Part shown: one piece after another, positions 1 to 64,000 of the stretch
How the letters are laid out: every line of letters starts with the position of its first letter
Position numbering within the stretch: position 1 is the stretch's first letter
Assembly (NCBI GenBank): GCA_964390495.1
Contig: CAYMIN010000008.1
Location: forward strand, 92,831-156,830
DNA length: 64,000 nucleotides
Source of the DNA: an uncultured Armatimonadia bacterium
GTDB lineage: Bacteria; Armatimonadota; Zipacnadia; Zipacnadales; UBA11051
Reading direction: 5' to 3'
Position numbers and translations under genes: made by a program
Notes under the pieces: model-generated
What the model was told of the DNA's origin: nothing
Databases searched by the model: none
What the model saw: the letters and a program-made list of their open reading frames with translations, nothing else

Positions 1-1
1 C

Positions 2-985
2 AACTTCAGCACCGCGCGTGGGCCGGTTCGGGCCTGGCTGCTGATTGTGGACCCGACCGACCCCGACATCGTGATCCGTCCGGCCCTCGCCGCCACGACC
101 ATTCACCATCGCCGCACCGTCAAGAGCATCGCGCTGCGCGATGCAGCCTACGCGGCAGTCAATGGCGGCTTTTTCGCGCCCCGCGGCCAGCCGCTGGGGA
201 TGCTGATGATTGAGGGGGAATGGATATCCAACCCCCTTTACCAGCGCGCGGTGCTCGGCTTCACCAAGGCCGGCGAGGTCCAGATCCGCAATGTTGTTTT
301 CGACGGCTGGGTGGAGTTTGAGGGCTTGGGCAGGCTGCCGCTTGAGGGCATCAATCGCGGACACACCGATGAAGACGGCGTGGTGCTTTACACTCCGAGG
401 TGGGGCGACCATCTCTTAGGCAACCCGCGCAAGACCCGAGTGGTGGTCAGCGGTGGCGTCGTCCAGGCAATTCTCAGCCGGGGTGAGGCCGCCGCTATCC
501 CTCAGGCCGGCTTTGTGCTGTCAGGTCTGGACCGGCGGGCCGAATCCCTGCTGCAGGTGGAGTTGGGGCAGCAGGTAGCCTTGCTGCTGGACACCAAGCC
601 AAGCTGGCCCGGTCTGTGCCATGCCGTTGGCGGCGGGCCGCGACTGCTTGCTGGCGGAGAGATCGCCATCCCTTACTATGACGAGCGCTTCCGTGCCGAT
701 GTCAGGGCCAGCACCAGGCCGCGCACAGCGGCCGGGATTGATCAGCAGGGGCGGCTGATTCTGCTCGTGGTTGACAATGTCAACAAGGGCATGACCCTCG
801 GCGAGCTGGCCAGGGTCATGAGCAAGCTGGGCGTGGTCGAGGCGATGAACCTCGACGGCGGCGGCTCCAGTACTCTGGTCATTGCCGGAAAGCACGTGAA
901 CCAGCCCAGTGACGGAGTGCCGCGATCGGTCTCCAACGCCATAGTCATCATTGACCGCAACAAGACCGCTGCCACCGCAGGATAG
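2..985 (+). CDS. phosphodiester glycosidase (NAGPA/DUF2233-like) domain protein, 5'-truncated at the window edge
   Basis: The reading frame is open all the way to position 2 with no upstream stop, so GTG at 47 is only the first in-window start. The C-terminal part carries NAGPA-like motifs (NGGFF..., DGGGSS) and a DxD-containing core. Confidence 0.5.
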   Translation, partial: NFSTARGPVRAWLLIVDPTDPDIVIRPALAATTIHHRRTVKSIALRDAAYAAVNGGFFAPRGQPLGMLMIEGEWISNPLYQRAVLGFTKAGEVQIRNVVFDGWVEFEGLGRLPLEGINRGHTDEDGVVLYTPRWGDHLLGNPRKTRVVVSGGVVQAILSRGEAAAIPQAGFVLSGLDRRAESLLQVELGQQVALLLDTKPSWPGLCHAVGGGPRLLAGGEIAIPYYDERFRADVRASTRPRTAAGIDQQGRLILLVVDNVNKGMTLGELARVMSKLGVVEAMNLDGGGSSTLVIAGKHVNQPSDGVPRSVSNAIVIIDRNKTAATAG

Positions 986-1053
986 GGAATTCGGAAACTT
1001 AGGCTGGACGTTTAGCGCTTATTATTACACGCATTCCTCACCTAGCCGTTGTA

Positions 1054-1080
1054 GGGGCGTGATTTATCATTATCACGCCC
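1054..1080. other. perfect 9-bp inverted repeat (gggcgtgat / atcacgccc) around an AT-rich 8-nt loop, 70 bp downstream of the first CDS; possible terminator or operator
   Basis: Read directly from the sequence; not followed by a T-run. Confidence 0.35.
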
Positions 1081-1173
1081 TGAAGGCCGCTGTTAATTGG
1101 GTGCAATGAGACATGTCTCTACTAACTAGGAAGGAATCGCAGGCGGCGATGGTCTCCTATCAGGCCCGTACAA

Positions 1174-1246
1174 ACAACACATTCCTGGACGACAGGCATC
1201 CCTGCCTGTCGCGACTTCTGGCAACGGCATGGACAGGCAGGGCACC
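1174..1246. repeat. Family-F interspersed double-hairpin element, copy 1 (cctggacgacaggcatccctgcctgtcg ... ggacaggcagggcaccc)
   Basis: Near-identical core to the copies at about 40703, 44130 and 51341. Contains the hairpin gacagg-catccctg-cctgtc. Confidence 0.7.
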
Positions 1247-1439
1247 CGTGCGCAGCATGGGTCCCCTGTCCTCCGGGTTTTTTGGGGGGACGGGAGCCAA
1301 GAGGCGCCGGATTGCACCAAGTGCAGTCCCGGCGTCGGCCGTCGCCTCAGTTCGCCAAATGTAACTCCTTCCCAACAATTCAAGAAATGTCTAATTGCGC
1401 CCCTACACCCTGGCAGTCGCCAGCGACGTGGTGAAAAGC

Positions 1440-4229
1440 ATGACAAAGCGCATATTGGTCATCTCCTTGTTGGTGCTGTTACTCGGCCTCAGCGGCTGTG
1501 GCCGACGTGGCATGGTGCGTTACAACCGCCAGAGCGATTTCTACACCCTGGGCGGGTTGCAGAGCGATTACACCTGGATTACCGATGTGGCCGACGGCTG
1601 GCGCACGACTATAGACCTGGAGGCCTCGGAGCTGCCTTCCTATGCCGACCTGGCGGCCTATCCGCTGGGCAATGGGGAGATCTTCGCCATCAATGGTCTG
1701 ATGGTTCCGCTTGGCACCCTGAGCAACACTGTCGGTCCTGGCTACCAGAAGTCCGGCGGCTTCTATGGCGCGATCATTCCGGCGGTGAGGGTGGCCGGCG
1801 CAGACGAAAACCTCCCCCAGCAGATGGTCGAATGGGTGCGCCAGGCTGGTGTAGTGCATACGGTGCGACGCAATGGCCGCATGGGCCTGCATATCTACGA
1901 CTGGGTCGCGCCCCGGCATAATTACTGGCACAGGCTGCTTATCGCCCAAAACCTTGGACAGGAACCGTTGCAGAATGTCGAGCTGATCCTGGCCATCAAC
2001 AATCCGGTCGAGGCAGCCGCCGGCGGTCGGCTTATCTGCACCCGGGCCGGCTCGCGGCTGACTCTTAGTGTCCTCGGCCGGGCCTTCGCCAAAGCCAAAG
2101 GCTACGAGGTCAACCTGCCCGAGGGCATCGAGGGTCTGCAACTGCTGACCGGCGTTGACGGCCTGGCTCATCTGGTCTGTCCGATCGGCACTATTGACAA
2201 GGGCCAGAGCGCCGGCAAGCTCTTCTATCTGGTGCTGGAGAAAAATGACCAGGAGACCCGTCCTGAGCAGTCGGCCTCGGCCATCGCGGACCCCGGCCTC
2301 GAAAGTTTGGTGGAGGCTTACGAGTACAACAGCGCCTGGCACAAGCAGGGCCTGGTCATTGGCACACCGGACCGCCGCCTCAACGATTTCATCGAGATCC
2401 AGAAGCACATTATCAAAGTCCAGCAGGCGGCCACTGGCGGCTTCGCCCCGATGGACAAATACACTTACACGTGGATCCGGGACAGCGTCGGGCCGGTCCG
2501 CTTCTGCCTCCAGGCCGGTTACTATGATGAGGTCAAGAAGTACCTCCGATACCAGTACATGGGCAATGCCAAAGCCGGCGAAATCCGGCTCAACCTGCCG
2601 CTCGACCTCGGAGAACCCCGCGACCTCGAAGACCCCGACTGGTCGCGCTATCCCGTCGAACGCGCCGAGGTGCCCAGCTACATCGTCCTGCAGCACTACT
2701 GGTACTATCTCCACACCGCCGATGCGGAGCTGATTGACAGGCACTGGAATTACCTCAAGCGCTGCATCTTCGGCCAGCAGATCAGCGAGCGCGGCACCCT
2801 CCCTTTCCACGGGGATGAGACCTATCGCTTCCCCGGCTATGAAGCCTTCAGACAGGGTCGGGATGTGCATGATTATGTCCAGCTTGAGTGCCAGTCGGCT
2901 GACTCGGCCTTTGAATTCGTCGCCGCCGCCGAGGCCATGGCCCAAATGGCGCGCGACCTCGACCGCTCCGAGGAGGTGGACGAGTTCACAGACATCGCTC
3001 GCCGGATTCGCCGCGCCACGGAGAAGTACTACTGGATGGGCGACCGTGGCTATTACGCGCCGGCGATGTCTGACTTCACCCAAGAGCGCCACCGCTACCC
3101 CTTCGCCACTATCAACCTGCGGCCGATCTGGATCGGCTATGCGCAACCCGATGCCCAACAGCGCTCGAACGTAACTAATTCGCTGAAGTACTTGTGGAAA
3201 GAGGGCGGCGGCGTGCGGGTCACGCCCGATTTCGGCTACTACACCACCATGGTGCCCGGCTTTGTGCTGTATAACCTGACCGAGATCGGGCACCCGTTGG
3301 CCGAGCACTGGGTGCAGCAGGTACTGGATATTGCCGAGGCCTCGGGCGGCTATGCCGAGATGAACACTCCGGAGGACCGCCCGGCCGAGGACATCTGGGG
3401 CCAGCACCGTTGTCGTCCCTGGGAGGGTGGTATCAACGCTCACGCCGTGGTCCACGCGTTCTTGCGCCCCCAGGTTGATGCCGTCAACAACCGCATCAGC
3501 CTGGCACCGCGGATTGCCCAGGACTGGCGGGTATTTGCGGCGGCCAATATACCCGTCGGCGAGAACCGCCTGGACCTGCGCATCTACGGTTCTCTGGGCA
3601 AGCGCATCTACGAGGTGACGGCTCAGGAGAGCGAGGATCCGCCAACTCTCGACCTCTATCTGGCTGTGCCGGGCCGCCGCAGTGTTGCCGTGGAGGGCCC
3701 TTACCGCGACTACGGGGGTCGGATTGTCAGCCGCAGCTATGACCAAAACGAGACGACCATTCACCTGGCCGGCATCAAGATGCCCTCCGCAGAGCAGATA
3801 CCGCTGGAGGTCACTTACGAGCCTTACACTGCGCCCGGCCATGGCCTGGGGACCGAGACCTTCCACTATGGTCCGGCCCAGGTCAACCGCCGCGCCGATA
3901 CGCTGCTCTTGACCTGGAACCCGGCCACCTACGAGCATTACCATAACCAGCTAGGCGACCGGCTGATGGCTCTGGACACCAAGATCCCGTGGCCGCCGAG
4001 CTACTTGCGCGGGCTGTTGCTACCGGAGGTCGGACGGGCGGGATTTACGAGGGTGCTGCTGGATGTTGACACTTATTCGGGCGGCTTCCGGCGGCCGGAC
4101 TTCTGGACCTCCGGCCGCGGCGGTCAACTGCTCAAGGAGTTTCAGGCCGTGGGTGGTAAGGTGGAAAAGGCGGAGAAAACCGACGAATTGCCGCCCAGCT
4201 ACCGCAACCTGCCTCGCGAGCAGAGCTGA
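1440..4229 (+). CDS. secreted lipoprotein, glycoside hydrolase family 15-like (glucoamylase/glucodextranase-type (alpha/alpha)6 barrel)
   Basis: ATG at 1440 gives a lipoprotein signal peptide (MTKRILVISLLVLLLGLSGC, lipobox LSGC). The motif YTWIRDS matches the GH15 YxWxRD signature. The 944-aa ORF starts 15 codons upstream of this ATG. Confidence 0.6.
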   Translation: MTKRILVISLLVLLLGLSGCGRRGMVRYNRQSDFYTLGGLQSDYTWITDVADGWRTTIDLEASELPSYADLAAYPLGNGEIFAINGLMVPLGTLSNTVGPGYQKSGGFYGAIIPAVRVAGADENLPQQMVEWVRQAGVVHTVRRNGRMGLHIYDWVAPRHNYWHRLLIAQNLGQEPLQNVELILAINNPVEAAAGGRLICTRAGSRLTLSVLGRAFAKAKGYEVNLPEGIEGLQLLTGVDGLAHLVCPIGTIDKGQSAGKLFYLVLEKNDQETRPEQSASAIADPGLESLVEAYEYNSAWHKQGLVIGTPDRRLNDFIEIQKHIIKVQQAATGGFAPMDKYTYTWIRDSVGPVRFCLQAGYYDEVKKYLRYQYMGNAKAGEIRLNLPLDLGEPRDLEDPDWSRYPVERAEVPSYIVLQHYWYYLHTADAELIDRHWNYLKRCIFGQQISERGTLPFHGDETYRFPGYEAFRQGRDVHDYVQLECQSADSAFEFVAAAEAMAQMARDLDRSEEVDEFTDIARRIRRATEKYYWMGDRGYYAPAMSDFTQERHRYPFATINLRPIWIGYAQPDAQQRSNVTNSLKYLWKEGGGVRVTPDFGYYTTMVPGFVLYNLTEIGHPLAEHWVQQVLDIAEASGGYAEMNTPEDRPAEDIWGQHRCRPWEGGINAHAVVHAFLRPQVDAVNNRISLAPRIAQDWRVFAAANIPVGENRLDLRIYGSLGKRIYEVTAQESEDPPTLDLYLAVPGRRSVAVEGPYRDYGGRIVSRSYDQNETTIHLAGIKMPSAEQIPLEVTYEPYTAPGHGLGTETFHYGPAQVNRRADTLLLTWNPATYEHYHNQLGDRLMALDTKIPWPPSYLRGLLLPEVGRAGFTRVLLDVDTYSGGFRRPDFWTSGRGGQLLKEFQAVGGKVEKAEKTDELPPSYRNLPREQS

Positions 4230-4246
4230 ACGGTGGGTGGCCGCTG

Positions 4247-5038
4247 CTATCTCACATAGATCACGCGCGTGCCCACGATTTGGTCGTGCCAACCGCGGTA
4301 CTCGCTATTGATCGCCACCGATAGAAAGAACAGGCTGCAGGTGCAGTTCTGCAGCATCAGCTTCACGACAATGCGCCCCAGCGCCAGACCGTAGCCGATC
4401 GGCCTGCCGTCGGTGCGCACTATCTTCATCCCCAGCGCCATCTTACCCAGCGTCGCCCCATACGTCCCGTTCATCAGCGTGAAATAGGCGACCTCAATCA
4501 GGGCCACCGGCAACTGCGCCAGTTGGAGAGCGACGCCGAACTGATCTGACTCGAAATCCAGCTCAATACCGGTCACCAGGAAGACTACGGCTATCAGCAA
4601 CCCCGAGGGGATTGCTAGGACGCAGCCGTCAATAATCAGCGCCGCCACTCGCGGCCAGAAGCCGGCGTTGTTGAACTGCTGCATGGGCGCTACCGGCTGG
4701 TATGGGGGCTGGTCCCGCGGAGCCGGCGGCGCTGGTGGAGGTGGTGGCGGAGGCGGAGGTGTAACTGGCTGCCCCGCGGTCACTTTCTCTGACGCTGGCT
4801 GCTCAAGCGGCGCCGGCTCGTCCAGTACGGAAGACAGGGGCACTGTCGGGCCGGTTGCCTGATATTCCGCCTCCGTCGGCTCCGGCACTTCAGGCGTCGG
4901 CGCCTCGGCGGTGGCCTCTCGCTGCGGCTTCGGCAGCACAGCCACACAGTGCGGGCAGACGATTGCGTCGCGGCTCACGATCCTCCCGCACTGTGGGCAT
5001 CGTCTCTCGGCTTCCGGCCCTTGTTGGTCCATCCGCAT
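4247..5038 (-). CDS. RDD-family membrane protein with N-terminal zinc-ribbon and a poly-proline linker
   Basis: CPQCG...CPHC zinc ribbon, a PPPPPPPPPAPPAP tract, and a C-terminal RDD-like TM domain (GATLGKMALGMKIV..). Confidence 0.6.
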   Translation of the reverse strand: MRMDQQGPEAERRCPQCGRIVSRDAIVCPHCVAVLPKPQREATAEAPTPEVPEPTEAEYQATGPTVPLSSVLDEPAPLEQPASEKVTAGQPVTPPPPPPPPPAPPAPRDQPPYQPVAPMQQFNNAGFWPRVAALIIDGCVLAIPSGLLIAVVFLVTGIELDFESDQFGVALQLAQLPVALIEVAYFTLMNGTYGATLGKMALGMKIVRTDGRPIGYGLALGRIVVKLMLQNCTCSLFFLSVAINSEYRGWHDQIVGTRVIYVR

Positions 5039-5067
5039 TCCCCCGACCTGGCCCGGCGGCAGCTAGT

Positions 5068-7158
5068 CTATTTGAGCAGTTCGAGACATTCCGTCGCGAT
5101 GTGTTCTGCGGTCAGGCCGAATGATTTCACCAGCTCCCACGGCTCTCCCGAATCGCCGAACTTGTCTTGCACGCCAACCATTGCCAGCGTGATCGGCCTG
5201 CCGATATCGGCCCGGGCGATGGCACTGGCGACTAAATTGCCGAAGCCCCCCACCTGGTGCTCCTCGGCGGTCACGACGGCCTTAGTCTCCACGGCGGCCT
5301 TGACGATGCTGGCCTCATCCAGTGGCTTGACGGTGTGCACGTCCAGCACGCGGGCTTCGATGCCCTGCTCCATTTTCAGGATATACGCTGCCCGCATCGC
5401 CTCCGGAACCATCGGCCCGCAGGCGATGATGGCGATGTCCTCGTTCTCGGAGCTATACTCCGGAGCTAGCTTCTGCTCGAAAGCGTCAATGAAGCGGGGC
5501 GCTTCTGCCCGGAAGCGGATCACGTTGGCGACCCCGAACTGATAGGGCGTGTCCGGCGTGGTGACCACCGGTGTTGCCTCGCGCGCGTAGCGCACCACCG
5601 CCGGGCTCGGAAGTGCGGCCATGGCTCGGGTCGCCTTATCGGTCTCGACCGAATCCGCCGGCACGCTCATGATGAAGTTCGGCAGGATCGTTATCAGCGA
5701 TATCTCCTCCAACGACTGGTGAGTAGCGCCGTCGGGGCCGACCGATACTCCACCGTGCGCATCGGCGATTTTTACGGGATAGTCGTTATAGGCCACGGTG
5801 GTGCGCAGTTGCTCCCAGTTGCGACCGGTGGAGAAGACGCCGTAGGAGCCGGCGAAAGGAATCCGACCCTCCTTGGCCAAACCGCTGCCGACTAGTGCCA
5901 TATTGGCCTCGGCGATTCCGCAACTGAAAAACCGCCGCTTGCGCGCCGGGTCCTCGTTCTTGCCATCTGGCTTGTAGAAGTAATCCATGCGTATAGAGGA
6001 GGTGATATCCGCACCCAGGGCGCACACATTCTCGTCAGCACCCAGCACCGCGATCGCCTGGCCGAAGCCGTTGCGGGTGGCATCCATCTGCGCCTGCATA
6101 TTCTCACCGCTGTTCCACCAGTAGTCGCGGGAGAACTTCGGCACCATCGCATCCACGCGCTTGTCAACCTCGGCCTGGTAGCGCTCGGCGATGCCCAGAA
6201 TCTCGCCCACCCGCTCGCGCGGGAACACCTCTGCCAGACCCAGGTTCTCGATTAATCCGTCCAGCGATTCCGGCCCGCTACGCCCGTCCTTGGGGGGAAT
6301 GCCGTGATAGCCGGTAACGTTCTCCGCATACGGCGCGCCCTTGCCCTTGACAGTCGCGGCGATAATCACAGCCGGTTTGCTCTCAACAGCATCGGCCTTC
6401 TGTAGGGCGTTCAGAATCTCGGCCATATCGTGGCCGTCACACGTGATGACTTCCCAGCCGAAGGCCGCGTACTTATCGGTCAGCGCGTGGGTGTCCATGA
6501 CCTCCTCGGTACGCCCGTCAATCTGCAGTCCGTTCAGGTCAACGATCGCGACCAGATTGTCGAGCTCATGGTGAGCGGCGAACATGGCCGCCTCCCAAAT
6601 CGAGCCCTCATCATGCTCGCCGTCGCCCAGGATGGCATAGACTTTGTAGTCCTGGCCGCCGGCCTTCGCGCTCAGAGCCGAGCCACACGCCACACCGAAG
6701 CCCTGGCCCAGGGAGCCGGAAGACAGCTCCAGTCCCGGCAGCTTCAGCCGATTCGGATGCCCCTCAAAGCCCGAGCCCAGCTTCCGCAGAAGCACTGTTT
6801 GCGCGATCCCCTTGACCTCCTTGAGGCCCTCCAGCACCTCATCGTGGAAGGTTATGTCGCGGTCGTCGAAGTAGCCGGCCATACCTAGGGCGACATACAG
6901 CGCCGGCGCCTTATGGCCGACCGACCACACTACCCGGTCGCGCTCCTCCCATTCCGGATTCTGCGGGTCGTGCTTGATATGTTTGAGGTATAAGGCGGCG
7001 GCAATATCCATGATTGACAGGGTCCCGCCCAGATGTCCTGAGCCGGCGGCCACCAGCGATATGGTGTTCCACACCCGCATCTCATCGGCCAGACGAGCCA
7101 GTTCTTCCACCGTGTAATCCTGTCTTGCGTCTCCAGTCCTAGAGTCAACGATCGGCAT
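5068..7158 (-). CDS. tkt: transketolase, fused form of the split TktN+TktC type
   Basis: The N-terminal half matches the TPP-binding TktN subunit (SGHLGGTLSIMD, GDGE..EG). The C-terminal half matches TktC (GIAEANM, THAGVS-like HGGVSVGPDGATHQ). The start is chosen at an internal ATG preceded by GGAGGA; the ORF opens at GTG 7224. Confidence 0.8.
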   Translation of the reverse strand: MPIVDSRTGDARQDYTVEELARLADEMRVWNTISLVAAGSGHLGGTLSIMDIAAALYLKHIKHDPQNPEWEERDRVVWSVGHKAPALYVALGMAGYFDDRDITFHDEVLEGLKEVKGIAQTVLLRKLGSGFEGHPNRLKLPGLELSSGSLGQGFGVACGSALSAKAGGQDYKVYAILGDGEHDEGSIWEAAMFAAHHELDNLVAIVDLNGLQIDGRTEEVMDTHALTDKYAAFGWEVITCDGHDMAEILNALQKADAVESKPAVIIAATVKGKGAPYAENVTGYHGIPPKDGRSGPESLDGLIENLGLAEVFPRERVGEILGIAERYQAEVDKRVDAMVPKFSRDYWWNSGENMQAQMDATRNGFGQAIAVLGADENVCALGADITSSIRMDYFYKPDGKNEDPARKRRFFSCGIAEANMALVGSGLAKEGRIPFAGSYGVFSTGRNWEQLRTTVAYNDYPVKIADAHGGVSVGPDGATHQSLEEISLITILPNFIMSVPADSVETDKATRAMAALPSPAVVRYAREATPVVTTPDTPYQFGVANVIRFRAEAPRFIDAFEQKLAPEYSSENEDIAIIACGPMVPEAMRAAYILKMEQGIEARVLDVHTVKPLDEASIVKAAVETKAVVTAEEHQVGGFGNLVASAIARADIGRPITLAMVGVQDKFGDSGEPWELVKSFGLTAEHIATECLELLK

Positions 7159-7409
7159 CGGGATTCCTCCAATTTCCATTCTTGCGTGGCTGTGAGAGCC
7201 TCCGGCCTCACTTTGCGGCGACACTACGGCCCGCTACGTGTCCTCCGGAGCCCGCAGGCGATGCATTTCAGCCACGGGATTATAATGCGCCATAGACAAG
7301 CCTTCTACTATTCCCCGCCCTGGCTCGCGAATCCTTTTTGTTAGCCAAAAATGTCCGGTTTGGGGTATTATAGTCATGTCGGCCGCCGCCAAAGGAGAAT
7401 CCAATCGGC

Positions 7410-8189
7410 TTGATTACCGCAGGAGTTGACGTAGGCGCGCTCACCACGAAGGCCGTGATTCTTGACTGGGACACAGGCCGGCCGCTGGGGCATTACCTGA
7501 TGCCGACCGGACCAGCTCCTCAGCAGGCCGGCAGCGCTGCTCTGGCTGGGGCCTTGGCAGATGCCGGCTTGCCGGCACAGGCGATTCAGGCCTCGGTCGG
7601 CACCGGCTATGGTCGAGTGGCGCTGCAGGCAGTGGACTGGTGCATTACTGAAATATCCTGTCACGCCCGCGGTGTCTGGCACCTGCTTCCTGACGCCCAT
7701 ACCGTCATTGATCTCGGCGGTCAGGACGCGAAGGTTATCTGCCTCGATGAAGCAGGCTGGCCGCTCGATTTTGAGATGAACGACCGTTGCGCAGCCGGCA
7801 CCGGCCGCTTTCTCGAGGTCATGGCTGCCGCCCTGGGTGTTCAGCTTCAGCAACTCGGCGAGCTGGCTGCCGCTGCCGACAGCCCGGCCCCGCTGAGCAG
7901 CACCTGCACGGTCTTTGCGGAGTCGGAAGTCATCGGCCTGTTGGCGGAGAACTGGCGTGTGCCTGACATCGCCGCCGGGCTTTGTCAGGCCATTGCGGAG
8001 CGTATCTTGCAGATGACCAACCGCTTGCAGGTGCGCCCCCAGGTGGTGATGTGCGGCGGTGTCGCCCTCAACGCCGGTGTCCATCGCGCCCTGCAGCGGG
8101 CACTCGGCATGGAGATAGCCGTCCCGCCGCAGCCCCAACTGGTCGGCGCCTTGGGTGCGGCGATCCTGGCCGGGGAAAGGGCCAGCTAG
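7410..8189 (+). CDS. BadF/BadG/BcrA/BcrD-type ATPase (HgdC-like CoA-substrate-specific enzyme activase), orphan
   Basis: ASKHA-fold motifs GVDVGALTTKAV, DLGGQDAKVI and DRCAAGTGRFLE. TTG start with an upstream AAGGAG. Confidence 0.65.
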   Translation: MITAGVDVGALTTKAVILDWDTGRPLGHYLMPTGPAPQQAGSAALAGALADAGLPAQAIQASVGTGYGRVALQAVDWCITEISCHARGVWHLLPDAHTVIDLGGQDAKVICLDEAGWPLDFEMNDRCAAGTGRFLEVMAAALGVQLQQLGELAAAADSPAPLSSTCTVFAESEVIGLLAENWRVPDIAAGLCQAIAERILQMTNRLQVRPQVVMCGGVALNAGVHRALQRALGMEIAVPPQPQLVGALGAAILAGERAS

Positions 8190-8972
8190 ATGATTCCCAA
8201 GCTCCGGGCTATCAGCTTCCTAGCTTTGGTGGCGGTGGCTCTGCTGCCGGCGGCCGGCCTTGCGGAGCAGATCAGCCAGGCTAGTGCCCAACTGGTGCGC
8301 AACGCGGAGCAGGACCTCTCAGCCCAGCGCGCCGAGGCGGCGATAGAGAAGTTGCAGCAGGCCGCCGACATGGCCCCGGACTGGTACGTGCCGCCCGCGC
8401 GTCTGGCCGTGGCGTATCACGTTTGCGGGATGGAGACGGCGGCGCTGCAGCAGTATCTGTGTGTCCAGAGGCTGTCATTTGAGCGCTACGATCCCGACAG
8501 CGGATGCAGCGAACAGGTGCGGCAGTTGCTAGCCGAGGCCGAGGCTTACATGAGTCTGTTGGTGAATCAGACGCGGCGGGAGGCTGGTCGCAGGCTCTTG
8601 TACACTCACCCGCAGATGGCGATTGTGGGACGCCACCACGCCCTGGAGATGCGGGATGAGGGCTACTTTTCGCACGATTCGCCGACCCCTGCGCGGCGCA
8701 CGGTAGTGGAGCGGTTCCAGTTGATATTTGGCTTTCGTCCGAGGGTGTTGGGAGAGAACTTAGCACGGCGTTGGCGGCGGGGTCCGGGCTATTCGCTGAG
8801 CTTGGCGAAGATTCATGACAGCTACGAGGACCTGCTCAAGAGTCACGGCCATCGCAAGACGATCATGATGCCAGAGTTGACGCATTTCGGGGTAGGGATT
8901 GCGGTTGATCAGCGGGGCAATTATTGGGTATCACAAGTCTTCGCCGACATGACCGGCCATCCCGAGTATTGA
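8190..8972 (+). CDS. secreted CAP (SCP/PR-1-like) domain protein
   Basis: Signal peptide (ISFLALVAVALLPAAGLA). C-terminal CAP-domain motifs (GHHALEM.., YFSHDSP, GENL, HFGVGIAVD..YWVSQVFA). Its start abuts the stop of the activase gene. Confidence 0.6.
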   Translation: MIPKLRAISFLALVAVALLPAAGLAEQISQASAQLVRNAEQDLSAQRAEAAIEKLQQAADMAPDWYVPPARLAVAYHVCGMETAALQQYLCVQRLSFERYDPDSGCSEQVRQLLAEAEAYMSLLVNQTRREAGRRLLYTHPQMAIVGRHHALEMRDEGYFSHDSPTPARRTVVERFQLIFGFRPRVLGENLARRWRRGPGYSLSLAKIHDSYEDLLKSHGHRKTIMMPELTHFGVGIAVDQRGNYWVSQVFADMTGHPEY

Positions 8973-9018
8973 GCCCAAGCATCTGGGGCACCACGCAGTC
9001 CGGCGTCGAAGGCCGCTG

Positions 9019-9146
9019 TCGTTGCCGTAGCCTTCAGGAGGGGCCGCAGGCGAGGCGGAAGCGCTAGCTTCCGCCGAGAATCCGGCCCAGTCGTTGTCGT
9101 TGCCCCTCTCCCTGTGGGAGAGGGGAGGGGTGATAGCAGCCTTGCC
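9019..9146. repeat. composite interspersed repeat, modules X-B-A (ccgttgcc..ggaggggccgca | ggcggaagc.tagcttccgccgagaatccggcccag | cgttgtcgttgCCCCTCTCCCtgtgGGAGAGGGG..gccttgcc)
   Basis: Homologous at roughly 85-90% to the element at 18279-18406. Each module contains a short palindrome. Confidence 0.75.
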
Positions 9147-9190
9147 CAGCCCAAACCTGCCCAACCGATTACCATGCTGGAGGCAACCAC

Positions 9191-9769
9191 ATGCAGGATC
9201 AAATCAGCGACATCCTGGAGCATAGTAGCCAGGTGCTGGCGAAATGTTCGGAGAAGCTTCCCGCCCAGCTAGCGGCGGCGGCGCGGATCGTGACGGCCTC
9301 TTTGCGCTGTGGCGGGACGATTGCTTTTTGCGGCAACGGTGGCAGTGCCGCCCAGGCCCAGCACTTCGCCGCCGAGCTGGTGGGCAGGTTCCTCCTCGAC
9401 CGCCCCGCCTACCGGGCCATCGCCCTGACCACCGACACCTCCATCTTGACCGCGGTTGGCAATGACTACGGCTTCGCGGAGGTTTTCGCCCGCCAGGTCG
9501 AGGGACTGCTGAAGCAGAACGACGTGCTGGTGGCGCTCTCGACCAGCGGCAATTCGGAGAACTGCCTGCGCGCGGTGGCGAGGGCCAGGCAACTCAAGGT
9601 CAAGACGATTGGCCTTGCCGGCGGCGATGGCGGCAAGCTCAAGGACCTTACCGACCACTGCATAACCGTGCCCAGCTATGACACTCCGCAGATTCAGGAG
9701 GCCCACTTGGCCCTCGGCCATGCACTCTGCCAGGTCGTGGAGCAAGCGCTGATGCAGGGGGACGACTGA
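9191..9769 (+). CDS. gmhA: D-sedoheptulose-7-phosphate isomerase (SIS domain)
   Basis: SIS-domain motifs (GNGGSAA.A.HFA.EL, STSGNS). GGAGG RBS 9 nt upstream of the ATG. Confidence 0.75.
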   Translation: MQDQISDILEHSSQVLAKCSEKLPAQLAAAARIVTASLRCGGTIAFCGNGGSAAQAQHFAAELVGRFLLDRPAYRAIALTTDTSILTAVGNDYGFAEVFARQVEGLLKQNDVLVALSTSGNSENCLRAVARARQLKVKTIGLAGGDGGKLKDLTDHCITVPSYDTPQIQEAHLALGHALCQVVEQALMQGDD

Positions 9770-9773
9770 GCCG

Positions 9774-10550
9774 ATGGCCTTCGACATAGCAGCCGTGGAC
9801 GCGGCGCTGGCCGGCCAGAGCATCACCTGGTCGGTCGAGTATGTCGCGGAGACCGGCTCGACCAACGAGGACATTGTGCGGTTGGCGCGAGCCGGGGCTG
9901 CAGAAGGTGCGGTGCTGGTTTGCGGGCATCAGGCCGCCGGCTGCGGACGGCAGGGCCGGCAGTGGCTCGACCGGCCCGGGCAGGACTTGCTCTTCTCGGT
10001 GCTGCTGAGGCCGAACTTGCCCGCACGCGAATATGGCATGCTCTCGCTGTTGGCGGCAGTGGCGGTCGCGCAGGCGCTCACCGAGCTGACGGGCAGTCAA
10101 TTCGGGACCAAGTGGCCCAACGATATTGTAATTAGCGGACGCAAAGTCGCCGGCCTGCTCCTGGAGGCCGATGCGAGTGCCGGGTATGCGATAATCGGCA
10201 TTGGCATCAACGTGCTGGGCGCGGCGGATAGCCTCCCCGATGGCCTGACCCAGCCGGCTGGCACGGTCCATGAGGCCACAGGCGTCGAACTCACCCGCGA
10301 AGAGCTACTGGCCGCCATACTGGGCAGGCTCGGCAAGCTCTATGAAGCCGTGGCCGACGAGGGCTGGCAAGCACTGCTGTCGGATTATCGTCAGATAGAC
10401 ACGGTTGTCGGCAGCCAAGTGAAGCTGGTAAGAGGGCAGGAGACTGTTACGGGAATGGCGGAGCGCATTGACGAGGGGGGCCGTCTGGTGATTGCGGGCC
10501 CGGCCGGCCGGATAGTTGCTGACGCCGGTGACGTGCATCTGGTACAATAA
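9774..10550 (+). CDS. birA: biotin--[acetyl-CoA-carboxylase] ligase, catalytic and C-terminal domains only (no N-terminal HTH)
   Basis: BPL motifs GRQGRQW and KWPNDI, and the ~255-aa length. Confidence 0.7.
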   Translation: MAFDIAAVDAALAGQSITWSVEYVAETGSTNEDIVRLARAGAAEGAVLVCGHQAAGCGRQGRQWLDRPGQDLLFSVLLRPNLPAREYGMLSLLAAVAVAQALTELTGSQFGTKWPNDIVISGRKVAGLLLEADASAGYAIIGIGINVLGAADSLPDGLTQPAGTVHEATGVELTREELLAAILGRLGKLYEAVADEGWQALLSDYRQIDTVVGSQVKLVRGQETVTGMAERIDEGGRLVIAGPAGRIVADAGDVHLVQ

Positions 10551-10558
10551 AGGCGATC

Positions 10559-11845
10559 ATGTCACATATCAGCACAAATCAAAAGCACGCTCTAGCGGTT
10601 CCCTATGCTGTGGCGATTTGTTGTTGCGTGTTGGGTCGCCCACAATGTTTTGCGGCAGGAGTGGAGCCGGGCGCCCCGCTGCTGACACAGTGGCGACAGG
10701 CAGTTGTCGAGCGAGTTCAAGGCTACGGCGAACGGCGCAAGCTGGCAGACTTCGGCTGGCCTAGAGGCCAGCTATGGCCCGGAGTCTGTATCGCCGGGAG
10801 CCGGTTGGTATGCCCGGCCTGCGCCCACTCGCAGGACGAGGAGTTGCGGGCATGGGCTCGGAAGATGGAAGCCAGGACTATCTGCAACTGGGATGATGAT
10901 CGCTGGCTGCAGTTCTTTGAGGTCTCCAGAGACGAGCGAACCCCGCTCGGGGCCTTCCGTACGTCCGACGTATGCGTCGAGGACGGCGATTTTAGGCGGT
11001 ATTGTGTGGTTGCCGGAGGCGATTCCCTCTATGCTTTGTTCCTGGATTGGTACCGGCCAATCATCAAGCACGCTTACCGTTTCGTCCCCGGCCAGCCGCC
11101 TCAGGAAGTCCCAATTGAGGCCATACCCAACCGCGAGAGCATCCTTTTGGTAGATTCTGGGCAATGCTATGGGTGTCCGAGCGAATATCGGCACTATGAG
11201 GGCCCGATCTCTCTGGTTGACGCAAATGGCTATGTGCATGCACGGGCTGTGCTGCCTGCAGATTGGGGGCTCTACGGCAGCCCACTGCGCAGCATCAAGG
11301 ACACTGGCGAGCGGTTCCTGGTCGCCTTGAAGGGCGCCGAAGTATCTCACTGGCCGCGTCACGAAAGCTATCTTGAGAAGATGCTGCTGATGGAGATTAA
11401 GCACGGGGTCAAAGAGCACGAGCCGGCGGCGTGCACACTGTTCGTCTCGGCCACAGAGCCGATCTTGCAGCTCTTGCCTGCGCTCGAACCCGAACGGGCC
11501 GAGATTATGGATATCGCGTTTCTGGGGGATTCAATCTACGGTCGCCTGGCTGTGAAGAAGGTGACCAGATATAGGTTCATCAGGGAGCGCGAAAAGCTCT
11601 CTTGCATTGAGCTTTGGGCGTACCGGAACGGGCATGGAGCGGCCTTGGTTGATCTGATCGCCTGGTACGCTGGGCCGCACCAGCATTTCCACTACTGGAC
11701 AGATACCTACGGGGCGATTCACGAGACGATAATCCAGCGCAAGGGCCACTGGAATCCTCATTGGCAACTGGTGCCGGTCCCCTCAGGACCGGAGTGGTTC
11801 CTGTATGCCCGCGAGGACGGTATCTGGCAGGTGAAGCTGCCGTGA
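10559..11845 (+). CDS. hypothetical Cys-rich protein with a probable signal peptide; no recognisable domain
   Basis: Hydrophobic N-terminus (ALAVPYAVAICCCVLG) and Cys pairs CPAC / CYGC. Lies 8 bp after birA and 6 bp before the TPR-CE4 gene, which suggests co-transcription. Confidence 0.4.
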   Translation: MSHISTNQKHALAVPYAVAICCCVLGRPQCFAAGVEPGAPLLTQWRQAVVERVQGYGERRKLADFGWPRGQLWPGVCIAGSRLVCPACAHSQDEELRAWARKMEARTICNWDDDRWLQFFEVSRDERTPLGAFRTSDVCVEDGDFRRYCVVAGGDSLYALFLDWYRPIIKHAYRFVPGQPPQEVPIEAIPNRESILLVDSGQCYGCPSEYRHYEGPISLVDANGYVHARAVLPADWGLYGSPLRSIKDTGERFLVALKGAEVSHWPRHESYLEKMLLMEIKHGVKEHEPAACTLFVSATEPILQLLPALEPERAEIMDIAFLGDSIYGRLAVKKVTRYRFIREREKLSCIELWAYRNGHGAALVDLIAWYAGPHQHFHYWTDTYGAIHETIIQRKGHWNPHWQLVPVPSGPEWFLYAREDGIWQVKLP

Positions 11846-11851
11846 CTGCGC

Positions 11852-13804
11852 ATGGCTAGCGCCTTGGGAGAACATTCATCCGCCAGGTGGCTGCTGGGCA
11901 TGGCGGCCTGTTTGCTGGGTGCCCTGTGGCTGCTGCCGGCGTCCCCGGCTAGCGGCGCCTCGGCGCTGACTGAGGGTGGCCGGCTGCTCACCGCCGGCAA
12001 GTACACCGAGGCCGAGGCGATTTTCCGCGAGGCCGACCAGCAGGATGCTCAGTGCGCGGTGGCCCGGGCCGGTCGCGGCGCCGCGCTGCTGTTCAACGGC
12101 GATGCCGAGGCCGCCGACGAGGCTTTTACCGAAGCGCTGGCGCTGGACCCCAACTGCGTCTCGGCGCTGTTGGGCCGGGGCGCGGCCCAGTACTACCAGC
12201 GGCGCATCCAGGACGCCATGGCCTCATATCGCCAGGCGCTTGCCTATGACACGCCGTATCGGCCGCAGATCCGCGCCTGTGTCGCCCATCTGGCCTGCAC
12301 GGCCGGCTTCTATCGCGCCGCCGAGATGGAGAGCCAGAGCGCCCTGGCGGCTGATGAGGACTGCGAGCTTGCCTGCCAGGTCTTGGCCGCGGCTTGCCTG
12401 GCCCAGCAGCGCCCGGCGCCGGCCCTGAAGGCCCTGACCCAGCCGCTCGGCGAGACCGCCGCCGCCTACCCCGGACTGACGGCCCAGTCGCCGATCTTCG
12501 CCCCCGTCACGGCCTACTATGCCGATCATGGGCTTGACGAGAGTGTGCGTTTGGCGGCTCTGGCCCACGTGGGGGTACACTCCACGGCGCAGGTGGCGCA
12601 GTATATCCAGCCCGCGCCGGTGGAGTTGGGACCTGAGAATGCCCACGGATTGCAGATCCAGTGGCCCAAGCCTGGTGCTCGTGTCAGTGGCGCCATCGAG
12701 GTCAGCGTCGCCGCCCCGGCCGACCTACAGATAGACTATATCACCCTGCTGCTCGACAACCGCTTCGTGGGTATCAGCAACAGCCAGCCATACCGGGTTT
12801 ATGTGGACACCCGTCTGGGCGACGAGGGCCTCCAGCAGCTCCGCTGTGAGGCCTACGGGCCGGACGGAAAGATTGTTGCGGAGGCTTCGCTGCTGATTAC
12901 TGTAATCAATGGCAGCCGCACGCTGATGGCGGAGGAGCTAGCGGCTCGGGCCGAGCTCGGTCTGTTCCTGCAGCACTGCCTGCTGCTGCGCGCCGATCCG
13001 CTGTTACGGTCCCAGCTTTGTGGCCGGGCTTTGGAGATGGCCGGGCGGATGCCGGAGGCGTTGGCTGCCTATGAGTACGGTTTCTCCTACAATCCCCAGC
13101 TCCCTAGTCTGCGCGCTGATCTGCTCTTGGCCTACCACCAGCTAGGCCTGCTGCAGGACCGCCCGCAGGAGATTCACCGCCTTAGCACCGGCGGCCGACG
13201 CATCGCTTTGACCTTTGATGACGGCCCGCACCCGGTGCTGACGCCGGTGATACTTGACCTGCTCGACCGCTACCATGCCAAGGCCACCTTCATGCTGGTC
13301 GGCAAGCAGGCTGAGACCTATCCCGAGCTGGTCCGGCTGATCGTCGAGCGGGGCCATGAACTGGGCAATCACTCTTACAGCCATCGCAATCTCACCCGCC
13401 TCAGCCAGCTTGAGATCGAGCGCGAGCTGGTGATGACACGCCAGGTCATTCGCCGTGCCTGTGGCGAGTTCGTGACCCTGTTCCGTCCGCCGGGCGGCCA
13501 TTACAACGCCTGCGTGCGCCAGGCCGCCCAGATTACCGGCTTCACCACCGTCTTCTGGAACGAGAACATCGGCAGTTACAAGGGCCGCCCTGCTGATGAA
13601 ATCTGCCAGTCAATGCTTACCAAAATCGGCCATAGCAACATCATCCTCCTTCACAACGGCTATGACGAGACTCCTGAGGTTCTGCCCCTGCTGCTGCCCG
13701 AGCTGCACCAGCGCGGCTATCGCATGGACACGGTATCGGCCCTGACTTCGCATCAGCCATTCTCGCTCAGCGACCTGGCGGCTAGCGCGCCGGTGGGGTG
13801 GTAG
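11852..13804 (+). CDS. TPR-repeat protein fused to a polysaccharide deacetylase (CE4/NodB homology) domain
   Basis: N-terminal signal peptide and TPR-like repeats. C-terminal NodB motifs (TFDDGP, HSYSHRNLT, LLHNG). Confidence 0.7.
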   Translation: MASALGEHSSARWLLGMAACLLGALWLLPASPASGASALTEGGRLLTAGKYTEAEAIFREADQQDAQCAVARAGRGAALLFNGDAEAADEAFTEALALDPNCVSALLGRGAAQYYQRRIQDAMASYRQALAYDTPYRPQIRACVAHLACTAGFYRAAEMESQSALAADEDCELACQVLAAACLAQQRPAPALKALTQPLGETAAAYPGLTAQSPIFAPVTAYYADHGLDESVRLAALAHVGVHSTAQVAQYIQPAPVELGPENAHGLQIQWPKPGARVSGAIEVSVAAPADLQIDYITLLLDNRFVGISNSQPYRVYVDTRLGDEGLQQLRCEAYGPDGKIVAEASLLITVINGSRTLMAEELAARAELGLFLQHCLLLRADPLLRSQLCGRALEMAGRMPEALAAYEYGFSYNPQLPSLRADLLLAYHQLGLLQDRPQEIHRLSTGGRRIALTFDDGPHPVLTPVILDLLDRYHAKATFMLVGKQAETYPELVRLIVERGHELGNHSYSHRNLTRLSQLEIERELVMTRQVIRRACGEFVTLFRPPGGHYNACVRQAAQITGFTTVFWNENIGSYKGRPADEICQSMLTKIGHSNIILLHNGYDETPEVLPLLLPELHQRGYRMDTVSALTSHQPFSLSDLAASAPVGW

Positions 13805-16536
13805 CTGCCTTGAGAATGCCTCAGCCGACCTTGTCATTTTTCTTCGCGTCAGCGCTTCTCATCGGCCTGCTGCTTGCCGCTTGGGGGCAGGCTGCAGCCG
13901 CGCCCGCTCTCGACCCGGTATTCGTCAACTACCTGGCTCAGCTCGATTACAACCACGCCCAGTTCGTTGATGCCGGTGTCATAGATTTCTCCTATCTCCA
14001 TGGCCGTGAGGCGGGCCGGCGCGGCTTCCTATTCACCGGCACCGACGGCCATTTCTATTTCGAGGACGGCACTCGGGGCAGATTCTGGGGCCTGAATGTC
14101 GCCAAAGATTCGGTCTTTCAGCCACCGGAGCGCATTGACCAGGCCGTCGCCGCCATCTCCCGGGCCGGCTTCAACCTCGTCCGCATCCATCATATTGACG
14201 GCGTGGAGGGGCTGCTGCCTCTGGAGCGTGCCGGTGATCCCCAGCGCCTTGACCCCGAGAAGCTCGACTGTGTTGACTACTGGATATTCCGGCTGAAGCA
14301 GGCCGGCATCTATGTCTATCTCGACTTGCTCGATTTCCGGACCTTCAGCGAGACCGAGGGTGTTACCAATGCCGCTGCGCTGGGCCGTGCCGCCAAGCCT
14401 TACGCCGTCTTCGACAATACCCTCATCGAGCTGCAGCAGCAGTATGCCCGCCGGCTGCTCATCGAGCACGTCAATCCCTACACCGGTCTGACCTACGCCC
14501 AGGACCCGGCCATCGCCATGATCGAGATCTGCGACGAAAACGGCCTCTACTTCGCCCGCAAGCGCTGGGGCGATCTGGTCGAGCCGTACCGCAGCCAACT
14601 GCGCCGCCAGTTCAACCAGTGGCTGATCGAGCGCTACGGCGACACCCCGACCTTGGCCGAGGCCTGGACTGATGTCGAGGGCCATGAGGGGCTGCTGGCC
14701 GGCGAAAGCCTGGAGGAAGGCACGGTCTGGCTGTTCCCGGAGGCCGGGATGCCGGCCAAGTTCCCGGCGGCCCAGGCCGGCGAGAGTCAGCGCCTGCAGC
14801 GTGGCCGTGCCGCCGACCGCCGCCTGTTCATCAACAGCGTACATGCCGAGTATCTGCGCCGCCTCAGCACCTATCTGCGCCGTCGTGGCGTCCAGGTCCC
14901 GATCACGGCCGTGCTCGACTTCAACCACGTCGCCGACATGCGCACCGTGGCTGACCAGCTCGATTTCATCGGCACCAATTTCTACTACGACCATCCCTCC
15001 TGGCGCGCCGGCAACGAGTGGCATCTGCCGGCCTTCCATGAGGACCTCAATCCGCTGGCTGATACCCGCACCGAGACCTTCATCCCTCGCACGCTGGTCA
15101 GTCGCGTATGGGGCCGCGCCTCGGTAGTGCGCGAATGGAACGTGTGCTGGCCGAATCGTCACCGCGCTGCCGGTATGGTCGAGGCCGCCGCCTACAGCGC
15201 CCTCCAGGACCTCGACGCGGTGATACTCTTCACCTATGACCTGCTCGATGCCAAGCACCGCGTGGAGTTTTTTGATGTCCGCCGCGATCCCACGCGCTGG
15301 GGCCTGATGGGACTTTGCGCTCGTATCTTCCTGCAGGGCGACCTGCGACCGGCTCGCTACCGCGTCGCGATGGGCTTCTCCAAAGTGGACAGCTTCTATC
15401 CCACCTGGCAGCCGATGCCCACGGAGGCCTACAAGCTGGGATGGGTCTGTGGATTCCACACGCTCTTTTTCGACGAGAAGGCTCCCGCCGGCGGTCCGGA
15501 CTTGCTGATGGCCTCGGGCCGCTCCGCCGGCGGCGTCTATGACCGCGACAATACGCTCATCTGCAGCAACTGGGACGCCGAGGACCTGCTCGACCACCAG
15601 CGCGACCAAAGCCTCGAGCACAAGAGCGGCTATCAGGTCGCGACCGTTCCCGGAGATTATGTTTATTACACCTTCGGCGGCACCATGTTCTCCGCCGGCC
15701 ACAAGGACCGCTTGCAGACCGATCCCGCCTTCCTGGTGGCGGATGTCAAGGCCCAGGACTTGCGCCCTATCGGCATTGATGCCGCCGGCGAAGGCTGTGT
15801 CGGCTTTCGCGATGTGCGCCGCAACAATTATGTATTCCGACGGCTCACGGCTCATCAGAAGCTGCGGGTGGCGCTGGATGCCCTCGGCCAGATCTTCGGC
15901 GCACCCATTTCCCACGATTACGTCAACACCGGTGTGTACAGGTCCGATACTGGCCAGATTACTCGCGACCTCAACGCCGGCTTGCTGAGGGTTGATGCCC
16001 CTTGTTTGCACGCGGTGGCGGGCGCTCTCAGCAACTCCGCCGGGGCCAAGACTTCGCAGTTGCAGGTGACCACTGCCTCCCCAACCGGCGCGGTTATCTG
16101 GGCAAGTCTTGACGGCAAGTCGCCTACGGCGTCGCAGCATTGGGTACTCAAGATGGCGACGGTGGCGGCCAATACCGGCCAGAGCATGAGGCTGCATTAC
16201 TCGAACGCTGAGAAGACCGTCTATGTGCTGGAGCAGCTGGGTGACGCGCCGATTACGACGCTGGCGGAGAAGACCTCGCGGCCCACGGTGGTATCCCTGG
16301 CCGGGCGCGAGGTCTTGCGCATCTATCTGCAAAACGGCACCTGGGAGTTGGTCTATGAGCAGAGCCGCTATTACCTCTCATGCGACACCGCCGGTGTGCA
16401 GGTGGAGCTCCCCGGCTTAGGGCCGACGGTCAGCGTGGCTGCGGTAACTGATGGTGCGCCCGCATCGCCGCAGTCACAGCCTCAGCCCTTCGCCTATCCG
16501 CAGGCCTTCACCTTAGTACTGGTAACTCGCCCTTGA
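13798..16536 (+). CDS. large secreted TIM-barrel glycoside hydrolase-like protein (clan GH-A / GH5-like), 912 aa
   Basis: Signal peptide (FFFASALLIGLLLAAWGQAAAAPA). N-terminal region FWGLNV..GFNLVRIHH resembles GH-A TIM barrels. Overlaps the upstream gene by 7 nt. Confidence 0.45.
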   Translation: MVAALRMPQPTLSFFFASALLIGLLLAAWGQAAAAPALDPVFVNYLAQLDYNHAQFVDAGVIDFSYLHGREAGRRGFLFTGTDGHFYFEDGTRGRFWGLNVAKDSVFQPPERIDQAVAAISRAGFNLVRIHHIDGVEGLLPLERAGDPQRLDPEKLDCVDYWIFRLKQAGIYVYLDLLDFRTFSETEGVTNAAALGRAAKPYAVFDNTLIELQQQYARRLLIEHVNPYTGLTYAQDPAIAMIEICDENGLYFARKRWGDLVEPYRSQLRRQFNQWLIERYGDTPTLAEAWTDVEGHEGLLAGESLEEGTVWLFPEAGMPAKFPAAQAGESQRLQRGRAADRRLFINSVHAEYLRRLSTYLRRRGVQVPITAVLDFNHVADMRTVADQLDFIGTNFYYDHPSWRAGNEWHLPAFHEDLNPLADTRTETFIPRTLVSRVWGRASVVREWNVCWPNRHRAAGMVEAAAYSALQDLDAVILFTYDLLDAKHRVEFFDVRRDPTRWGLMGLCARIFLQGDLRPARYRVAMGFSKVDSFYPTWQPMPTEAYKLGWVCGFHTLFFDEKAPAGGPDLLMASGRSAGGVYDRDNTLICSNWDAEDLLDHQRDQSLEHKSGYQVATVPGDYVYYTFGGTMFSAGHKDRLQTDPAFLVADVKAQDLRPIGIDAAGEGCVGFRDVRRNNYVFRRLTAHQKLRVALDALGQIFGAPISHDYVNTGVYRSDTGQITRDLNAGLLRVDAPCLHAVAGALSNSAGAKTSQLQVTTASPTGAVIWASLDGKSPTASQHWVLKMATVAANTGQSMRLHYSNAEKTVYVLEQLGDAPITTLAEKTSRPTVVSLAGREVLRIYLQNGTWELVYEQSRYYLSCDTAGVQVELPGLGPTVSVAAVTDGAPASPQSQPQPFAYPQAFTLVLVTRP

Positions 16537-16614
16537 GATTCTTGCAGGAAGCCGCCTGTCGGAAGATGAAATGGAGGCTGCACCAGGTAGTTCGCAATGT
16601 GCAGGGAGGACGCC

Positions 16615-18024
16615 ATGTCAGACTCGCGGTTCGACAATGTATCGCCGCTGGACTTCCGCTACTACGGTCCCGATGACCGGCTTCGGGCCATGCTGGACCC
16701 TTACGTGACCGAGCGGGGTCGCGTCCATAGCGAGGCAATGGTCGAGGCGGCCGCGGTCGCAGTCCTGGCCCGTCGCGGCGTCTGTTCGCAGGCCGTGGCC
16801 GATGAGGTTGCCGCCGCTGCCGAGGCCGTCTCAGCGGAGGCCGTGGCCCATGAGGAGGCGCGCATTCATCACAATATCCGCGCTCTGGTCAACGTCCTGC
16901 GCAGCCAGGTCAGCGATGCAGCCAAGCCCTACGTGCACCTCTGCCTGACCAGCTTTGATGTGATTGACACGGCGGTGGCGTGGCGGCTGCAGCAGGCGGC
17001 TTACCGGGGGATACTTCCACAACTGGCCGAGCTTCAGCGCGTGCTGCTAGACCTGGCCCGCCGCGAGGCCGACCGTCTTCAGATCGGTCGCACCCACGGC
17101 CAGCATGCCGTCCCGATTACCTTCGGCTTCGCCCTGGTCGGCTTTGTCAGCCGGCTGGGCGGGCGGATCGAGGCAATTAAGGCGGCCGCCGACAACCTCT
17201 GCGGCAAAATCAGCGGAGCCGTCGGCGCCTACAATGCCAGCGCCTTGTTTTTCGATGACCCGGATGCGTTCGAAGCCGAGGTCTTAGCCGAGTTGGGCCT
17301 CAAAGCCTCGCCCAGTTCCACGCAGATAGTCGAGCCGGAGCCGGTGGCTGATTACTATCATGCGCTGATCTCCACTTTCGGCGTCCTGGCCGATCTGGCT
17401 GATGACATGCGCCACTTGCAGCGCACCGAGATCGCCGAGGTGGGGGAGAAGTTTGAGGCCGAGCAGGTTGGCTCCTCGACCATGCCGCACAAGCGCAATC
17501 CCTGGAACTTCGAGAATGTCAAGAGCATGTGGAAGGCCTTTATGCCCCGGATGGTCACGGTCTATGCCGACCAGCTCTCCGAGCACCAGCGCGATTTGAG
17601 CAATTCGGCTTCCTCGCGCTTCAATCCGGAGATAATCGTGGCCCTGGCCAACAGTGTCCAGCGGCTGAGAGGAATCATGTCGAAGCTGGTCACTGACGAA
17701 GCGCGGATGGCGCGGAACTTCGCGATGACTTCGGGGATGGTGGCCGCTGAGCCGGCGTACATTCTGCTGGCGGCGCACGGTCATCCCGACGCTCACGAGA
17801 CGATGCGCAAGCTGACCTTACAGGCTCAGGCCAGCGGCCGGCCGTTGTGGGACCTGCTTTGCGAAGACGAGGCCTTGGCTCCTTACCTGCAGCAGTTGAC
17901 CGAGGCGCAGCGGGCGATCTTGCAGGACCCGGCGGCCTACACGGGGATTGCGGCCGACAAGACCAGGGCCCTGTGCGACGACTACGAGCGCCGCTTAGCG
18001 GTACTGATGGACGAGCTAGAATGA
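16615..18024 (+). CDS. purB: adenylosuccinate lyase
   Basis: N-terminal VSPLDFRYYG and the signature GSSTMPHKRNP, both as in E. coli PurB. ATG at 16615 is preceded by GGGAGGA; the ORF opens 6 codons earlier. Confidence 0.8.
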   Translation: MSDSRFDNVSPLDFRYYGPDDRLRAMLDPYVTERGRVHSEAMVEAAAVAVLARRGVCSQAVADEVAAAAEAVSAEAVAHEEARIHHNIRALVNVLRSQVSDAAKPYVHLCLTSFDVIDTAVAWRLQQAAYRGILPQLAELQRVLLDLARREADRLQIGRTHGQHAVPITFGFALVGFVSRLGGRIEAIKAAADNLCGKISGAVGAYNASALFFDDPDAFEAEVLAELGLKASPSSTQIVEPEPVADYYHALISTFGVLADLADDMRHLQRTEIAEVGEKFEAEQVGSSTMPHKRNPWNFENVKSMWKAFMPRMVTVYADQLSEHQRDLSNSASSRFNPEIIVALANSVQRLRGIMSKLVTDEARMARNFAMTSGMVAAEPAYILLAAHGHPDAHETMRKLTLQAQASGRPLWDLLCEDEALAPYLQQLTEAQRAILQDPAAYTGIAADKTRALCDDYERRLAVLMDELE

Positions 18025-18133
18025 CAAGACTGTTGCGTAGCGCTACGCGGCCGGCGACTGTGATGGCGAGTCCAGTCAGACCTATAATCCATAATCGCAG
18101 CGGTCGGGTGTTTGGCCCACCTATCCCCCTTTT

Positions 18134-18406
18134 GCTTCCCCCTTCCCGGGTACCCACGCCAAAGGCGTGGGTGAGGAAGGGGGTTAGGGGGTTAGGAAAC
18201 ATAATTGCGTGGGTCGGGCAAGCCGAAAGGCAACGTCTCAGCCTTTTGGCGCGTAGGTCGGGCTTTCCAGCCCGACGCCGTTGCCTTTGAGTCGTTTGGA
18301 GGGGCCGCATACGAGGCGGAAGCTTAGCTTCCGCCGAGAATCCGGCCCAGCCGTTGTCGTTGTCCCCTCTCCCTGGGAGAGGGCCAGGGTGAGGGCCGCC
18401 GTTGCC
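18134..18406. repeat. repeat cluster: module C (cccccttcccgggtaCCCACGCCaaagGCGTGGGtgaggaaggggg), module D (gcgtagGTCGGGCtttccaGCCCGACgcc), then composite X-B-A
   Basis: C recurs at 20480 and (degenerate) 37600. D recurs at 20558/20598 and 27951. X-B-A recurs at 9019. Confidence 0.75.
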
Positions 18407-18468
18407 CCGTCGCTTGCGCCCGATTGCAGACATAGTCATACCTAATCCCCTCAACAGGGAGGTGGCCC

Positions 18469-19986
18469 GTGTCACTGCTAGGCCTTGACATCGGCAGCAC
18501 CGGCGTAAAGGCGGTCGCCTTCGATCCCCAGGGCGCGATCGTGGCCCAGGCCTACCGTGAGTATCCGGCGCAGTACCCTAGGCCTGGCTGGATTGAGTTG
18601 GACCCCGCCCAGGTCTGGGATGCTATCTTGGCCGTGCTCAACGAGATTGCCGCGAGCACCGCCGGCGATCCGGCCCAGGCCTTGTGCATGTCCACGATGG
18701 GGGAGGCGATCACCCCAATTGACGCCGACGGGGAGTACCTATACAACACCATCATGTCGGCTGACGGGCGCGCGCTGTCGCAGGCCAAGTCATGGCGCGA
18801 AACGCTAGGGGCCGAGCGCGTTTTCGAGATCACCGGCATGCCGCTGCACCCTAGCTTCTCGATCAACAAGCTGATGTGGCTGCGCGAAAACCAGGCGCAG
18901 GTCCACCGGTGCGTCAGCAAGTACCTGATGTGGCCGGACCTGGTGACTTTCAAGCTGGGCTTGCCGCCGCGGATTGACTACAGCCTGGCCGGGCGCACGA
19001 TGGCGCTCGACATCAGGAAGAAGCAGTGGTCGCCGGAGATGCTGGAGGTCGCAGGCATAGATATGGAGCTGCTGGCCGAGCCGATCGCTCCGGGCGAGGT
19101 AATCGGCCCACTCGGCTCTCGGGGGGCCGAGCTGACCGGTTTGCCGGCGGAGTGTCTGGTGGTCGCCGGCGGCCACGATCAGCCGATGAATGCTCTCGGC
19201 GGCGGAGTCATCCGTCAGGGCCAGGCGGTTGACGGCATGGGCACCGTCGAGTGCGTCACCACCGCCTTCGAGGAGCCGATGCTCACCGCGCCGATGCGCA
19301 AGTGGAACTACTGCTGCTATCCACACGTGGTCGCGGGCATGTATGTCACCCTCGGCTATAATTACACTTCCGGCCGTCTGCTGCGCTGGTATCGGGACAA
19401 TTTTGCCCTCTACGAGACCGCCCAGGCCCAGCGGGAAAGAGTTGACGTCTATGATGTAATCGTCTCCGATCTTCCCGCCGCGCCCACCGGCGTGCTGGTA
19501 CTGCCTTACCTGGCCGGCTCCGGCACGCCCTATCTGGACCCTGAGGCCAGCGGCGCCTTTCTGGGATTGACCTTAGCCGCCGATCGCAAGACCGTGGTCA
19601 AGGCGATTCTCGAAGGCACCTGTTACGAGCTGAATCTGAACCTAATTCGGATGGCCGAGGGCGGCGTCAATATCGGCCGATTGCGGGCCACCGGTGGCGG
19701 CAGCAAAAGCCCGCTGTGGCTCCAGATCAAGGCTGACATCACCGGCCGCGAGGTCGTCACCCTCAATGTCAGTGAGAGCGGCTGTCTGGCCGGGGCGATG
19801 CTGGGCGGCGTGGCGGCCGGCGTCTATCGTGATTTGCAGCAGGCCGTCGCCGGCCTTGTCGAGGAGCAGGATACTTACCAGCCGGACCCCGCCAGGCATC
19901 GGCAGTACCAGCAGCTTTTCGCGATCTACAAAAACGCGTGGCCGGCAATCGCCGAGCTGGCCCACAAGCTTCGCCGGCAGGAGTGA
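18469..19986 (+). CDS. FGGY-family carbohydrate kinase (xylulokinase-like)
   Basis: N-terminal LGLDIGSTGVKAV and a C-terminal FGGY domain (GGGSKSPLWLQIKADI). GTG start with GGGAGGTG RBS. Confidence 0.7.
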   Translation: MSLLGLDIGSTGVKAVAFDPQGAIVAQAYREYPAQYPRPGWIELDPAQVWDAILAVLNEIAASTAGDPAQALCMSTMGEAITPIDADGEYLYNTIMSADGRALSQAKSWRETLGAERVFEITGMPLHPSFSINKLMWLRENQAQVHRCVSKYLMWPDLVTFKLGLPPRIDYSLAGRTMALDIRKKQWSPEMLEVAGIDMELLAEPIAPGEVIGPLGSRGAELTGLPAECLVVAGGHDQPMNALGGGVIRQGQAVDGMGTVECVTTAFEEPMLTAPMRKWNYCCYPHVVAGMYVTLGYNYTSGRLLRWYRDNFALYETAQAQRERVDVYDVIVSDLPAAPTGVLVLPYLAGSGTPYLDPEASGAFLGLTLAADRKTVVKAILEGTCYELNLNLIRMAEGGVNIGRLRATGGGSKSPLWLQIKADITGREVVTLNVSESGCLAGAMLGGVAAGVYRDLQQAVAGLVEEQDTYQPDPARHRQYQQLFAIYKNAWPAIAELAHKLRRQE

Positions 19987-19998
19987 GTGTAACTCACA

Positions 19999-20457
19999 AT
20001 GAGTCCTGAGGTTATCATCGCAGCACTAATCAGTCTGGTTCTCTGGGGCGTCGGTGGAGTCTTCGACAAGCTGGCGCTCAATGCCATGCGCGGGCTCTCG
20101 CCGGTGACTGCGGTGATGGCGCGGATGCCTTTTGCCGTGCTGGTTGTCGGCATTGCGGGTTGGTACATGGGCATGTGGGATGATCTGCAGCGGATGGCCC
20201 CGATGACCTTTATCTATTTGGCCGCCAGTGCGCTGCTGGCAGCGGTGTTAGGGCAGGCGGCCTATTTCTTTGCAGCCGGCGGCGGCGAGATCTCCAAGGT
20301 GGTCGTCTTCACCTCCGCATGGCCTCTGGTGACGGTATTTGTAGCGGCGGCCTGGCTAGGGGAGAGTCTGGCCTGGCAGAAGCTGCTGGGAACTGCCTTG
20401 GTCATCAGCGGCCTGATGGTCCTCGCTATCCCCGGCAAGCCCAGAGAAAAATCATAA
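19999..20457 (+). CDS. half-size EamA-domain (DMT superfamily) membrane protein, paralogue 1
   Basis: A single EamA-like hydrophobic domain of ~150 aa. About 35% identity to the paralogue at 20845 (WGVGGV.DK.ALN.M.G.SP.TA, VFTS..P..TVF.AA..LGE.L.W.KL.GT..V..GLM.L). Confidence 0.6.
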   Translation: MSPEVIIAALISLVLWGVGGVFDKLALNAMRGLSPVTAVMARMPFAVLVVGIAGWYMGMWDDLQRMAPMTFIYLAASALLAAVLGQAAYFFAAGGGEISKVVVFTSAWPLVTVFVAAAWLGESLAWQKLLGTALVISGLMVLAIPGKPREKS

Positions 20458-20479
20458 CTACTCACCGAACCCCGTTTTG

Positions 20480-20670
20480 ATTCCCCCTTCCCGGGTACCC
20501 ACGCCGAAGGCGTGGGTGAGGAAGGGGGCTAGGCGGTTAGGCCGCATTATTCATGAACGCGTAGGTCGGGCATCTCTAGCTTGCATTGTTCGCGAAGGCG
20601 TAGGTCGGGCTTTCTAGCCCGACGCCGTTACCAGTCACGGACCAGCCAGGCTAGAAAGCCTGGCCTACGT
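20480..20670. repeat. repeat cluster: module C, tandem module D (one partial, one full), then module E hairpin (ccaggctagaaagcctgg)
   Basis: Module C here is about 90% identical to the copy at 18134. The cluster occupies most of the 387-bp spacer between the two EamA paralogues. Confidence 0.7.
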
Positions 20671-20844
20671 GGGGTTGCACTGTGTCATTTTCGAGATATT
20701 TTAGGAAAGGGCGCTGTGCGGCTGGCAATGGCCTTTGCCGGCAGTTTCGCCTCATCTGCGATGGTCTTCGTGAATAGTGCGGGTTAGGCCAAGCCACAAC
20801 ACCTCTGCCAACGGCGTTGTCTGCGGGCCTGAAGGGATCAAGCC

Positions 20845-21291
20845 TTGAAGAGATACGTGCTTATCGGCTGTCTGATAGCGATTATCAGTTGGGGTGTAGG
20901 TGGTGTCATTGACAAAGTGGCGCTTAACACCATGTCGGGGATGTCGCCGCTGACGGCGCAGTTCTTCCGTTTCGCCGTCGCCACGCTGGCGTTGTGGATA
21001 TGCGGGGCGTTCACCGGCTTCTACGGCCAGGTGTGCCGCTTGAGCCCTCGCGCCTGGCTCTACATTGTCCTCAGCGGCCTTTTCGGAGTTGGGGTCGGGG
21101 GAGCGACATACCTGTTCGCGGTGCAGCTTGGTGAGGTCTCGGAAGTCGCGGTGTTTACTTCGGGCTATCCGGTCCTGACGGTATTCCTGGCGGCCCCGTG
21201 CCTGGGCGAGAAGCTGACGTGGAACAAACTGGTCGGCACTCTCATGGTTGTCGGCGGCCTGATGATGCTCTCCCTCTTCAACGGCGTCTAG
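20845..21291 (+). CDS. half-size EamA-domain (DMT superfamily) membrane protein, paralogue 2
   Basis: See the paralogue 1 entry (19999-20457). Confidence 0.6.
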   Translation: MKRYVLIGCLIAIISWGVGGVIDKVALNTMSGMSPLTAQFFRFAVATLALWICGAFTGFYGQVCRLSPRAWLYIVLSGLFGVGVGGATYLFAVQLGEVSEVAVFTSGYPVLTVFLAAPCLGEKLTWNKLVGTLMVVGGLMMLSLFNGV

Positions 21292-21304
21292 CGGACTTGC
21301 CGTC

Positions 21305-22186
21305 CTATTCCTCTGCCGATTCCTCTACTACGTCCAGCGCCATCTGGTACGCCGTGTTGCGCGACATCGAGGTCAGCCTCGCTACAACGTCGGCCGCGCT
21401 CTTGACCGACACGCCGGATTCGAGAAGCTGCTGCAGCGTCGCCCGAACCGCTGCTTCATCAACCGCGGCTTCGCTGACCTCGTCGCCGGCCTCAATGACT
21501 ATCACGAACTCCCCACGCGGCTCATTCTCGGCAAAATGCCGGGCAAGCTCGGCGAGCGGCCCGCGCACGAACTCCTCGAACTTCTTGGTAATCTCGCGGC
21601 CCACCACCGCATATCTGTCGCCGGCGATTCCAGATAGCTCCTCCAGCGTGGGCCGCAGCCGCTGCGGAGCCTCGTAGAGCACCACGGTCCACGGCTGGGA
21701 GGCGACGAGCCTGAAGAACTCCGCCCGCTCTCGGCCCTGGCGCGGCGGATAGCCCAGAAACAGGAAGCGGTCGGCGTTGATACCCGAGGCGCTGAGGGCG
21801 GCGGTAAGGGCGCTGGGACCGGGGATGGGGCAGACGGTGATGCCGGCCTCCACGGCGGCTCTGACCAGCTTCGCCCCGGGGTCAGAGACTGCCGGCGTTC
21901 CGGCGTCGCTGACATATGCCACAATCTGGCGCTGGCGCAGGCGCTCGATGATCCGCTCCAGCTTGGCCGCCCCGCTGTCACCGTGGAAGCTCTCGGTCGG
22001 CTTCTCGATGCCGAAGTGTGACATCAGCTTGGCGATGCGGCGGGTGTCTTCGGCGGCGATCAGGTCGGCGTATTGCAGGGCCTCCAGGGCCCGCTCGGAG
22101 ATGTCGCTGAGGTTGCCGATCGGGGTCGCCACGATCAGCAGCAGTCCGGACGATCGCGGACGGGAAGACGCGGCTATGGCCTTCAC
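21305..22186 (-). CDS. rsmI: 16S rRNA (cytidine1402-2'-O)-methyltransferase
   Basis: Tetrapyrrole-methylase fold motifs LLIVATPIGNLSDIS and DLIAAEDTR, and the expected length. Confidence 0.75.
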   Translation of the reverse strand: MKAIAASSRPRSSGLLLIVATPIGNLSDISERALEALQYADLIAAEDTRRIAKLMSHFGIEKPTESFHGDSGAAKLERIIERLRQRQIVAYVSDAGTPAVSDPGAKLVRAAVEAGITVCPIPGPSALTAALSASGINADRFLFLGYPPRQGRERAEFFRLVASQPWTVVLYEAPQRLRPTLEELSGIAGDRYAVVGREITKKFEEFVRGPLAELARHFAENEPRGEFVIVIEAGDEVSEAAVDEAAVRATLQQLLESGVSVKSAADVVARLTSMSRNTAYQMALDVVEESAEE

Positions 22187-22206
22187 ACCTCGCTACTTGC
22201 TGCGGT

Positions 22207-23001
22207 CTAGCTGTTCACCCAGCAGTCACAGACATCGCAGGCCTTGGGCATCCGCCGTTTGAAGGCATTGCGCTCGACCAGGGCAAACACACGCTCCACC
22301 GCCTCAGCCTTAGCGCCCTCGGCGGCTATGGCTTCGGCGTCTTTGCCCAGTTCGAGCATGTTATACAGGATCCAGTCGGCCTGCTCGTAACTCAGGCCCA
22401 GTTCCCCCTCATCGGTCTGTCCCGGCCACAGGTCGGCTGAGGGCGCTTTATCAATGATTGCCTGCGGCACGCCCAGATACGCTGCGAGCTGTCGCACCTG
22501 GGTCTTGTACAGGTCCCCAATCGGGACAATCCCGGCGGCCATATCGCCCCACATGGTCGTATAGCCCAGCATCCCCTCGGTCTTGTTGCCGGTGCCGATG
22601 ACCATGGCGTGGTGCACTTTGGCCATATCGTAGATGACGCTCATGCGCTCTCTGGCCATCTTGTTGGCTCGCCGAATCTGGCCGGCCTCCGGGAAGCGCG
22701 CGAAGTAGCTGTCTATCTGCGGCGTGATCTCGATTACCTCGAAGGCGACACCGAGCTCGGCGGCCACCAGGCAGGCGTGCTCCTGACTGGTCGGGTTGCT
22801 GGTGGCATAGGGCATGTTATAGGCCCGGAAATTGTCGGGGCCAATCGCACGGAGGGTCAGATACGCCGACACCGCCGAATCCAGGCCGCCGGACAGCGCG
22901 ATCACCGCACCATCGAGGCCCGGCTGTGCGATGGCCTCGCGGATGAAGCCGGCGATCCTGTCGGCAGTCGCCTGTTCGTCTATGGCCAGCTCTTCCAGCA
23001 T
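22207..23001 (-). CDS. nadE: NH3-dependent NAD+ synthetase
   Basis: PP-loop SGGLDSAV, plus GTGNKTE and GDLYKTQV motifs. Confidence 0.8.
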   Translation of the reverse strand: MLEELAIDEQATADRIAGFIREAIAQPGLDGAVIALSGGLDSAVSAYLTLRAIGPDNFRAYNMPYATSNPTSQEHACLVAAELGVAFEVIEITPQIDSYFARFPEAGQIRRANKMARERMSVIYDMAKVHHAMVIGTGNKTEGMLGYTTMWGDMAAGIVPIGDLYKTQVRQLAAYLGVPQAIIDKAPSADLWPGQTDEGELGLSYEQADWILYNMLELGKDAEAIAAEGAKAEAVERVFALVERNAFKRRMPKACDVCDCWVNS

Positions 23002-23018
23002 CGCTTCGCCAATCGCGA

Positions 23019-24710
23019 CTAGGGGATGTTCATCGGCATAAACGGCATGCCACCGCCCATGCCCGTCTCGCGGACATATTCCAGGTACTCGTCAATCCAC
23101 TTCTGTTCCTTGGTGGCCAGGTCGTCTTTGTTCATTTCCTCGAACTGCTGCTTGAGTTGCACGTGCGTTCTGTAATCCTTCTCGATGTACGACCGCGCCC
23201 AGTCCGAAGCCGACTTGAACGAGCTAATCGCCCTTTCCTCGTCGCCTTTATCCAGCAGCAACTCGCCCAGCCTCATATGCGCGCGCGGCGAGGTCGCCCC
23301 CTGCTCGCTGGCCGTGATACTCTCCAGCATCGTGATTGCCTGCTCCAGTTGGCCGGTCTCCTCATAAATCTCGGCCAGTTCGTAGGCCGCCACGATGTTC
23401 TCCGGATCGCTGGCCACAGCCTGCTCAATGTATTTCACACCTTCGGCGGTCTTACCCTCGTCGAGCAGTTGGTAGGCCTTCAGCTCCGCATCAATGATCT
23501 CGATATCGGCCTGCTCCTGCAATTGCTGCAGGTATTCTCCCCAGGCCCGGTACCTGGCCTGCGCCAGCGCCTGCTGCCGGTATCGCTCTTTGTCTTCCTC
23601 GAAGTCATCCGGAATCTCCGCGCGCCGGTCTTCGACCTTGATTATGTGATAACCGAAGCTGGTCTCGATCACCTCGCTGACCTGTCCCGGCTTCAGCGCG
23701 AAGGCCGCTTTCTCGAACTCAGGCACCATGCGGCCTTTCCTGAACCAGCCCAGCTCACCGCCCTCTGCGGCATTGCTGTCATCGTCGCTGTACTGCTTAG
23801 CCAGCTTGGCGAAGTCGGCGCCGCCCTTGATCTTGCCCAGCAATTCCTCCGCGAGCGCCTTAGCTTTCTGTTTGGCCTGCTCCTCGGAGATCTGCTCCTC
23901 GACGCGGCTTTTGGGCTCCTCGGTTCTCTCAGCCGCCTCTTTGGCCTTAGCGCCTTCAGCTTCTTCGTTTGAGGCCTTGGCGGCTTGGTCGTCCGTGGCC
24001 TCGGCCTGCTTTTCGTCTTCCCTCATGCCGGCGGGCGTAATCAGAATATGTCGCGCCTTGACCTCGGTGAAGCTGTCCTTGAGCTGTTCGTCGCTCATGG
24101 CCGCAGCCGCTTCGACTTTCTCCTTGAGCTTGGCTAGCTGCAGATTGGTCCTGAACGTGTCCTCATCCGGCAAAGCCTTGCGGATACTGTCGCGCAGTTG
24201 TTCCAGGGAGATCCGCTTGCGCTCCAGATAATCGCGTAGCGACTTCTTATCCGGAAAGCGCCGCTGCAGTTCCTCCTCGACCATCTGGTCTTTCTCAGCC
24301 TCGACGTCCTGGTTCGTGATCTTGATATGTTCGCGCTTGGCCGCCTCCTGCTGAAGCTGCCGGCTGATTATCCCTTGCAGCACGTTAGTTTTCAGAAAGC
24401 GCATCTCGGTCGGGTCGAGCTGTTGGGCGAAGCGCCTCTCGGCCAGAGCGAACTCCATGTAGTAATCCTGACGCAAAACCTGCTTGGAGTTGATGGTGGC
24501 GACTATGTTGCTGAGCTGCTTGGGTTTCTGGCCGGCGGCCTCGCGGGCCGCTCGCGACGGCGGCCCGAAGGAGAAGTAGGTACCGATCAGCAGCGCGATG
24601 ATTATCAACACGAATATCATCATTGCCGGACTCAGCAGTTCCAGCCGGCGTTTGCCTTTGCCGACCTTAACGGGTCGGCTGAAGAACTTCCGCATGCGCA
24701 TAATGGACAT
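23019..24710 (-). CDS. membrane-anchored parvulin-type peptidyl-prolyl cis-trans isomerase (PrsA/SurA-like) with a C-terminal TPR-like region
   Basis: N-terminal TM helix. PpiC-domain motifs ARHIL, GGELGWF and FGYHIIKV. Confidence 0.65.
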   Translation of the reverse strand: MSIMRMRKFFSRPVKVGKGKRRLELLSPAMMIFVLIIIALLIGTYFSFGPPSRAAREAAGQKPKQLSNIVATINSKQVLRQDYYMEFALAERRFAQQLDPTEMRFLKTNVLQGIISRQLQQEAAKREHIKITNQDVEAEKDQMVEEELQRRFPDKKSLRDYLERKRISLEQLRDSIRKALPDEDTFRTNLQLAKLKEKVEAAAAMSDEQLKDSFTEVKARHILITPAGMREDEKQAEATDDQAAKASNEEAEGAKAKEAAERTEEPKSRVEEQISEEQAKQKAKALAEELLGKIKGGADFAKLAKQYSDDDSNAAEGGELGWFRKGRMVPEFEKAAFALKPGQVSEVIETSFGYHIIKVEDRRAEIPDDFEEDKERYRQQALAQARYRAWGEYLQQLQEQADIEIIDAELKAYQLLDEGKTAEGVKYIEQAVASDPENIVAAYELAEIYEETGQLEQAITMLESITASEQGATSPRAHMRLGELLLDKGDEERAISSFKSASDWARSYIEKDYRTHVQLKQQFEEMNKDDLATKEQKWIDEYLEYVRETGMGGGMPFMPMNIP

Positions 24711-24819
24711 AAATTACCAGACTCCTCACGACTGTAACGCCGGCTTGGTTGCTGCTGCTGCCGTCAGTTGTTACTGTTTGTGGATGAGCATCGGGTGGTG
24801 ACGTTTTCGGCGTGTGTGT

Positions 24820-24882
24820 GCTTCCGCCGAGAATCCGGCCCAGCCGTTGCCTTGAGTCGTTGAAACGGGCCGCCAACGGCCC
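24820..24882. repeat. module B followed by an X-like module (cttccgccgagaatccggcccag | ccgttgccttgagtcgttgaaacGGGCCGccaaCGGCCC), immediately 3' of thiC
   Basis: Same modules as at 9019 and 18279, but in the opposite order. The terminal hairpin may double as the thiC terminator. Confidence 0.65.
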
Positions 24883-26157
24883 TCAGCCCTTCTTCCCCAG
24901 TTTCACTTTCATGGAACAGAATCGCCCGCACATCGAGCAGGCTTTCGGATCCAGACTGCCGCGCTCCCCGCGCACATCAATAACGCGGCCCGGATTGAGC
25001 GCCAGTTCCCGCATCCTTTCCCAGTCCAGCGCGGCTCGCGCCCTGCTCATTTCATCATCCCAGTCGCGCGCGCCGGGGACGCCTTTGACTATATCGGCGG
25101 AGTGGGCGGCGATCCGGCTGGCCATCACACCATCCCACACGTCCTGCGCGTTGGGGAGTCCCAGATGCTCGGCGGGCGTCACGTAGCAGAGAAAGTCAGC
25201 GCCGGCGGCGGCACAGATCGCCCCGCCGATCGCCCCGGTGATATGGTCGTAGCCGGGCGCGATGTCGGTAGTCAGCGGCCCCAGCACATAGAAAGGCGCG
25301 CCGTGGCAAAGCTCTTTCTCCAAAATCACATTGGCCGCGATCTGGTCCAGGGGCATGTGCCCGGGGCCTTCGACAAACACCTGCACACCGGCGGCTCGCG
25401 CGCGGGCAACTAGGTGGCCCAGCACGCGCGTCTCGGCGACTTGCCCGGCGTCGGTGGCATCGGCGACGGCGCCCGGACGCAGCCCGTCGCCCAGGCTGAT
25501 GGCCGTCCGGTGCCGCAGGCAGATCTCCAGCACCTGATCATAGTACTCGTACAGCGGATTCTCGCCACCGGTAAGTTGCATCCACCGCGCCAGCATCGAG
25601 CCGCCGCGGCTGACGACATCGCAGATCCGCTCATCTCGTTGCAGCGCTGCGACCGTTTCCTGGGTCACCCCGCAGTGCAGTGTCAGGAAATCAATACCGT
25701 CGGCGGCGTGCCTCTCCACGACCTCAAGTACCTGCTCGGCGGTGATGTCGGAGATCTTGCCATCGTCGCCCAGTTCGGCGATTACCTGATAGATCGGCAC
25801 CGTGCCCATAGCCACCGGACAGGCGGCCCGGATCTCCTTACGGATTACGTCCAGGTCCCCGCCGGTGGAAAGGTCCATTACCGCATCCGCACCTGCCGTG
25901 ACGGCGACCTCCAGCTTATCCAGCTCATCCTGCAATGTTGAGAGGTCGGGCGAGGTCCCGATATTGGCGTTGACTTTGGTGCGCAGACCCTTGCCGATGC
26001 CCATCGGCTTGGCCGCGCCCTCGGGCGAGCCCATCACGACGATGCTGCCGTTCTCCAGGCCCTGGTAAATGGCCTCTGGCGCGCACTTCTCATCTTCCGC
26101 CACCGCCTCAACAGTGGCGGCCGGTATCTTGTCGTAGTCCTTCAACGGTATATTCAT
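24883..26157 (-). CDS. thiC: phosphomethylpyrimidine synthase
   Basis: The full sequence matches ThiC (radical-SAM C-terminal CSMCG.FC). ATG at 26157 has a GAGAAGG RBS; the ORF opens at GTG 26178. Confidence 0.85.
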   Translation of the reverse strand: MNIPLKDYDKIPAATVEAVAEDEKCAPEAIYQGLENGSIVVMGSPEGAAKPMGIGKGLRTKVNANIGTSPDLSTLQDELDKLEVAVTAGADAVMDLSTGGDLDVIRKEIRAACPVAMGTVPIYQVIAELGDDGKISDITAEQVLEVVERHAADGIDFLTLHCGVTQETVAALQRDERICDVVSRGGSMLARWMQLTGGENPLYEYYDQVLEICLRHRTAISLGDGLRPGAVADATDAGQVAETRVLGHLVARARAAGVQVFVEGPGHMPLDQIAANVILEKELCHGAPFYVLGPLTTDIAPGYDHITGAIGGAICAAAGADFLCYVTPAEHLGLPNAQDVWDGVMASRIAAHSADIVKGVPGARDWDDEMSRARAALDWERMRELALNPGRVIDVRGERGSLDPKACSMCGRFCSMKVKLGKKG

Positions 26158-26298
26158 GGGGTCTATACGCCTTCTCACGCGCTACTGGTGATTGGATTGC
26201 AGCCGGCTTGCAGCCTTGTCGTGTCGGTTGGCCGCCGCCTGGAAAAAGTGTGCACAATTATAGCTTTGGCGAGTCCGCTTTGCAAGCTGCGCCGTCGC

Positions 26299-27804
26299 CT
26301 ACTGCTCGTCTTCATCATCGCCGCTCGGGGCCAGTTTGCCCTCGCGCGAAAGCTCGGCGGCGCGCCGCAATCGCGCCGCCACGTCATCCCGCGCCAGCAG
26401 TTCCAGCAGATGAAACAGGCTGGGGCCGATGGTGGTGCCGGTCACTGCCGCCCGGCAGGGGTGGATCACCTTACCCGCGCCCACTCCCATCGCCTCGGCT
26501 AGGCCGCGGATAGTGCTCTCGACGGTCTCGGCATTCCACTCCTCGAGGGCCTCAAAGCCCTCGGCGAGCCGCTCCAGGACCTCCGCGGCTCCTTCCTTAT
26601 TCAGCCACTTGCTGCGGGCCCGGTTTTCGTACTCGTAGTCATCGCTGAAGAAGTAGCGCGCCCAGGTGGTGTAGGTGCTCAGCAGTTTCGCCCGCTCCTG
26701 CATGAGTCCGACGACCCGGGTGAGCCATTGCCAGCGCTCTGGGGACGGCTCTGGTTCCATCAGTCCGGCCGCCACCAGCCAGGGATGGACCCGCTCGGCC
26801 AACTCACCGGGATTCATCTGCTTCATATACTCGCCGTTCATCCATTCGGCCTTTTTCAGATCGAATACCGACGGCGCTTTGTTGCAGGCCTCCAGCGAAA
26901 AGCGATTGACGATCTCCTCCTGCGGCATTATCTCTTGTTCGTCACCCGGCGACCAGCCTAGCAGGGCCAGGAAGTTGAACATCGCCTCCGGCAGGTATCC
27001 TAGCTCCTGGTACTCCATCACACTGACTGCGCCGTGGCGTTTGGAGAGCTTGGTACGGTCCTCGCCCAGGATCAGCGGCAGGTGTGCGTAATGCGGATGC
27101 GGCAGGCCCAGTGCCTCCTGCAGTTGCAGATGCACCTGCGTATTGGGCAGATGGCCGGCACCCCGGATCACGTGGGTGATCCCCATCGCCGCATCATCAA
27201 CCACTACTGCTAGATGGTAGGTGGGGAAGCCCGACTGCTTCAAGATCACCGGATCGCCGGACAGGTTGTTATCATAGACGACCTCGCCCTGGATCGTGTC
27301 ATTGACGACCGTATTGCCGGTTTGTTTCATCTTGAGGCGGATACAGGGCTGGCGACCTTCGCCGGCCAGCTTGGCCCGCTCCGCTTCGCTGAGGGTTCGG
27401 CATTTGCCGTCGTACTTGGGCGGCAGGCCCTGGGCGCGCATGATTTCCCGCCGCTCTTGTACCTCTGCGGGCGTGCAATAGCACGGGTAGGCCTTGCCCT
27501 GCTCGACTAGCTGATTGACCTTCTGTTCGTATAGCTCCAGGCGCTGTGACTGGATGTATGGGCCGTAAGGCCCGCCGACATCGGGACCTTCATCCCAGTC
27601 AATCCCCAGCCATTTCAGCCCACCGTAGATCACCTGGAGAGCCTCGGGGGTGGAGCGCAGTTCGTCGGTATCCTCGATCCGCAGGATGACGGCTCCGCCG
27701 TTGTTACGCGCAAACAACCAGTTAAACAGCGCGGTATGAGCGTTACCGACGTGCATGCTACCAGTTGGTGACGGGGCAAATCGGGTCCTTATATCCTCTG
27801 ACAT
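26299..27804 (-). CDS. gltX: glutamate--tRNA ligase
   Basis: RTRFAPSPTG.MHVGNA HIGH region and a KLSKR motif. Start taken at MSEDIRTRF; the ORF opens 11 codons upstream. Confidence 0.85.
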   Translation of the reverse strand: MSEDIRTRFAPSPTGSMHVGNAHTALFNWLFARNNGGAVILRIEDTDELRSTPEALQVIYGGLKWLGIDWDEGPDVGGPYGPYIQSQRLELYEQKVNQLVEQGKAYPCYCTPAEVQERREIMRAQGLPPKYDGKCRTLSEAERAKLAGEGRQPCIRLKMKQTGNTVVNDTIQGEVVYDNNLSGDPVILKQSGFPTYHLAVVVDDAAMGITHVIRGAGHLPNTQVHLQLQEALGLPHPHYAHLPLILGEDRTKLSKRHGAVSVMEYQELGYLPEAMFNFLALLGWSPGDEQEIMPQEEIVNRFSLEACNKAPSVFDLKKAEWMNGEYMKQMNPGELAERVHPWLVAAGLMEPEPSPERWQWLTRVVGLMQERAKLLSTYTTWARYFFSDDYEYENRARSKWLNKEGAAEVLERLAEGFEALEEWNAETVESTIRGLAEAMGVGAGKVIHPCRAAVTGTTIGPSLFHLLELLARDDVAARLRRAAELSREGKLAPSGDDEDEQ

Positions 27805-27950
27805 TGCTTCTGCTCTTTCATGCACCTTGATAGGCATTTACTGACTTGTTGGTATTGAGGCTTGTACTATGGTTTACACATCTCAGCAGTTGCCCCGTAG
27901 TCCGTGCCCCCCGCATATCATCCCGTAGCTCGGGCATCCCAGCACCCTCC

Positions 27951-28050
27951 GCGTAGTTCGGGCTTTCCAGCCCGACAGCCGTTGCCGTTGCTGCTTGCCG
28001 TTATGCCTCTCCCTGTGGGAGAGGGCTAGGGTCAGGGCTGCCGTTGCCGC
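27951..28050. repeat. modules D + A (cgcgtagttcGGGCtttccaGCCCgacagccgttgcc | gttatgCCTCTCCCtgtgGGAGAGGGctagggtcagggctgccgttgcc)
   Basis: Same module order as inside the cluster at 18248-18406. Confidence 0.7.
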
Positions 28051-28070
28051 ATGCCGGCCCCTAAACCCGG

Positions 28071-29966
28071 CTATTCCTCTGCCTCCTCATCATCCTCGCC
28101 CTTTTCATCCTCGCTCGGCAGCTCTTCGAGGCCCATGACATATTGCAGCTTCTGCCGGTCATACCCCTCGGCGATTCTCGCGGCGTTGAGGTACCACCGG
28201 TTCCCCTCCCCATATTCGAAGCAGTGGAAGAAGCTCAGGATCGAGGCCAGTTGCGCCCGCGTGGTGCGGCGAATGATATTGAGTTGCGCCCAGAGTTGGT
28301 TGAACGGCAGGCCCTTGTCATCGGCCAGTAGCAGCCTCATCACTTCTCTCAGGGGCGTGGGCCGATGGCTGAACCGATCGCGCCACGCGAACAGCTCATG
28401 CAGGGTGTCCTTACCGATATAGGTCTGGGCATCGGTCTCGTCGTCGTGGTGCAACAGATAGCGGCCGATGGCGTCGGCCTTGCTGATACTCAGCAGCGCC
28501 CCGGACGGCGGCAGATGGGTCTGATACCATGCTGACAGGCCGTATATCAGCCCGGTGTCCTTATTCAGCCACACATCCAGCAACTCATCGCCGTCGCAGT
28601 CGAGATTGACCATTGTCAGGGCGTCTTCAGCGGCGAAGAACTCACTGTCCATGGTGCGCAGCTTGATCGTGCCGGCGAGGTGGTGGTGGTACAGCACCGG
28701 GTAGGTCAGGGTTTCGGCCTTAGCGGCCACTGGTGCCACGTACAGCTCCCCGACGTCATCGTAGTACGGATCGGCGGCTGCCTCCAGCGCCTCCGCTGCC
28801 AGGCCCTCCGGATGCAGGATAACGTCCTCCGAGGTGAGTTCCCCCTCCTTGTTGACGGCTACGGTCCATTCCTCGGTCAGCAGCGCTCGCGGCACCGTCC
28901 TGGCCCACGGCGGTATTGCCGCAGCTCGCAGGTAGCGCCCCGGCTGTAGCTTCCTGACTCCCTCCACCCCCATCAGCAGCTCTGCCACTGCTTGCGCCGC
29001 CGGTGCGTATTTGCGCTGGTTGGGCGTCAAGCCCAGCACGTCCGCCAGCATCTGCTCGATGGTGAAGGGGGCCTTCGCGTGCTCGACCAGTCCTACAATG
29101 CCCGCCCGCTCTTGGTCCGAAAGCTCATAGCGCTTATCAGCGGCTATATCTTTGGCCAGGATCTGCTCCATATCAACTTCGTACTCCTGCGCCTCGGCCT
29201 TGGGCGCCTGCTTGCGCAGTGATTTCTCCAGGTCCCCGACCCATTCCGCAACTACCCAGCCCGGACCGGACACGCACACAAAGCGTTGCTTTTCATCATA
29301 TACCATCTGCCGCAGCAGCTCAGTCGCATCGTATTTCTCGCCCTGATGGCATCCGACCAAGAACCCCAGCGCCTTATTGGCTAGCGAGCGGTCTGCGGCC
29401 TGCAGCACATTGTAGGCGGTTTCCGTAAGACTCCGCGAGCCCAGCTTCTCATTGGTGCAGGTCTCCATGACCTCGGCCAGCTCGGCGTCCTCGGTTAAGC
29501 CGTTGAGGTATAGTACCCGCGCGGTATCGGTGCCGGGCATCGGCGTGAACACCCACTCGGGCAGGTAGATCAGTCCCTCCTCGAGCTCGGCTAGTTGTCC
29601 TCGTTGCAGCAGGCTTGCCACCAGGTCCCGGAAGAAGGCTCCGGTGCCTTTTTTGGTCCGCACCACTTCACTGGTCAGCAGCGCCTTGGCTATGGGTCTG
29701 CCGTAGCCGCTCAGCACGGCCTCGAATGCCCCGCCTACGGGTATTTCCGTCAGTGTTTGCCGGTAGGCGATATCGTAGGAGCCACCGATGGCTACGAAGC
29801 GTCCGTCCTCCGCGAGCACGGCTTCGACGAATTCGGCGGCGATATCGAGCTTTTCTGGCAGCAACGCGACCAGTTCTCTGCTCCTGGTCGGTCCGGGGCG
29901 GTAGATTAGTATATCGAACAGCAAGTCGGCTAGATAGCGCCTGGCCAGCTCTTTCTCTCTCAGCAT
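28071..29966 (-). CDS. hypothetical 631-aa protein with an acidic C-terminal tail (EDEKGEDDEEAEE); no recognisable domain
   Basis: Long ORF with a GGAGG RBS about 11 nt upstream of the ATG. Bracketed by repeat modules: D+A on the 3' side, A-like at 30735 on the far 5' side. Confidence 0.4.
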   Translation of the reverse strand: MLREKELARRYLADLLFDILIYRPGPTRSRELVALLPEKLDIAAEFVEAVLAEDGRFVAIGGSYDIAYRQTLTEIPVGGAFEAVLSGYGRPIAKALLTSEVVRTKKGTGAFFRDLVASLLQRGQLAELEEGLIYLPEWVFTPMPGTDTARVLYLNGLTEDAELAEVMETCTNEKLGSRSLTETAYNVLQAADRSLANKALGFLVGCHQGEKYDATELLRQMVYDEKQRFVCVSGPGWVVAEWVGDLEKSLRKQAPKAEAQEYEVDMEQILAKDIAADKRYELSDQERAGIVGLVEHAKAPFTIEQMLADVLGLTPNQRKYAPAAQAVAELLMGVEGVRKLQPGRYLRAAAIPPWARTVPRALLTEEWTVAVNKEGELTSEDVILHPEGLAAEALEAAADPYYDDVGELYVAPVAAKAETLTYPVLYHHHLAGTIKLRTMDSEFFAAEDALTMVNLDCDGDELLDVWLNKDTGLIYGLSAWYQTHLPPSGALLSISKADAIGRYLLHHDDETDAQTYIGKDTLHELFAWRDRFSHRPTPLREVMRLLLADDKGLPFNQLWAQLNIIRRTTRAQLASILSFFHCFEYGEGNRWYLNAARIAEGYDRQKLQYVMGLEELPSEDEKGEDDEEAEE

Positions 29967-30115
29967 ACGCCGAACTACCTCCGATGTGTTTGGGATACTT
30001 CTGGGCTAACTGCTGGTGGCTTGGTTAGTGGGAGGACTGATGTATTGTACCACAGAATTGACAATGGGGGCAAAGAGTGGTATGCGCGGGGCTTGGCAGT
30101 GGCTTCGTCTTAGGT

Positions 30116-30160
30116 GTTGCTGTTGGCGTTACTATAGTTGTTCCCGTTGTCGTTGTCTTG
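30116..30160. repeat. degenerate hexanucleotide tract (GTTGNN)x7: gttgct gttggc gttact..gttgtt ccc gttgtc gttgtc ttg
   Basis: Read directly from the sequence; it lies in non-coding DNA. Confidence 0.5.
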
Positions 30161-30337
30161 AGGAGGGGCCGGCTGAACGCAGTGAAACCGCCCCGCGTGC
30201 CGCTGCCGTTCACCGCCTCCCGTTTCGGAGGGTACCCACTGTGGAACAATGGGTGAGCAAGGGCGTAGGCGCCATCGGCTTCCGGAAGGTCCCGGTCTTG
30301 GCGATCGCTGGCGTGGGGTATGGTTGTGTCAGCCGCC

Positions 30338-30387
30338 ATAAAGTAGCACCCGCCGGGCTGTGGGAGAAGCCCGGCGGGCTCTACTTC
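30338..30387. other. very stable hairpin (aagtagCACCCGCCGGGC-tgtgggagaa-GCCCGGCGGGctctactt; ~17-bp stem with one bulge)
   Basis: Read directly from the sequence. On the minus strand it is followed by UUUAUGG, so it is a candidate terminator or processing structure for a minus-strand transcript. Confidence 0.5.
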
Positions 30388-30556
30388 GTCCGCCCTGCCT
30401 GCGTAGTCAGTTGCAATGTCGGGCGGCGCGTATCTGCTCTTAGCCTGGGCGCAAGTCAGGGGGGCGACTTATCGAACTAAGAGCAGACTAGGGTGGGATG
30501 CTGCGAGTAAAGCTATGTTTAGGCTGCTGCACCTGTTCCTGTACAACCCTTCACCT

Positions 30557-30586
30557 AGTATAAGCAACATCCTTAACCTATGTCAA
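30557..30586 (-). promoter_or_regulatory. sigma70-like promoter on the minus strand: TTGACA - 18 nt - TATACT inside an ~80-bp AT-rich island
   Basis: Reverse complement of 30557-30586 reads TTGACAtaggttaaggatgttgctTATACT. It would drive transcription towards the hairpin at 30387-30338 and the hypothetical gene that starts at 29966. Confidence 0.4.
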
Positions 30587-30734
30587 GACCTATTTTGATT
30601 CTTTTTCCGAAAGACCTAGTCACCCGTCCTCAACTGCGGGGCTTCCGGCGGCTGGTTGCGTCTATTGTTCGGTCTTGCCACGGGTTGACCAGCCGCAAGA
30701 CATGCGCGTAACTCTTCCAGCCTGAGTCCCTGGC

Positions 30735-30792
30735 CGCTGCCCTTCTCCCCCGACCGTCTCGGGAGAGGGCGGAGGGCTAGGTGCCGTTAGCT
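30735..30792. repeat. module A variant (ccCTTCTCCCccgaccgtctcGGGAGAGGGcggagggctaggtgccgttagc)
   Basis: Shares the CTCTCCC..GGAGAGGG palindrome and the ctaggg..gccgtt tail with the copies at 9097, 18361, 28005 and 37521. Confidence 0.6.
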
Positions 30793-30831
30793 TGCTCATT
30801 TCCTATGCCGGCGGTAGCCTCCCGAAGGTTT

Positions 30832-30843
30832 TTCTGCTATAAT
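30832..30843 (+). promoter_or_regulatory. extended -10 element TGcTATAAT, about 130 bp upstream of the ABC transporter operon
   Basis: Sequence ttctgctataatgcg on the plus strand; the -35 region is weak. Confidence 0.35.
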
Positions 30844-30973
30844 GCGTGGCCGGGAACTACTGGGCCGGACTTGTGCGTTTGGCTTAGTGGCAGGGATGTT
30901 AGTGCTGGCGTGGCAATTGTGAGGCGGCCGGGGGCAGCTTACTCGCGCCGCCGGGAGGTGTTTCACCATAGGC

Positions 30974-31891
30974 TTGGCTATCCGGACCGACAACCTTTCC
31001 AAGATCTACTCCCACGATGCGACCGGGCGGCCGGTGGGGCTGATTGATCTGTCACTCGCAGTTGAGGAGGGACAGATTTTTGGTTTGTTGGGCCCTAACG
31101 GCTCCGGCAAGACCACTACCCTCAAGCTGCTGCTCGGGCTGATCTTTTCCACCAGCGGCAGCGGACAGATCTTCGGACATCCCCTAGGCAGCAACGCCAC
31201 CAAGGAGCGCATCGGCTTTCTCCCCGAGGGGCCGTATTTCTACGAACACCTCAACGGCATGGAGCTGCTCAGCTTCTACGGCACGCTCTTCGGCATGGGC
31301 GGCAGCCGACTGGCCGGCCGCGTCGAGGAGCTCCTGCATCTGGTGGGGATGTGGGACCGCCGCTTCATCCGCGTGCGCGACTATTCCCGGGGCATGCGCC
31401 AGCGTGTGGGTGCGGCTCAGGCCATGATCAACGATCCCGACCTGCTCTTCCTCGACGAGCTCACCTCCGGACTTGATCCCATCGGCGCTATGGAGATGCA
31501 CGAGCTGATACTGCGATTGCGCGACCAGGGCAAGACCATCTTCCTCTGCAGCCATCTGCTCAAGGACATGGAGCCGCTCTGCGACCGGGTGGTGATTCTT
31601 GATCGCGGCGAGATGTGCCAAAGCGGCGTTGTCGAGGACCTCTTGCGGGTCGAGAATCAGTACCGACTGTTGCTATCCAATTGCTCCGACGAGCTGACAC
31701 AGCAGTTGCAGGCCTCAGCCCAGCGCACCGAGGCTGTGGACGACCAGTTGGCGGCCTACTACACCGACCAGAGCGCCGCCTTGGCCGCGGCCCAGCAGGC
31801 CGCCGCCGCTGGTGCCGTTATCGAGGCGCTCGGCGCTCATCACCGTACCCTCGAAGAAGTCTTCATTGAAGCTGTGGGAGGCGAGAAATGA
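30974..31891 (+). CDS. ABC transporter ATP-binding protein (ABC-2 exporter type)
   Basis: Walker A GPNGSGKTT, signature LSGGMRQR-like (YSRGMRQR), Walker B LLFLDE. TTG start with a GGGAGGTG RBS. Confidence 0.8.
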   Translation: MAIRTDNLSKIYSHDATGRPVGLIDLSLAVEEGQIFGLLGPNGSGKTTTLKLLLGLIFSTSGSGQIFGHPLGSNATKERIGFLPEGPYFYEHLNGMELLSFYGTLFGMGGSRLAGRVEELLHLVGMWDRRFIRVRDYSRGMRQRVGAAQAMINDPDLLFLDELTSGLDPIGAMEMHELILRLRDQGKTIFLCSHLLKDMEPLCDRVVILDRGEMCQSGVVEDLLRVENQYRLLLSNCSDELTQQLQASAQRTEAVDDQLAAYYTDQSAALAAAQQAAAAGAVIEALGAHHRTLEEVFIEAVGGEK

Positions 31892-32703
31892 TGCGTCCCA
31901 TTTTCCGAGTCGCAAGAGCCACCTTCCACGAGGCCTGGCGCCGCCGATTCCTCAACGGCATCCTCATCTTTGCCATTCTCATCATCGGCTCCTCGTGGGT
32001 CTTTGCCTATTTGCAGCCCGGCGCCGAGCTGCAGATGATTATTGACATCGGCCTCGGCTCGATTCGCTTCTTCGGGATGCTGATTGCCGTCTTCCTCGGC
32101 ACTCGGCTGATCCCCGATGAGATCGAGCGCCGCACCGTCCACACCATCCTAGCTAAACCCGTCAGCCGCGCCCAGTTCGTCTTCGGCAAGTTCCTCGGCG
32201 GCGTTGCCACCATCGCCGTCAACCTGGTGGTCATGGGCATCGCTTTCTACATCGTCTTCGCGATCAAGGCCCCGCAGTTCGCCGCTGCGAAGCCCGAAGA
32301 CGCCCTCATCTTCGCGGCCATGTACTCCAACATCGCCAAGGCGATTGTCCTAGCCTTCTTCGAGGTCTGGCTGGTACTGGGCATTGCGGTGGTTGCTTCC
32401 ACGCTCTTCTCGTGGGTGCTGTCGGTCATCGTTACCTTTGTTATCTACTTCGTCGGGCAGATGGCTGACTTCTTCCAGCAGCTTTCCGATCCCGAGCGCG
32501 GCGCCTCCAAGCTCGCCCAGATCCTCCTCGGCACCCTCTACCGGGTCCTGCCGCACTTTGAGATATTCGACATTCGCGAGGCCATCCTGCAGGGCACTTA
32601 CACCCCTTGGAGCACGCTGCTGCAAATCATCGGCCAGGGCCTTGCCTACCTGGTCGTGATCCTGCTGATCGGTTATCTCGTATTTAACGAGCGCGAGGTC
32701 TAG
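31888..32703 (+). CDS. ABC-2 family transporter permease
   Basis: Six predicted TM segments. ATGA overlap with the ATPase gene. Confidence 0.65.
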   Translation: MMRPIFRVARATFHEAWRRRFLNGILIFAILIIGSSWVFAYLQPGAELQMIIDIGLGSIRFFGMLIAVFLGTRLIPDEIERRTVHTILAKPVSRAQFVFGKFLGGVATIAVNLVVMGIAFYIVFAIKAPQFAAAKPEDALIFAAMYSNIAKAIVLAFFEVWLVLGIAVVASTLFSWVLSVIVTFVIYFVGQMADFFQQLSDPERGASKLAQILLGTLYRVLPHFEIFDIREAILQGTYTPWSTLLQIIGQGLAYLVVILLIGYLVFNEREV

Positions 32704-32739
32704 AGATGGAGCGCGAGGTCTGAAGGAGAGCTACTCGGC

Positions 32740-33789
32740 ATGAAGTCTTACAAGATCATCGGCTGGCTCGCAGTGCTGGCTCTGTTAGTTGCCGTTCAGC
32801 CCCTGGACCGCAGTGTCGAGTACGACCGCCTGGTGCTGGGTCTCCAGCAGCCGACGCCGTGGTTCCAGATCGCCGCCCGCGGCAGCGCCGGTGATACCGA
32901 GTTGGCCGTCACCGGCGTCACCGGCGTGATCGTCGGTGCGGCGCTGGGCGGCTTCCGCGAGGTTGCCGCCACCATGCTCTGGATGAAAACTCATGAGTAC
33001 TGGCACAAGGGCGAGGCTTTGCAGGCCAAGGCGCTGTGGCTGATGCGTCTGGTGACGCTGCTTGATCCCCACTGGTTGGAGCCTTGGCGCGTGACCGCCT
33101 GGCACCTGGCCTACAACCTCTACGTCGAGACCGACGATCCCGCCCTGCGCGCCAAGTACTTGCAGATGGGGGTGGACTGCCTCAAGGAAGGCGTGTCGTG
33201 GAACCCCGACCGCTACGACCTCTATCTCGAGCTGGGCTGGACCTATTTCGACAAGGTCGAGGACTTCGAGGAGGCCAACAAGTGGTTCAAGGCGGCGATG
33301 TTGTATCCGCATCCCGAGTATGTGGACCGCCTGGTCGGTCACGCTTACGAGCGCATGCCGGATATACCCCGGTCGCTTGACGCCTACGATTATTGTCTCA
33401 AGCGCGATCCTCAGGACCACACCGCCAAGGGGGCGACGCTGACCATTCGCGAGCGCTATCTAATCCCGTGGTATCTGGCCGAGCAGGGCAAGTATGACGA
33501 GGCCTTGGCGGCGATTAACGAGTATTTGCTGGCCAAGCCCAACAGCAGTCTGGGCCTGCATGTGAAGGGAGCCATTGCCGAGCAGGCGGGCAAGTTGCGA
33601 CTGGCCTATGACACCTGGAAGCTGGCCGGGGACATTTCGCAACTCGATTTCCTGGCCCAGTCGAAGGCGGTGCAGCTTGCCCACGAGCTGGGCATCGAGA
33701 CCGAGGACACGGCGCAGTATTTGTACATGCAGAAGGTCGGCAAGGATTTGAAAGTAAGCATGCCCGGCCGCGACACGATGGCGCGCTAG
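32740..33789 (+). CDS. membrane-anchored TPR-like repeat protein, third gene of the ABC-2 operon
   Basis: Two N-terminal hydrophobic segments, then helical repeat region (W/Y-rich TPR-like). Confidence 0.45.
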   Translation: MKSYKIIGWLAVLALLVAVQPLDRSVEYDRLVLGLQQPTPWFQIAARGSAGDTELAVTGVTGVIVGAALGGFREVAATMLWMKTHEYWHKGEALQAKALWLMRLVTLLDPHWLEPWRVTAWHLAYNLYVETDDPALRAKYLQMGVDCLKEGVSWNPDRYDLYLELGWTYFDKVEDFEEANKWFKAAMLYPHPEYVDRLVGHAYERMPDIPRSLDAYDYCLKRDPQDHTAKGATLTIRERYLIPWYLAEQGKYDEALAAINEYLLAKPNSSLGLHVKGAIAEQAGKLRLAYDTWKLAGDISQLDFLAQSKAVQLAHELGIETEDTAQYLYMQKVGKDLKVSMPGRDTMAR

Positions 33790-33899
33790 GCGGCGAGATT
33801 ATCTCCAGAGACGGAAGCCGCCAGGCATTGCCCGGCAGGTCTCGACTTGTGGTTGAACGACCTGAACACAGCTTGCGGCCATTCCACCTGAATAATGCT

Positions 33900-34982
33900 C
33901 TACTTTTTCTCCTCCCATGTTACCAGGAGGAGATCAGGAGACAAGCCGGCTTTCTCCAGCAGCCACCGCGCATAACGCACGCAGTCCCGACTGCTGTAAT
34001 TCGTCTCAATGTAAAGCCCGTCATTGAGAGCTTTCGGTGCTAAAGCAACTCTTTCCCGGCTGGCGCTCACAAGCACAAGTTGCCTGGCCGGCTTCTCGTC
34101 AATTGGCAGCGTCTTCCCCTGCTGAATCAACCAGTTGGCTGTCCCTACCAATACGTCCTTCCATTTCGACACTTCAATCGCGTCCCCCGCAATGCTTAGC
34201 GACGTTACCTTTGCCCCCGAGGGCGGTAGTTCATCACCACGCCCTTTTCTCCTAGCACTCTTGAGCTCAGCCGGCAGGAACTGCCCAGCATTCGTAGAGC
34301 CTGCGGCCCCGCCTGTTGACACAACCTGCTGGAGAGCACTTCTGACTATTTCCGGCGGCGCCAGTGTTCCCAAATCCGCCTGCGCCTCGGTTTGGAACAC
34401 CTCGACAATGAACTCCGAAGGCGAGGCCAGCAGCTTCTCGATTATCCCCGGCAGTTCCGTCCTAATGCGCTTCTCTTCTCTGGACTCGTCATATTGTTTC
34501 TTCGCTCTCTCTTTTGCGCTGCCGGTACGCACTGCTTCCTTCGCCAGGAACTCTGTGAAGACACTGCAAACGCGGTCAGTATCCTGCGTGGTAATGTCAA
34601 TCATGGCAAACCTTCTTGCGCTCCACTCACCTTCTTCAAGAGGCAGATAAAACCACCATTCTTTACCGTTTGTAAGGACCGATAGGGGAATGCCTTGAGC
34701 GAATGAGTACCGAAGCAACTGCTCCTCGTGCGATGAGAGATTCTGGTCGGGGGCCTTCTCTTCCAGAAACAGGCGAGGCTCTCCCTTATCACATAGCGCC
34801 CAATCTACACGACCCGGACCGGCCGAGTACTCCGGTGACATCTGGTCGGGGTCTCGAGTAGCCCAGCCCAGAGCCTCCAAGATTGGCAATACCACCGTGT
34901 GCTCCAAGGCACGCTCATTTGGCACCTTGGCCTCTGTCAGTAGCGCTTTTGCCGCCCCCACTGTATCTTGTAGCTTGCCCAT
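33900..34982 (-). CDS. PD-(D/E)xK nuclease-fold protein (type I restriction HsdR N-terminal-like domain) with a C-terminal domain of unknown function
   Basis: Motifs VLPILEALGW, GRVDWAL and LFLEEKA (D...ExK). Start chosen at MGKLQD, which is preceded by GGAGGAA; the ORF itself opens at 35141 inside recD2. Confidence 0.5.
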   Translation of the reverse strand: MGKLQDTVGAAKALLTEAKVPNERALEHTVVLPILEALGWATRDPDQMSPEYSAGPGRVDWALCDKGEPRLFLEEKAPDQNLSSHEEQLLRYSFAQGIPLSVLTNGKEWWFYLPLEEGEWSARRFAMIDITTQDTDRVCSVFTEFLAKEAVRTGSAKERAKKQYDESREEKRIRTELPGIIEKLLASPSEFIVEVFQTEAQADLGTLAPPEIVRSALQQVVSTGGAAGSTNAGQFLPAELKSARRKGRGDELPPSGAKVTSLSIAGDAIEVSKWKDVLVGTANWLIQQGKTLPIDEKPARQLVLVSASRERVALAPKALNDGLYIETNYSSRDCVRYARWLLEKAGLSPDLLLVTWEEKK

Positions 34983-35056
34983 CGCGTTCCTCCGAGGCTT
35001 GGCATCACATACCATACTAATTGTATCCGCAACGAGCGACTCAGTCAATTCTGTTG

Positions 35057-37279
35057 CTATCCGCCCGGCAATTCCCCTCGCAGCCGCTCTTGCAGCCGGG
35101 TGTAGCGCCGCATTTCGTCGGCGCGCTTCACCGCCGTCCACAGGCCCTTCCTGTCGCCGATTACTACCGCCATCTTCTCCGCTCGCGTCAGGGCGGTGTA
35201 GAGCAGGTTCCGCCGCAGCATGATGTAGTGGGTGCTGTGGAACACCATCACCACCGCCGGGTACTCGCTGCCCTGGGATTTGTGCACCGTCAGCGCGTAG
35301 GCAAGCTGCAGTTGGTCGGCCTCGTTGAAGTCATACACTACGCGCCCCTGATCGAACTCCACGACGAAGCAGCGGGCCTCGGCGTCAATCTCGACCAGCC
35401 GCCCGATGTCTCCGTTATAGACCTCTTTGTCGTAGTTGTTGACGTTTTGCAGCAGCCGGTCGCCTTCGCGGAAGGTCTGCTCGCCGCGCAGCAGTTCCAG
35501 TCGCCCCGGCGCGGCCGGGTTGAGCTTCTCCTGCAGCGCGCGGTTGAGCTCCGTCACTCCGGCCGGCCCTCGGTGCATCGGCGTGATGACCTGGATATCA
35601 TCGGGGGCGAAATCGAGCCGCGGCAGGCCGGAGGTCACTACCCGCAGCACCGCCTCCGCCACCTGGTCGGGCCGCTGGCGTTCCATCAGTACGGTGTCCT
35701 CGCCTTCCCAGTCGCGCCCCGGGGTGAACTCGGGGAATTCGCCTTCTCTGATGCGGTGGGCGTTATAGATGATGTCTCCGCCTTCGCGCTGGCGGAAGAC
35801 CTTGTGCAGCCGGGCGACGGGGAAGATACCGGAGGCGACTATATCTTTGAAGAACGATCCCGGGCCGACGCTGGGCAACTGGTCGGCGTCGCCGATGAAT
35901 ACGATTTTGGTGCCGGGCTTGATGGCGGCAGTCAGCTCGTTGGCTAGCAGCACGTCCACCATGCTGGATTCGTCAACGATCAGCAGGTCTATCTGCAGCG
36001 GCTCCTCGGCATTGTGAGAGAAGGCGTGGGTGCGCGGATCGTAGGCCAGCAGCCGGTGGATGGTACTGGCCGGTTTGCCGGCGAGTTGCGACAGTCGCTT
36101 GGCCGCTCGACCGGTTGGCGAGCACAAGGCCACCGGCCAGCCTAGGGCATCACAAGCCTCGCACAGCGCCCGTGTCACCGTGGTCTTGCCGGTTCCGGGG
36201 CCGCCGGTAATGACCGAGACCGGTCCGCCCAGGGCCATGCGCACCGCTCCGATCTGCTCTCCCGACAGCTCGGTAGCGCCCATGGCCGTTCGTTGCCCCA
36301 GCCATCGCTCCAGGTACTCGCGTTTCGGGGCCGGTTCGCTCTCCGCCGCGTTCAGTCGCAGCAGCCGCTCCGCCAGGCTTCTTTCCGCTTTCAGCATCGC
36401 CGGCAGATAGTAGGCCGGGGTGCCGTCATAGTCTTCCAGCTCCAGCTCACCTTGGGTCATGGCCCGGTCGAGCTGGACCTCGACCAGCTCCTCATCTACT
36501 TGCAGCAGGCGCTGGGCGGCGCCCAGCAGATTCTCGCGCGGCAGGTAGAAATGGCCGTGATTGCCGGCCATCATCAGCACGTGCTTGAGGCCGGCGCTGA
36601 GGCGGGCCGGGTCCTGCGGCTCGATGCCGGCGATGCGCGCGATCTTGTCGGCAGTGTGAAAGCCGATGCCGGAGATCTCGTCGGCCAGTCGGTAGGGCTC
36701 CTGCTCGATGATGGTCATTGATTGGGATTCGAAGCGCTCGTAGATCCGCGCCGCCAACGCCGGTCCCAGGCCGTGCTGCTGCAAAAACACCATCACCCGG
36801 TGCGCGTGTTCGCTGGCCTTCCAGGCCTCGCGCAGGGCCGCCGCCCGCTTGCGCCCGATGCCTTCGACCTCAGTCAGCCGCTCGGGGTGCTTGTCGAGGA
36901 TGTCCAGCGTATCTGTCCCGAACTTGTCAACCAGCCGCTGGGCCATCTTTGGGCCGATGCCCTCGAACAGGCCCGAGCCCAGGTACGCCACGATCGCCTG
37001 CTTGGTGACCGGACGCACCATCTCATAGTGTTCGAACTGAAACTGCCGCCCGTATTTGCGGTCATCCACCCAGCAGCCGTGCAGCCGCAGGTTCTCGCCG
37101 ATCGCCAGCCCCAGTGTGCTGCCCACGGCGGTGACCTGTCCAGCTTGGGTCTGCAGGCCGACGACAGTGTAGCCGTTGGCCGCGTTGTGATAGACGATTC
37201 TGGCGGCGGTGCCTTCCAGGACCTGCCGCTCGCCTTTCACTTGTTGATTTCGCGTATTTTCTTCATCGAATAGGCGCAT
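35057..37279 (-). CDS. recD2: RecD2-type SF1B DNA helicase
   Basis: N-terminal HhH (GIGPKMAQRLV), Walker A GGPGTGKTT, Walker B LLIVDESSM, and a C-terminal SH3-like/2B region. Length 740 aa. Confidence 0.8.
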   Translation of the reverse strand: MRLFDEENTRNQQVKGERQVLEGTAARIVYHNAANGYTVVGLQTQAGQVTAVGSTLGLAIGENLRLHGCWVDDRKYGRQFQFEHYEMVRPVTKQAIVAYLGSGLFEGIGPKMAQRLVDKFGTDTLDILDKHPERLTEVEGIGRKRAAALREAWKASEHAHRVMVFLQQHGLGPALAARIYERFESQSMTIIEQEPYRLADEISGIGFHTADKIARIAGIEPQDPARLSAGLKHVLMMAGNHGHFYLPRENLLGAAQRLLQVDEELVEVQLDRAMTQGELELEDYDGTPAYYLPAMLKAERSLAERLLRLNAAESEPAPKREYLERWLGQRTAMGATELSGEQIGAVRMALGGPVSVITGGPGTGKTTVTRALCEACDALGWPVALCSPTGRAAKRLSQLAGKPASTIHRLLAYDPRTHAFSHNAEEPLQIDLLIVDESSMVDVLLANELTAAIKPGTKIVFIGDADQLPSVGPGSFFKDIVASGIFPVARLHKVFRQREGGDIIYNAHRIREGEFPEFTPGRDWEGEDTVLMERQRPDQVAEAVLRVVTSGLPRLDFAPDDIQVITPMHRGPAGVTELNRALQEKLNPAAPGRLELLRGEQTFREGDRLLQNVNNYDKEVYNGDIGRLVEIDAEARCFVVEFDQGRVVYDFNEADQLQLAYALTVHKSQGSEYPAVVMVFHSTHYIMLRRNLLYTALTRAEKMAVVIGDRKGLWTAVKRADEMRRYTRLQERLRGELPGG

Positions 37280-37511
37280 GGTCTCGTATCGGCTTTGCCA
37301 ATGGAGTTTTCCACAATTCTATCACAGTGTGGGGGCGAATTTGTGGGCAATTCCGCTTTTGGTGGGGATAAACCTAGCACGACCAGCCCAATAGAACGCC
37401 TTCAGCGCCGGTATTTCAGGCCTTTCATGCGTTTCCGACTTATCCACACTAGGCCGCACAAGTTTTCCACAATTCACCCGACTTATCCACAACCTCTGCT
37501 CACAACACCCA

Positions 37512-37650
37512 TGCCGTTGTCGTTCTCCCCTCTCCCGTTTCGGGAGAGGGCTAGGGTGAGGCCTGCCGTTGCAGGGGCACATGGCATGCGCCCGTGCCTC
37601 CTAACACCCTAGCCCCCTTCCCTATCAGGGAAGGGGGAATGGGGGATAGG
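37512..37650. repeat. module A + GC hairpin + degenerate module C (cgttCTCCCCTCTCCCgtttcGGGAGAGGGctagggtgaggcctgccgttgc ... cctaacaccctagCCCCCTTCCCtatcaGGGAAGGGGG)
   Basis: Lies between recD2 and the CBM9/GH-like gene. Confidence 0.65.
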
Positions 37651-37678
37651 TATGTGGTAGGCCAAGCCCACTAGCCAC

Positions 37679-40485
37679 CTATTCACCACTATTCATCCGC
37701 GCGGCGGCTACCAGCGCCCGATGCCGGAGCTGCTCGGCGCACTCGCTCAGTTGCTTGGGGCCCTCTTCGCCGCCGGAATAGAAGTACCACTCCCAGGTCT
37801 TTTCGACGCCGGCCGCTCGCCACAATTCCACGTCTTGCAGGCCCAGCCGCATCCGTTCCGCCCGCAGTGACCCCAACGGCCCGTCGGCGCCCGGATATAC
37901 CAGGCCGCCGAATCCCTCTGCGACTTGCGGCGCATCCATCTTGATCTCTGCCGACCAGCCGAGGTACGTGCTGCAGGGCGCTACGCCGTCAAATCTGCCC
38001 CAGAAGGCGTGTGCACCGGGGGCGTAGGCGTGCCCGGACGGCTGCCCAAGCGCCAGGAAAGGGCCACAACTCAGCCACAGCTCAGGCCCGCTCACCTGTT
38101 CATCACCACGGGCCGGTGAACGCACGAATGTCGCATCACCAGACAGCAGGAAGCGGTTCACCTCAAGGGTCAGACTCGGCACGGCTGCCGCTGAGTCAAT
38201 GCTCACAGCCACCCGGTACTCCGGGTCGGCCGCCCGCAGCAAGTTCACAGCCCGCTGGAATGCCGCTAGTTGGTGCTCCGTCGTTGGCCGGTCTGCCGTC
38301 CATATATACAGCTTGTCGAACCATCCCATTTCGCGGAAATGCTTCGCCAGCGCCTCCGCGAAAGCCGACCACGCCTCATCGTATATCTCATCCCCCGGCT
38401 CGGCTTCGACGCTGATCAACTCACCGGCGGCGTCGAGGTAATGCAGTTGCGTGGCGGCGGTGTTGTCAATCATGCCCAGGTAGCTGATGGCGCGGCTGAT
38501 GCCCAGCTTCTCGCAGAGCTTGAGGTAGCGGTCGCAGCGGGAGAAGTCGAACTGCCATTGTCCCGGTGCGACCCTTCTCCAGTCGAAATAGCCGCGGCCG
38601 ATCTGCGCGGTGCCGGCTCCCAGGTCGGCCAGGTATTTCAGGTAGGCCTCAACCAGCTCCCACCACGGCTCGGAGAACGTCGCCACTTCATACTGCTGGG
38701 CCAGGGGCGACCAGGTCTGCCACACCTCCAGGCCCAGCGCGTAAGCTTGCGGCTGCGGCAGGCTCACCTCATACACGCGCACCGCCAGCGGGCAGTAGCC
38801 GGTCTGGCCGTCGGCGGTCCGCAACTCCACGCGCCCCCGGTAGAGGCCGGCCGCGGCCTCGGCAGGCACCTCAATCCGCAGCCACAGCAGGGCGTCGCGG
38901 TCGCCGTGTAGCGCAAAGCCGCCCTCGTCCAGCGGCACCAGCAGGTCGGGATACCTCCCGGGGGGATCGGACTCTACCACCACGGGCAGCACCTCCAGCA
39001 GTTGCAGATGCTGCCGGCCGATGATGTGACCGTCAGGGGATTGCAGTTGCGATACTTGCGCCGTTATGCTGCCGTGGGCCTGCTGAGAAAAGGGGCGATC
39101 ACCAGTTGCAGGCCGGCGCGGCTGTTGCGAGCGGCTTCCAGGTAGGCGGGGGCGAATCCCCTACTGCCGCCGCTCAGGTCAATCTCCGCCAGCGCGGCGG
39201 CCGGATAGATGGCGAGGCCGGCCTGCGCCTGGGTCTGCGCGTGGGCCTCCAGTTCGGTTTTGAGCAGCACGGCCCGGCCCGTCAGCTCGGCGATCTCGGT
39301 CTGCAGCATCATCAGTTCGCTGCGGCTCATCGTCTTGCGGCCTTGGCGGTACTGATTAGCCACTTGCCGCCACTGCTCCAGTAGCGCATCCAGTTCCTGC
39401 CCGGCTTGGGTCTTGTAGGGCGAAGTCTCCAGGGCCGACCACACTCGCACCGCCGCCGTCAGGGCCTTCTCCAGCTCGGTCAGCTCGGCCCCGGTGGCCG
39501 GCAGGGCCAGCGGATACGGAGGCGTGCGGCTGACGGTCTCACCCTGGGCATCGGTGAGCGAGAACTGGACGGTATTGAGGCCGTCCTGGCTGAGCTTGTA
39601 CGGTACTTCCACTATATCGCTGGTATCCGGCTGGAGAGTGACTTTTTTGGCGCCATAGGCGTTGCCGTACTTGGTCGGCGCCATCACTCGCCAGTTGATC
39701 TTGGCGGTAATCGCTTCACTGCCTAGGTTGGTGACGGTGACCACGGCAGTATTGTCGCCCAGCCGGCCCTCCCCCAGAGACGCCAGCTTCATCACCGCCG
39801 GCGTTTGGGCAAAGATGATCTTGCCGAAGCTCTCCGGCTCGTGGAAACTCTTCAGCAGTCGGCTGGAGCAGCTTTTCTCCCCCAGATGGGGCACGTTGCG
39901 CGCGGCCACAAAGCCCCACACCGTCCCCGGTGAGGGCGGGATGTCACCCTCGAAAGGCAGGGCCATCTCCACCGACCAGCCCGCCTCCAGCATCGCCGCG
40001 TGCGCCTCCCAGCGGTAGTCAACCGCCGCCTCACGCTCAAGCGCGTCGTAGCGGGTGCCCAGCGAGTTGACGATGAAGTGGATATACTTCTGGCCCTGAT
40101 TGGCCGGATCGAAGAACAGTTCCAGGCAGTCATCGGCATAGACCGCGCCATCCCGCTCGGTGGCCTCGGCCTTGATTGCTGCCGCCTCCGGGTCGTGAAG
40201 CACTGCGCCGATGTAGAGGCTGTGAGCGTCATAGCCGACCCACATCTCGGTCTGCGCCGCCGGCTCCGAGCGTCCGCCCAGCGAGATGAACCTGCTCATA
40301 GCGCCGGCATCGGTCCACTCGCCCGGCTCCAGCAATCCGTCAATGTTCGGGGCCTTGCTCATCAAGGGGGCGCTGACCGCCGGCGGAGTGTAGAAGGCCA
40401 GCGCATCAGCATAGCCGAAGCTGCCGGCTCCGGCGACCAACAGAAGTGCTGCGATCGTCATCAGACTGTAACGCACTTGCGGCAC
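37679..40485 (-). pseudogene. secreted CBM9-like plus DUF4091/GH-like protein split by a frameshift into two overlapping ORFs (40485-39064 and 38992-37679)
   Basis: The upstream ORF has a signal peptide and a CBM9-like domain. The reading frame of the downstream ORF stays open for more than 40 codons upstream into the tail of the first ORF. The frame switch maps to a CCCCTTTT run near 39085-39100. Confidence 0.5.
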
Positions 40486-40702
40486 CTCCTATGTCCCGGC
40501 GCAGCCTCTGCCTGCCGACAGCGACCGTCGCCGCCTACGAATACGCGCCCAACGGGCTCGTGCCTAGTCCTATCTTCGCCGCGATTGGCTCCTGTCCCTT
40601 CCCCTTTGCGAGTATTTCCCCTACCATGTGACTGCTCAGTTCAGCGCGCTAGCGCAGAGGACATGCAAAAAACAGATGGCGCCTCGCCCCTAATGCTCTG
40701 TT

Positions 40703-40781
40703 CTGGAGGGCAGGCATCCCTGTCTGCCCATGCCCTTAGCGTGTCCGCAGACCGCGACAGGCTAGGAAGCCTGCCGTCCCG
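40703..40781. repeat. Family-F element, variant copy (GGGCAGgcatccctgtCTGCCC ... gacaggctaggaagcctgccgtccc)
   Basis: Shares the ggcatccctg and gacaggctgggaagcctgtcc cores with the other F copies. Confidence 0.55.
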
Positions 40782-40865
40782 GAACCCGAGCCGGAAAGCC
40801 GGTGACACCGCGCCGTGCACCACATCTGCGGCCTCATGCCGATGGTGTGACGCTGACTACATATC

Positions 40866-41534
40866 TCATTCCATCTGCACATCACTGACGCCGTCCAGCT
40901 CCTCCAGCTCCCGGCACAACTCGGCCTGCGCGGCCTTATCGGCCAGTTGCGCGCGGATCGAGAGCATCCGCGGCTGGTGACGCCTCACCAGCCCGTATTT
41001 TAGGCTCACGATCTTGCCCCCGTGCCGGTTCAGCAGTGCCGTGACATCGGCGATCATGTCCCGCTCCGGATCGGTAGCCAGGTTGAACTGCACTCTCCCA
41101 CTACGGCGAATTACGTCTTCCTCCAGCCAGTCCACCGCCACCAGGGTGAACAGGCCGATGATGGTGGCGAAGATCGCCGCCGGGTACCAAGCGAGCCCGC
41201 ACGCCACCCCGATGGCCGCGACCATCCACAGCGAAGCTGCTGTCGTCAGGCCGCGAACCACGTTGCCATGCCGCATGATCGTGCCTGCGCCGATGAAGCC
41301 GATGCCGGTCACCACCCCGGCCGCCACGCGCGACACGTCGCCATCGCCTTCGGCGGCTGCACCCGAGATGATGGCAAATAGTGCTGAGGCCACCGCCACC
41401 AGAATATGGGTGCGCAGTCCCGCCGGCCGCTGCTGCCATTCCCGTTCCAGACCCAGGAGACCGCCCAGCACAAACGCCACGCTCATGCGTAGGGCGATCG
41501 TGCCGTATGAATCGATTGCCAGTTCCATGCTCAC
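40866..41534 (-). CDS. mgtC: MgtC/SapB-family membrane protein
   Basis: MgtC N-terminal TM domain (LGLEREW) and a C-terminal ACT-like domain. Confidence 0.75.
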   Translation of the reverse strand: MSMELAIDSYGTIALRMSVAFVLGGLLGLEREWQQRPAGLRTHILVAVASALFAIISGAAAEGDGDVSRVAAGVVTGIGFIGAGTIMRHGNVVRGLTTAASLWMVAAIGVACGLAWYPAAIFATIIGLFTLVAVDWLEEDVIRRSGRVQFNLATDPERDMIADVTALLNRHGGKIVSLKYGLVRRHQPRMLSIRAQLADKAAQAELCRELEELDGVSDVQME

Positions 41535-41794
41535 GCCGCTCCTTTCCCGGCCGTCACTCCGTAGTGACCGACCGGCGGGTGTATGCAGCCGCTAGATATC
41601 ACTCTCAGGCCGGAACAAATCACCCGGCAGAAGGGTTAGTTTATAGGAAGTATTTCACAGTTCTCTCGTCTTTATCCCTGGTGCCAGGCCGTCGAGCTAG
41701 CCTTATCGCCCCCGGAAGGCCCCGACGCAATGATTGGCGAATTATATATTTTCGCAGTGTCACTGTCAAAAAAAGCGCAGAAAGAGGACTAACC

Positions 41795-42973
41795 GTGTCA
41801 GAGGTCATTGAGACGATGAGCTTTCCCGAAGATGACAATCCGGTGGTGGCGCTGTCAGGCCCTGGGGCTAGCGGGGATACCTATCGGTTACTGGACGAGC
41901 TTGAGGCCGCCCGCGCTCTGGTTGTCTGCGGGCGCACTGTCGGCACCTTGCCGGTGGTCAGGGACCTGGCCAGCTCGGCCCCTTCCGGCCTGGAGATACA
42001 GGTCTTCGACCGCGTCGCGCCGGACCCTGCCGAGGTCACCTGCCAGGTCGGCGGCACTGCGGCGCGCGACTTCGGCGCCCAGGCGATCATCGGCATCGGC
42101 GGCGGCAGCAGCATGGATGCAGCTAAGGCCATCGCCGCCGAAGCGGTTACACCCGGCTGGACCAAAGCTCAGGACCATTCCGGCCAACCCACCGAGATGG
42201 ATTTCGAGCCTCTGCCGGTGATACTTGCTCCTACCACCGCCGGCACCGCCTCCGAGGTTACGCCCTTTGCCGTGGTCACCTATAGCGATCCCGAGCACAA
42301 GCTGGTGCTCAGTCATCCCCGGCTCTATGCGCGCTATGCTCTACTGGACCCCGAGCTGCTGCTGACTTGCTCCGAGCGGGTGCGGGTGGCCGCCGGCATG
42401 GACGCTTTGACCCATGCCATCGAGTCATACGTCAGCAAGGAGGCTACGGATCAGACCCGCCGCCGCGCCCTGCAGGCAATCGGCCTAATCGCCCCGCACC
42501 TGCCGAGAGTAGTCGCCGATGTCAATGATCTGGAGGCTCAGCGCCAGTTACAGTTGGGCGCGATGATTGCCGGCCTGGCCTTCTCGCACAGTCGCCTCGG
42601 CATCGTTCACGCCATGGCCCTGCCGCTTTCCGCGCTCTTTCATGTGCCTCACGGCGTGGCGAATGCGGTGCTGCTGCCTTACGGGATGCGCTTCAATGTG
42701 ACGGCCGCTCCGGACGGCTTTGCTGCGATTGCCGGGGCGATGGGGGTGGACACTTTGGAAATGCCGCCGCAACAGGCTGCGCTGGCTGCGGTCGAGGCCG
42801 TCGCGGAGCTCAGTCGCACTATCGGCGCGCCCCGGCACATGTCCGAGGTCGGTGTCGCCGCAGAGGCCATCCCGCAGATGGCCGAAGACGCCATCTTGAG
42901 TGCACATATCGCCCGCAATCCTCGTCATATTGACAAGCAGGATCTTATCGAGCTGTACAATCTGGCTTTCTAG
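41795..42973 (+). CDS. iron-containing (group III) alcohol dehydrogenase
   Basis: Motifs GGGSSMDAAKA and a His-rich metal site (LTHAIE, HAMALPL...HGV). GTG at 41795 has an AAGAGGA RBS 6 nt upstream; the ORF opens far upstream in non-coding DNA. Confidence 0.75.
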   Translation: MSEVIETMSFPEDDNPVVALSGPGASGDTYRLLDELEAARALVVCGRTVGTLPVVRDLASSAPSGLEIQVFDRVAPDPAEVTCQVGGTAARDFGAQAIIGIGGGSSMDAAKAIAAEAVTPGWTKAQDHSGQPTEMDFEPLPVILAPTTAGTASEVTPFAVVTYSDPEHKLVLSHPRLYARYALLDPELLLTCSERVRVAAGMDALTHAIESYVSKEATDQTRRRALQAIGLIAPHLPRVVADVNDLEAQRQLQLGAMIAGLAFSHSRLGIVHAMALPLSALFHVPHGVANAVLLPYGMRFNVTAAPDGFAAIAGAMGVDTLEMPPQQAALAAVEAVAELSRTIGAPRHMSEVGVAAEAIPQMAEDAILSAHIARNPRHIDKQDLIELYNLAF

Positions 42974-43049
42974 GTCCTATTGTAGGGCGCGGGCCTGTAC
43001 CGCACCGGCCCTGTCATGCACGCCAAACCTGAAGAGGTTGCCTGCCAAC

Positions 43050-43985
43050 ATGGAAGATTTCAGCAGCCCCACCGCAGCCCTAATTGCAGAGATCGAGAAG
43101 GTCATCGTCGGCAAGCGCGAGGCCATTGAGCTGGTGATAATCGGCCTGCTTTGCCGCGGCCATATCCTCATCGAGGACCTCCCCGGCCTAGGGAAGACCA
43201 TGCTGGCCCGCGCCCTGGCCAAGGCCGTGGACTGCGATTTCCGTCGCATCCAGTTCACACCTGACCTTCTGCCTGCCGACGTCACCGGTACGACCGTTTA
43301 CGAGAAGGGAGACGGGAAGTTCACTTTCCGCCCCGGGCCGCTGTTTGCCAGCCTGGTACTGGCCGATGAGATTAACCGCGCTACTCCCAAGTCGCAGTCG
43401 GCGCTGCTGGAGAGCATGGAGGAGTTCCAGGTCACGGTGGACGGCATCAGCCACGAGCTGCCCAAGCCTTTCTTCGTCATCGCCACCGAGAACCCGATCG
43501 AGTACGAGGGCACCTATCCGCTGCCGGAGGCACAGCTTGACCGCTTCTTAATGAAGGTCCACATCGGCTATCCCACGCCGGAGCAGGAGGTTGATATTCT
43601 CCAGCGCCAGGTCATGGTTCATCCGATTGAGAACGTCAGGCCAGTGGTGGCGGCCGCGCAGGTGCTGGCGATGCAGCAGGCCCTGCGCGCGGTTCACATA
43701 GATGAGTCGCTACAGCGCTATGTTGTGGACGTGGTGAATCACAGTCGCGGGCACGAGACGGTGGCTTTGGGGGCCAGTCCGCGCGGCTCACTGGCGATGA
43801 TGCGTTGCAGCCAGGGCGTGGCCTTCCTGGCCGGTCGCGATTATGTAGTCCCGGACGATGTCAAGCGTGTCACTGAACCGGCGCTATCTCACCGTCTCAC
43901 CATCAAGCCGGACCATCGCATGCGCGGGGTGACTCCGGGCAGCGTCATCGAGCAGATACTGCAGTCGGTCGCGGTGCCGGTCTAG
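43050..43985 (+). CDS. MoxR-family AAA+ ATPase
   Basis: Walker A GLPGLGKT, Walker B LLADEINR, and sensor region. Start taken at MEDFSS. Confidence 0.8.
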   Translation: MEDFSSPTAALIAEIEKVIVGKREAIELVIIGLLCRGHILIEDLPGLGKTMLARALAKAVDCDFRRIQFTPDLLPADVTGTTVYEKGDGKFTFRPGPLFASLVLADEINRATPKSQSALLESMEEFQVTVDGISHELPKPFFVIATENPIEYEGTYPLPEAQLDRFLMKVHIGYPTPEQEVDILQRQVMVHPIENVRPVVAAAQVLAMQQALRAVHIDESLQRYVVDVVNHSRGHETVALGASPRGSLAMMRCSQGVAFLAGRDYVVPDDVKRVTEPALSHRLTIKPDHRMRGVTPGSVIEQILQSVAVPV

Positions 43986-44129
43986 ACGGGTGTCGAGAGC
44001 CCGTTGCTCTCAAAGCCTTTCCTTGTCCAGCTTGGTGACCCTTGCTGTCCAGGCCCTGGCGAGCATACACACAAGTTCTTGGTGGCCGGTAATTCAGACA
44101 CCACAGACTCTGGCACCAGTCCCAAGCTA

Positions 44130-44203
44130 CAATACTTTCCTGGACGACAGGCATCCTTGCCTGTCGAAGGGCGTGGACAGGCTGGGAAGCCTGTCCTCCA
44201 ACG
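44130..44203. repeat. Family-F element, copy 3 (cctggacgacaggcatccttgcctgtcgaagggcgtggacaggctgggaagcctgtcctcc)
   Basis: The most complete copy; it has both hairpins. Confidence 0.7.
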
Positions 44204-44634
44204 GAACGAAGGGGGAAAACGGAACAGGCGCTTCTCCCTGGCCCCATCCATGAATTCCGTGGAGCTAGGAAGCCCGTGGTTCGGGCATCCACAATAGTCA
44301 TGAAGATTCTTAATGGCAACACAAGCCCAGCATTCAGCAGGGCCCTTGGCTTGCGCAGTCGCGTGCTGTTGGAGGGGCGGTGTCGAACGTCGGACGCTGT
44401 TTGTCCGACGTGAGGCCGGCCCGCGCACGACCCTGACTCCCGAGCTCGGCACGGCCAGACGCCCAACGGCTGGGCCAGCCTTGTGAGCTTTGCTTGGCAA
44501 AGCCCACTGCGACAGGCCCCTCCATCACGGCTGACGACATTCCAGTCGCACACTAGAGCCTGAATTGACCGAAATCTGCATAACTGCAGTTTCAGCCCGA
44601 CGCGGCTAGCAGCTTTCTGCGAAAGGCATTACCT

Positions 44635-45843
44635 ATGGCCAGAAGCAAGCGCCATGCGCTATTGTGGGCGGCATTTTTCCTCCTGCTGGTGGGGTTTGTG
44701 CTGCACGTCCGGCAGATGTTCTACATGTCGGCGGCAGCGGCCATGCTGTGGCCGATTTCGCTGCTGCTGGGCCGCCACAAGCTCACCGGTCTGGAGGTCA
44801 GTCGCCTGGCCCCCAAAGCCCTGCATGGCGGCGAGAGCGCCGAGGTCAAGCTGCGGCTGACCAACCCGACCAGGACCAAGCGTCTGTTTGTGCAGCTCAC
44901 TGACGCTCTGCCCGCCAAGGCCGCCGGGCAGGACCCGAGTTTCATAATACCCAACCTGGAGGCCGGTGCCGGAGTCGAGCTTTCGTACGTGCTGCATACC
45001 GGTCTGCGCGGGGTCTATCGCCTCGGCCCGCTGCTGTTGGAGGCCTCGGAGACTCTAGGCCTTTCCACCTTTACCAGGAAGTTCGCCCAATCCGACGAGG
45101 TGATCGTCTATCCTGCGCCGGTGTCTCTGCCGCCGCTTTGGCCGCCGGATGCTACCGGGCGTAGGCCGCGCCGAGCCCTGCGGATGGTGGGAGCCGACGG
45201 CCTCGATTTCTATGGCATCCGCGAGTACGTGCCCGGCGACGATCTGCGCCGCGTCCACTGGAAGACCACCGCCCGCATGGACGAGCTGATGACGATCCAG
45301 TTCACCAAGGAGCAGTCCCTGGAGGGCACCATCATCCTCGACCTCTACGCCAAGGCCCATGCCGGCCGCGGCCTGTTCAGCACTCTGGAGCAGGGCGTGC
45401 TGCTGGCGGCCAGTGCCGCCCGCCAGGCCGAGACCTTGGGCGGTGACGTCGGCCTGATTGCGGTCGGGGAGGCGGATTACAGCGTCCCGGTGGCTCTCGG
45501 TGTGGACCAGTACGGGGCGATTCTGGAGGGGCTAGCCCGCGCCGAACTGACGCCGGCTGACAACTGGCCTGAGGCGGTGGTCGAGCGCCTGGTCACCCGG
45601 CCTCCTCGCTGTGCCGCCCTGGTCATCAGCCCGCGCACTGATGAGACCGCCGTGGGCCTCGCCCGCCAGCTTCTCGCCCGCGATCAAGTCGTATCGTGGA
45701 TGCTCCTGCAACCGGCTGCGGCGGCGGCGCCAACCTTGGTCGCCCAACTGCAGTCGCTCGGCTGTCGCATCAGGACCATCAACTGCAGCCTGCCGCTGCA
45801 GGCTCAATTGGGGATCGGGCAGAGGTTTTATGCTCAGACTTGA
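44635..45843 (+). CDS. DUF58 (vWA-like) protein, MoxR partner
   Basis: N-terminal TM segments and the DUF58 signature DFYGIREYVPGDDLRRVHWKTTAR. Confidence 0.75.
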   Translation: MARSKRHALLWAAFFLLLVGFVLHVRQMFYMSAAAAMLWPISLLLGRHKLTGLEVSRLAPKALHGGESAEVKLRLTNPTRTKRLFVQLTDALPAKAAGQDPSFIIPNLEAGAGVELSYVLHTGLRGVYRLGPLLLEASETLGLSTFTRKFAQSDEVIVYPAPVSLPPLWPPDATGRRPRRALRMVGADGLDFYGIREYVPGDDLRRVHWKTTARMDELMTIQFTKEQSLEGTIILDLYAKAHAGRGLFSTLEQGVLLAASAARQAETLGGDVGLIAVGEADYSVPVALGVDQYGAILEGLARAELTPADNWPEAVVERLVTRPPRCAALVISPRTDETAVGLARQLLARDQVVSWMLLQPAAAAAPTLVAQLQSLGCRIRTINCSLPLQAQLGIGQRFYAQT

Positions 45844-48013
45844 TACTGCCAAGATGGCGCGCAATTGGCCGCTGTTCGCCGGAGCTTTGGTTCTGGCCTC
45901 CGGCGCCGCGGCTGCCCTAACCGTTACGACGCGGTCCCCCGCTTTCGGCCTGTTCATCCACAGCCTGATCATAGTCGGCCTCGGGACCAGCTTCGTCGCC
46001 GCCGGCCTCGGCAAGCGCACCACCGCGCTGGGGCTTGTCGTGATTGCTACGGGCTTGGTGGTGCTGGTCTTGCGCGAGGAGCTCGGTCCCTGGACCGACT
46101 TGCTTTTCCCTCTCGATCTGCAGACGGTGGAGGAGAGCACTGTCGCGGTATTGGGCGGCTGGGTGCTGGCCGGCTTGTGCTTCATCCAGGGCCGGCGCTA
46201 CAGTACCGTCTTCATCACCGCCATCGGTATGGCTATTCTGGGGCTGATGGCGACCCTCAATCTCAATGCCGAGTTCCTGGTCTGCTTCTGGGTCTATACC
46301 TTCGGCGTTGTCTTCACCTGGGGCTACGATCATCTGCTGCGGGTGGCTGCCAAGTCCCACATACATGTCGAGACCTCGGCTGTCTGGCGGGAATGGCTGC
46401 GCTGGCACCTCTCGGCCTCAGCGCTGCTGCTGGTGATCGTGATGGTGCTGGCCACCGGTGGCGGCTCGCTGCTGTATGCGGTCTCGCCTAACATTTTCGA
46501 CCGGATGTCGAGTCAAGTCCATCGCCTGCCTGCCGCCCTTCGCAGCCTGGCCTTCCGCACCTGCATGGATGAGGAGTTCCGCGTCGGCACCGGCCCGATC
46601 GAGCTACCCCGTACCATCGCCTTCATGGTCACAGCCCAGCATCCGACGCTGTGGCGCGCGCAGGCCTACGACCACTATCAAGGCGCCGGCTGGACCAAAC
46701 GTAGCGAGAGCTACATACGGATGCAGCACGGCAGCTACATGTCCTATCGCTATGCGGTGCCCTCGGCCTCGGGCCTCCCCGGTACCCGCAACTACCAGGA
46801 GTTTACCTTCCCCACCGGGCCACTGCGCGGCTTCATCCCGGCCGCGGCTACGCCGGTCGAAATCAAGCTCTACGGCCAGGCGGATGATGCGCCACCTCTT
46901 TACCCGGGCGGGCCGCGGCTGCAGCCGGTTGAGGTTGATAGCTACGGCTGCCTGCGGATCAGCCCCACCTGGGCGGCCCGAGGTTATTGGGGGCAACTGG
47001 AGACCGAGCCGAAAAGGCATTACGAGGTGATCTCGATAATGCCGCCGACGGCGGCCGAGACACTGCGCGGCCGCGGCGATGACTATTCGCCGAACATGGT
47101 TGAGACCTATATCAAGCAGGTTCCGGTGGCGGCTCAAGCGCATCTGAACGAGTTGGTCAGCGACACTGTCGCCGGCCTTCAAGACCCCTACGACCGCGTG
47201 GTTGCCCTTCGCGAGATGATCTCCCAGCGCTGCCTCTACTCTTTGAAGGCACCGGCGGTGCCGCGAGGCAAGGACGCTGCGGTCCATTTTCTGCTGAGCA
47301 GCAAGCGCGGCGCTTGCGACCTGTTCGCCACCGCGATGGCGGTGACCGCGCGGCTGGCCGGCGTACCAGCGCGCGTCGCCGTGGGCTTCCAGCTCGGCGA
47401 GTACGATCCGGTGACCGAAGCCATCGTGGTTCGGGACAGCGACGCCCACGCTTGGGCCGAGATCTTCTTCCCCGACATCGGCTGGGTGCCGTTTGACGTG
47501 CAGGCGGCGCAAGTTTACGATGAGCAGACCTGGCTATCTCTGCTTGCCACCGGCCATGCCCGGCTCGCGGTGGCCAAGGTCTTGCGGCTGCTGGTGCCGC
47601 TGGTGCTGCTGGCAGTGATCGGCTATGCGGCGCTCTCGGGCGTCTATGACCTGCGACGGCTGCCGGCGTTGTGGCGCAGACGCCGTGCCCCGGGCCCGAC
47701 TGGCAGCCTCAGCCGCGATTACCAGCGCCTGTGCCGCCAGCTTGCGCGGCGTGCCCGCCTTGGCCCGGTTGAGGCCATGACGCCCCGCCAGGTCGTCGAG
47801 GCGGCACTGGCTAACCTTTCCGGCTCCCAGGCCCTCAAACAGAGGCTTCGCCAACTCAATGAAGAATTCTACAGAGTCAGATTTGGCGCCGATTCGCCCA
47901 AGCAGCCGCTCGATTACCTGGCCGCCCAGGTGAGCAAACTGCGCAAACGGCTACGCGAATTCAAGTACAAGCCGCGCCGCTATTCCGAGCGCCCGGAAAG
48001 CCGGTCCCAATGA
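45830..48013 (+). CDS. transglutaminase-like (TGc) domain membrane protein
   Basis: Multiple N-terminal TM helices. Transglutaminase-core Cys/His/Asp motifs RGACDLFA, DAHAWAEIFF, GWVPFD. Start overlaps the DUF58 stop by 14 nt. Confidence 0.7.
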   Translation: MLRLDTAKMARNWPLFAGALVLASGAAAALTVTTRSPAFGLFIHSLIIVGLGTSFVAAGLGKRTTALGLVVIATGLVVLVLREELGPWTDLLFPLDLQTVEESTVAVLGGWVLAGLCFIQGRRYSTVFITAIGMAILGLMATLNLNAEFLVCFWVYTFGVVFTWGYDHLLRVAAKSHIHVETSAVWREWLRWHLSASALLLVIVMVLATGGGSLLYAVSPNIFDRMSSQVHRLPAALRSLAFRTCMDEEFRVGTGPIELPRTIAFMVTAQHPTLWRAQAYDHYQGAGWTKRSESYIRMQHGSYMSYRYAVPSASGLPGTRNYQEFTFPTGPLRGFIPAAATPVEIKLYGQADDAPPLYPGGPRLQPVEVDSYGCLRISPTWAARGYWGQLETEPKRHYEVISIMPPTAAETLRGRGDDYSPNMVETYIKQVPVAAQAHLNELVSDTVAGLQDPYDRVVALREMISQRCLYSLKAPAVPRGKDAAVHFLLSSKRGACDLFATAMAVTARLAGVPARVAVGFQLGEYDPVTEAIVVRDSDAHAWAEIFFPDIGWVPFDVQAAQVYDEQTWLSLLATGHARLAVAKVLRLLVPLVLLAVIGYAALSGVYDLRRLPALWRRRRAPGPTGSLSRDYQRLCRQLARRARLGPVEAMTPRQVVEAALANLSGSQALKQRLRQLNEEFYRVRFGADSPKQPLDYLAAQVSKLRKRLREFKYKPRRYSERPESRSQ

Positions 48014-49095
48014 GCCAAAACCCCGCCGCACAGATCGCGGACAAAGCTCTTTTCATAGTCCACGGCGACTCGGAGGTCCTCAAGTCGCGCGCCGTCAAGG
48101 CCATCATTGATGAGCGGCTGCCCGCGGCCGACCGCGAGTTCGGCCTCACCGAGCTGCAAGTGCGCGAGGTGGAGCTGGAGCAGATCACTAGTGCTTTTGT
48201 CTCCGGCTCGCTCTTTGCCAGCCAGCAGGTGGTGCTGCTGCGGGACCTCGACGAAATGCGCAAGACCGACCAGCAGGCGCTGGTGCCGGCCCTCGAAGGC
48301 CTCGGCCCGAGTATCACCGTCGTAATGACCGCAACGCCGGCGCCTCGCGGCAAACCCACCGAACCTAATCTCAGCGCGCCGCTGGTCAAGCTCGTCAAAG
48401 CCTCGGGCCGCATCATTGACTGCAACACCCCGGCCTATCTCGACTGGAAAGACGAACTCACGCCCTGGGTGAGAGCCGAGGCACAGCGCCATGACAAGGG
48501 CTTCGGCGACGGGGCGCTGCAGTTGCTGATTGATCTGGTCGGAGCCAACTGCGACCGGCTCGCCAACGAGATCGCGAAGCTGGCGATATACGTGGACGAG
48601 CAGCCGGAGATTAGCGGGGCCGACGTGCGCGCGGTCGTCTCGCCCGCTCAGGACCAGGACATTTTCGGCCTCACCGACGCCATTGGCAAGCGCGATGCGG
48701 CAGCGGCTCTGGCGGCCCTGCCCGCCCTGCTGCCCGCCCATGCCAAAAGCGGCGAAGGCATCCGCGTGCTAGCCATGATCTCCCGGCATTTGCGCCTGCT
48801 GTGGCAGACGCGGCATCTGCTCAGAAACGGGGTCAGCCTGCTGTCGGTGCAGGACTGCCCGGAAGAGACAGTCGCGCAGTTGCCCCAGCAGCAGAACATA
48901 TTCGACGCGGTTCGCGGCCGGAAGTTCCTGGCGCGCAACTTCACAGAGCAGGCCAAGAGCTTCAGCGATGGCCAGCTCGCCCGCGCGATAGTCGAGGTAT
49001 TCAGCGCCGATATGGCCCTGAAGGGACAATCCGACCGCGAAATGGATGACCGCATGTTGCTGGAGACGCTGGTGGTCGCTCTGTGCCGGCTCTAG
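48010..49095 (+). CDS. holA: DNA polymerase III delta subunit
   Basis: Length ~360 aa and delta-subunit N-terminal pattern (LFIVHGDSEVL, QQVVLLRDLDE). ATGA overlap with the transglutaminase-like gene. Confidence 0.6.
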   Translation: MSQNPAAQIADKALFIVHGDSEVLKSRAVKAIIDERLPAADREFGLTELQVREVELEQITSAFVSGSLFASQQVVLLRDLDEMRKTDQQALVPALEGLGPSITVVMTATPAPRGKPTEPNLSAPLVKLVKASGRIIDCNTPAYLDWKDELTPWVRAEAQRHDKGFGDGALQLLIDLVGANCDRLANEIAKLAIYVDEQPEISGADVRAVVSPAQDQDIFGLTDAIGKRDAAAALAALPALLPAHAKSGEGIRVLAMISRHLRLLWQTRHLLRNGVSLLSVQDCPEETVAQLPQQQNIFDAVRGRKFLARNFTEQAKSFSDGQLARAIVEVFSADMALKGQSDREMDDRMLLETLVVALCRL

Positions 49096-49316
49096 GCCTG
49101 ACTGCTCGTCAATGCGCAGTTCGGCCTGCCCTGATCCCTGGGTAAGCCAAGATCTCAGCCAGCGGCCAGCGGGGGCGAGGCTGCACCGCAAATAGACTCC
49201 CTCACTAGTAGAGTCGACGCAACTCCGGCGTTTTACAAGACACAACGCGTAAATCTTTGCGAACTTTTGATGATGTTATTGCGACGGCGGGAATTGGGCG
49301 CTATGGATAGGCGATC

Positions 49317-51275
49317 ATGGGTCTGGTGATGGCATTAGCCATAACTGGGGCGGCGCTGCTTTTCGGGATGCAGCTTCTACAGTGGCTGCGTGTTGCCCCG
49401 TCCGGGACCTGGGCACATGCGCTGGCCGGCTTCGGCCTCGGTATCGTCATCATCGCCTACGCGATCCTGCTGCTCGGCCTGTTTGCGGTCCTCAAGGCCG
49501 TGTGGCTGGCTGCGATACTGGCAGTCATGCTAGCGTGCGGCAGCAGCCAGGCGCGGACGGTCATGCCGGCGATCGGCGCGGCCCGCAGCTACCTCAGCGC
49601 TCTCGCGCGACGGCCGGCCCATTTCGTGGTCCTGATTTTCATCGGCTTGTGGATGCTGCTGACGCTCGGCTGCGCGCTGATGCCGCCGGATGGCGGCGAC
49701 TGGGACGGCCTCAGCCAGCACCTGGCCCAGGCCTGGATGTACGCCCACGAGGGCTGCGTGCGCCCGCTGTGGTTCGACCACCACTCCCAGTTCCCCGGTA
49801 CCATGCAGATGCTCTACACGGCGGGGGAGCTGGTTGACGGCTATTTCACTGCCCGCCTGCTGCACTGGCTGATGGGGATGTTGAGCGTGGTATGGGCGGT
49901 GCTAATCGCCCAGCGCTTCCTGAGTGAGCGTGCCGGCAGTAACGTGGGCCTGTGGACCGCCTTCATCATGGTGTCCACACCGATCTTCACCTGGCTCACC
50001 GGAGTGGCCTATGTGGACCTGGGCGCGACTTTTTTCGCGTTAGGGGCGCTGTACTTTTTCCTCGATTGGGCGCTGAGCCGCGCGCCCAAGGCTCTGGCGC
50101 TCACCGGCCTGATGCTGGCCGGCGGGATGACCGTGAAGATGCAGGGCCTGGCCCTGGCCGGCGTCATCATGCTCGCCGCAGCGATACTCACCGTCTTGCA
50201 AAGGCGTGGTTGGCGGGAGTGGGGCCTCGCCTGCGGGCTGGTCGTGCTTCTCGGTGGGCCGTGGTATCTGAAGAGCTATCTAATCACCGGCAACCCCGTC
50301 TATCCCTTCGCCTACGAGCTTTTCGGCGGCAAGCAGTGGACCCAGGAGCAGGCCGACTTCTACGAGCACCATCAGATGGCCTTCGGCTATGGCGAGATTC
50401 CCGACCGCGCGCAACTGGCGCAGATGTCATTCTGGCGCAAGCGCTTTTTAGGGCCGCGCGAGCCGTACAAGTGGCTGATCGGGCCGGTGCTGCTCACCAT
50501 CCGCCCTTGGGACTTCGCGGTTGATCGGAGTCTGATAGCCCAGGCGCTGCTTTTGCACTGGATCGGGCCGCTGTACCTGCCGCTGGTGCTGCTGTTGCTG
50601 GTGGGGAAGCGGCCGCCGGCTGTGGGACTGGTGATGTGGCTGCTGCTGCCGCTGTGGCTGTGGTGGTTCTTCTCGATGCAATACACCCGCTACCTGCTAC
50701 CCTCACTGGTGCTGTTGGCTCCATTAGCGGGTTACTCTATGGCCCAGCTTTTCTCCCGCAGCGGGCCGGTTCGCGCCGCCGCCGGTACGGTGGCCTCCCT
50801 ATGGGCTGTCTGCGCGCTGGTGCCGCTGGTGCTCAGTTTCATCATCGCGTGGCCGATTATCAGTGGCCGGGCCACCTGGGAGCAGTACCTCAACATCAAG
50901 CTGGATGTCTATGAACCGAGCCGGTATATCGCCCGCTATCTGCCGGAAGATGCCGTCATAGCCACCTACGGGGAGCCGCGCTACTACTATTTCGAGCGGC
51001 CGGCGATCTGGGCCGACCCCGGCCACAGCCGCCTGTTCACCTATGAGACCATGCAGACGCCGCAGGAGTTGATCGCCCGCTATCGGGAGCTGGGCATCAC
51101 CCACGTGCTGGTCAATCGAGTGCATGTTGACCTAGATAACCCCGACGACTGGGTGATAGCACTGCTGCGAGGAGGTTTCGAGGAGGGGAGCCTGCAGCAG
51201 ATGGGGTCTTTTTCGCGGCGGCAGTACGTGCTGCTGCGGGTGGAATACGGGGCAGAGGCGGAGGGTGGCTCATAG
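49317..51275 (+). CDS. polytopic membrane protein, GT-C-fold glycosyltransferase-like (PMT/ArnT family)
   Basis: About 12 predicted TM helices with intervening loops; overall architecture resembles family 39/83 glycosyltransferases. Confidence 0.45.
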   Translation: MGLVMALAITGAALLFGMQLLQWLRVAPSGTWAHALAGFGLGIVIIAYAILLLGLFAVLKAVWLAAILAVMLACGSSQARTVMPAIGAARSYLSALARRPAHFVVLIFIGLWMLLTLGCALMPPDGGDWDGLSQHLAQAWMYAHEGCVRPLWFDHHSQFPGTMQMLYTAGELVDGYFTARLLHWLMGMLSVVWAVLIAQRFLSERAGSNVGLWTAFIMVSTPIFTWLTGVAYVDLGATFFALGALYFFLDWALSRAPKALALTGLMLAGGMTVKMQGLALAGVIMLAAAILTVLQRRGWREWGLACGLVVLLGGPWYLKSYLITGNPVYPFAYELFGGKQWTQEQADFYEHHQMAFGYGEIPDRAQLAQMSFWRKRFLGPREPYKWLIGPVLLTIRPWDFAVDRSLIAQALLLHWIGPLYLPLVLLLLVGKRPPAVGLVMWLLLPLWLWWFFSMQYTRYLLPSLVLLAPLAGYSMAQLFSRSGPVRAAAGTVASLWAVCALVPLVLSFIIAWPIISGRATWEQYLNIKLDVYEPSRYIARYLPEDAVIATYGEPRYYYFERPAIWADPGHSRLFTYETMQTPQELIARYRELGITHVLVNRVHVDLDNPDDWVIALLRGGFEEGSLQQMGSFSRRQYVLLRVEYGAEAEGGS

Positions 51276-51340
51276 GCGGGCACCGGTTGCAGTTGAGACA
51301 AGGCACCACGCTAAGGTATAATGACGGCAGGAGCGAAACA

Positions 51341-51412
51341 CCATACCAGCCAGGACGACAGGCATCCTTGGTTGTCGAGAACTGCGGACAGGCTGGGAAG
51401 CCTATCCTCCTG
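51341..51412. repeat. Family-F element, copy 4 (ccaggacgacaggcatccttggttgtcgagaactgcggacaggctgggaagcctatcctcc)
   Basis: About 85% identical to the copy at 44130. Confidence 0.7.
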
Positions 51413-51564
51413 GAGGCGTGAGGAAGGGTGTTGAATTCGGAATCACCCGCACGGAGCGCGTCTGCGTAAGTAGCCGACTGCTTGACAGCAGGTATGGGCG
51501 AGGCAGGCGGCAATCATTGGATAAGCCCAAGGTCCGCCAATAGTGATGAACAGGAGACAGGTCT

Positions 51565-52344
51565 GTGAAGACGGCGATTCTGGTCGGCGGTAAGGGCACG
51601 CGGCTGTTCGGCGAACAAACCGCAGTCCCGAAAGCCCTCTACGAAATCGGTAACCGGCCGATCCTGTGGCATATCATGAAGCTCTATGCCCATAACGGCT
51701 TCGGCGATTTCCTGCTGCTGCTGGGCTACCGCGCCGAACAGATTGTTGATTACGTCCTGCACCGGGCCCCGTACGAGAATCGCGATATGCGAGTCGAAAT
51801 CCCGGCCTCGGGACGTCCCCAGATAATCGAGCAGGAAGCCGAAGACGACCAGTGGCGCATTACGCTGTGCCATACCGGCATCGAGTCAGAGAAGGGTGAG
51901 CGCATCCGGCGCATCCGACAGCATGTTGAGAGCGACGATGATTTCATGGTCACCTACGGCGACGGTCTGGCCGACATTGACCTGCAGGAGCTGGTGAGCT
52001 TCCACAAGTCGCACGGCAAAGTCGCCACCCTGACGGCGGTGCGGGCGCGGTCGCAGTTCGGCCACGTCAGCCTCGGCGGCGACGGGCAAGTCAGCGAGAT
52101 GGTCGAGAACCCGCTGCTGCCGGAGTGGGTCAACGGTGGGTTCATGGTGTTTTCCGCCCGCATCTTCGACTGGCTGGAGCCGGATGATCCGCTGGAAGCC
52201 GGGGCTTTGCGGCGGCTGGCTGAGGCCGGCGAGCTGATGGCTTATACCCATGCGGGCTTCTGGGCCTGCATGGATACCTATAAGGACACCTTGCGCCTCA
52301 ACGAGCTGTGGAACAGCGGCCAGGCCGCGTGGAAGAAGTGGTGA
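51565..52344 (+). CDS. rfbF: glucose-1-phosphate cytidylyltransferase
   Basis: Motifs ILVGGKGTRL and TYGDG, and the RfbF length (259 aa). GTG start. Confidence 0.8.
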   Translation: MKTAILVGGKGTRLFGEQTAVPKALYEIGNRPILWHIMKLYAHNGFGDFLLLLGYRAEQIVDYVLHRAPYENRDMRVEIPASGRPQIIEQEAEDDQWRITLCHTGIESEKGERIRRIRQHVESDDDFMVTYGDGLADIDLQELVSFHKSHGKVATLTAVRARSQFGHVSLGGDGQVSEMVENPLLPEWVNGGFMVFSARIFDWLEPDDPLEAGALRRLAEAGELMAYTHAGFWACMDTYKDTLRLNELWNSGQAAWKKW

Positions 52345-52348
52345 GCTG

Positions 52349-53380
52349 ATGCCGACAGGGGAGGTCAAGGCGAGATTCTGGCAGGGCCGGCGCGCGCTGG
52401 TCACCGGCGCCTACGGCTTCATGGCCGGGCACCTGATCGAGGCGCTGCTGGAAATCGGAGCCGAGGTAATCGGGATGGTGCGGGATCGGCCGGCGGCGTC
52501 GTATCTGCAGCTTTCGGGCCTCGACCGGCGCATCACCCTGGCTCCAGGCGACATCACCGCCCTGGATGACTGTGTGCGCGTGCTCAATGACCATGACTGC
52601 AGTGTGGTGTTTCAGCTTGCGGCTCAGGCGATTGTCGGTGTCGCCAACCGCTCGCCGCTGAAGACCTTTCAGACCAATATCATCGGCACCTGCAACGTTC
52701 TGGAGGCGTGCCGGCAACTCAATGATGGCGACCGTCCTAATCTGGTGGAGGCGGTGGTGGCCGCCAGCAGCGACAAGGCCTACGGCGACCAGCCTGAGCT
52801 GCCCTATAAGGAATCAGCGCCGCTGCTGGGGCTGCACCCCTATGACGCCTCCAAGTCATGCGCCGACCTGCTGACCCGCACCTATCACAATACCTACGGG
52901 GTGGCGGCCGCGGTAAGCCGCTGCAGCAATCTCTACGGGCCGGGCGACCTGAATATGTCCAGGCTGGTTCCCGCGACGATATGCGCCGTGCTGGCCGGTG
53001 AGAGGCCGGTAATCCGCTCCGACGGCAGCCCCCAGCGCGACTATGTGTACGTCAAGGACGCCGCCCGGGCGTACCTGCTGCTGGCGGAGAAGACCGCGGA
53101 GGGGCCCGCCGCCGGCCAGACCTACAATATCGGCACCGGAGTGCCGCTGACCGTCCTGGAGATGGTCGAGATGGTTATCCAGGCCTCCGGCAAGAGCGAT
53201 CTGCGCCCGAATGTGCAAGGCACCTCCTGGGGCGAAATCAGGCACCAGTATCTGGACTGCACCAAGGCCGACACGGAGTTGGGCTGGAGGCCGAGGTATC
53301 AGGTGGAGGCTGCGCTGGCCGAGACCTACGAGTGGTATCGGGAGTACCTGTCGGAGGAGAATCTGGAATTAGGCCAGTAG
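52349..53380 (+). CDS. rfbG: CDP-glucose 4,6-dehydratase
   Basis: SDR Rossmann motif VTGAYGFMAGHL and catalytic YDASK. Begins 4 nt after the rfbF stop. Confidence 0.75.
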   Translation: MPTGEVKARFWQGRRALVTGAYGFMAGHLIEALLEIGAEVIGMVRDRPAASYLQLSGLDRRITLAPGDITALDDCVRVLNDHDCSVVFQLAAQAIVGVANRSPLKTFQTNIIGTCNVLEACRQLNDGDRPNLVEAVVAASSDKAYGDQPELPYKESAPLLGLHPYDASKSCADLLTRTYHNTYGVAAAVSRCSNLYGPGDLNMSRLVPATICAVLAGERPVIRSDGSPQRDYVYVKDAARAYLLLAEKTAEGPAAGQTYNIGTGVPLTVLEMVEMVIQASGKSDLRPNVQGTSWGEIRHQYLDCTKADTELGWRPRYQVEAALAETYEWYREYLSEENLELGQ

Positions 53381-53480
53381 CCCAATGCAAAGCACGGGCC
53401 GGTACCGCGCCAGTCGTTTGCCGTATCATGTTTTTGGCGGGGCACAGGTCCCCGCCCTACAGAACGGCAGTCTCTAGACC

Positions 53481-54227
53481 ATGAAACTTTCGGTAATCAT
53501 TCCAGTCTATAACGAGGTAGGGACCGTTCAAGAGTTGGTGGAGCGGGTCCTGGCCGTGCCGCTGGACAAAGAGCTCATCATCATTGATAACTGCTCCACC
53601 GACGGGACCCGCGAACTGCTCCAGCAGTTCACCTATCCGCAGGTGCGCACGATTCTGCAAGAGCGCAATATGATGAAGGGCAATTCGGTGCGCAAGGGCA
53701 TCGCGGCTGCGGTGGGTGAGTATGCGGTGATTCAGGACGGGGATTTGGAGTACAATCCGCGGGACTTCGTGGCGATGCTGGAGGTGTGCCAAGAGCCCGA
53801 GGTGCTGGCGGTACTGGGCTCGCGAGTTAGTGGTGCCCGCCGGCAGGGGCAGAAGCTGCCCACCTCCTCTTACTCGGTGGGGCGCGAGCTGATTAACAAG
53901 GTCTTCCGGCTGCTCTACGCCAGTAAGCTCACCGACATCGCCACCTGCTACAAGATGGCGGCGACGGCGACCTTCCAGAGCCTGGACTTGCGCTGCAATA
54001 GCTTCGACCTGGATTTCGAGCTGGCGGCGAAACTGACGATGCTGGCGAAGCGTCGCGGGATGCGGGTGGCGGAGGTGCCGATCGAGTACCACCCGCGAAG
54101 TGTCAAGGAGGGTAAGAAGGTCCGCTGGCAGGACGGGGTGCAGGCCGTGCGCACACTGTGGTGGTGTCGGTTCGCCGAGCCGCTGGTCGCAGGTACTCCG
54201 GAACCAGCCGAAAGGGCGGGGGAATGA
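53481..54227 (+). CDS. family 2 glycosyltransferase (Dpm1-like)
   Basis: N-terminal LSVIIPVYNE and DNCSTDGT, then a DxD (QDGDLEY). Confidence 0.75.
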   Translation: MKLSVIIPVYNEVGTVQELVERVLAVPLDKELIIIDNCSTDGTRELLQQFTYPQVRTILQERNMMKGNSVRKGIAAAVGEYAVIQDGDLEYNPRDFVAMLEVCQEPEVLAVLGSRVSGARRQGQKLPTSSYSVGRELINKVFRLLYASKLTDIATCYKMAATATFQSLDLRCNSFDLDFELAAKLTMLAKRRGMRVAEVPIEYHPRSVKEGKKVRWQDGVQAVRTLWWCRFAEPLVAGTPEPAERAGE

Positions 54228-54826
54228 AAAGCGGCGGCAGTCCCTGGGTAACGTACCTGGCGATAGTCGTTTTGATGGCCGCAGTCAGCGCCGGTGTGTA
54301 TTACTACACCAGCACCCGGCCGCCTGCGCCCGAGGAGACTGCCCTGCCAGCAGCGGGACCGGAGCAGCAGACGCAGCAACCGGCCAAGAAAGGAGTACGC
54401 ATCGAGGGCGGTGAAGTGGTCGAGAAGGACGCCCAGGGCCGGGTCCTATGGCGCGTTCGGGCGGATGGTGAGATTACCTACGACGACAAGACCGAACTGC
54501 TGCGCGGCTCGGACATCGAGTTTGAGGTGAATGTGGAAGGCCAACCGGCCGTAAAAGTCCAGGCCCGCCAGTTTGTCGCGGACTATGCCGGACGACGGAT
54601 CGAGTTCGCTGAGGGCATCGGCGGGGAGCTGCTGGACGGCTCCGGGGACTTTCGGGTCGGCGCACTGGAATACCAGATGAGTACTCAGAAGCTGATCGGC
54701 AGCGGCGGTGCAGATTTCAACCGCGGCCACTACACAGCCGGCGCTGACCGAATCGTGGTGGACATGAAGAACCGGCAGATACGGATGCACGGAAACGTAT
54801 CGCTGGCCAGGAGGCAAGCGTCTTGA
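54224..54826 (+). CDS. LptC-like periplasmic protein (N-terminal TM anchor plus OstA-like beta-jellyroll)
   Basis: TM helix WVTYLAIVVLMAAVSAGVYYY followed by an OstA/LptC-like repeat region. ATGA overlap with the GT2 gene. Confidence 0.5.
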   Translation: MKSGGSPWVTYLAIVVLMAAVSAGVYYYTSTRPPAPEETALPAAGPEQQTQQPAKKGVRIEGGEVVEKDAQGRVLWRVRADGEITYDDKTELLRGSDIEFEVNVEGQPAVKVQARQFVADYAGRRIEFAEGIGGELLDGSGDFRVGALEYQMSTQKLIGSGGADFNRGHYTAGADRIVVDMKNRQIRMHGNVSLARRQAS

Positions 54827-55395
54827 ACAATACGAAGGCTCCAAGCAGCAGAGGGGCACCAGCAGCGGGCCTGATAGTGTTGCTGGCGCTGGGAGCCGGT
54901 GTGCTGGTTATGGGCAGCGGTCCGGCCGCCGGCCAGCAGGCCAAAGCGACCCGCAGCGCCCAGGTCACCGCCATTGATCTGGTAATTGATCTGGATAGCG
55001 ACGCCTGGGAGTTCAGCGGCAACTGCAAACTTACCGTCAGTGCCGGGCATAAGGGGCAGATGACGGCTCCGCGGATGACGGTGCGGTTCAATGAGAAGAT
55101 GGACCAGATCGTGCAACTGATCGCCCACGGGGTCGTGAACTTCCACATAGTCACCAAGCCGAATGCCGAGGGTGTGCGTCGTGACATCACCGCCAGCGCT
55201 CGGCAGCAGGCAGTCTATTCGGAGCCGACCCAGACGGTGGAGTTGAGCGGCGGCGCGCAGGCGGATATCGCCACCGTAGGCGGCGCGGGTGAAGCGGCCC
55301 ATATCACCGGCGACAAGATAACCGCCAACCTCAAGACCAGTAAGATCTTCGTCACCAACCCCAACATGAAGATAGAGACGCCGCTGGAGGAATAG
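54823..55395 (+). CDS. lptA: LptA-family (OstA N-terminal-like) periplasmic protein
   Basis: Signal peptide and OstA-like beta-jellyroll motifs (IT.DK...N.KTSKI). Confidence 0.6.
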   Translation: MNNTKAPSSRGAPAAGLIVLLALGAGVLVMGSGPAAGQQAKATRSAQVTAIDLVIDLDSDAWEFSGNCKLTVSAGHKGQMTAPRMTVRFNEKMDQIVQLIAHGVVNFHIVTKPNAEGVRRDITASARQQAVYSEPTQTVELSGGAQADIATVGGAGEAAHITGDKITANLKTSKIFVTNPNMKIETPLEE

Positions 55396-55426
55396 AGCCC
55401 GGCGGTGATGGGATAAGAGAACTGTC

Positions 55427-56146
55427 ATGTCACTGCTCGCGGAGAATCTGGTAAAGAGCTATGGCGGCAGACGCGTGGTTGACGAAGTCAGCTTGCAAGT
55501 CAGCCGCGGTGAGATCGTCGGCCTGCTCGGTCCCAATGGTGCCGGCAAGACCACCTCGTTCTATATGATCATCGGCGCCGTGTCCAGCGAGGCGGGCCGC
55601 GTGGTGATGGACGGAGAGGACCTGGCCGGCAGTCCCATGCACGTGCGCTGTCGCAAGGGCATCGGCTATCTGGCCCAAGAACCCTCGGTGTTCCGCAAGC
55701 TGACGGTCCTGGAGAACCTGCTGCTGGTGCTGGAGATGCAGGGCCTGTCGCGAGAGCAGCAGCACCAGCGGGCCGGGGAGCTGCTGGAAAAGCTCGGCAT
55801 TGCCGAGATCGCCAACCGCCAGGGCCTGGTGCTGTCGGGCGGCGAGCGGCGCCGCGTCGAGATCGCCCGCGCCCTGTGCACCGAGCCGTCATTCATGCTG
55901 CTGGACGAGCCCTTCACCGGCGTGGACCCCATCGCCATCGAGGAAATCCAGTCCATCGTTACCGCCTTGCGTAGTGATGACATCGGGGTGCTGATCACCG
56001 ACCACAATGTGCGCGAGACGCTGGGGATTACCGATCGGGCCTACATAATCTTCGAAGGTCAGATTCGGGTCGAGGGCACCTCCGATGAGATCATCGAAGA
56101 CCCGACGGCGCGTAAGTATTACCTCGGTGAGAAGTTCCGGATGTAG
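55427..56146 (+). CDS. lptB: LPS export ABC transporter ATP-binding protein
   Basis: Walker A GPNGAGKTT, signature LSGGERRR, and a C-terminal LptB-type extension (YLGEKFRM). Confidence 0.8.
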   Translation: MSLLAENLVKSYGGRRVVDEVSLQVSRGEIVGLLGPNGAGKTTSFYMIIGAVSSEAGRVVMDGEDLAGSPMHVRCRKGIGYLAQEPSVFRKLTVLENLLLVLEMQGLSREQQHQRAGELLEKLGIAEIANRQGLVLSGGERRRVEIARALCTEPSFMLLDEPFTGVDPIAIEEIQSIVTALRSDDIGVLITDHNVRETLGITDRAYIIFEGQIRVEGTSDEIIEDPTARKYYLGEKFRM

Positions 56147-56282
56147 GTTGAGCAGCGTACGGCTCCAGAGTGGGGCTTCTGGGAGGCTGACGCGGGCTGC
56201 AAGCCCGAGCCACGCGTTGGGGGAAAGCGTTGCAGATAGTGCACAACAGCCGTCATCTGAGTCGTGCGGACAGGGCAATTTC

Positions 56283-57371
56283 ATGCGGCGACTCGACAGA
56301 TATATAACCTCGCAACTCGCCCCTCTGCTGCTTTTTGGGATCGGCGCATTCCTGGTGATACTGGTCGGCGTGGAGCTGCTGCCGAGGGCGCTGCGCATGA
56401 TCGTGCGCGAGGACTTTCCGCTAGCAGTGGTCGGACGTGTGTTCATCTACCGGCTGCCGGCGATGATCGCTCTGACTGTGCCGATGGCGGTGATGTTCGC
56501 CAGCCTGATGACCGTGGCCGGCCTCTCCTCACACGGGGAACTGCAGGCGCTGGAGGCCGGCGGCATCCCCTTCCTGCGCGTGGTCGCTCCGGTAATCGTC
56601 GCGGGATTCATCCTGGCGCTGGTGACGTTAGGGTTCAATGAAGCAGTCAGCCCCGTAGGTAGTAGGAAGGCCTTCCAGCTAATTAAGCAGTACCGCGAAC
56701 AAGGCAAGGCGGTGGAGAATATCACCTTCCAGATCCCCGAGCGGGGGCCGGCCCGCGAGCTGTTCCGGATGGGATCGTTCTCGCCGCAGACGGGCGTGGC
56801 CAAGGATATTATGGTGATCCAGTTCGGCGAGGGCGGCAAGTTTTGGCAGCTTTTCGAGGCCGAGTATGCCGACTGGCGGGGCGAAGAGTGGGTCCTGCAC
56901 AATGTGGTGAAGCTGGAAATGACGCATCGGGGGCAACGGCGGACGCGGCTGGAGACGATAACCATTTTTGTGGGGAAGGCCCCGGGCCAGCTTGATGAGA
57001 TCAAACAGAACCCGGACGAGATGAGTATCGGGCAGTTGCAGCGGCTGCTGCGGCAGCGGCGGGCGCTGGGGCTGACCTACCAGCCGTACCAGCTTGAGCT
57101 GCTGCAGCTTATCCAGAGCCGGCTGGCGCTGCCGTGGTGTGCGCTGGGCTTTGCGATGTTAGGGGCGGCTCTGGGCCGCCGGCCGCTGCGAGCCTCGGCC
57201 GGAGTTGGCTTCGGCCTGTCGCTGGCGGTGGTGTTTCTGTATTATGTGGTGTTCAACGCCCTGACACTGATGGGGGAGCGCGGGGTGCTATCACCGCTGG
57301 TGACGGCGTGGACGCCTAATGTGATACTTTTCGCCAGCGGGGTGTATCTGCTGTATAATAGTGACGGTTAG
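56283..57371 (+). CDS. LptF/LptG-family permease
   Basis: N-terminal MRRLDRYI, typical of the LptF/G (YjgP/YjgQ) family; six TM helices and a periplasmic beta-jellyroll. Confidence 0.7.
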   Translation: MRRLDRYITSQLAPLLLFGIGAFLVILVGVELLPRALRMIVREDFPLAVVGRVFIYRLPAMIALTVPMAVMFASLMTVAGLSSHGELQALEAGGIPFLRVVAPVIVAGFILALVTLGFNEAVSPVGSRKAFQLIKQYREQGKAVENITFQIPERGPARELFRMGSFSPQTGVAKDIMVIQFGEGGKFWQLFEAEYADWRGEEWVLHNVVKLEMTHRGQRRTRLETITIFVGKAPGQLDEIKQNPDEMSIGQLQRLLRQRRALGLTYQPYQLELLQLIQSRLALPWCALGFAMLGAALGRRPLRASAGVGFGLSLAVVFLYYVVFNALTLMGERGVLSPLVTAWTPNVILFASGVYLLYNSDG

Positions 57372-57419
57372 CTGGGCTCGACTGAGTATGTGGCGCTAAG
57401 GTTAGTGTGGTGTAGCCGG

Positions 57420-59003
57420 ATGCCGAGCTATACAATTGTGGTCCTGGTCGGTTTGGTGGTGCTGGGCGCTCTGATTGCCTGGGCCGGGGATGTGATCGGC
57501 TACCGGCTGGGCAAGAAACGGGCCAGCCTGTGGGGACTGCGGCCGCGCGCTACGGCCCGTGTGGTAGGGGCAATCGCCGGCGCGGTCTTGCCGCTTATCG
57601 GTCTGCTGGTCGCGATGGCACTGAGCCCGATGGCCCGCACCGCGCTGCTGCAACTCGACCAGCTCACCCAGCAGCAGGAGACGCTCAAGCAGACGATCGA
57701 GATGCAGCGGGAGCTGGCTCAGAAGGCGCGCAAGCAGGCCGCCGTCTTCCGCGCTCAGGTCGAAGAGGCTCAGGAGCGCAGCCGGCTGCTCGCAGAGCTA
57801 GTGGATAAGCTGGAGACCGACAGCTCGCGGCTGAAGCAGGAGGTAGCCGGGTTGATTAGGACCCGCGCTAATCTCCAGACGAAGGTGCGCCGTCTGGAGA
57901 AGCAGTACCGCCAGGCTCAGAGCGACCTGGCCGCCGCAGAAGCGGAACTCGAGACCGCCCAGCAGAAGCTGGCCGCCACTGAGAAGGAACTTGCAGCTAC
58001 GGAACAGCGACTGGCAGAAGAGGAGAGCAAGGTCGCCTCCCTGGAGGCGACCAACCGGGAACTGAGAGCGACGGAAACCCAGCTCAAAGCCGATATAGAT
58101 GGCCTGAAACAGCAGATTCCGGCGCTGCAGAAACAGGTCGCCCAGCTCCGCGACGAGATGGCTGGTACCAAGCGGCAGCTAGCAGAAACCAAGCAGGAGA
58201 TCGAGCAAGTCAGTCGGGAACGCGATGTCCGAAAGGCGCAGTTGGAGCTCCGGCGGCAGGAGCTCGAGGCCCTGGAGCGGCAATACGAGCTTTACCGCAA
58301 ACGCCAGGCCGGCATCGCCGAGAGCCCGGTCATCTATGAGACCGGCGACGTGCTGCTGAGAGCCATCGTCTCAAGCGACCAGACCGAGGAACAGCTCGCC
58401 AATACCCTCTTCGAGATGCTGCCGTTCGCCAGTCTGGCGGCCGAACGTAAGGGCGCGGTGCGCGGAGCCAACGGCCGAGCGGCGTTGCTGGTGGTTCCCT
58501 GGCCGCCGGAGATCACCGACCGCGAGCCCACCGAGCGCGACATCGTCGAGTACTGGGCGCGGGAGATGAAGAAGCTGTCGGCGATAGACAGATTCGTGGT
58601 TTCAGTGGTGGCCTTCCGGCGGCTGACACTGGCGGAACGAGACCAGCTCCATGTGGCGATGTGGCCGCGGCCGAATGTGCGCGTATTCGTCCAGGATGAG
58701 GTTATCGCTGAAACGGTAATCGAGGCGGACAGTGAGGCTGTGGACATTTTCACCGGCATCTGGTACCTGCTGCGCTATAAGGTGCGCCAGCGTGCGCAGC
58801 AGGAAGGCCTGCTGGCCAATCCGGAGACCGGCCAGTACGGTGCCATTGATGCCGCCGAGCTGTTTCAGCTCATCGAACAGATCGAGCAGTACGACTATGA
58901 TGTCAAGGTGCAGGTCACGCCGAGCCAGGACATATACACCGCCGACGAGCTGAAGATCAAGTTCGTAATCCACCGCGAAAGCTCCGGCAAGTCCAATGAG
59001 TGA
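57420..59003 (+). CDS. membrane-anchored coiled-coil protein (DUF3084-like)
   Basis: Two N-terminal TM helices, a ~250-aa heptad-repeat region (QKLAATEKELAATEQRLAEEESK...), and a conserved C-terminal globular domain. Confidence 0.5.
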   Translation: MPSYTIVVLVGLVVLGALIAWAGDVIGYRLGKKRASLWGLRPRATARVVGAIAGAVLPLIGLLVAMALSPMARTALLQLDQLTQQQETLKQTIEMQRELAQKARKQAAVFRAQVEEAQERSRLLAELVDKLETDSSRLKQEVAGLIRTRANLQTKVRRLEKQYRQAQSDLAAAEAELETAQQKLAATEKELAATEQRLAEEESKVASLEATNRELRATETQLKADIDGLKQQIPALQKQVAQLRDEMAGTKRQLAETKQEIEQVSRERDVRKAQLELRRQELEALERQYELYRKRQAGIAESPVIYETGDVLLRAIVSSDQTEEQLANTLFEMLPFASLAAERKGAVRGANGRAALLVVPWPPEITDREPTERDIVEYWAREMKKLSAIDRFVVSVVAFRRLTLAERDQLHVAMWPRPNVRVFVQDEVIAETVIEADSEAVDIFTGIWYLLRYKVRQRAQQEGLLANPETGQYGAIDAAELFQLIEQIEQYDYDVKVQVTPSQDIYTADELKIKFVIHRESSGKSNE

Positions 59004-59412
59004 GGGGCCGCTAGTCGCAATTGACCCGGGCAGCGCCAAATGCGGGATTGCGGTGCTCTCCGCCGACGGTGAAGTGCTGCAGCGCGAGATCGTTGCTGCG
59101 GAAACGATCGGTGAGACGGTCCAGGCCGTGGCAGAGGCGCATCAGGCGAGCCAGATTGTGGTCGGTGGCGGGACCGGCTCCCAGGCTGTACTGGAGCGGA
59201 TTGTGGCCTGCGGTGCTAGTACGGAGGTCACGCAAGCACCCGAAGGCTACACGACGCTAGAGGCGCGCGGGCGCTACTGGCAGGAGCATCGCCCCGGCTG
59301 TTTGCTGGGACTACTGCCTGCCGGGATGCGGATACCGCCGCAGGCGATAGATGACTACGCCGCCGTGGTAATCGCGGAACGGTTCCTGGCTGGCAAGACG
59401 TCGCATCGGTGA
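58996..59412 (+). CDS. ruvX: YqgF/RuvX-like RNase H-fold nuclease (putative pre-16S rRNA nuclease / Holliday-junction resolvase-like)
   Basis: Motifs LVAIDPGSAKCGIAV, IVVGGG, LEAR and AAVVIAERFL align with YqgF. Eight-nt overlap with the upstream gene. Confidence 0.6.
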   Translation: MSEGPLVAIDPGSAKCGIAVLSADGEVLQREIVAAETIGETVQAVAEAHQASQIVVGGGTGSQAVLERIVACGASTEVTQAPEGYTTLEARGRYWQEHRPGCLLGLLPAGMRIPPQAIDDYAAVVIAERFLAGKTSHR

Positions 59413-59501
59413 TGTAACATAAGACCTATGGCTACGGGGAAATTTGCCAGGCGATTAGGTAGTCATTCGCTGCATCTTGTACAATTTGGCCTAGCGTACT
59501 G

Positions 59502-59530
59502 TTGAAATTCTTGCGCATTTGTTTTAGAAT
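59502..59530 (+). promoter_or_regulatory. near-consensus sigma70 promoter TTGAAA - 17 nt - TAGAAT in a ~150-bp AT-rich island upstream of ftsK
   Basis: Read directly from the sequence. Confidence 0.45.
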
Positions 59531-59617
59531 TGGATCACAGCAGTGTAAGCATTCGGAGAAATAGCGGCTACTCTAGCTCTCACCCGCCATATTCTAGCTT
59601 ATGTCACGGCCCGGAGG

Positions 59618-62158
59618 GTGAGCCATTTGGCATCGCAGAAAAGAACCACAGCAAAAGACGTAGAGGCGCTGCGCAACGATCTGACGGCAGTCGCTCTGAC
59701 CACTTTCGGGGCGCTGGTACTTGCCGCCCTGATTTCCAACGCCTACGGTTCGCAGGGCGTTGTGACCACCGCGCTGGCCCGGGCGTTGCTATTTGCGCTG
59801 GGGATCGGCGCCTATGGTATCCCCGTAATCGCCTTCCTGCTAGCGGTTGTTTACGGCGTTGATCGGGCTCCGGTAACCGCACCCCGGCTGCTGGTGGGCA
59901 GCGCTCTGCTTTTCCTCGCTGTGTTGATCGGCATTCACCTGGGCGTGCCCGAGCCGGCGGTATTCGAGCCCACGACCCTGCAAAGCCATGGTGGGTACGT
60001 CGGTGCGGCCGGCGCCTATGGCCTGCGGCTTGTGTTAGGCCCATACCCCGCCTATGTATTCCTGGTCGGCGTAGTGGCGGTTGCGGCGGTGCTGCTGACC
60101 CAGTCGCGACTGGCGCAGATGTTCAAACGCACCGGGCGGGCGGCGACCAATGGTCTGCGAGTGGCTAAGGCGGGCGTCAGCTCGGCGATGCAGAAGCGTC
60201 CGCCCCGCGAAGCGCCCAGTCGGTCCGGCAAGCGGCGGGCACCGCGCGAGCGCAACGGCCCCGGTGTGGACCTGGATGACCCCGAGGAGGACCGGGCAGG
60301 CAGGGCAGCAAGCGCCCGCGCCACAGCCAAAGCCGAGACGAATAGCTCGGCACCGGAGCCTGGGAGCGGCAACCCCAGCGGCAGCGTTGAGGCCGACCCG
60401 GCGCTAGAGTCGGTCAGTGCTCAGCGCGCGCAGATGTACATGGTCAGCGACGAGGTGCGCTTCAAGCTGCCACCGACGTCGCTGCTAACGGATTTCCCGG
60501 AGGAGGCTGAGACCCAAGAGCAGCGCGACGAGGCGGCCGAGCGGCTGGTGAAGCTGGAGGACACGCTGAGAAGCTTCGGGATTGAAGCGACCGTGACGCA
60601 CTACGAACGCGGGCCGGTAATCACGCGCTATGAGGTGGAGCTGGAGCGGGGGATTCGGGTCAATCAAGTTACTCGGCTGGCCGACAACATTGCGATGGCG
60701 ATGGCGGCTACCGATGTCCGCATCGAGGCCCCGATTCCGGGCAAATCCGCCATTGGGATCGAGGTGCCTAACCAGCGCTCGTCCCTGGTGGCCTTGCGGG
60801 ACATGGTGGAGGCGCCGGAGTTCAAGGACCATCCTTCCCTACTGGCGATCGCTCTGGGCCGCGGCGTATCCGGGCAGCCGGTGGTCGCCGACCTGGTGGA
60901 CATGCCGCACCTGTTGGTAGCCGGGGCGACCAACGCGGGCAAAAGCGTGTGTCTGCATACTATCATCGTCAGCTTCCTGATGCGGGCCAAGCCGCACGAG
61001 GTGCGGTTCATCATGATGGACCCGAAGCGGGTCGAGTTGAGCCGCTATGACGGCATCCCGCACCTGATGGCACCGGTGGTGTACAGCGTATCGGCGGCCT
61101 GTGATGTAATGCGCAAGGCGATCCGGGAGATGGAAAAGCGGTACGACAAATTCGCACGCGTCAGCGCGGCGAGTATTGCCGAATACAACTTTTTCGCCAC
61201 CGGCGCGCGGGCGGTCGCCGACCAGAAAACGGTGTCGCTGGAGTTTCTGCAGGAGCAGATGGAAATCAGCGAGCGGCGCGCGCGGCATCTGATGGATATG
61301 CTGCAGTACGGTGATGTCGTGGAGGAGGCGGAGGTAATCGGCGATGACTGGCGGGTGCTGATCAATCGCGAGGACGAGCGCTGCCTGCCGATGCCGCGGG
61401 TTGTAATCGTGATTGACGAGCTGGCGGACCTGATGATGCAGGCGCGTTCCGAGTTCGAGTTCTCGATCTGCCGGATAGCGCAACTGGCACGGGCGACCGG
61501 GATTCACCTGGTGATCGCGACCCAGCGGCCGTCGGTGAAGGTGGTCACAGGTAACATCAAGGCGAATATCCCCTCGCGTATCGCGCTGGCGGTGGCCTCG
61601 CAGATCGATTCGCGGGTTATCCTCGACGAGCAAGGGGCGGACCGGCTGATCGGGCGCGGGGATATGCTGTTTGCGCCGCTGGATGTGCCCAAGCCACAGC
61701 GGCTGCAGGGCTCGTTCGTGGCGCGGGACGATATCGAGCGGGTGGCCGAGTTCTTGCGTGAGCAAGGTGAGCCGAGCTTTACCATCATCCCGCAGGAGAA
61801 GCAGGAAGGGGAGGATGGGGACTTTGCGTCGGACTTGGGCGTCTCCGACGAGCTCTATGCCACCGCCGTGCAGTACGTGGTGGCCGAGCAGGAGGCCTCA
61901 GTGTCAATGCTGCAGCGGCGGCTCAAGGTCGGCTACGCGCGCGCCGGCAGGCTGATAGACACGATGGAACAGCGCGGAGTGGTCGGGCCTCACGAGGGAC
62001 CGAAGCCGCGAGTGGTACTGGTTGGCCCGGGCATGGCCGAAGCGGCGCTGCAGGGCCTAGCACCCGGCCAGCAGTCGGCGGATGGCGACGGTCCCGAGCC
62101 GACCGCAGAGTCCGCCGAGCGCGAACCCGACTTCGCTAAGGAGGCCGAAAGCGAGTAA
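59618..62158 (+). CDS. ftsK: DNA translocase FtsK/SpoIIIE
   Basis: N-terminal TM domain, a Pro/Arg-rich linker, a motor domain (Walker A GATNAGKS) and a C-terminal gamma-domain wHTH. Confidence 0.85.
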   Translation: MSHLASQKRTTAKDVEALRNDLTAVALTTFGALVLAALISNAYGSQGVVTTALARALLFALGIGAYGIPVIAFLLAVVYGVDRAPVTAPRLLVGSALLFLAVLIGIHLGVPEPAVFEPTTLQSHGGYVGAAGAYGLRLVLGPYPAYVFLVGVVAVAAVLLTQSRLAQMFKRTGRAATNGLRVAKAGVSSAMQKRPPREAPSRSGKRRAPRERNGPGVDLDDPEEDRAGRAASARATAKAETNSSAPEPGSGNPSGSVEADPALESVSAQRAQMYMVSDEVRFKLPPTSLLTDFPEEAETQEQRDEAAERLVKLEDTLRSFGIEATVTHYERGPVITRYEVELERGIRVNQVTRLADNIAMAMAATDVRIEAPIPGKSAIGIEVPNQRSSLVALRDMVEAPEFKDHPSLLAIALGRGVSGQPVVADLVDMPHLLVAGATNAGKSVCLHTIIVSFLMRAKPHEVRFIMMDPKRVELSRYDGIPHLMAPVVYSVSAACDVMRKAIREMEKRYDKFARVSAASIAEYNFFATGARAVADQKTVSLEFLQEQMEISERRARHLMDMLQYGDVVEEAEVIGDDWRVLINREDERCLPMPRVVIVIDELADLMMQARSEFEFSICRIAQLARATGIHLVIATQRPSVKVVTGNIKANIPSRIALAVASQIDSRVILDEQGADRLIGRGDMLFAPLDVPKPQRLQGSFVARDDIERVAEFLREQGEPSFTIIPQEKQEGEDGDFASDLGVSDELYATAVQYVVAEQEASVSMLQRRLKVGYARAGRLIDTMEQRGVVGPHEGPKPRVVLVGPGMAEAALQGLAPGQQSADGDGPEPTAESAEREPDFAKEAESE

Positions 62159-62261
62159 ACAACCGCCGCGCGACGGCGGCTTCAACACGACCTGCCTGAC
62201 TAGCTACTGACCGATTCACAGCGTAATTCACGGCAAGATTGGCACAAGGGAATGAGTCACG

Positions 62262-63173
62262 ATGGCGGTTCAGACACACGAGCAGGCTGTCGGGAGCAAG
62301 CGTCGTCCCCGTAGCAAGCCCCGTAACACCCTCAACGACTTAAGCGGCAAGCAGTGGATCAAGCGTACCAAGTCCTGGCTGGTCTGCGACTCCAAGCGAT
62401 ATCACCGCAACCGGGATACCGAGCTGCATCCGGCCAGGTATCCGGAGGAGCTGGTCGCCGAGTTCGTGGAGTTTTTCAGCAAGCGCGGGCAGTGGGTGCT
62501 TGATCCCTTCGCCGGCTCCGGGGCTACATTGGTGGCGTGTCATGAGACCGGACGGCGGGCGGTAGGCATCGAGATCAGCCGCAAATACGCCGCGATGTCC
62601 GACCAACGGCTGGCAGAAATCGGCGCGGAGGGCTGCTGCGTAGTGACCGGCAATGCCGCCGGCGTTGATGATCCGAGCTTCTGGGCCGAGCACAGCAACG
62701 GCGAACTGAGCGACATCGCTCGTACTCCCGAGGGTCTGCCGGTCTTTGACTTCATTATGACCTCCCCGCCCTACTGGAATATGCTGCGGACCAGCCGTGG
62801 CGGCGTCGAGTCCACGCACAAGCAGCGCGCCAAACAAGGCCTCGATACCTTCTACTCCAACGATGGGGAAGACCTGGGCAATATCGGCGACTACGGGGAG
62901 TTCATCGAGGCGCTGGGCGGGATCTTCGAGCGCTGCGCCGAGGTACTGCGGGATAATGGGTACATGGTAGTGGTGGCGCAGAACGTGCGGGTAGCTGCCG
63001 GGGAGGTGCGTCCGCTAGCGTGGGACCTGCAGCGGCGGATCTCTCGCACGCTCAGCTTCCAGGGCGAGCGGATTTGGTGCCAGGATTCCAAGAAGCTGGG
63101 CATCTGGGGCTATCCGACCGTGTTCGTGCCGAATTACCACCACCATTATTGCCTGATCTTTCAGAAAAAGTAA
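62262..63173 (+). CDS. orphan DNA methyltransferase (N4/N6 family), SPPY catalytic motif (N4-cytosine-like)
   Basis: AdoMet motif I (DPFAGSGAT) around residues 82-90 and catalytic motif IV (TSPPY) around residue 190. AAGGGAAT RBS. Confidence 0.65.
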   Translation: MAVQTHEQAVGSKRRPRSKPRNTLNDLSGKQWIKRTKSWLVCDSKRYHRNRDTELHPARYPEELVAEFVEFFSKRGQWVLDPFAGSGATLVACHETGRRAVGIEISRKYAAMSDQRLAEIGAEGCCVVTGNAAGVDDPSFWAEHSNGELSDIARTPEGLPVFDFIMTSPPYWNMLRTSRGGVESTHKQRAKQGLDTFYSNDGEDLGNIGDYGEFIEALGGIFERCAEVLRDNGYMVVVAQNVRVAAGEVRPLAWDLQRRISRTLSFQGERIWCQDSKKLGIWGYPTVFVPNYHHHYCLIFQKK

Positions 63174-63211
63174 TCGTTGCCCGGCGGCCGGCCGGCTGCT
63201 ATCCTGATGCC

Positions 63212-64000
63212 ATGCGCAATCCCCCTAAGCCGAAAATCGCGCTGATCTCGCTGGGCTGCCCCAAGAACCTGGTCGATTCCGAGGTGATGCTCGGACTGCT
63301 GGACCAGGCCGGCTACCCCATTGTCGAGGCCGTGAGCGAAGCCGATATCGCCATACTCAATACCTGCGCCTTCATCGAACCGGCCCAGGAAGAGGCGATC
63401 GAGGCGCTGCTGGACCTGGGGGAGATGAAAGCGGCCGGGGAGCTGCAGGCCATCATCTGCACCGGCTGCCTGCCCCAGCGCTATGGGCGCGAGCTAGTTG
63501 AGGAACTGCCGGAGATTGATGGGTTCGTGCAAGTTGGTGCCACTCCGCGCATCGTCGAGGCCGTCGAAGCCGCCGGCGCCGGCCGCCACACCTTCCTCGA
63601 AGCGAGCGCGGGCTATGCGCTGACCTGTGAGCTGCCGCGCTGGCGCAGTGCCCCCCAGTGGCTCTCCTACCTGCGCATCGCCGAGGGCTGCGACCACCGC
63701 TGCAGCTTCTGCACCGTCCCCGCGATTCGCGGCCGACAGCGCTCCCGCGAACCCCAGGATGTTCTCACCGAATATCGGCAGATGATCGCCGAGGGCTTGC
63801 AGGAGATAATCGTCATCGCTCAGGATACCAGCGCCTACGGCCATGACCTGACGTCCCGCAGAAGTCTCGCGCACCTGCTGGGCTTGCTTGCTCCGGTGGC
63901 CTTCGACGGCTGGGTGCGGCTGATGTATGCGCATCCCGGCGGCGTTGATGAGGAGCTGCTGAAGGCGATGGCGGATTTCCCGGCAATGGTCCCGTATCTC
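63212..64000 (+). CDS. rimO: ribosomal protein S12 methylthiotransferase, 3'-truncated at the window edge
   Basis: MTTase N-terminal domain (KIALISLGCPKNLVDSE) and radical-SAM CDHRCSFC. Confidence 0.75.
   Translation, partial: MRNPPKPKIALISLGCPKNLVDSEVMLGLLDQAGYPIVEAVSEADIAILNTCAFIEPAQEEAIEALLDLGEMKAAGELQAIICTGCLPQRYGRELVEELPEIDGFVQVGATPRIVEAVEAAGAGRHTFLEASAGYALTCELPRWRSAPQWLSYLRIAEGCDHRCSFCTVPAIRGRQRSREPQDVLTEYRQMIAEGLQEIIVIAQDTSAYGHDLTSRRSLAHLLGLLAPVAFDGWVRLMYAHPGGVDEELLKAMADFPAMVPYL

Follow-up and report, generated by a model that had tools for sequence, protein, structure and literature searches.

REP dimers, their tags and REPtrons were defined by Di Nocera et al. 2013 (PMC3733652), and the REPIN/RAYT system was defined in PMC3337134 and PMC5581495, REPINs having been described together with RAYTs by Bertels & Rainey 2011 (PMC3116915, PMC3337134). 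GTAG repeats have been listed for Proteobacteria, Cyanobacteria, Chloroflexi and PVC, with degenerate tags on record for some REP families, and the 2013 GTAG-REP survey makes no mention of Armatimonadota (PMC3733652). As far as the literature and record titles consulted here extend, descriptions of the REP/REPIN-RAYT class come mainly from Proteobacteria, with a scattered occurrence in Cyanobacteria, Chloroflexi and PVC.

We analyzed a repeat family (hereafter referred to as family F) with four copies in a 64-kb stretch of DNA (64,000 nucleotides; hereafter the window) from an uncultured member of the Armatimonadota. Family F resembles GTAG-REPs and REPINs in consisting of 20-40-nt imperfect extragenic palindromes with an unpaired terminal tag, arranged mostly as tag-outside inverted heterodimers with conserved spacers, and in displaying compensatory stem variants, a patchy presence among related genomes and, on related contigs, a single Y1/HUH RAYT gene flanked by the same repeats (REPtron). 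It differs from GTAG-REPs in its tag, which is GGAG/GGAC (CTGGAsGA) rather than GTAG, in its host, an uncultured lineage of Armatimonadota, and in the location of its cognate RAYT, found on related contigs only, outside the window. We consider it highly probable that the copies of family F are REP doublets (REPIN-like head-to-head heterodimers) belonging to the GTAG superfamily, with a variant tag, and lying within larger mosaic repeats.

Three other types of element have a similar general appearance. The BIMEs of E. coli combine REP arms and other conserved short motifs in longer mosaic intergenic units; family F is BIME-like in its 190-330-nt composites and recurring GCCGTTGC-type linkers, but its sequences are different. 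Bacterial MITEs (Nezha, NEMIS/Correia, ERIC) are, like family F, small, non-autonomous, intergenic, foldable and variable between strains, whereas the DDE-derived terminal inverted repeats and target-site duplications that characterize them were not found for family F (at the one resolvable site and in the loci examined, respectively). Finally, two-hairpin motifs in Rfam, such as Chloroflexi-1, consist of two similar adjacent stem-loops in intergenic DNA. The layout is alike, but no Rfam model matches any copy of family F.

Anatomy of the four window copies

An earlier note on this DNA had described four double-hairpin elements, and their existence and positions were confirmed, far beyond chance expectation: CAGGCATCCYTG has exactly four exact matches in the window (1193, 40711, 44148 and 51359, all on the + strand), and the 21-mer of the second hairpin has four matches with no more than three mismatches, versus 0.01 expected. 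Three of these 21-mer matches correspond to second hairpins (40756, 44176 and 51387), and the fourth is the first hairpin of copy 1 read on the - strand, one arm being nearly the reverse complement of the other. The second hairpin had been considered common to all copies; copy 1 lacks the ggacaggctgggaagcctgtcc hairpin, its right arm being disrupted by an insert of ~19 nt. Family F also emerged from a repeat search of the window, as D1 (1174/44129/51340) and D9 (1185/40703/44140/51351). The proposed size of ~72 bp required revision: the repeated unit spans ~80-100 nt in copies 3 and 4, ~190 nt in copy 2 and ~285 nt in copy 1. As previously noted, every copy (4/4) is intergenic according to the existing gene calls. 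The sequence is no assembly artefact, the region being present at 100% identity in five independent assemblies.

Each copy consists of two palindromic arms of ~25 nt placed head to head, so that all four window copies (4/4) have the REPIN form of two inverted REPs with a short spacer. One arm reads CTGGAsGA-CAGGC-ATCCyT-GCCTG-TC, and its partner has a TTCCyAG loop. Every arm is an imperfect palindrome in the 20-40-nt range that forms a stem-loop, with a 9-bp stem and a 4-nt loop (z = -3.1 to -5.7 on folding), preceded by a short unpaired 5' tag, CTGGA-G/C, i.e. GGAG or GGAC. The tags face outward in the doublet, and the short spacer between the arms has a sequence that is kept within each subtype. 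The features identified were as follows.

1051-1080: GTAG-tagged hairpin adjoining copy 1
1108..1392, + strand: composite intergenic repeat of ~285 nt holding copy 1, 87% identical to L153 (285 nt) and 76-78% identical to L157 and L136
1184..1212, + strand: copy 1 left arm, CCTGGACGA-CAGGC-ATCCCT-GCCTG-TCG, folding into a hairpin with a 9-bp stem
1231..1274, - strand: copy 1 right arm, with an insertion of ~19 nt in the loop region (alignment with L157 and L136)
20600..20668, no strand assigned: related head-to-head REP dimer with canonical GTAG tags, GTAGGTCGGGCTTTCTAGCCCGAC ... GCCAGGCTAGAAAGCCTGGCCTAC
40625..40821, + strand: composite unit of ~190 nt holding copy 2, without counterpart in the syntenic relatives L253 and L255
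40703..40729, + strand: copy 2 left arm, CTGGAGG-GCAGGC-ATCCCT-GTCTGC-CC, with a compensated stem change (A-T to G-C)
40755..40782, - strand: copy 2 right arm, reverse complement GGACGGCAGGCTTCCTAGCCTGTCG
44128..44212, + strand: copy 3, a complete Type I unit with conserved flanks ACAATACTnTCC and AACGGAAyG
44139..44166, + strand: copy 3 left arm
44175..44199, - strand: copy 3 right arm, GGACAGGCTGGGAAGCCTGTCCTCC on the + strand
51293..51322, + strand: TTGAGA-18-TATAAT, a match to a sigma-70-like promoter, shortly before copy 4 and outside the repeat
51336..51414, + strand: copy 4, a decaying Type I unit; left stem with a mismatch and a G-T pair, right stem with a single mismatch

The right arm of copy 1 consists of GGACAGGCAGGG, the ~19-nt insert and CCCCTGTCC, and is intact, as GGACAGGCAGGGATGCCTGTCC, in the related copies L157 and L136; the matches of the copy 1 composite in L153, L157 and L136 each adjoin unrelated genes. 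An ORF of ~75 codons running through copy 1 was rejected in view of the 19-nt indel that distinguishes related copies. Copy 2 had been placed upstream of mgtC, but this gene is on the - strand (40866-41528), which puts copy 2 between the mgtC stop and the CBM9 gene, downstream of the former, upstream of the latter and antisense to the two genes. The copy 3 unit is 85-92% identical to L174, L192, L212 and L137 over 79-100 nt. The TATAAT upstream of copy 4 is kept in the syntenic relative L255, and the rfbF transcript probably carries copy 4 at its 5' end.

Copies beyond the window, hairpin maintenance, and gain and loss

The earlier note proposed a genome-wide search for further copies and a test for substitutions preserving base-pairing. 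The source genome was covered by 64 kb plus flanks, and more than 140 distinct family F elements, both singlets and doublets, were identified on related metagenome contigs. The 143 unique elements included 29 tag-outside inverted dimers versus one tag-inside dimer, and single arms accounted for 103/143 elements as scored. The spacing between the arms of doublets falls into discrete classes of 32-34, 45 and 51 nt, within a whole range of 32-97 nt. Subfamilies of near-identical doublets comprised 10 Type I and 17 Type II members. Whole doublets are repeated with conserved spacers and flanks, yet conservation often reaches past the doublet: longer conserved units (190-330 nt) enclose doublets, and their ends are not inverted repeats. 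Singlets, dimers and trimers adjoin unrelated genes. In the wider sample, five elements had the same orientation as both flanking ORFs, four had the opposite orientation to both, and three were mixed. A first pattern used to scan contigs (CAGGCATCCYTG..GACAGGC) was too permissive, with 80 chance matches among the at least 116 loci listed; the scan revealed a hairpin shared across phyla and two RAYT loci.

The stems are maintained. Across 87 distinct arms, 95% of the cells were paired, with changes on both sides in six of the nine stem pairs; the copies were gathered by sequence pattern, which inflates conservation but does not create compensatory changes at the positions fixed by the pattern. 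None of 500 shuffles reached the observed pairing values, the number of pairs changed on both sides was reached by 1/500, and only 29-38% of cells were paired in slid controls. Recurrent compensated stem variants include GGGCAGGC..GCCTGCCC and GACAGCC..GGCTGTC.

Elements are gained and lost between syntenic relatives, in which the same four intergenic sites either lack an element or carry a different one. The corresponding gaps in GCA_964549395.1 measure 0, 179, 16 and 110 nt, versus 409, 389, 649 and 289 nt in the window, and no F arm was detected in 30 kb of this relative; several intergenic gaps of the window are unusually long because these repeats sit there. In L256 (83% identity), another F unit occupies the copy-1 site. 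The ~190-nt copy-2 unit is missing from L253 (84% identity), where ~17 nt stand in its place. Target-site duplications had also been proposed as a check; at the one resolvable site, the alignment of the window with the empty L253 locus revealed no clear direct repeat. In the relatives, divergence is too great at the moxR-DUF58 and rfbF sites, or other repeats occupy them.

RAYT genes, tags and related modules

Three RAYT genes (L131/L242, L251 and L252; identity of 100%, 81% and 73%, respectively) are flanked by inverted F arms, in the REPtron arrangement. The proteins they encode pass the NF047646 model (REP-associated tyrosine transposase), with a score of 89.6 bits for the RAYT protein (cutoff 80). 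The sole PDB match was 4ER8 (E. coli TnpA-REP), with alignment of the HUH and Y..NP motifs, and members of the RAYT cluster carry the name RayT at JGI. An approximate E. coli RayT sequence served only as the tblastn seed, and the matches were confirmed with Pfam, NCBIfam and PDB. No RAYT gene was found in the 64-kb window by tblastn with eight RAYT queries. Contig L242, which bears a RAYT gene with F arms, was compared with the window in terms of GC content, tetranucleotide correlation and shared repeat modules. Its GC content is 59%, versus 63% for the window, and its tetranucleotide correlation to the window is 0.946, versus 0.97-0.985 for other loci; judging from this composition, it probably belongs to a related genome rather than to that of the window. 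The RAYT homologues P0002, P0003, P0004, P0008 and P0020 were from other samples. Repeats of this kind break assemblies, calling for caution, and two of the RAYT contigs are shorter than 1 kb.

Family F has GGAG/GGAC where related lineages have GTAG, GTGG or GTAC, and does not, therefore, carry the conserved unpaired terminal GTAG. Degenerate tags being documented for some REP families, the family F tag is a variant rather than a strict GTAG match. In more distant RAYTs of this clade, the flanking hairpins bear GTAG or GTAC tags and have the same stem or a related one. The 16-nt core CAGGC-ATCCyT-GCCTG, with a GTAG-like tag, is present in genomes labelled as at least nine phyla, and the RAYTs flanked by this core, in Poribacteria (L033), a Clostridia-labelled MAG (L081) and Armatimonadota-type contigs, share only 33-38% identity.

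The other repeat modules of the window (A-D) include GTAG-tagged hairpins of the same design as family F, and a RAYT of the same clade (L249) is flanked by the GTAG-tagged hairpin type of these modules. The independent origin from A-D suggested in the earlier note is therefore unsupported, and its statement that the two never co-occur does not extend beyond the window, as F arms and other modules are found together at related loci.

Alternative explanations and significance

The earlier note considered the layout of family F typical of a MITE or a small structured RNA. The elements are indeed small, hairpin-forming, non-autonomous and gained or lost between relatives, but the data disfavour a classical MITE and make a dedicated RNA unlikely. 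A deletion derivative of a DDE insertion sequence, mobilized in trans via terminal inverted repeats and leaving target-site duplications, would be consistent with a small intergenic element built of inverted repeats and present or absent between relatives. However, the single clean empty site (~17 nt to ~190 nt) has no clear direct duplication, the longer units lack inverted repeats at their ends, and each arm is itself a self-complementary tagged hairpin also occurring alone (in 103/143 elements). The only transposase genes seen between F arms are those of Y1/HUH RAYTs, and the loci examined contained no sign of a parent DDE insertion sequence. We therefore consider this origin very unlikely.

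If the two hairpins were instead a functional product, a cis-regulatory leader or a small RNA with copies selected for RNA structure, compensatory changes in the stems and many single changes compatible with G-U pairing would be expected, as observed, and the co-orientation of three of the four window copies with both flanking genes, together with the start of copy 4 ~18 nt past a strong promoter-like site kept in a relative, would be readily accounted for. Covariation in the hairpin is, however, equally expected for the single-stranded DNA substrate of a Y1 transposase. No Rfam match was obtained at the gathering score over the whole window, and a relaxed limit of E up to 10, applied around copies 1 and 3, yielded only chance-level eukaryotic models. 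Copy 2 runs antisense to its two neighbours, orientation is mixed in the wider sample (5, 4 and 3, as above), the genes beside singlets, dimers and trimers are unrelated, and syntenic relatives keep the genes without the copies. A dedicated structured RNA is, thus, improbable. The G+C-rich hairpin arms in intergenic DNA could also suggest intrinsic terminators, given the TTTTTT following copy 1, or paired operator sites for a dyad-binding regulator, given that some three helical turns separate the two dyads of copies 3 and 4. We rejected the terminator reading, because the terminator scan reported none of the four copies and the other three lack a T-run; a regulon is disfavoured by the variable spacing between arms (32-97 nt), the copy number and the unrelated neighbouring genes. 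There is barely any likelihood of either function underlying the family.

We therefore favour REP doublets mobilized by a RAYT. This reading has to contend with a window devoid of RAYT genes, a RAYT contig that is probably from another genome, a tag other than GTAG and conserved units longer than the doublet. By analogy with RAYT/IS200-IS605 biochemistry, each arm would fold into a hairpin on single-stranded DNA, and the RAYT (HUH/Y1) would recognize the hairpin and tag, cut beside them and rejoin the DNA. The doublet and the surrounding mosaic units would thereby be copied to other intergenic sites without target duplication. We infer that some RAYT in the source genome moves family F elements in this way. 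Secondary effects of the elements on host mRNA are possible. It is conceivable, albeit rather unlikely, that the family reflects something further: either a single, very old or horizontally spreading RAYT-REP pairing with a recognition code fixed across phyla, or the co-option of doublets like copy 4 as mRNA 5'-end elements.

The assignment to the REP/REPIN-RAYT class of a conspicuous repeat family from an uncultured Armatimonadota genome also marks one 202-aa gene call as likely to be spurious. It changes no major picture, this being an ordinary, junk-like type of bacterial repeat, but it adds a variant-tag family and a hint that many phyla share one hairpin core, of potential use in studies of substrate recognition by RAYTs.

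Extent and folding of the Family F copies

The 12-mer CAGGCATCCYTG matches the window exactly four times (1193, 40711, 44148 and 51359), on the + strand every time, and the second hairpin, searched for as a 21-mer with at most three mismatches, also has four matches, against 0.01 expected. Independent repeat finding in the window recovered the family as repeats D1 and D9, and the four copies of this double-hairpin repeat proposed in an earlier note are therefore real. One of the 21-mer matches is the first hairpin of copy 1, on the - strand, indicating that within an element each hairpin is approximately the reverse complement of its partner. Five independent assemblies (ENA, JGI, Logan) agree completely over this region, which is thus not an assembly artefact. 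The window comes from a 369-kb metagenome contig; its large glycoside-hydrolase-like protein has homologues labelled Armatimonadota and Candidatus Zipacnadales, and the repeat is also present in one MAG of Candidatus Zipacnadia, a class of Armatimonadota.

The repeated units, at ~80 to 285 nt, are longer than the ~72 nt originally suggested.

Repeated units containing the Family F copies
1108-1392: unit of copy 1, a 285-nt repeat with 87% identity to contig locus L153 and 76-78% to L157 and L136
40625-40821: unit of copy 2, ~190 nt, part of a ~330-nt repeat in Zipacnadia-like genomes
Copies 3 (44130) and 4 (51341): Type I units of ~80-100 nt, with conserved flanks ACAATACTnTCC (left) and AACGGAAyG (right)

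The genes neighbouring the 285-nt repeat in L153, L157 and L136 are unrelated. Within these composite units, the REP/REPIN account (REP, tagged palindrome; REPIN, inverted pair) covers the hairpins. When folded as single-stranded DNA, every arm, the ~25-nt tagged palindrome of which each element has two, forms a 9-bp stem with a 4-nt loop (z-scores of -3.1 to -5.7); copy 2 preferentially forms a single long hairpin, with the left arm paired to the right arm, and copy 4 a three-way junction closed by the outer flanks CCAGGA/TCCTGG. The description of two hairpins per copy holds overall, except that the right arm of copy 1 differs from the ggacaggctgggaagcctgtcc hairpin, consisting of GGACAGGCAGGG, ~19 nt and CCCCTGTCC, with GGACAGGCAGGGATGCCTGTCC in sister copies elsewhere.

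Copy 2 had been placed upstream of mgtC; in the stored gene calls this gene lies on the - strand (40866-41528), which puts the copy downstream of it and in front of a CBM9 gene, with both genes antisense to the copy. Upstream of rfbF, a strong sigma-70-like promoter match (TTGAGA-18-TATAAT, 11/12) is found at 51293-51322. Copy 4 starts ~18 nt past this match, the TATAAT of which is conserved in L255 (~14955-14975), a relative at 63% identity, and from these sequence positions copy 4 is probably the first structure in the rfbF leader. Much of the moxR-DUF58 gap, which holds copy 3, is filled by a second repeat unrelated to Family F (44366-44600), which matches L235 (7163-7399) at 74% identity across 239 nt and L212, L166, L227, L226 and L199 over shorter stretches; in L212 it adjoins a Type I element. 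A 202-aa gene call in public records (43945-44553, - strand), with no Pfam match, spans this gap and overlaps copy 3. It is probably spurious, because syntenic relatives, with gaps of 115 and 16 nt here, lack this region altogether.

Arm anatomy and stem pairing across metagenome contigs

A metagenome scan with an arm-specific pattern yielded 119 loci, corresponding to 143 distinct elements. The arm consensus is CTGGA-S-GA-CAGGC-loop-GCCTG-TC-S', with a loop of either ATCCYT or TTCCYAG. Single arms accounted for 103 of the 143 elements, and a few were tandem arrangements; the inverted dimers had their tags outside in 29 cases, against one with tags inside, and their spacing fell into discrete classes (32-34, 45 and 51 nt). 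Most dimers combine a GGAC-type with a GGAG-type arm and are therefore heterodimers.

Base-pairing is kept under substitution between copies. In a set of 87 distinct arms, pairing held in 95% of stem cells, against 29-38% in slid controls, and both-sided changes were observed at six of the nine stem pairs; shuffled controls reached the count of both-side-changed pairs in 1/500 cases and the other four measures in 0/500. Recurrent compensated variants included G-C in place of A-T at stem position 3 (shared by copy 2 in the window) and C-G in place of G-C at position 7. They were not created by the search, since they are located at bases fixed in the search pattern.

The Type II doublet (two arms head-to-head) forms the centre of a highly conserved, multi-copy repeat of ~330 nt in Zipacnadia-like genomes (GGTAACTGCTCAGCTTGGGG ... 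GGTGAGTAATTA; L017, L047, L048, L055, L057, L135, L141, L163, L178, L181, L208, L237, L239 and L256), which also contains a third arm, GGAGGACAGGCGTCCTCGCCTGT. This repeat lies directly upstream of gene starts in L141 (a prepilin-like gene) and L181.

RAYT genes and turnover between relatives

We searched by tblastn with an E. coli RayT sequence used only as a seed. Y1 transposase genes adjoin hairpins at two first-scan loci, L033 and L081; in L033 (Poribacteria) there are tagged-hairpin arrays, with the core GGCAGGGATGCC, on both sides of the gene. Among the metagenome loci, L131 carries a RAYT-like gene (REP-associated Y1 transposase) between inverted Family F arms (TTGGAGGACAGGCATCCTTGCCTGTCAATGCCGTTG, the gene and the reverse complement). 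Its product passes the NCBIfam model NF047646 for REP-associated tyrosine transposases (89.6 bits, cutoff 80), its sole solved relative is E. coli TnpA-REP (4ER8), to which its HUH and Y..NP motifs align, and members of its cluster are named "REP element-mobilizing transposase RayT" by JGI. RAYTs with 81% and 73% identity to that of L131 are flanked by Family F arms in L251 and L252, including both loop types and complete heterodimers. Related hairpins border RAYTs of a 53-59% identity class.

Flanks of RAYT genes of the 53-59% identity class
L247: GTAGGACAGGCTTCCAGCCTGTC
L244: GTACGACAGGCGTCCTCGCCTGTC
L249 (labelled Armatimonadota): GTAGGTCGGATCTCCAGATCCGAC, closely similar to another window module, GTAGGTCGGGCTTTCCAGCCCGAC

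This arrangement is that described for REPtrons, RAYT genes flanked by REPs (PMC3733652, PMC5581495). The 64-kb window contains no RAYT gene, and REPtrons with Family F arms were found only in relatives. The RAYT contig with Family F arms is probably from a related organism, because its GC content (59% versus 63%) and tetranucleotide profile differ from those of the window. Such a RAYT would move Family F elements, by a transposition that we infer.

Four syntenic relatives were compared with the window. The MAG GCA_964549395.1 (L255, L257) has the same gene order, with 63-72% protein identity, and gaps of ~0, 179, 16 and 110 nt at the four Family F sites, versus 409, 389, 649 and 289 nt in the window; neither an F arm nor a GTAG hairpin was found over 30 kb. 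The ~190-nt unit of copy 2 is missing from L253 (84% identity), whose junctions at this site show ~17 nt replaced and no clear target duplication. Its moxR-DUF58 gap (3390-3450) contains, instead of Family F, the palindromic module CCCCCTTCCC...GGGAAGGGGG (repeat D5, at 18118-18206 and 20463-20551 in the window), indicating that different repeats colonised this site in sister lineages. In L256 (83% identity), the copy-1 site is taken by a different unit, also F-containing, that starts right behind the same ...ACGCGCAT. Together, these gaps, absences and replacements indicate that Family F turns over on the timescale of genus-level divergence. In L255, the ribosome-binding region at 8396-8416 is GGAGGACAGGC, an 11-mer corresponding to the F arm tag plus the 5' half-stem, possibly by coincidence; the tag of the arm, GGAGGA, is itself a perfect Shine-Dalgarno sequence.

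Class assignment and the shared core hairpin

With its tag-outside heterodimers, conserved spacers, compensatory changes in the stems and arms flanking RAYT genes, Family F behaves as a REP/REPIN system and, by most of the features tested, is one. A strict definition of GTAG-tagged REPs calls for the tag GTAG, whereas the Family F tag is GGAG or GGAC; we assign Family F as a variant-tag REP family in Armatimonadota. The initial suggestion of a MITE or small structured RNA is borne out as regards a small hairpin repeat. A classical MITE is disfavoured, as no target duplication was seen at the one resolvable empty site and no DDE parent in the loci examined, and each arm is a tagged palindrome in itself that also occurs singly. 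Orientation to flanking ORFs is mixed (in the wider sample, with a crude ORF caller), the genes next to the copies are unrelated and Rfam searches were negative (the whole window at gathering score, copies 1 and 3 at E up to 10), all of which argues against a dedicated cis-regulatory RNA. None of the four window copies scores as a terminator. A secondary RNA-level effect is possible, as for copy 4 close behind its promoter match.

Canonical GTAG-tagged hairpin families, such as GTAGGTCGGGCTTTCCAGCCCGAC, are also present in the window; they are probably part of the A-D modules, the other repeats of the window, and share their REP superfamily with Family F.

GTAG-tagged hairpins in the window
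1051-1080
18253-18276
20600-20668: tag-outside heterodimer with GTAG tags
27925-27985
53437-53460

Hairpin modules are repeatedly linked by the short motifs GCCGTTGC and CGTTGYC, in the window (9071-9105, 27965-28000) as well as beside RAYT genes (L131, 7550-7620; L247, 3600-3700), which suggests a shared, BIME-like mosaic grammar of modules and linkers.

The 16-nt core hairpin CAGGC-ATCCyT-GCCTG was found, among the matches listed, in genomes carrying the labels of at least nine phyla (L004, L006, L024, L025, L033, L036, L053, L066, L074, L079, L081, L106, L117 and others). Record titles include Armatimonadota, Planctomycetota, Verrucomicrobiota (including Kiritimatiellae), Acidobacteriota, Cyanobacteria (Calothrix), Chloroflexia, Aquificaceae, Sumerlaeota, Poribacteria and a Clostridia-labelled MAG. 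True palindromes were present at 36 of the 116 first-scan loci, among the matches listed, against ~0.5 expected by chance, with 5' tags including GTAG, GTGG and GGATGA, and the core flanks the Y1_Tnp genes of L033 and L081. This hairpin shared across phyla is the most interesting loose end of the analysis.

Follow-up and report, generated by a model that had tools for sequence, protein, structure and literature searches.

Small, probably mobile noncoding repeats of three kinds, concatenated and nested, occupy intergenic spacers of an uncultured Armatimonadia bacterium

The 64,000-nucleotide stretch of Armatimonadia DNA analyzed here (the window) is best explained overall as one whose intergenic spacers have been colonized by small noncoding repeats, most probably mobile, and we consider this reading likely. 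Three kinds coexist: hairpins of the REP type (modules D and E, F2, and frame hairpins), triplex motifs (A, C, and C′), and a 243-bp MITE with a D-E doublet. Two of these kinds are near-copies of repeats known from Escherichia coli and Haemophilus, making this a mixed but essentially ordinary case. A sequence-only reading of the same DNA, whose module letters are kept here, had proposed modular intergenic repeats that form hairpins and belong to the REP/BIME and MITE kinds, and these proved real. It had described five independent linear modules; their concatenation stands, but X and B form one hairpin, D′-D-E lies inside a MITE with terminal inverted repeats (TIRs) and a target-site duplication, and C carries another hairpin within its loop. 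Nesting accompanies concatenation in this architecture.

Self-BLAST of the window (E ≤ 0.01) recovered self-similar stretches at 9037 to 9124, 18125 to 18406, 20470 to 20629, 24820 to 24849, 27950 to 28048, and 37513 to 37572, which are the loci of the sequence-only reading, and one further family beyond its range (1182 to 1211, 44137 to 44199, and 51353 to 51410); there were no other self-similar places. At every locus named earlier, the sequence described is present, intergenic, and far above chance, and every repeat copy lies outside the best ORFs. The tail of module B (CCGCCGAGAATCCGGCCCAG) has four matches in the window, three of them exact, versus 0.01 expected, and CGTTGYCGTTGYC has seven at up to one mismatch versus 0.44 expected, all on the + strand and within repeats. 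On that strand, 8 of 12 occurrences of CGTTGCC are intergenic, while the intergenic share of the window is 10%. Module boundaries are sharp in pile-ups of the window clusters against 1 Mb of related loci, and the hairpins fold more stably than shuffled sequences do (z from −2.6 to −5.3). Nor are the modules confined to the window: the B tail has 16 exact copies in MAG CSMAG_1176, 5 in a Ca. Zipacnadia MAG, and 1 in another Armatimonadota MAG, and the same modules occur in many metagenome contigs. One B-like match inside a gene at 18659 (three mismatches) was set aside as a chance match.

These observations bear directly on the idea that the similarities are chance GC-rich, low-complexity matches or metagenome assembly artifacts. 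The window has a G+C content of 60 to 66%, and some copies are weak (e.g., A′ at 30735 and the site at 18659), which would fit such an origin. However, exact 20-mers recur three times versus 0.01 expected, self-BLAST matches are confined to spacers, the modules recur in three other MAGs, and the window sequence is 99.97 to 100% identical in four independent assemblies, which excludes an assembly artifact. We regard this explanation as refuted and give it practically no weight.

Judged by their sequences, D and E are classical REPs, with a GTAG head and a hairpin. D, with an 8-bp stem, is identical save for its loop to the Haemophilus parasuis REP Hpar2 (GTAGGTCGGGC-loop-GCCCGAC), and together with an inverted E it forms a REPIN/BIME-like doublet. 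The likeness extends to their size (24 to 26 nt), extragenic location, inverted doublets and arrays, and flanking of RAYT genes in other contigs; as in BIMEs, the mosaic interleaves REPs and short linker motifs. In the window, D lies at 18251 to 18285 (+; GC-GTAG-GTCGGGCT-ttcc-AGCCCGAC, with 3′ tail GCCGTTGCC), directly after an orphan D 5′ arm (GCGTGGGTCGGGC) and a 31-nt spacer (18207 to 18250, +) that is the reverse complement of the spacer preceding XB in related MAGs. At 27925 to 27976 (+), a degenerate D-like REP (27925 to 27945) is followed by module D (GCGTAGTTCGGGCTTTCCAGCCCGAC; 27951 to 27976).

REP, BIME, and REPIN repeats with their RAYT (TnpA-REP, Y1 HUH) are known in E. coli, Pseudomonas, Stenotrophomonas, and H. 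parasuis. In contigs L051 and L138, a D-type REP and iREP flank ORFs matching Pfam Y1_Tnp above the cutoff, and contig L139 has the same arrangement. A profile search found RAYTs named as Armatimonadota by their sources; their loci are REPtrons, in which REP arrays occur with linkers containing CGTTG. Armatimonadota MAGs are among the contigs in which D-type REPs and CGTTG linkers flank RAYT genes. The present case differs from the known systems in its host phylum, in its CGTTG-type hexamer linker, which can expand into microsatellite-like runs, in REP-like frame hairpins with many different nested tops, and in a mosaic that adds triplex motifs and a MITE. Furthermore, RAYT genes are seen in other contigs, whereas neither a RAYT nor a DDE transposase lies within the 64-kb window. 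Two further points count against movement by such an enzyme: the D stem is perfect, whereas the E. coli RAYT requires a stem mismatch, and the GCCGTT linker lacks, on the strand given here, the CT dinucleotides at which the E. coli RAYT cuts. We infer that a RAYT acting in trans on single-stranded hairpins moves the REP-type units and that the CGTTG(C/T)C joint would be the linker where it cuts and joins.

The sequence-only reading had noted a short recurrent motif at the module joints and a variable module order. CGTTG(C/T)C does recur there, bounding A, XB, and D, and the orders A-XB, XB-A, D-A-XB, D-XB-A, and tandem A-A-A were all found. Such a pattern could also be produced if the clusters were arrays of cassettes that a site-specific recombinase shuffles at these joints, like neisserial NIMEs or integron attC sites, rather than by transposition, and the frame hairpins, with conserved bases and free tops, resemble attC sites. 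We nevertheless consider this improbable, the less probable of the two serious alternatives. Instead of paired inverted core sites, the joints show a direct hexamer that is often repeated in tandem a variable number of times, (GCCGTT)1–4. Unrelated lineages without the other modules have the same tail after their D-type REPs (the 3′ flank consensus of 165 D copies from many lineages is N-CCGTT), and the REP arrays surrounding RAYT genes contain the motif too, linking it to the Y1 system. No gene for an integrase or recombinase was seen beside any cluster. Like neisserial Correia elements and NIMEs, the clusters are dense intergenic mosaic arrays, and NIME units are likewise bounded by a recurrent short repeat. 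However, NIME units (RS units) lie between inverted 20-bp dRS3 repeats, which are linked to a phage integrase, and Correia elements are defined by TIRs of 26 bp with a TA duplication; the resemblance to Correia elements suggested earlier fails on these defining features, as the only TIR-bearing element here has a YTAR duplication. The joint is a REP linker, found repeatedly at RAYT loci of Armatimonadota.

The single XB hairpin belongs to a lineage-specific superfamily with the invariant frame GGAG-GGGCCG...CGGCCC-A. We found 55 exact-frame elements carrying 16 different nested tops, and the outer stem folds in 53 of them; they look like REPs whose loop took up further hairpins. The form XB1, made up of the 3′ end of X together with B, lies at 9037 to 9090 (+; outer stem GGGCCG/CGGCCC, a 7-by-7 internal loop, and inner stem GGCGGAAGC/GCTTCCGCC), downstream of a CGTTGY-type linker tract (9012 to 9036, +), and again at 18298 to 18350 (+). 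At 24820 to 24882 (+), an XB1 3′ fragment (GCTTCCGCCGAGAATCCGGCCCAG), a linker (CCGTTGCCTTGAGTCGTT), and a decayed frame hairpin (GGGCCG-ccaa-CGGCCC) abut the thiC stop at 24883. Frame hairpins with other tops occur at 44371 to 44423 (+; GTCGGACG..TGTCCGAC) and 44471 to 44523 (−; GGGCTTTGC-caa-GCAAAGCTC, then GCCGTTG), and motif T (ATCTGCATAACTGCAGT) with a D hairpin 3′ arm lies at 44574 to 44601 (+), a pair that follows XB in most related-MAG copies. Decayed copies at 30140 to 30262 (+) comprise a CGTTGTCGTTGTC linker, a minimal 34-nt frame hairpin (30162 to 30195), and a C-like unit with nested hairpin GGGTACCCAC..ATGGGTGAG (30230 to 30257). The XB1 core is nearly invariant across three MAGs, which could reflect a selected function instead of recent spread.

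Family F comprises hairpins at 1174 to 1244 (+; CGACAGGCA-tccc-TGCCTGTCG, then a degenerate second hairpin), two diverged hairpins at 40703 to 40779 (40703 to 40726, +; 40755 to 40779, −), and F + F2 doublets at 44129 to 44199 and 51340 to 51410 (both +), in which F2 (GTGG-ACAGGCT-ggga-AGCCTGT) is REP-like with a GTGG head. The earlier list of copies, sound for every locus it named, lacked this family as well as the copies at 30140, 44371, 44471, and 44574.

The claim that the modules match no recognizable family was mistaken for D, a GTAG-headed REP like Hpar2, and for A, which by sequence is the known BoxC/PIT/TMECO intrastrand-triplex motif (Bachellier; Hoyne and Maher 2000; Holder et al. 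2015, PMC4666352). Module A is 87 to 89% identical to E. coli copies over 36 to 40 nt and fits the BoxC/TMECO pattern 5′-CCCTCNCCC-N3-6-GGGNGAGGG-N3-GGGNGAGGG; like BoxC, it is intergenic and multicopy, and loci bearing it are rearranged or expanded relative to those of relatives. BoxC has been reported from 262 proteobacterial genomes, and related G/C-rich motifs from cyanobacteria, whereas the host here belongs to the Armatimonadota; (GCCGTT)n linkers flank A here, unlike the E. coli copies. Copies of A, all on the + strand, lie at 9092 to 9146 (CCCTCTCCC-TGT-GGGAGAGGG-GAG-GGGTGATAG, with 5′ linker CGTTGTCGTTGCC and a degenerate third block), at 18351 to 18406 (linkers CGTTGTCGTTGTC and GCCGTTGCC, one on each side), at 27977 to 28049 (a (GCCGTT)n-like tract up to 28004, then A with a GCCGTTGCC end), and, solo with both linkers, at 37512 to 37572 (CCGTTGTCGTTCTC-CCCTCTCCC-gtttc-GGGAGAGGG-cta-GGGTGAGGC-ctGCCGTTGCA). 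The A′ of the sequence-only reading (30735 to 30792, +) is a degenerate copy with a single weak match elsewhere.

C and C′ share the three-block design of A. In C (18118 to 18196, +; CCCCCTTCC ... GGAAGGGGG-tta-GGGGGTTAGG), loop 1 holds an extra hairpin (GGGTACCCACGCC-aaa-GGCGTGGGTGAG); C′ (37595 to 37650, −; CCCCCTTCCC-tgata-GGGAAGGGGG-cta-GGGTGTTAGG) is simple and un-nested. Family C departs from published BoxC in that AA/TT replaces AGA/TGA and an entire hairpin occupies loop 1, a structure outside the 1- to 6-nt loops of the published search. Read directly from the sequences, wherever block 2 of A, C, or C′ has an A, the third block keeps a T or A opposite it; a purine-motif triplex requires this mirror symmetry.

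The MITE spans 243 bp (20541 to 20783), with 17-bp TIRs (GCCGCATTATTCATGAA and TTCGTGAATAGTGCGGG) matching at 15 of 17 positions, and is flanked by a TTAG duplication at 20537 to 20540 and 20784 to 20787 (+). The series C-D′-D-E reported at 20480 to 20670 has its sequences in place, but D′ (20559 to 20571), D (20598 to 20623), and E (20645 to 20668, minus strand) are internal to this one element, which reaches 20783. The third block of the adjoining module C (20470 to 20540, +), GGCGGTTAGG, gave the MITE its TTAG target. At least 12 copies exist at 95 to 98% identity, one of them inserted into a B hairpin at its CTAG loop; three other full copies have CTAG, CTAA, and TTAG duplications. By its 4-bp YTAR target duplication, the MITE is tentatively assigned to the IS5 type. 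It resembles IS5-type MITEs in being noncoding, 204 to 243 bp long, with 17-bp TIRs and perfect CTAG/CTAA/TTAG duplications in four of seven complete copies; unlike IS5-derived MITEs, it carries a REP doublet and inserts into other repeats. A search for an autonomous partner with its ends found none. An IS5-like DDE transposase would move it.

Two species (purB identity, 83% and 78%) keep the gene order of the window. Their orthologous spacers measure 44/33/16/121 nt and 116/80/8 nt, versus 218/444/387/233 nt here, and their 21 kb holds no repeats of these families except for one isolated A-stem-like palindrome. As the orthologous spacers are short (8 to 121 nt) and repeat free, the clusters are lineage-specific insertions. 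Only presence and absence against these relatives, about 80% identical in protein, suggests that A and the frame hairpins have moved; among the four assemblies of this strain, there was no indel polymorphism. All asymmetric X, B, A, and D copies in the window have the + orientation, regardless of which way the genes run, a bias explained by neither the mobile model nor GC skew.

Alternatively, the modules may be selected RNA-level elements that act after cotranscription with adjacent genes (as terminators, stabilizers of mRNA 3′ ends or intercistronic regions, or small RNAs), abundant through function and not mobility. E. coli REPs stabilize upstream mRNA. The hairpins are stable and significantly better than shuffles, all window clusters lie between codirectional genes (either + or − pairs), and one copy abuts the thiC stop; together with the XB1 core, these features would suit such a role, which we judge unlikely. 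Modules on the + strand between both + and − genes would yield transcripts of either sense, RNA does not form purine-motif triplexes, and the 5′ arm of the XB1 inner stem has uncompensated changes. The terminator role suggested for the hairpin at thiC found no support: T runs are lacking downstream of the modules, and terminator-like sites do not exceed their frequency in shuffles. An Rfam search of the modules gave no match even at E ≤ 5, which also counts against this alternative, and two relatives with the same operon structure lack the modules.

Colonization by probably mobile repeats remains the best reading. New copies would land beside or inside older repeats, and clusters may grow as the repeats themselves supply targets, i.e., loops, YTAR sites, and linkers. 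For the host, a benefit, if there is one, would be secondary.

All of the module sequences quoted in the sequence-only reading were present in the window where it had placed them, and its claim that every copy is intergenic held. Window self-BLAST matches (E ≤ 0.01) were confined to the spacers. At the loci already proposed, the self-similar spans were 9037 to 9124, 18125 to 18406, 20470 to 20629, 24820 to 24849, 27950 to 28048, and 37513 to 37572; an additional self-similar family was found under the same threshold at 1182 to 1211, 44137 to 44199, and 51353 to 51410. The density of the repeats is far beyond chance, with three exact occurrences of the 20-mer CCGCCGAGAATCCGGCCCAG against 0.01 expected; the G+C content of the window is 60 to 66%. 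Of the 6.4 kb of intergenic sequence, repeats account for roughly 1.5 kb, by a tally of the part intervals listed. Module order differed between loci, and the copies of X, B, A, and D in the window were all in the plus orientation. We found no link between orientation and local GC skew for B and D (53 and 124 copies, respectively), and the ratio of 10:1 for A-tail orientation against GC skew comes from too few independent loci. The same DNA was found in four independent assemblies (identity, 99.97 to 100%), among which there was no module polymorphism.

The best named relatives of the adenylosuccinate lyase encoded in the window are Armatimonadota MAGs. When one genome per species was scanned for the tail of module B, 16 copies were found in "bacterium CSMAG_1176," 5 in a MAG of "Candidatus Zipacnadia" (a class within Armatimonadota), and 1 in one further Armatimonadota MAG; outside these three genomes, the scan gave single chance matches only. 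The copies in CSMAG_1176 and the two Armatimonadota MAGs contradict a restriction of the modules to this window.

We compared the region with two related species (purB identity, 83% and 78%). Both keep the gene order CAP-SIS-BPL-deacetylase-purB-FGGY-EamA-EamA, and the 83% relative is colinear further, to gltX. The CAP/SIS spacer is 218 nt in the window versus 44 nt in the 83% relative and 116 nt in the 78% relative; the corresponding lengths are 444, 33, and 80 nt for purB/FGGY and 387, 16, and 8 nt for EamA/EamA. The spacer between gltX and the next gene measures 233 nt in the window and 121 nt in the 83% relative (no value for the 78% relative). None of the repeat families was found in the 21-kb region of either relative, apart from a single match to an A-stem-like palindrome in L167. 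We read the clusters, from this comparison, as insertions that inflated the spacers up to 24-fold, rising to 48-fold when the EamA pair is set against that of the second relative. Within 19999 to 21291, two half-size EamA (half-transporter) genes are separated by module C and a miniature inverted-repeat element (MITE), and the repeats may uncouple expression of the pair. In addition, assemblies differ by a contig breakpoint located at these repeats. Given the spacer inflation, the separation of the EamA genes, and this breakpoint, annotators and binners should expect breaks and false open reading frames (ORFs) at repeat sites.

An ORF at 10559 to 11845 (428 amino acids), between the biotin-ligase and deacetylase genes, is missing there in both relatives; its GC3 of 0.69 is the lowest among accepted gene calls apart from a call at 0.68 whose ORF start is overextended. 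The ORF is probably an inserted gene. We rejected it as a transposase, as it had no Pfam match. A conserved 631-amino-acid protein encoded at 28071 to 29966, likewise with no Pfam match, has counterparts in several metagenomes and, with 627 amino acids, in the relative L167. The gene at 24883 to 26298 is thiC (Pfam ThiC_Rad_SAM), with a promoter-like sequence on the minus strand at 26285 to 26257 (TTGCAA and TATAAT separated by 17 nt) that is conserved in L167; no TPP riboswitch was matched at thiC even at E ≤ 5. The suggestion that a repeat hairpin abutting the thiC stop serves as a terminator is unsupported. An intrinsic terminator is a GC-rich hairpin with a T run behind it; between 8900 and 28100, we counted 11 terminator-like sites versus a shuffle mean of 12.4. 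No repeat-module hairpin was among the 11 sites, one of which spans the junction of C and the MITE.

Module D reads GC-GTAG-GTCGGGCT-ttcc-AGCCCGAC, an 8-bp stem with a 4-nt loop, and is present in the window as three full and three partial copies; as a short (∼20- to 40-nt), multicopy, extragenic palindrome, it has the general form of a REP. REPs are recognized by the Y1 (HUH) transposases known as RAYTs, and their hallmark is a GTAG (GT[AG]G) head 5′ of a short palindrome. Such heads are present in D (GC-GTAG-GTCGGGC), in E (GTAG-GCCAGGC), and in a third, REP-like module, F2 (GTGG-ACAGGCT); the hairpins formed by X and B (described below) have GGAG instead and lack the REP head. D is the Haemophilus parasuis REP "Hpar2" (GTAGGTCGGGCATTTATGCCCGAC), differing in the loop. 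The D stem, GTCGGGCT/AGCCCGAC, is perfect and so lacks the mismatch that the E. coli RAYT requires, a rule that is based on E. coli and may not hold for other RAYT clades. We class D and E as REPs. At 20598 to 20623 and 20645 to 20668, D and an inverted E, with a linker between them, form a single long hairpin (−46.2 kcal/mol; z = −4.4), as in BIMEs and REPINs, and D-E doublets recur at many loci. D was found in at least 116 metagenome contigs from soils, sediments, and hypersaline lakes, with up to seven copies per contig, and most D-bearing contigs among the matches listed have none of the other modules. On the minus strand of one comparison locus (L019, ∼4850 to 4960), tandem 28-nt units consisting of the D 5′ arm (CCCGTGGGTCGGGC) plus ∼14 nt end in a complete D hairpin.

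D-type REPs also accompany RAYT genes. Loci L051 and L138 each contain an ORF with HUH and Y motifs that scores above the Pfam Y1_Tnp cutoff and is flanked by D-type REPs and inverted REPs, and the same arrangement surrounds a Y1_Tnp ORF in L139; the D family thus has REPtrons, RAYT genes flanked by their own REPs, at these loci elsewhere. RAYT homologues were also found in L067 and L139. A profile built from the four proteins (L051, L138, L067, and L139) retrieved thousands of relatives, many of them named RayT by their sources and several coming from Armatimonadota MAGs. The Armatimonadota RAYT loci L171 to L175 carry related REP arrays and are textbook REPtrons. No RAYT or DDE transposase gene was found within the 64-kb window, and tblastn detected no RAYT in the CSMAG_1176 or Zipacnadia loci.

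Three of these loci have peculiarities of their own. In L051 (858 to 881), a D-type REP is embedded in the RAYT coding sequence, in frame, and is translated as ...GRAFHPD.... In L138 (1400 to 2419), a strongly AT-rich contig, the identical GC-rich REP (GTAGGTCGGGCTTTCCAGCCCGAC) occurs around the RAYT gene, which points to horizontal transfer of the REP-RAYT pair or to tight coevolution. In L139 (9160 to 9440 and 10150 to 10281), long microsatellites stand beside the RAYT gene: (TTTCCGTCGYCG)n, (TCGTTCG)n, and more than 20 GGCCAC units.

Module A has the layout CCCTCTCCC-N1-5-GGGAGAGGG-CTA-GGGTGAGGG. This matches BoxC (also PIT or "TMECO"), an intrastrand triplex pattern of E. coli with 3610 cases in 262 proteobacterial genomes (Holder et al., PMC4666352). 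Against the pattern CCCTCNCCC-N3-6-GGGNGAGGG-N3-GGGNGAGGG, with one mismatch tolerated, the copy at 37528 to 37561 fits with one deviation and that at 18365 to 18394 fits except for a first loop of 1 nt; the copy at 28005 to 28038 has two deviations, and the third block is degenerate at 9104 to 9133. Of 5426 complete E. coli genomes, 4384 had a match to a 47-nt query from the window, in every case in a spacer without annotation, and the top E. coli matches to A had 87 to 89% identity over 36 to 40 nt. Two E. coli BoxC copies read CCCCTCTCCCTGAGGGAGAGGGTTAGGGTGAGGGG and CCCCTCTCCCTGTGGGAGAGGGTCGGGGTGAGGGC. Judged by sequence, module A is the BoxC/PIT/TMECO motif. Modules C and C′ have the same three-block plan, with AA/TT replacing AGA/TGA. 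In all three modules, block 3 is a mirror of block 2, in that each A is faced by T or A and each G by G, which satisfies the sequence requirement of a purine-motif triplex. An intrastrand triplex is predicted for A, C, and C′ from this requirement; nearest-neighbor folding does not model triplexes. Loop 1 of C contains a complete extra hairpin, GGGTACCCAC...GTGGGTGAG.

Directly adjoining the A/C′ repeats, and upstream of a RecD2-like helicase gene (35057 to 37279, minus strand), five DnaA-box-like 9-mers are clustered at 37307 to 37491; the only two exact TTATCCACA sites in the window are among them. A DnaA-regulated promoter is one possible role for this cluster, and part of an origin is another; cumulative GC skew reaches its minimum away from it, at ∼48 to 50 kb.

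X and B had been described as separate modules, and pile-ups showed instead a single hairpin, XB, bounded by GGAGGGGCC...GGCCCAG. It consists of an outer stem (GGGCCG/CGGCCC), a 7-by-7 internal loop, and an inner stem (GGCGGAAGC/GCTTCCGCC), and its core is nearly invariant across the window and three MAGs. Searching for the frame only, we found 55 elements, all from this lineage, with 16 different inner sequences; the outer stem forms when 53 of them are folded, and the smallest element is a minimal hairpin of 34 nt. Some frame tops contain the GGGTACCCAC hairpin, as nested in C. Previously unlisted frame hairpins are located in the window at 44371 to 44423, at 44471 to 44523 (minus strand), and, in decayed form, at 30162 to 30195. 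At four contig ends of CSMAG_1176 (L021, positions 1 to 226; L027; L040; L041), at least 120 to 226 nt directly upstream of XB1 are identical, suggesting a longer multicopy element, possibly an insertion sequence, with XB1 at its end. The sequence shared by these ends, 190 nt or longer, had no convincing ORF and no Rfam match.

The sequences of the D′-D-E series were correct as reported; their independence as modules was not, since they form the interior of one MITE (20541 to 20783). This segment recurs in at least 12 metagenome contigs (95 to 98% identity), is noncoding, and exists in a 243-bp form and a 204-bp form without an internal 39-bp duplication, which is D′. In the window copy, the 17-bp terminal inverted repeats (TIRs), GCCGCATTATTCATGAA and the reverse complement of TTCGTGAATAGTGCGGG, agree at 14 of 17 positions; 15 of 17 match in the family consensus CCCGCAYTATTCAYGAA. 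A 4-bp duplication flanks the element, reading TTAG in the window and L073, CTAG in L079, and CTAA in L157, with one mismatch in L115; the flanks are mismatched in L158, a dimer, and in L001 (ENA contig k141_1384248), a chimeric or recombinant copy. YTAR duplications are typical of IS5-type elements. Correia elements have 26-bp TIRs and a TA target duplication, and we rejected them on the length and sequence of the TIRs here and on the YTAR duplication. In 1 Mb of sampled loci, no pair of ends 0.8 to 2 kb apart was found that would mark an autonomous partner.

One assembly, represented by L001, is identical to the window exactly up to the MITE edge; past the breakpoint (L001 19184 to 19700, corresponding to the window from 20538 leftwards), different DNA follows, with a reversed A module and an 1144-amino-acid Ig_Rha78A_N gene, and the MITE flanks there are CTAG and TTAG. 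The breakpoint reflects either recombination between two MITE copies or a chimeric contig, the latter because the MITE is longer than the assembler's k.

The window copy of the MITE interrupts the third block of C, and the copy in L097 interrupts a B hairpin at its CTAG loop; the two arms of a D-like hairpin in L110 are separated by ∼290 nt of other repeats. Repeats in the clusters are thus not only joined end to end but also inserted within one another. One lone left end, found in L110 and considered as the end of an autonomous element, proved to be that D-like arm with the nested repeats in its loop. The general reading of the clusters as mosaics of REP/BIME-like and MITE-like repeats was right. 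That the sequences match no recognizable family was mistaken for two modules, A being BoxC and D being Hpar2 with another loop. One cluster is a conventional MITE, and the remaining repeats are new REP-type members that nest in an unusual way. When the literature was searched by sequence strings, the H. parasuis REP was the sole match, with none for the frame hairpin. Rfam gave chance microRNA-like matches only (at gathering thresholds for the whole window, at E ≤ 5 for 8900 to 38000, and at E ≤ 1 for four related loci).

The recurrent cgttg joint at module ends, also noted earlier, was found in several independent contexts. The doubled joint CGTTGYCGTTGYC occurs seven times, on the plus strand only (0.44 expected), and 8 of 12 plus-strand CGTTGCC sites fall within the intergenic 10% of the window. 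The 3′ flank of D has the consensus N-CCGTT (165 copies from many lineages). Different REP hairpins at the RAYT loci of Armatimonadota precede ACCGTTGG in at least 10 tandem units (L171), GAAGTCGTTG in arrays (L175), or CCGCCGTGTTGG (L173), and long tracts of short, related units border the REPs of L139. Within the window's lineage, the motif lies on the 5′ side of A in 24 of 31 copies and on the 3′ side in 16 of 31; for XB, the proportions are 15/26 and 9/26. The two E. coli BoxC copies have no CGTTG motif. Because it is shared by D flanks, RAYT loci, A, and XB, the linker is part of this group's REP/RAYT system, and we therefore rejected a generic recombination core. NIMEs (bounded by dRS3) and integron attC sites were rejected as well, as each joint consists of CGTTGY hexamers in direct orientation, repeated a variable number of times, and not of the inverted core repeats that a tyrosine recombinase recognizes; no integrase gene was found near the clusters.

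A tentative and rather unlikely explanation is that one RAYT clade, widespread in Armatimonadota and elsewhere, cuts and joins at a CGTTG-type linker beside the REP and so moves any hairpin lying between two linkers, its cargo including BoxC and loop-nested hairpins. To our knowledge, the means by which BoxC spreads has been unknown since the 1990s. If true, the clusters would be products of a general mechanism of hairpin-cassette shuffling, which would account for BoxC and REP sequences being nearly the same in Proteobacteria and Armatimonadota, phyla that are far apart. The host range of REP and BoxC, textbook enterobacterial types, is here extended to an uncultured phylum with the sequences kept almost base for base, which argues either for horizontal spread alongside RAYT genes or for a strong constraint on structure. 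Of the leads, the CGTTG linker is the most interesting, as it joins REPs, BoxC-like motifs, and frame hairpins to one RAYT clade; shared between these hairpins and the REP arrays at RAYT genes, it hints at how RAYTs might choose their cut sites and how BoxC might move.

Follow-up and report, generated by a model that had tools for sequence, protein, structure and literature searches.

What does a kilobase of gene-free DNA between two genes encode? In the 64,000-nt stretch analysed here (the window), a spacer at 29967-30973 separates a 631-aa ORF on one side from an ABC ATPase ORF on the other, and an earlier note had offered two explanations for it: an sRNA of ~200 nt that ends at a long hairpin, or a ~580-nt regulated leader of the 631-aa gene. 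Comparison with relatives resolves the 1-kb spacer into three conserved units set in unconserved filler, namely a minus-strand sRNA gene, the promoter of the 631-aa gene, and a plus-strand ABC-2 promoter with a structured leader. The centre of the spacer is very probably an independent gene for a structured non-coding sRNA, real and stand-alone.

Layout of the spacer and its three conserved units

A promoter scan places three promoter-like sites in the region against 0.5 expected from shuffles, and every element listed by the earlier note is present at or near the position it had been given.

28071-29966, minus strand: 631-aa ORF, without a match in Pfam or NCBIfam
30025-30339, minus strand: 104-aa ORF, Thr/Pro/Ala-rich, without homologues
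30073-30044, minus strand: promoter of the 631-aa gene from the promoter scan, TTGCCC-N18-TGgTACAAT with an extended -10 box
30074..30337: unconserved filler from the sRNA terminator to the promoter of the 631-aa gene, unalignable among the window, L001 and L002
30550 to ~30338, minus strand: predicted sRNA transcript of ~213 nt, with its 5' end at an A ~7 nt past the -10 box and its 3' end after the U-rich tail
30586-30557, minus strand: sRNA promoter, with -35 TTGACA (30586-30581), an 18-nt spacer and -10 TATACT (30562-30557)
30735..30792, plus strand: copy of the REP-like dispersed repeat module A (UCUCCC-loop-GGGAGAGGG), located between the divergent promoters where the sequence is unconserved
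30815..30843, plus strand: ABC-2 operon promoter, with a weak -35 TAGCCT (30815-20) and an extended -10 TGcTATAAT (30835-43)
30850..30973, plus strand: structured leader of the ABC-2 operon, ~115 nt, with 28 predicted pairs, 6 of them with compensatory changes
30953-60, plus strand: Shine-Dalgarno (SD) sequence of the ABC ATPase gene, GGGAGGUG
30974-31891, plus strand: ABC ATPase ORF

The sRNA unit opens with the minus-strand TTGACA-N18-TATACT promoter described earlier, which is of the sigma-70 type, matches the consensus at 11 of 12 positions and has an A-rich, UP-like tract directly upstream (~30587-30606). CTTGACA and TATAyT are invariant across all lineages, and the sequence of the promoter spacer varies. 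The unit closes with a hairpin whose start, as the note had said, is 170 nt past the -10 box and whose 19-nt arms (30341-30359 and 30368-30386) are 89% complementary around an 8-nt loop; at -41.7 kcal/mol (z = -4.0), it is matched by 0 of 200 shuffles, and a terminator scan agrees. The minimum free energy of the whole sRNA is -98.4 kcal/mol (z = -5.3). Its transcription and exact ends are predicted from sequence. The alignment of the sRNA is interrupted in scattered places by gaps of 1 to 4 nt, conservation falls in blocks without codon periodicity, and no conserved reading frame is found among the aligned lineages; the gaps break any reading frame, and the sRNA is therefore non-coding. The Rfam comparison suggested earlier assigns it to no known family: the whole window gives no match at the gathering threshold, and a scan of 29800-31100 at E<=10 returns only three unrelated weak matches. 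ARAGORN finds no tRNA or tmRNA. The ~213-nt sRNA gene is previously undescribed, and it belongs to a clade of uncultivated Armatimonadota.

The second unit, the promoter of the 631-aa gene, is followed by a ~70-nt leader and a GGAGGU SD sequence, and it is kept in L001, L002 and L004 (in the last as TTGCCT-17-TGgTATAAT, upstream of a homologue 55% identical). The third unit precedes an ABC-2 (DrrA-type) exporter operon, for which NCBIfam returns only generic DrrA/GldA-like matches below curated cutoffs. Its plus-strand extended -10 box, noticed earlier, is present and conserved in relatives, where GGTAGCCTC...TTTTTCTGCTATAATGCG is shared by the window, L001, L002 and L023 and occurs as variants in L012 and L016. 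The leader contains a GC hairpin, a long-range helix and, on its 5' side, a hairpin with the loop GGGAACUA, and the ATPase start codon is likely the AUA at 30968-70. Lineages without the sRNA still retain the GGGAAC motif, the SD sequence and the AUH codon of this leader.

Between these units lie dispersed repeats and filler. The filler at 30074..30337 contains an imperfect GTTGNN tract and most of the 104-aa ORF. The (GTTGNN)x7 tract does sit at 30116-30160 as claimed, but the repeat is weak: GTTG opens only 4 of the 7 hexamers and Tandem Repeats Finder reports nothing. The unit GTTGNNGTTGNNGTT, allowing at most one mismatch, has four occurrences in the window where 0.5 are expected, and two of the four lie within the tract, which looks like CGTTG units flanking dispersed repeats. 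Module A, correctly placed by the earlier note, is a dispersed family with three further copies at ~9094, 27995 and 37520; mean column identity in the alignment of all four copies is 72%. REP-like repeats are abundant in the genome. Tract and module A alike are unconserved dispersed repeats outside every conserved unit, and the 225 nt between the divergent sRNA and ABC-2 promoters are unconserved in relatives. The ORFs of the spacer had been set aside as Trp/Cys/Arg-rich artefacts; that composition does not hold for the 104-aa ORF, but the verdict does. It has no homologues and sits in a stretch unaligned between relatives, and therefore it is not a gene; as a small protein it was rejected.

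Fold and conservation of the sRNA

The sRNA folds into four domains, comprising a 5' domain with a terminal helix, a long hairpin, a GC-clamped large-loop hairpin and the terminator.

30490..30550, minus strand: 5' domain, in which helix P1 pairs AGGGU (30550-30546) with ACCCU (30494-30490)
30432..30488, minus strand: P2, the long hairpin, in which 30488-30475 pairs with 30445-30432
30390..30426, minus strand: P3, a 6-bp CCGCCC/GGGCGG helix closing a 25-28-nt loop whose 3' part, GCAGGCA, is conserved
30338..30387, minus strand: P4, the predicted intrinsic terminator, with loop UCUCCCAC (30367-30360) followed by the U-rich tail UACUUUAUG

Nearly the same four domains appear in 7/7 independent minimum-free-energy folds, with P1 missing only in L002. 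In an alignment (A6) of seven sequences from five lineages, which was fitted to the modelled structure, 95.1% of cells are paired in the consensus fold and 7 pairs (12 cells) show compensatory changes. Controls in which the partners were slid by 1-3 columns give 0-3 compensatory pairs and 33-45% pairing. The covariation rests on few events because most helices are invariant. Specifically, all cells of P1 pair, a compensatory exchange in L016 having turned one G-C pair into C-G, and the interior of the 5' domain is mostly single-stranded and conserved (CCUAAACAUAGCUUyAC). P2 is paired in 96.9% of cells, and L023 shows a compensatory U-A to C-G change together with a swapped bulge; the core of P2, GGUCGCCCCCUUGACUUGCGCCCAGGCU.AGA.CAGA, is nearly invariant, its apical hairpin P2b presents an invariant C-rich loop (GCCCCCCU in the window, 30465-30458), and the internal loop on the 3' side, GCGCCCA (30452-30446), does not vary. 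Every individual fold predicts P3, and since all six of its pairs are invariant, covariation is no evidence for or against it. P4 carries compensatory changes in three pairs at the base and top of the stem; its loop contains the invariant motif CUCCCAC, the 5' half of the loop varies only by U/C exchanges, and the U-rich tail is found in all lineages. Additional helices or pseudoknots (CUUGCG/CGCAGG, or other partners for GGGCGG) are possible, but these are invariant or inconsistent and lack support. The proposal of a ~200-nt sRNA ending at the hairpin is thus supported by a conserved promoter-to-terminator block, a consistent fold and compensatory changes.

The sRNA occurs in seven distinct sequences from five lineages, with nhmmer and covariance-model matches of 124-264 bits; the lineages are MAGs of Zipacnadia- and WS1-like type, recovered from sediments and biogas reactors. 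The promoter-terminator block is the best-conserved non-coding part of the spacer, and the sequence flanking it is unalignable. Between lineages, sRNA identity is 69-92% versus 29-85% at permease fourfold-degenerate sites for the same pairs, the fourfold-site value being the lower in every lineage pair; purifying selection acts on the sRNA sequence. Operon relatives L018, L026, L028 and L030, whose permeases are 67-72% identical, contain no sRNA even with search filters off. A metagenome search with the pattern CTAAACA..CTCGCAGC..CCCTAG gives 0 matches in a collection that evidently does not include these samples, as JGI contigs carry the pattern. Scanning metagenomes with TTGCGCCCAGGCTNAGAGCAG retrieves one known contig and two others, both rejected: L021 is a ~100-nt sRNA-like element that shares only a 23-nt core, has no P2 and gives no covariance-model match, and L022 is coding sequence matching TTGCGCCCAGGCTNAGAGCAG by chance. 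The single match in a viral-contig scan is likewise due to chance.

Without exception, the sRNA and the ABC ATPase gene are divergent, the sRNA lying ~300-450 nt upstream of the ATPase gene. The far-side neighbour of the sRNA varies, being the 631-aa gene, a DUF6785 gene, a small hypothetical ORF (L013) or a GlgC-like NTP transferase gene. The sRNA runs convergently into the DUF6785 gene in L012, L014 and L015, and in L012 this arrangement leaves nothing downstream to regulate in cis. Conversely, in L003-L007 the homologues of the 631-aa gene (53-64% identity) are preceded by a MiaB-like gene, and the RNA is absent; the spacer between the two genes is 90-170 nt in four loci and ~770 nt in L004. 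It is the ABC-2 operon that the sRNA accompanies, rather than the 631-aa gene.

Possible modes of action

Three invariant C-rich motifs, GCCCCCUU in the apical loop, GCGCCCA in the internal loop and CUCCCAC in the terminator loop, are unpaired in the consensus and in the individual folds. These motifs suggest pairing with SD sequences, by analogy with RsaE/RoxS. The C-rich-region (CRR) sRNAs RsaE and RoxS of Firmicutes are roughly 100-115 nt long, so that the RNA described here, at ~213 nt, is about twice their size. Further differences are that it matches the Rfam model of RsaE neither in sequence nor in structure, that it has four domains with a 5' terminal helix, and that it belongs to the phylum Armatimonadota. 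Common to both are a stand-alone gene with its own promoter and intrinsic terminator, and multiple C-rich motifs that are conserved and predicted to be single-stranded, one of them a CCCCUU-type loop (GCCCCCUU in the present RNA, CCCCUUUGUU in RoxS). Binding of the C-rich motifs to G-rich SD sequences, which blocks translation initiation, is a documented mechanism for RsaE/RoxS (PMC4409812); the pairing is predicted here.

On this model, the sRNA would act in trans through base pairing, presenting its three pyrimidine- or C-rich unpaired motifs to mRNAs, where they would pair with G-rich SD regions and block translation initiation. One plausible target lies nearby, at the ribosome-binding site of the adjacent permease cistron.

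31871..31880, plus strand: candidate sRNA target, GCUGUGGGAG, which overlaps the permease SD sequence (ATG 31888) and complements CUCCCACAGC of the terminator loop

With 10 nt, this site is the longest non-self complement to the terminator loop in 64 kb, tied with two REP copies. The predicted loop-permease duplex has -17 to -25 kcal/mol in 7/7 lineages, within the top 1-4% of local windows, and keeps an 8-bp core in 6/7. No clean compensatory change is seen: L001, L002 and L023 have a C-A mismatch where L012 has G-U. The predicted pairing region is also constrained by the coding sequence of the ATPase C-terminus, and the CUCCCAC seed is located in a terminator loop of just 8 nt. Since any strong SD sequence would pair with any C-rich loop, the match does not prove specificity. 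No consistent complementarity exists between the sRNA and the conserved ABC leader, where scattered 8-12-nt matches are rich in G-U pairs; the sole recurrent match was rejected, as it uses a buried strand of the terminator stem. A stand-alone sRNA gene together with action by anti-SD pairing, taken as one statement, stands at about even chances, and the pairing mechanism by itself is put forward tentatively, at somewhat less than even.

The strongest competing explanation accepts the sRNA as real and sees in it a protein-binding or structural RNA, such as an RNP component, a sponge or a tertiary fold, whose loops are contacts and not seeds. Conservation exceeds what pairing needs, with P3 and most of P2 invariant in sequence and a 36-nt core almost unchanged in all lineages; the near-invariance of entire helices could reflect a protein-bound or tertiary-structured RNA, and in an alternative reading, which is unlikely, the core would be the binding platform of an as yet unknown Armatimonadota ribonucleoprotein. 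Additionally, GGGCGG has other invariant pairings available with CCGCCC, CGCCC or UCGCCC, a loop-loop helix CUUGCG/CGCAGG may form, and the promoter looks strong and constitutive. Against this, the RNA matches no known housekeeping or protein-binding family and has no linked candidate partner protein, and its narrow distribution, with absence at operons where the permease is still 67-72% identical, fits regulatory sRNAs better than essential RNPs. A protein-binding role therefore retains a real but minor share of the probability. The sRNA resembles 6S RNA in its size range (~180-215 nt), in having a strong promoter and in being highly conserved in sequence, but 6S RNA is a rod with a large central bubble, in contrast to the four separate helical domains here, and the sRNA occurs in a narrow clade and does not match the Rfam 6S model even at E<=10.

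A narrower possibility is that the sRNA is a dedicated regulator of the ABC-2 operon, in which the anti-SD sequence of the terminator loop tunes permease translation at the ATPase/permease junction. The adjacency of sRNA and operon persists although the other flank has been rearranged at least two or three times, the permease SD complementarity and duplexes described above point in the same direction, and L016 alters both partners (loop CUCCUCCC, mRNA UUGGAGGAA) with a new 6-bp UCCUCC/GGAGGA match. However, the finding is post hoc and its statistics are modest, the mRNA site codes for the conserved ATPase C-terminus, loop A/G and mRNA C/U polymorphisms do not co-vary, the 225 nt between the two promoters are unconserved, and the adjacency is perhaps historical and not functional. 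Dedicated control of the operon is thus unlikely. The extended form of the idea, in which the sRNA, the GGGAACUA-hairpin leader and the apparent AUA/AUC/AUU start of the ATPase gene would be one co-inherited post-transcriptional module whose loop gates permease translation, is just as doubtful. Divergence from related genes is familiar from MicF-ompC, OxyS-oxyR and SgrS-sgrR, and the divergent promoter-to-promoter layout with a protein-coding operon, kept in relatives, is shared with these systems. In contrast to them, the sRNA here has no homology to these RNAs, unconserved inter-promoter DNA and no adjacent regulator gene, and a functional link to ABC-2 is suggested by complementarity of 8-10 nt.

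That the block makes no functional RNA and is a conserved DNA element, a repeat or a remnant of a plus-strand gene is very improbable. Public gene callers do place a 79-aa ORF at 30241-30480 on the plus strand, antisense to the 3' half of the sRNA, and the genome is rich in REP-like repeats; but L012, L016 and L023 have no ORF call at that position, and the 1-4-nt gaps break any frame. A single copy of the sRNA is found in the 64-kb window with the covariance model, and REP/MITE-like multicopy occurrence is confined to the module-A element. Moreover, promoter and terminator keep the same placing and orientation in all lineages, and compensatory changes preserve the RNA helices. Least credible of all is the earlier suggestion of a ~580-nt regulated leader (riboswitch or attenuator) of the 631-aa gene with a conditional terminator, which fits the position of the sRNA upstream of that gene, in the same orientation, in the window, L001 and L002 but is ruled out by the separate conserved promoter and SD sequence of that gene, the ~260 unalignable nt between terminator and promoter, the RNA-free homologue loci L003-L007, the convergent gene in L012 and the different neighbour in L023.

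Significance of the sRNA family

Armatimonadota are known largely from metagenome-assembled genomes, and no report of regulatory RNAs in this phylum was found in the literature searched. As a finding, the sRNA gene is solid but rather ordinary; the type of system is not new. It provides a cleanly delimited sRNA family outside Rfam, complete with promoter, terminator, fold, covariance model and a target hypothesis, and it corrects public annotations, in which the 79-aa ORF antisense to the RNA is spurious. Finally, the C-rich anti-SD design of Firmicutes may have a counterpart in this distant phylum.

Architecture of the spacer

A search of genomes with the 631-aa protein as query turned up two syntenic MAG loci, L001 (Candidatus Zipacnadia, Armatimonadota) and L002, in each of which the protein is ~75% identical. 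When their spacers are aligned with that of the window, three blocks prove conserved and the DNA between them cannot be aligned.

28071–29966, minus strand: 631-aa ORF
29967–30973: spacer between the minus-strand 631-aa ORF and the plus-strand ABC ATPase ORF
30974–31891, plus strand: ABC ATPase ORF
Block 1, minus strand: promoter through hairpin
Block 2, plus strand: extended −10 promoter and ~115-nt leader
Block 3, minus strand: TTGCCC-N18-TGgTACAAT promoter (30073–30044) and Shine-Dalgarno (SD) sequence of the 631-aa gene

The ATPase gene is followed by an ABC-2 permease gene and then by a TPR protein gene. The 631-aa ORF matches no Pfam or NCBIfam family or domain; its protein has only 13 homologue clusters, the taxon-labelled ones all from Armatimonadota, and gltX comes after its gene in the window and in five loci with more distant homologues (L003–L007).

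Most elements listed in the earlier note are borne out. The minus-strand TTGACA-N18-TATACT promoter (30586–30557) matches 11 of 12 consensus positions, in a region with 3 promoter-like sites against 0.5 expected, while the hairpin at 30387–30338, with 19-nt arms that are 89% complementary (−41.7 kcal/mol, z = −4.0), is likewise recognised as a terminator, and the plus-strand TGcTATAAT lies at 30835–30843. The GTTGNN tract is present but imperfect: four of its seven hexamers begin with GTTG, and TRF reports nothing. The module-A element (30735–30792) is a member of a dispersed, REP-like family. Modular REP/MITE-like palindromic repeats of several families, including a UCUCCC/GGGAGAGGG module and CGTTG-unit flanks, occupy intergenic regions of the window (9037–9141, 18118–18366, 20463–20632, 24818–24859, 27951–28042, 37520–37567, 44129–44199, 51340–51410) and account for the GTTGNN tract and the copy of module A in the spacer.

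The proposal that block 1 is instead part of a ~580-nt leader of the 631-aa gene is refuted. Block 3 recurs upstream of the 55%-identical homologue in L004, and its conservation gives the 631-aa gene a promoter of its own. That promoter is of a conserved extended −10 type. The ~260 nt from the hairpin to this promoter, which hold the GTTGNN tract and a 104-aa ORF for which homologues were not found, are unconserved. Moreover, no trace of the RNA is found upstream of the 631-aa homologues in L003–L007 (53–64% identity), which have a MiaB-like gene upstream and spacers of 90–170 nt in four of the five loci and about 770 nt in L004. The L004 gap (2230–2860) consists of long perfect REP-like palindromes and not of the sRNA.

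Conservation and predicted fold of the probable small RNA

The small-RNA option is supported by the promoter-to-hairpin block, conserved in L001 and L002, by a four-domain fold and by compensatory changes. The RNA is 69–92% identical across lineage pairs and matches in conservation a well-conserved protein gene taken over all its nucleotides. In every pair it exceeds the fourfold-degenerate sites of the neighbouring permease gene, which are 29–85% identical. Its alignment contains 1- to 4-nt gaps, which rules out a coding function. The four domains are recovered alike by RNAalifold, by the covariance model R1 and by seven independent MFE folds, with the single exception of P1, which the L002 MFE fold lacks.

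P1, minus strand: AGGGU at the very 5′ end (30550–46) pairs with ACCCU (30494–90)
P2, minus strand: long hairpin, 30488–75 with 30445–32, bearing the apical hairpin P2b and a 3′ internal loop
P3, minus strand: invariant CCCGCC-type 6-bp clamp, 30426–21 with 30395–90, around a 25-nt loop
P4, minus strand: terminator

In alignment A6, which comprises seven sequences and was fitted to the structural model, 95.1% of cells are paired and 7 pairs carry compensatory changes, against 33–45% pairing and 0–3 compensatory pairs when partners are slid by 1–3 columns; across 500 shuffles the observed covariation score is never reached. Since the majority of helices are invariant, selection must act on sequence as well as on pairing; the near-invariant core reads GGUCGCCCCCUUGACUUGCGCCCAGGCU.AGA.CAGA. 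The element is very probably a genuine sRNA gene.

Linkage to the ABC-2 operon

Further loci reached through ABC-2 permease homologues carry the sRNA beside the same operon.

P0015: permease 90% identical, L023–25, sRNA present
P0016: permease 84% identical, L012–15 (WS1/biogas MAGs), sRNA present
P0017: permease 82% identical, L016–17, sRNA present

In all of these loci the sRNA is divergent from the ATPase gene and lies about 300–450 nt upstream of it, while the far-side neighbour varies (a convergent DUF6785 gene, a small hypothetical ORF in L013, or a GlgC-like NTP transferase gene); what is conserved is thus its position beside the ABC-2 operon. Operons with a 67–72% identical permease (L018, L026, L028, L030) yielded no sRNA, even to the covariance model without filters, which suggests a family restricted to a sub-clade. 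Neither pattern searches of metagenomes nor a scan of viral contigs brought in any further true member.

Between the two WS1 genomes L012 and L013 (sRNA at 2505–2727, minus strand), whose far-side neighbourhoods differ, the permease genes are 100% identical in nucleotides and the sRNAs only 98%. The differences lie mainly in loops, and one U-to-C change gives the terminator loop CCCUCCCAC, a better anti-SD sequence. A ~100-nt element in L021 (Ga0179593_1694058, 4140–4270, minus strand) has a 23-nt core in common with the sRNA, UUGCGCCCAGGCU.AGAGCAGAC, but none of its helices. The element also has a promoter-like box and a strong terminator bearing a long run of T; its resemblance to the sRNA reflects either chance or very distant kinship. 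The window organism recurs in several public assemblies, where a 79-aa ORF is called antisense to the sRNA 3′ half (30241–30480, plus strand; 1487–1726 in L008–L011). Gene callers place no such ORF in the other lineages; it is probably spurious.

The ABC-2 promoter is likewise conserved, together with a structured ~115-nt leader (30850–30967, plus strand) in which a 5′ hairpin carrying a GGGAACUA loop is accompanied by a GC hairpin and a long-range helix. The GGGAAC motif of that loop is retained even in distant lineages without the sRNA, and no Rfam match to the leader was found; it may be an uncharacterised cis-regulatory element. Downstream, the ATPase frame has an in-frame AUA, AUC or AUU 6–8 nt past GGAGGUG in 11 of 11 lineages (AUA at 30968–70 in the window, AUC or AUU in two lineages), whereas the TTG at 30974 chosen by the ORF finder is replaced by CTA, TTA, TCA or CTC elsewhere, a non-start codon in several lineages. 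The position (window 30953–30976, plus strand) was matched in L001, L002, L012, L016, L018, L023, L026, L028 and L030. Because of this pattern, the true start is probably the non-canonical AUH codon at 30968. Public gene calls for the ATPase range from 275 to 334 aa.

Candidate targets and class of the RNA

Three invariant C-rich motifs are unpaired in the fold: GCCCCCUU in the loop of P2b, GCGCCCA in the internal loop of P2 and CUCCCAC in the terminator loop. Every substitution in the 5′ half of the terminator loop is a U/C exchange (CUUCU, GUCUCU, GUCCCU, CUCCU). The same design is known from C-rich-region sRNAs such as RsaE/RoxS, whose pairing to G-rich SD sequences prevents initiation (PMC4409812). 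By analogy, the motifs described here would pair with G-rich SD sequences of mRNAs, a mechanism we put forward tentatively. Specifically, a scan of the window for complements to each motif gives GCUGUGGGAG (31871–31880), overlapping the SD of the permease cistron in the adjacent operon, as the longest non-self complement of the terminator loop, tied with two REP copies. The predicted duplexes reach −17 to −25 kcal/mol in all seven lineages, within the top 1–4% of local windows. The site doubles as coding sequence for the conserved ATPase C-terminus, and single-nucleotide polymorphisms in loop and site show no co-variation between the two sides; the modelled permease-SD pairing is thus a lead only. 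Consistent pairing with the conserved ABC leader was not found, and specific regulation of the neighbouring operon is unlikely. REP-module copies at 9112–9121 and 28013–28022 (plus strand) contain CUGUGGGAGA, a 10-nt perfect complement of the terminator loop; pairing of the sRNA with transcripts that contain REP is conceivable, although the match may be coincidental.

Assignments to 6S RNA, to a leader or riboswitch of the 631-aa gene and to a REP element were each rejected. The Rfam scan proposed earlier was empty for the entire window at the gathering threshold and, for the spacer, yielded no relevant hit at E ≤ 10, and ARAGORN found no tRNA or tmRNA. RsaE/RoxS is the closest design, in its C-rich unpaired motifs, but the RNA falls outside that family because no model matches it. 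Judged from sequence comparison, it behaves as a stand-alone regulatory sRNA and would represent a new family, of a known kind, from a phylum that has been little studied.
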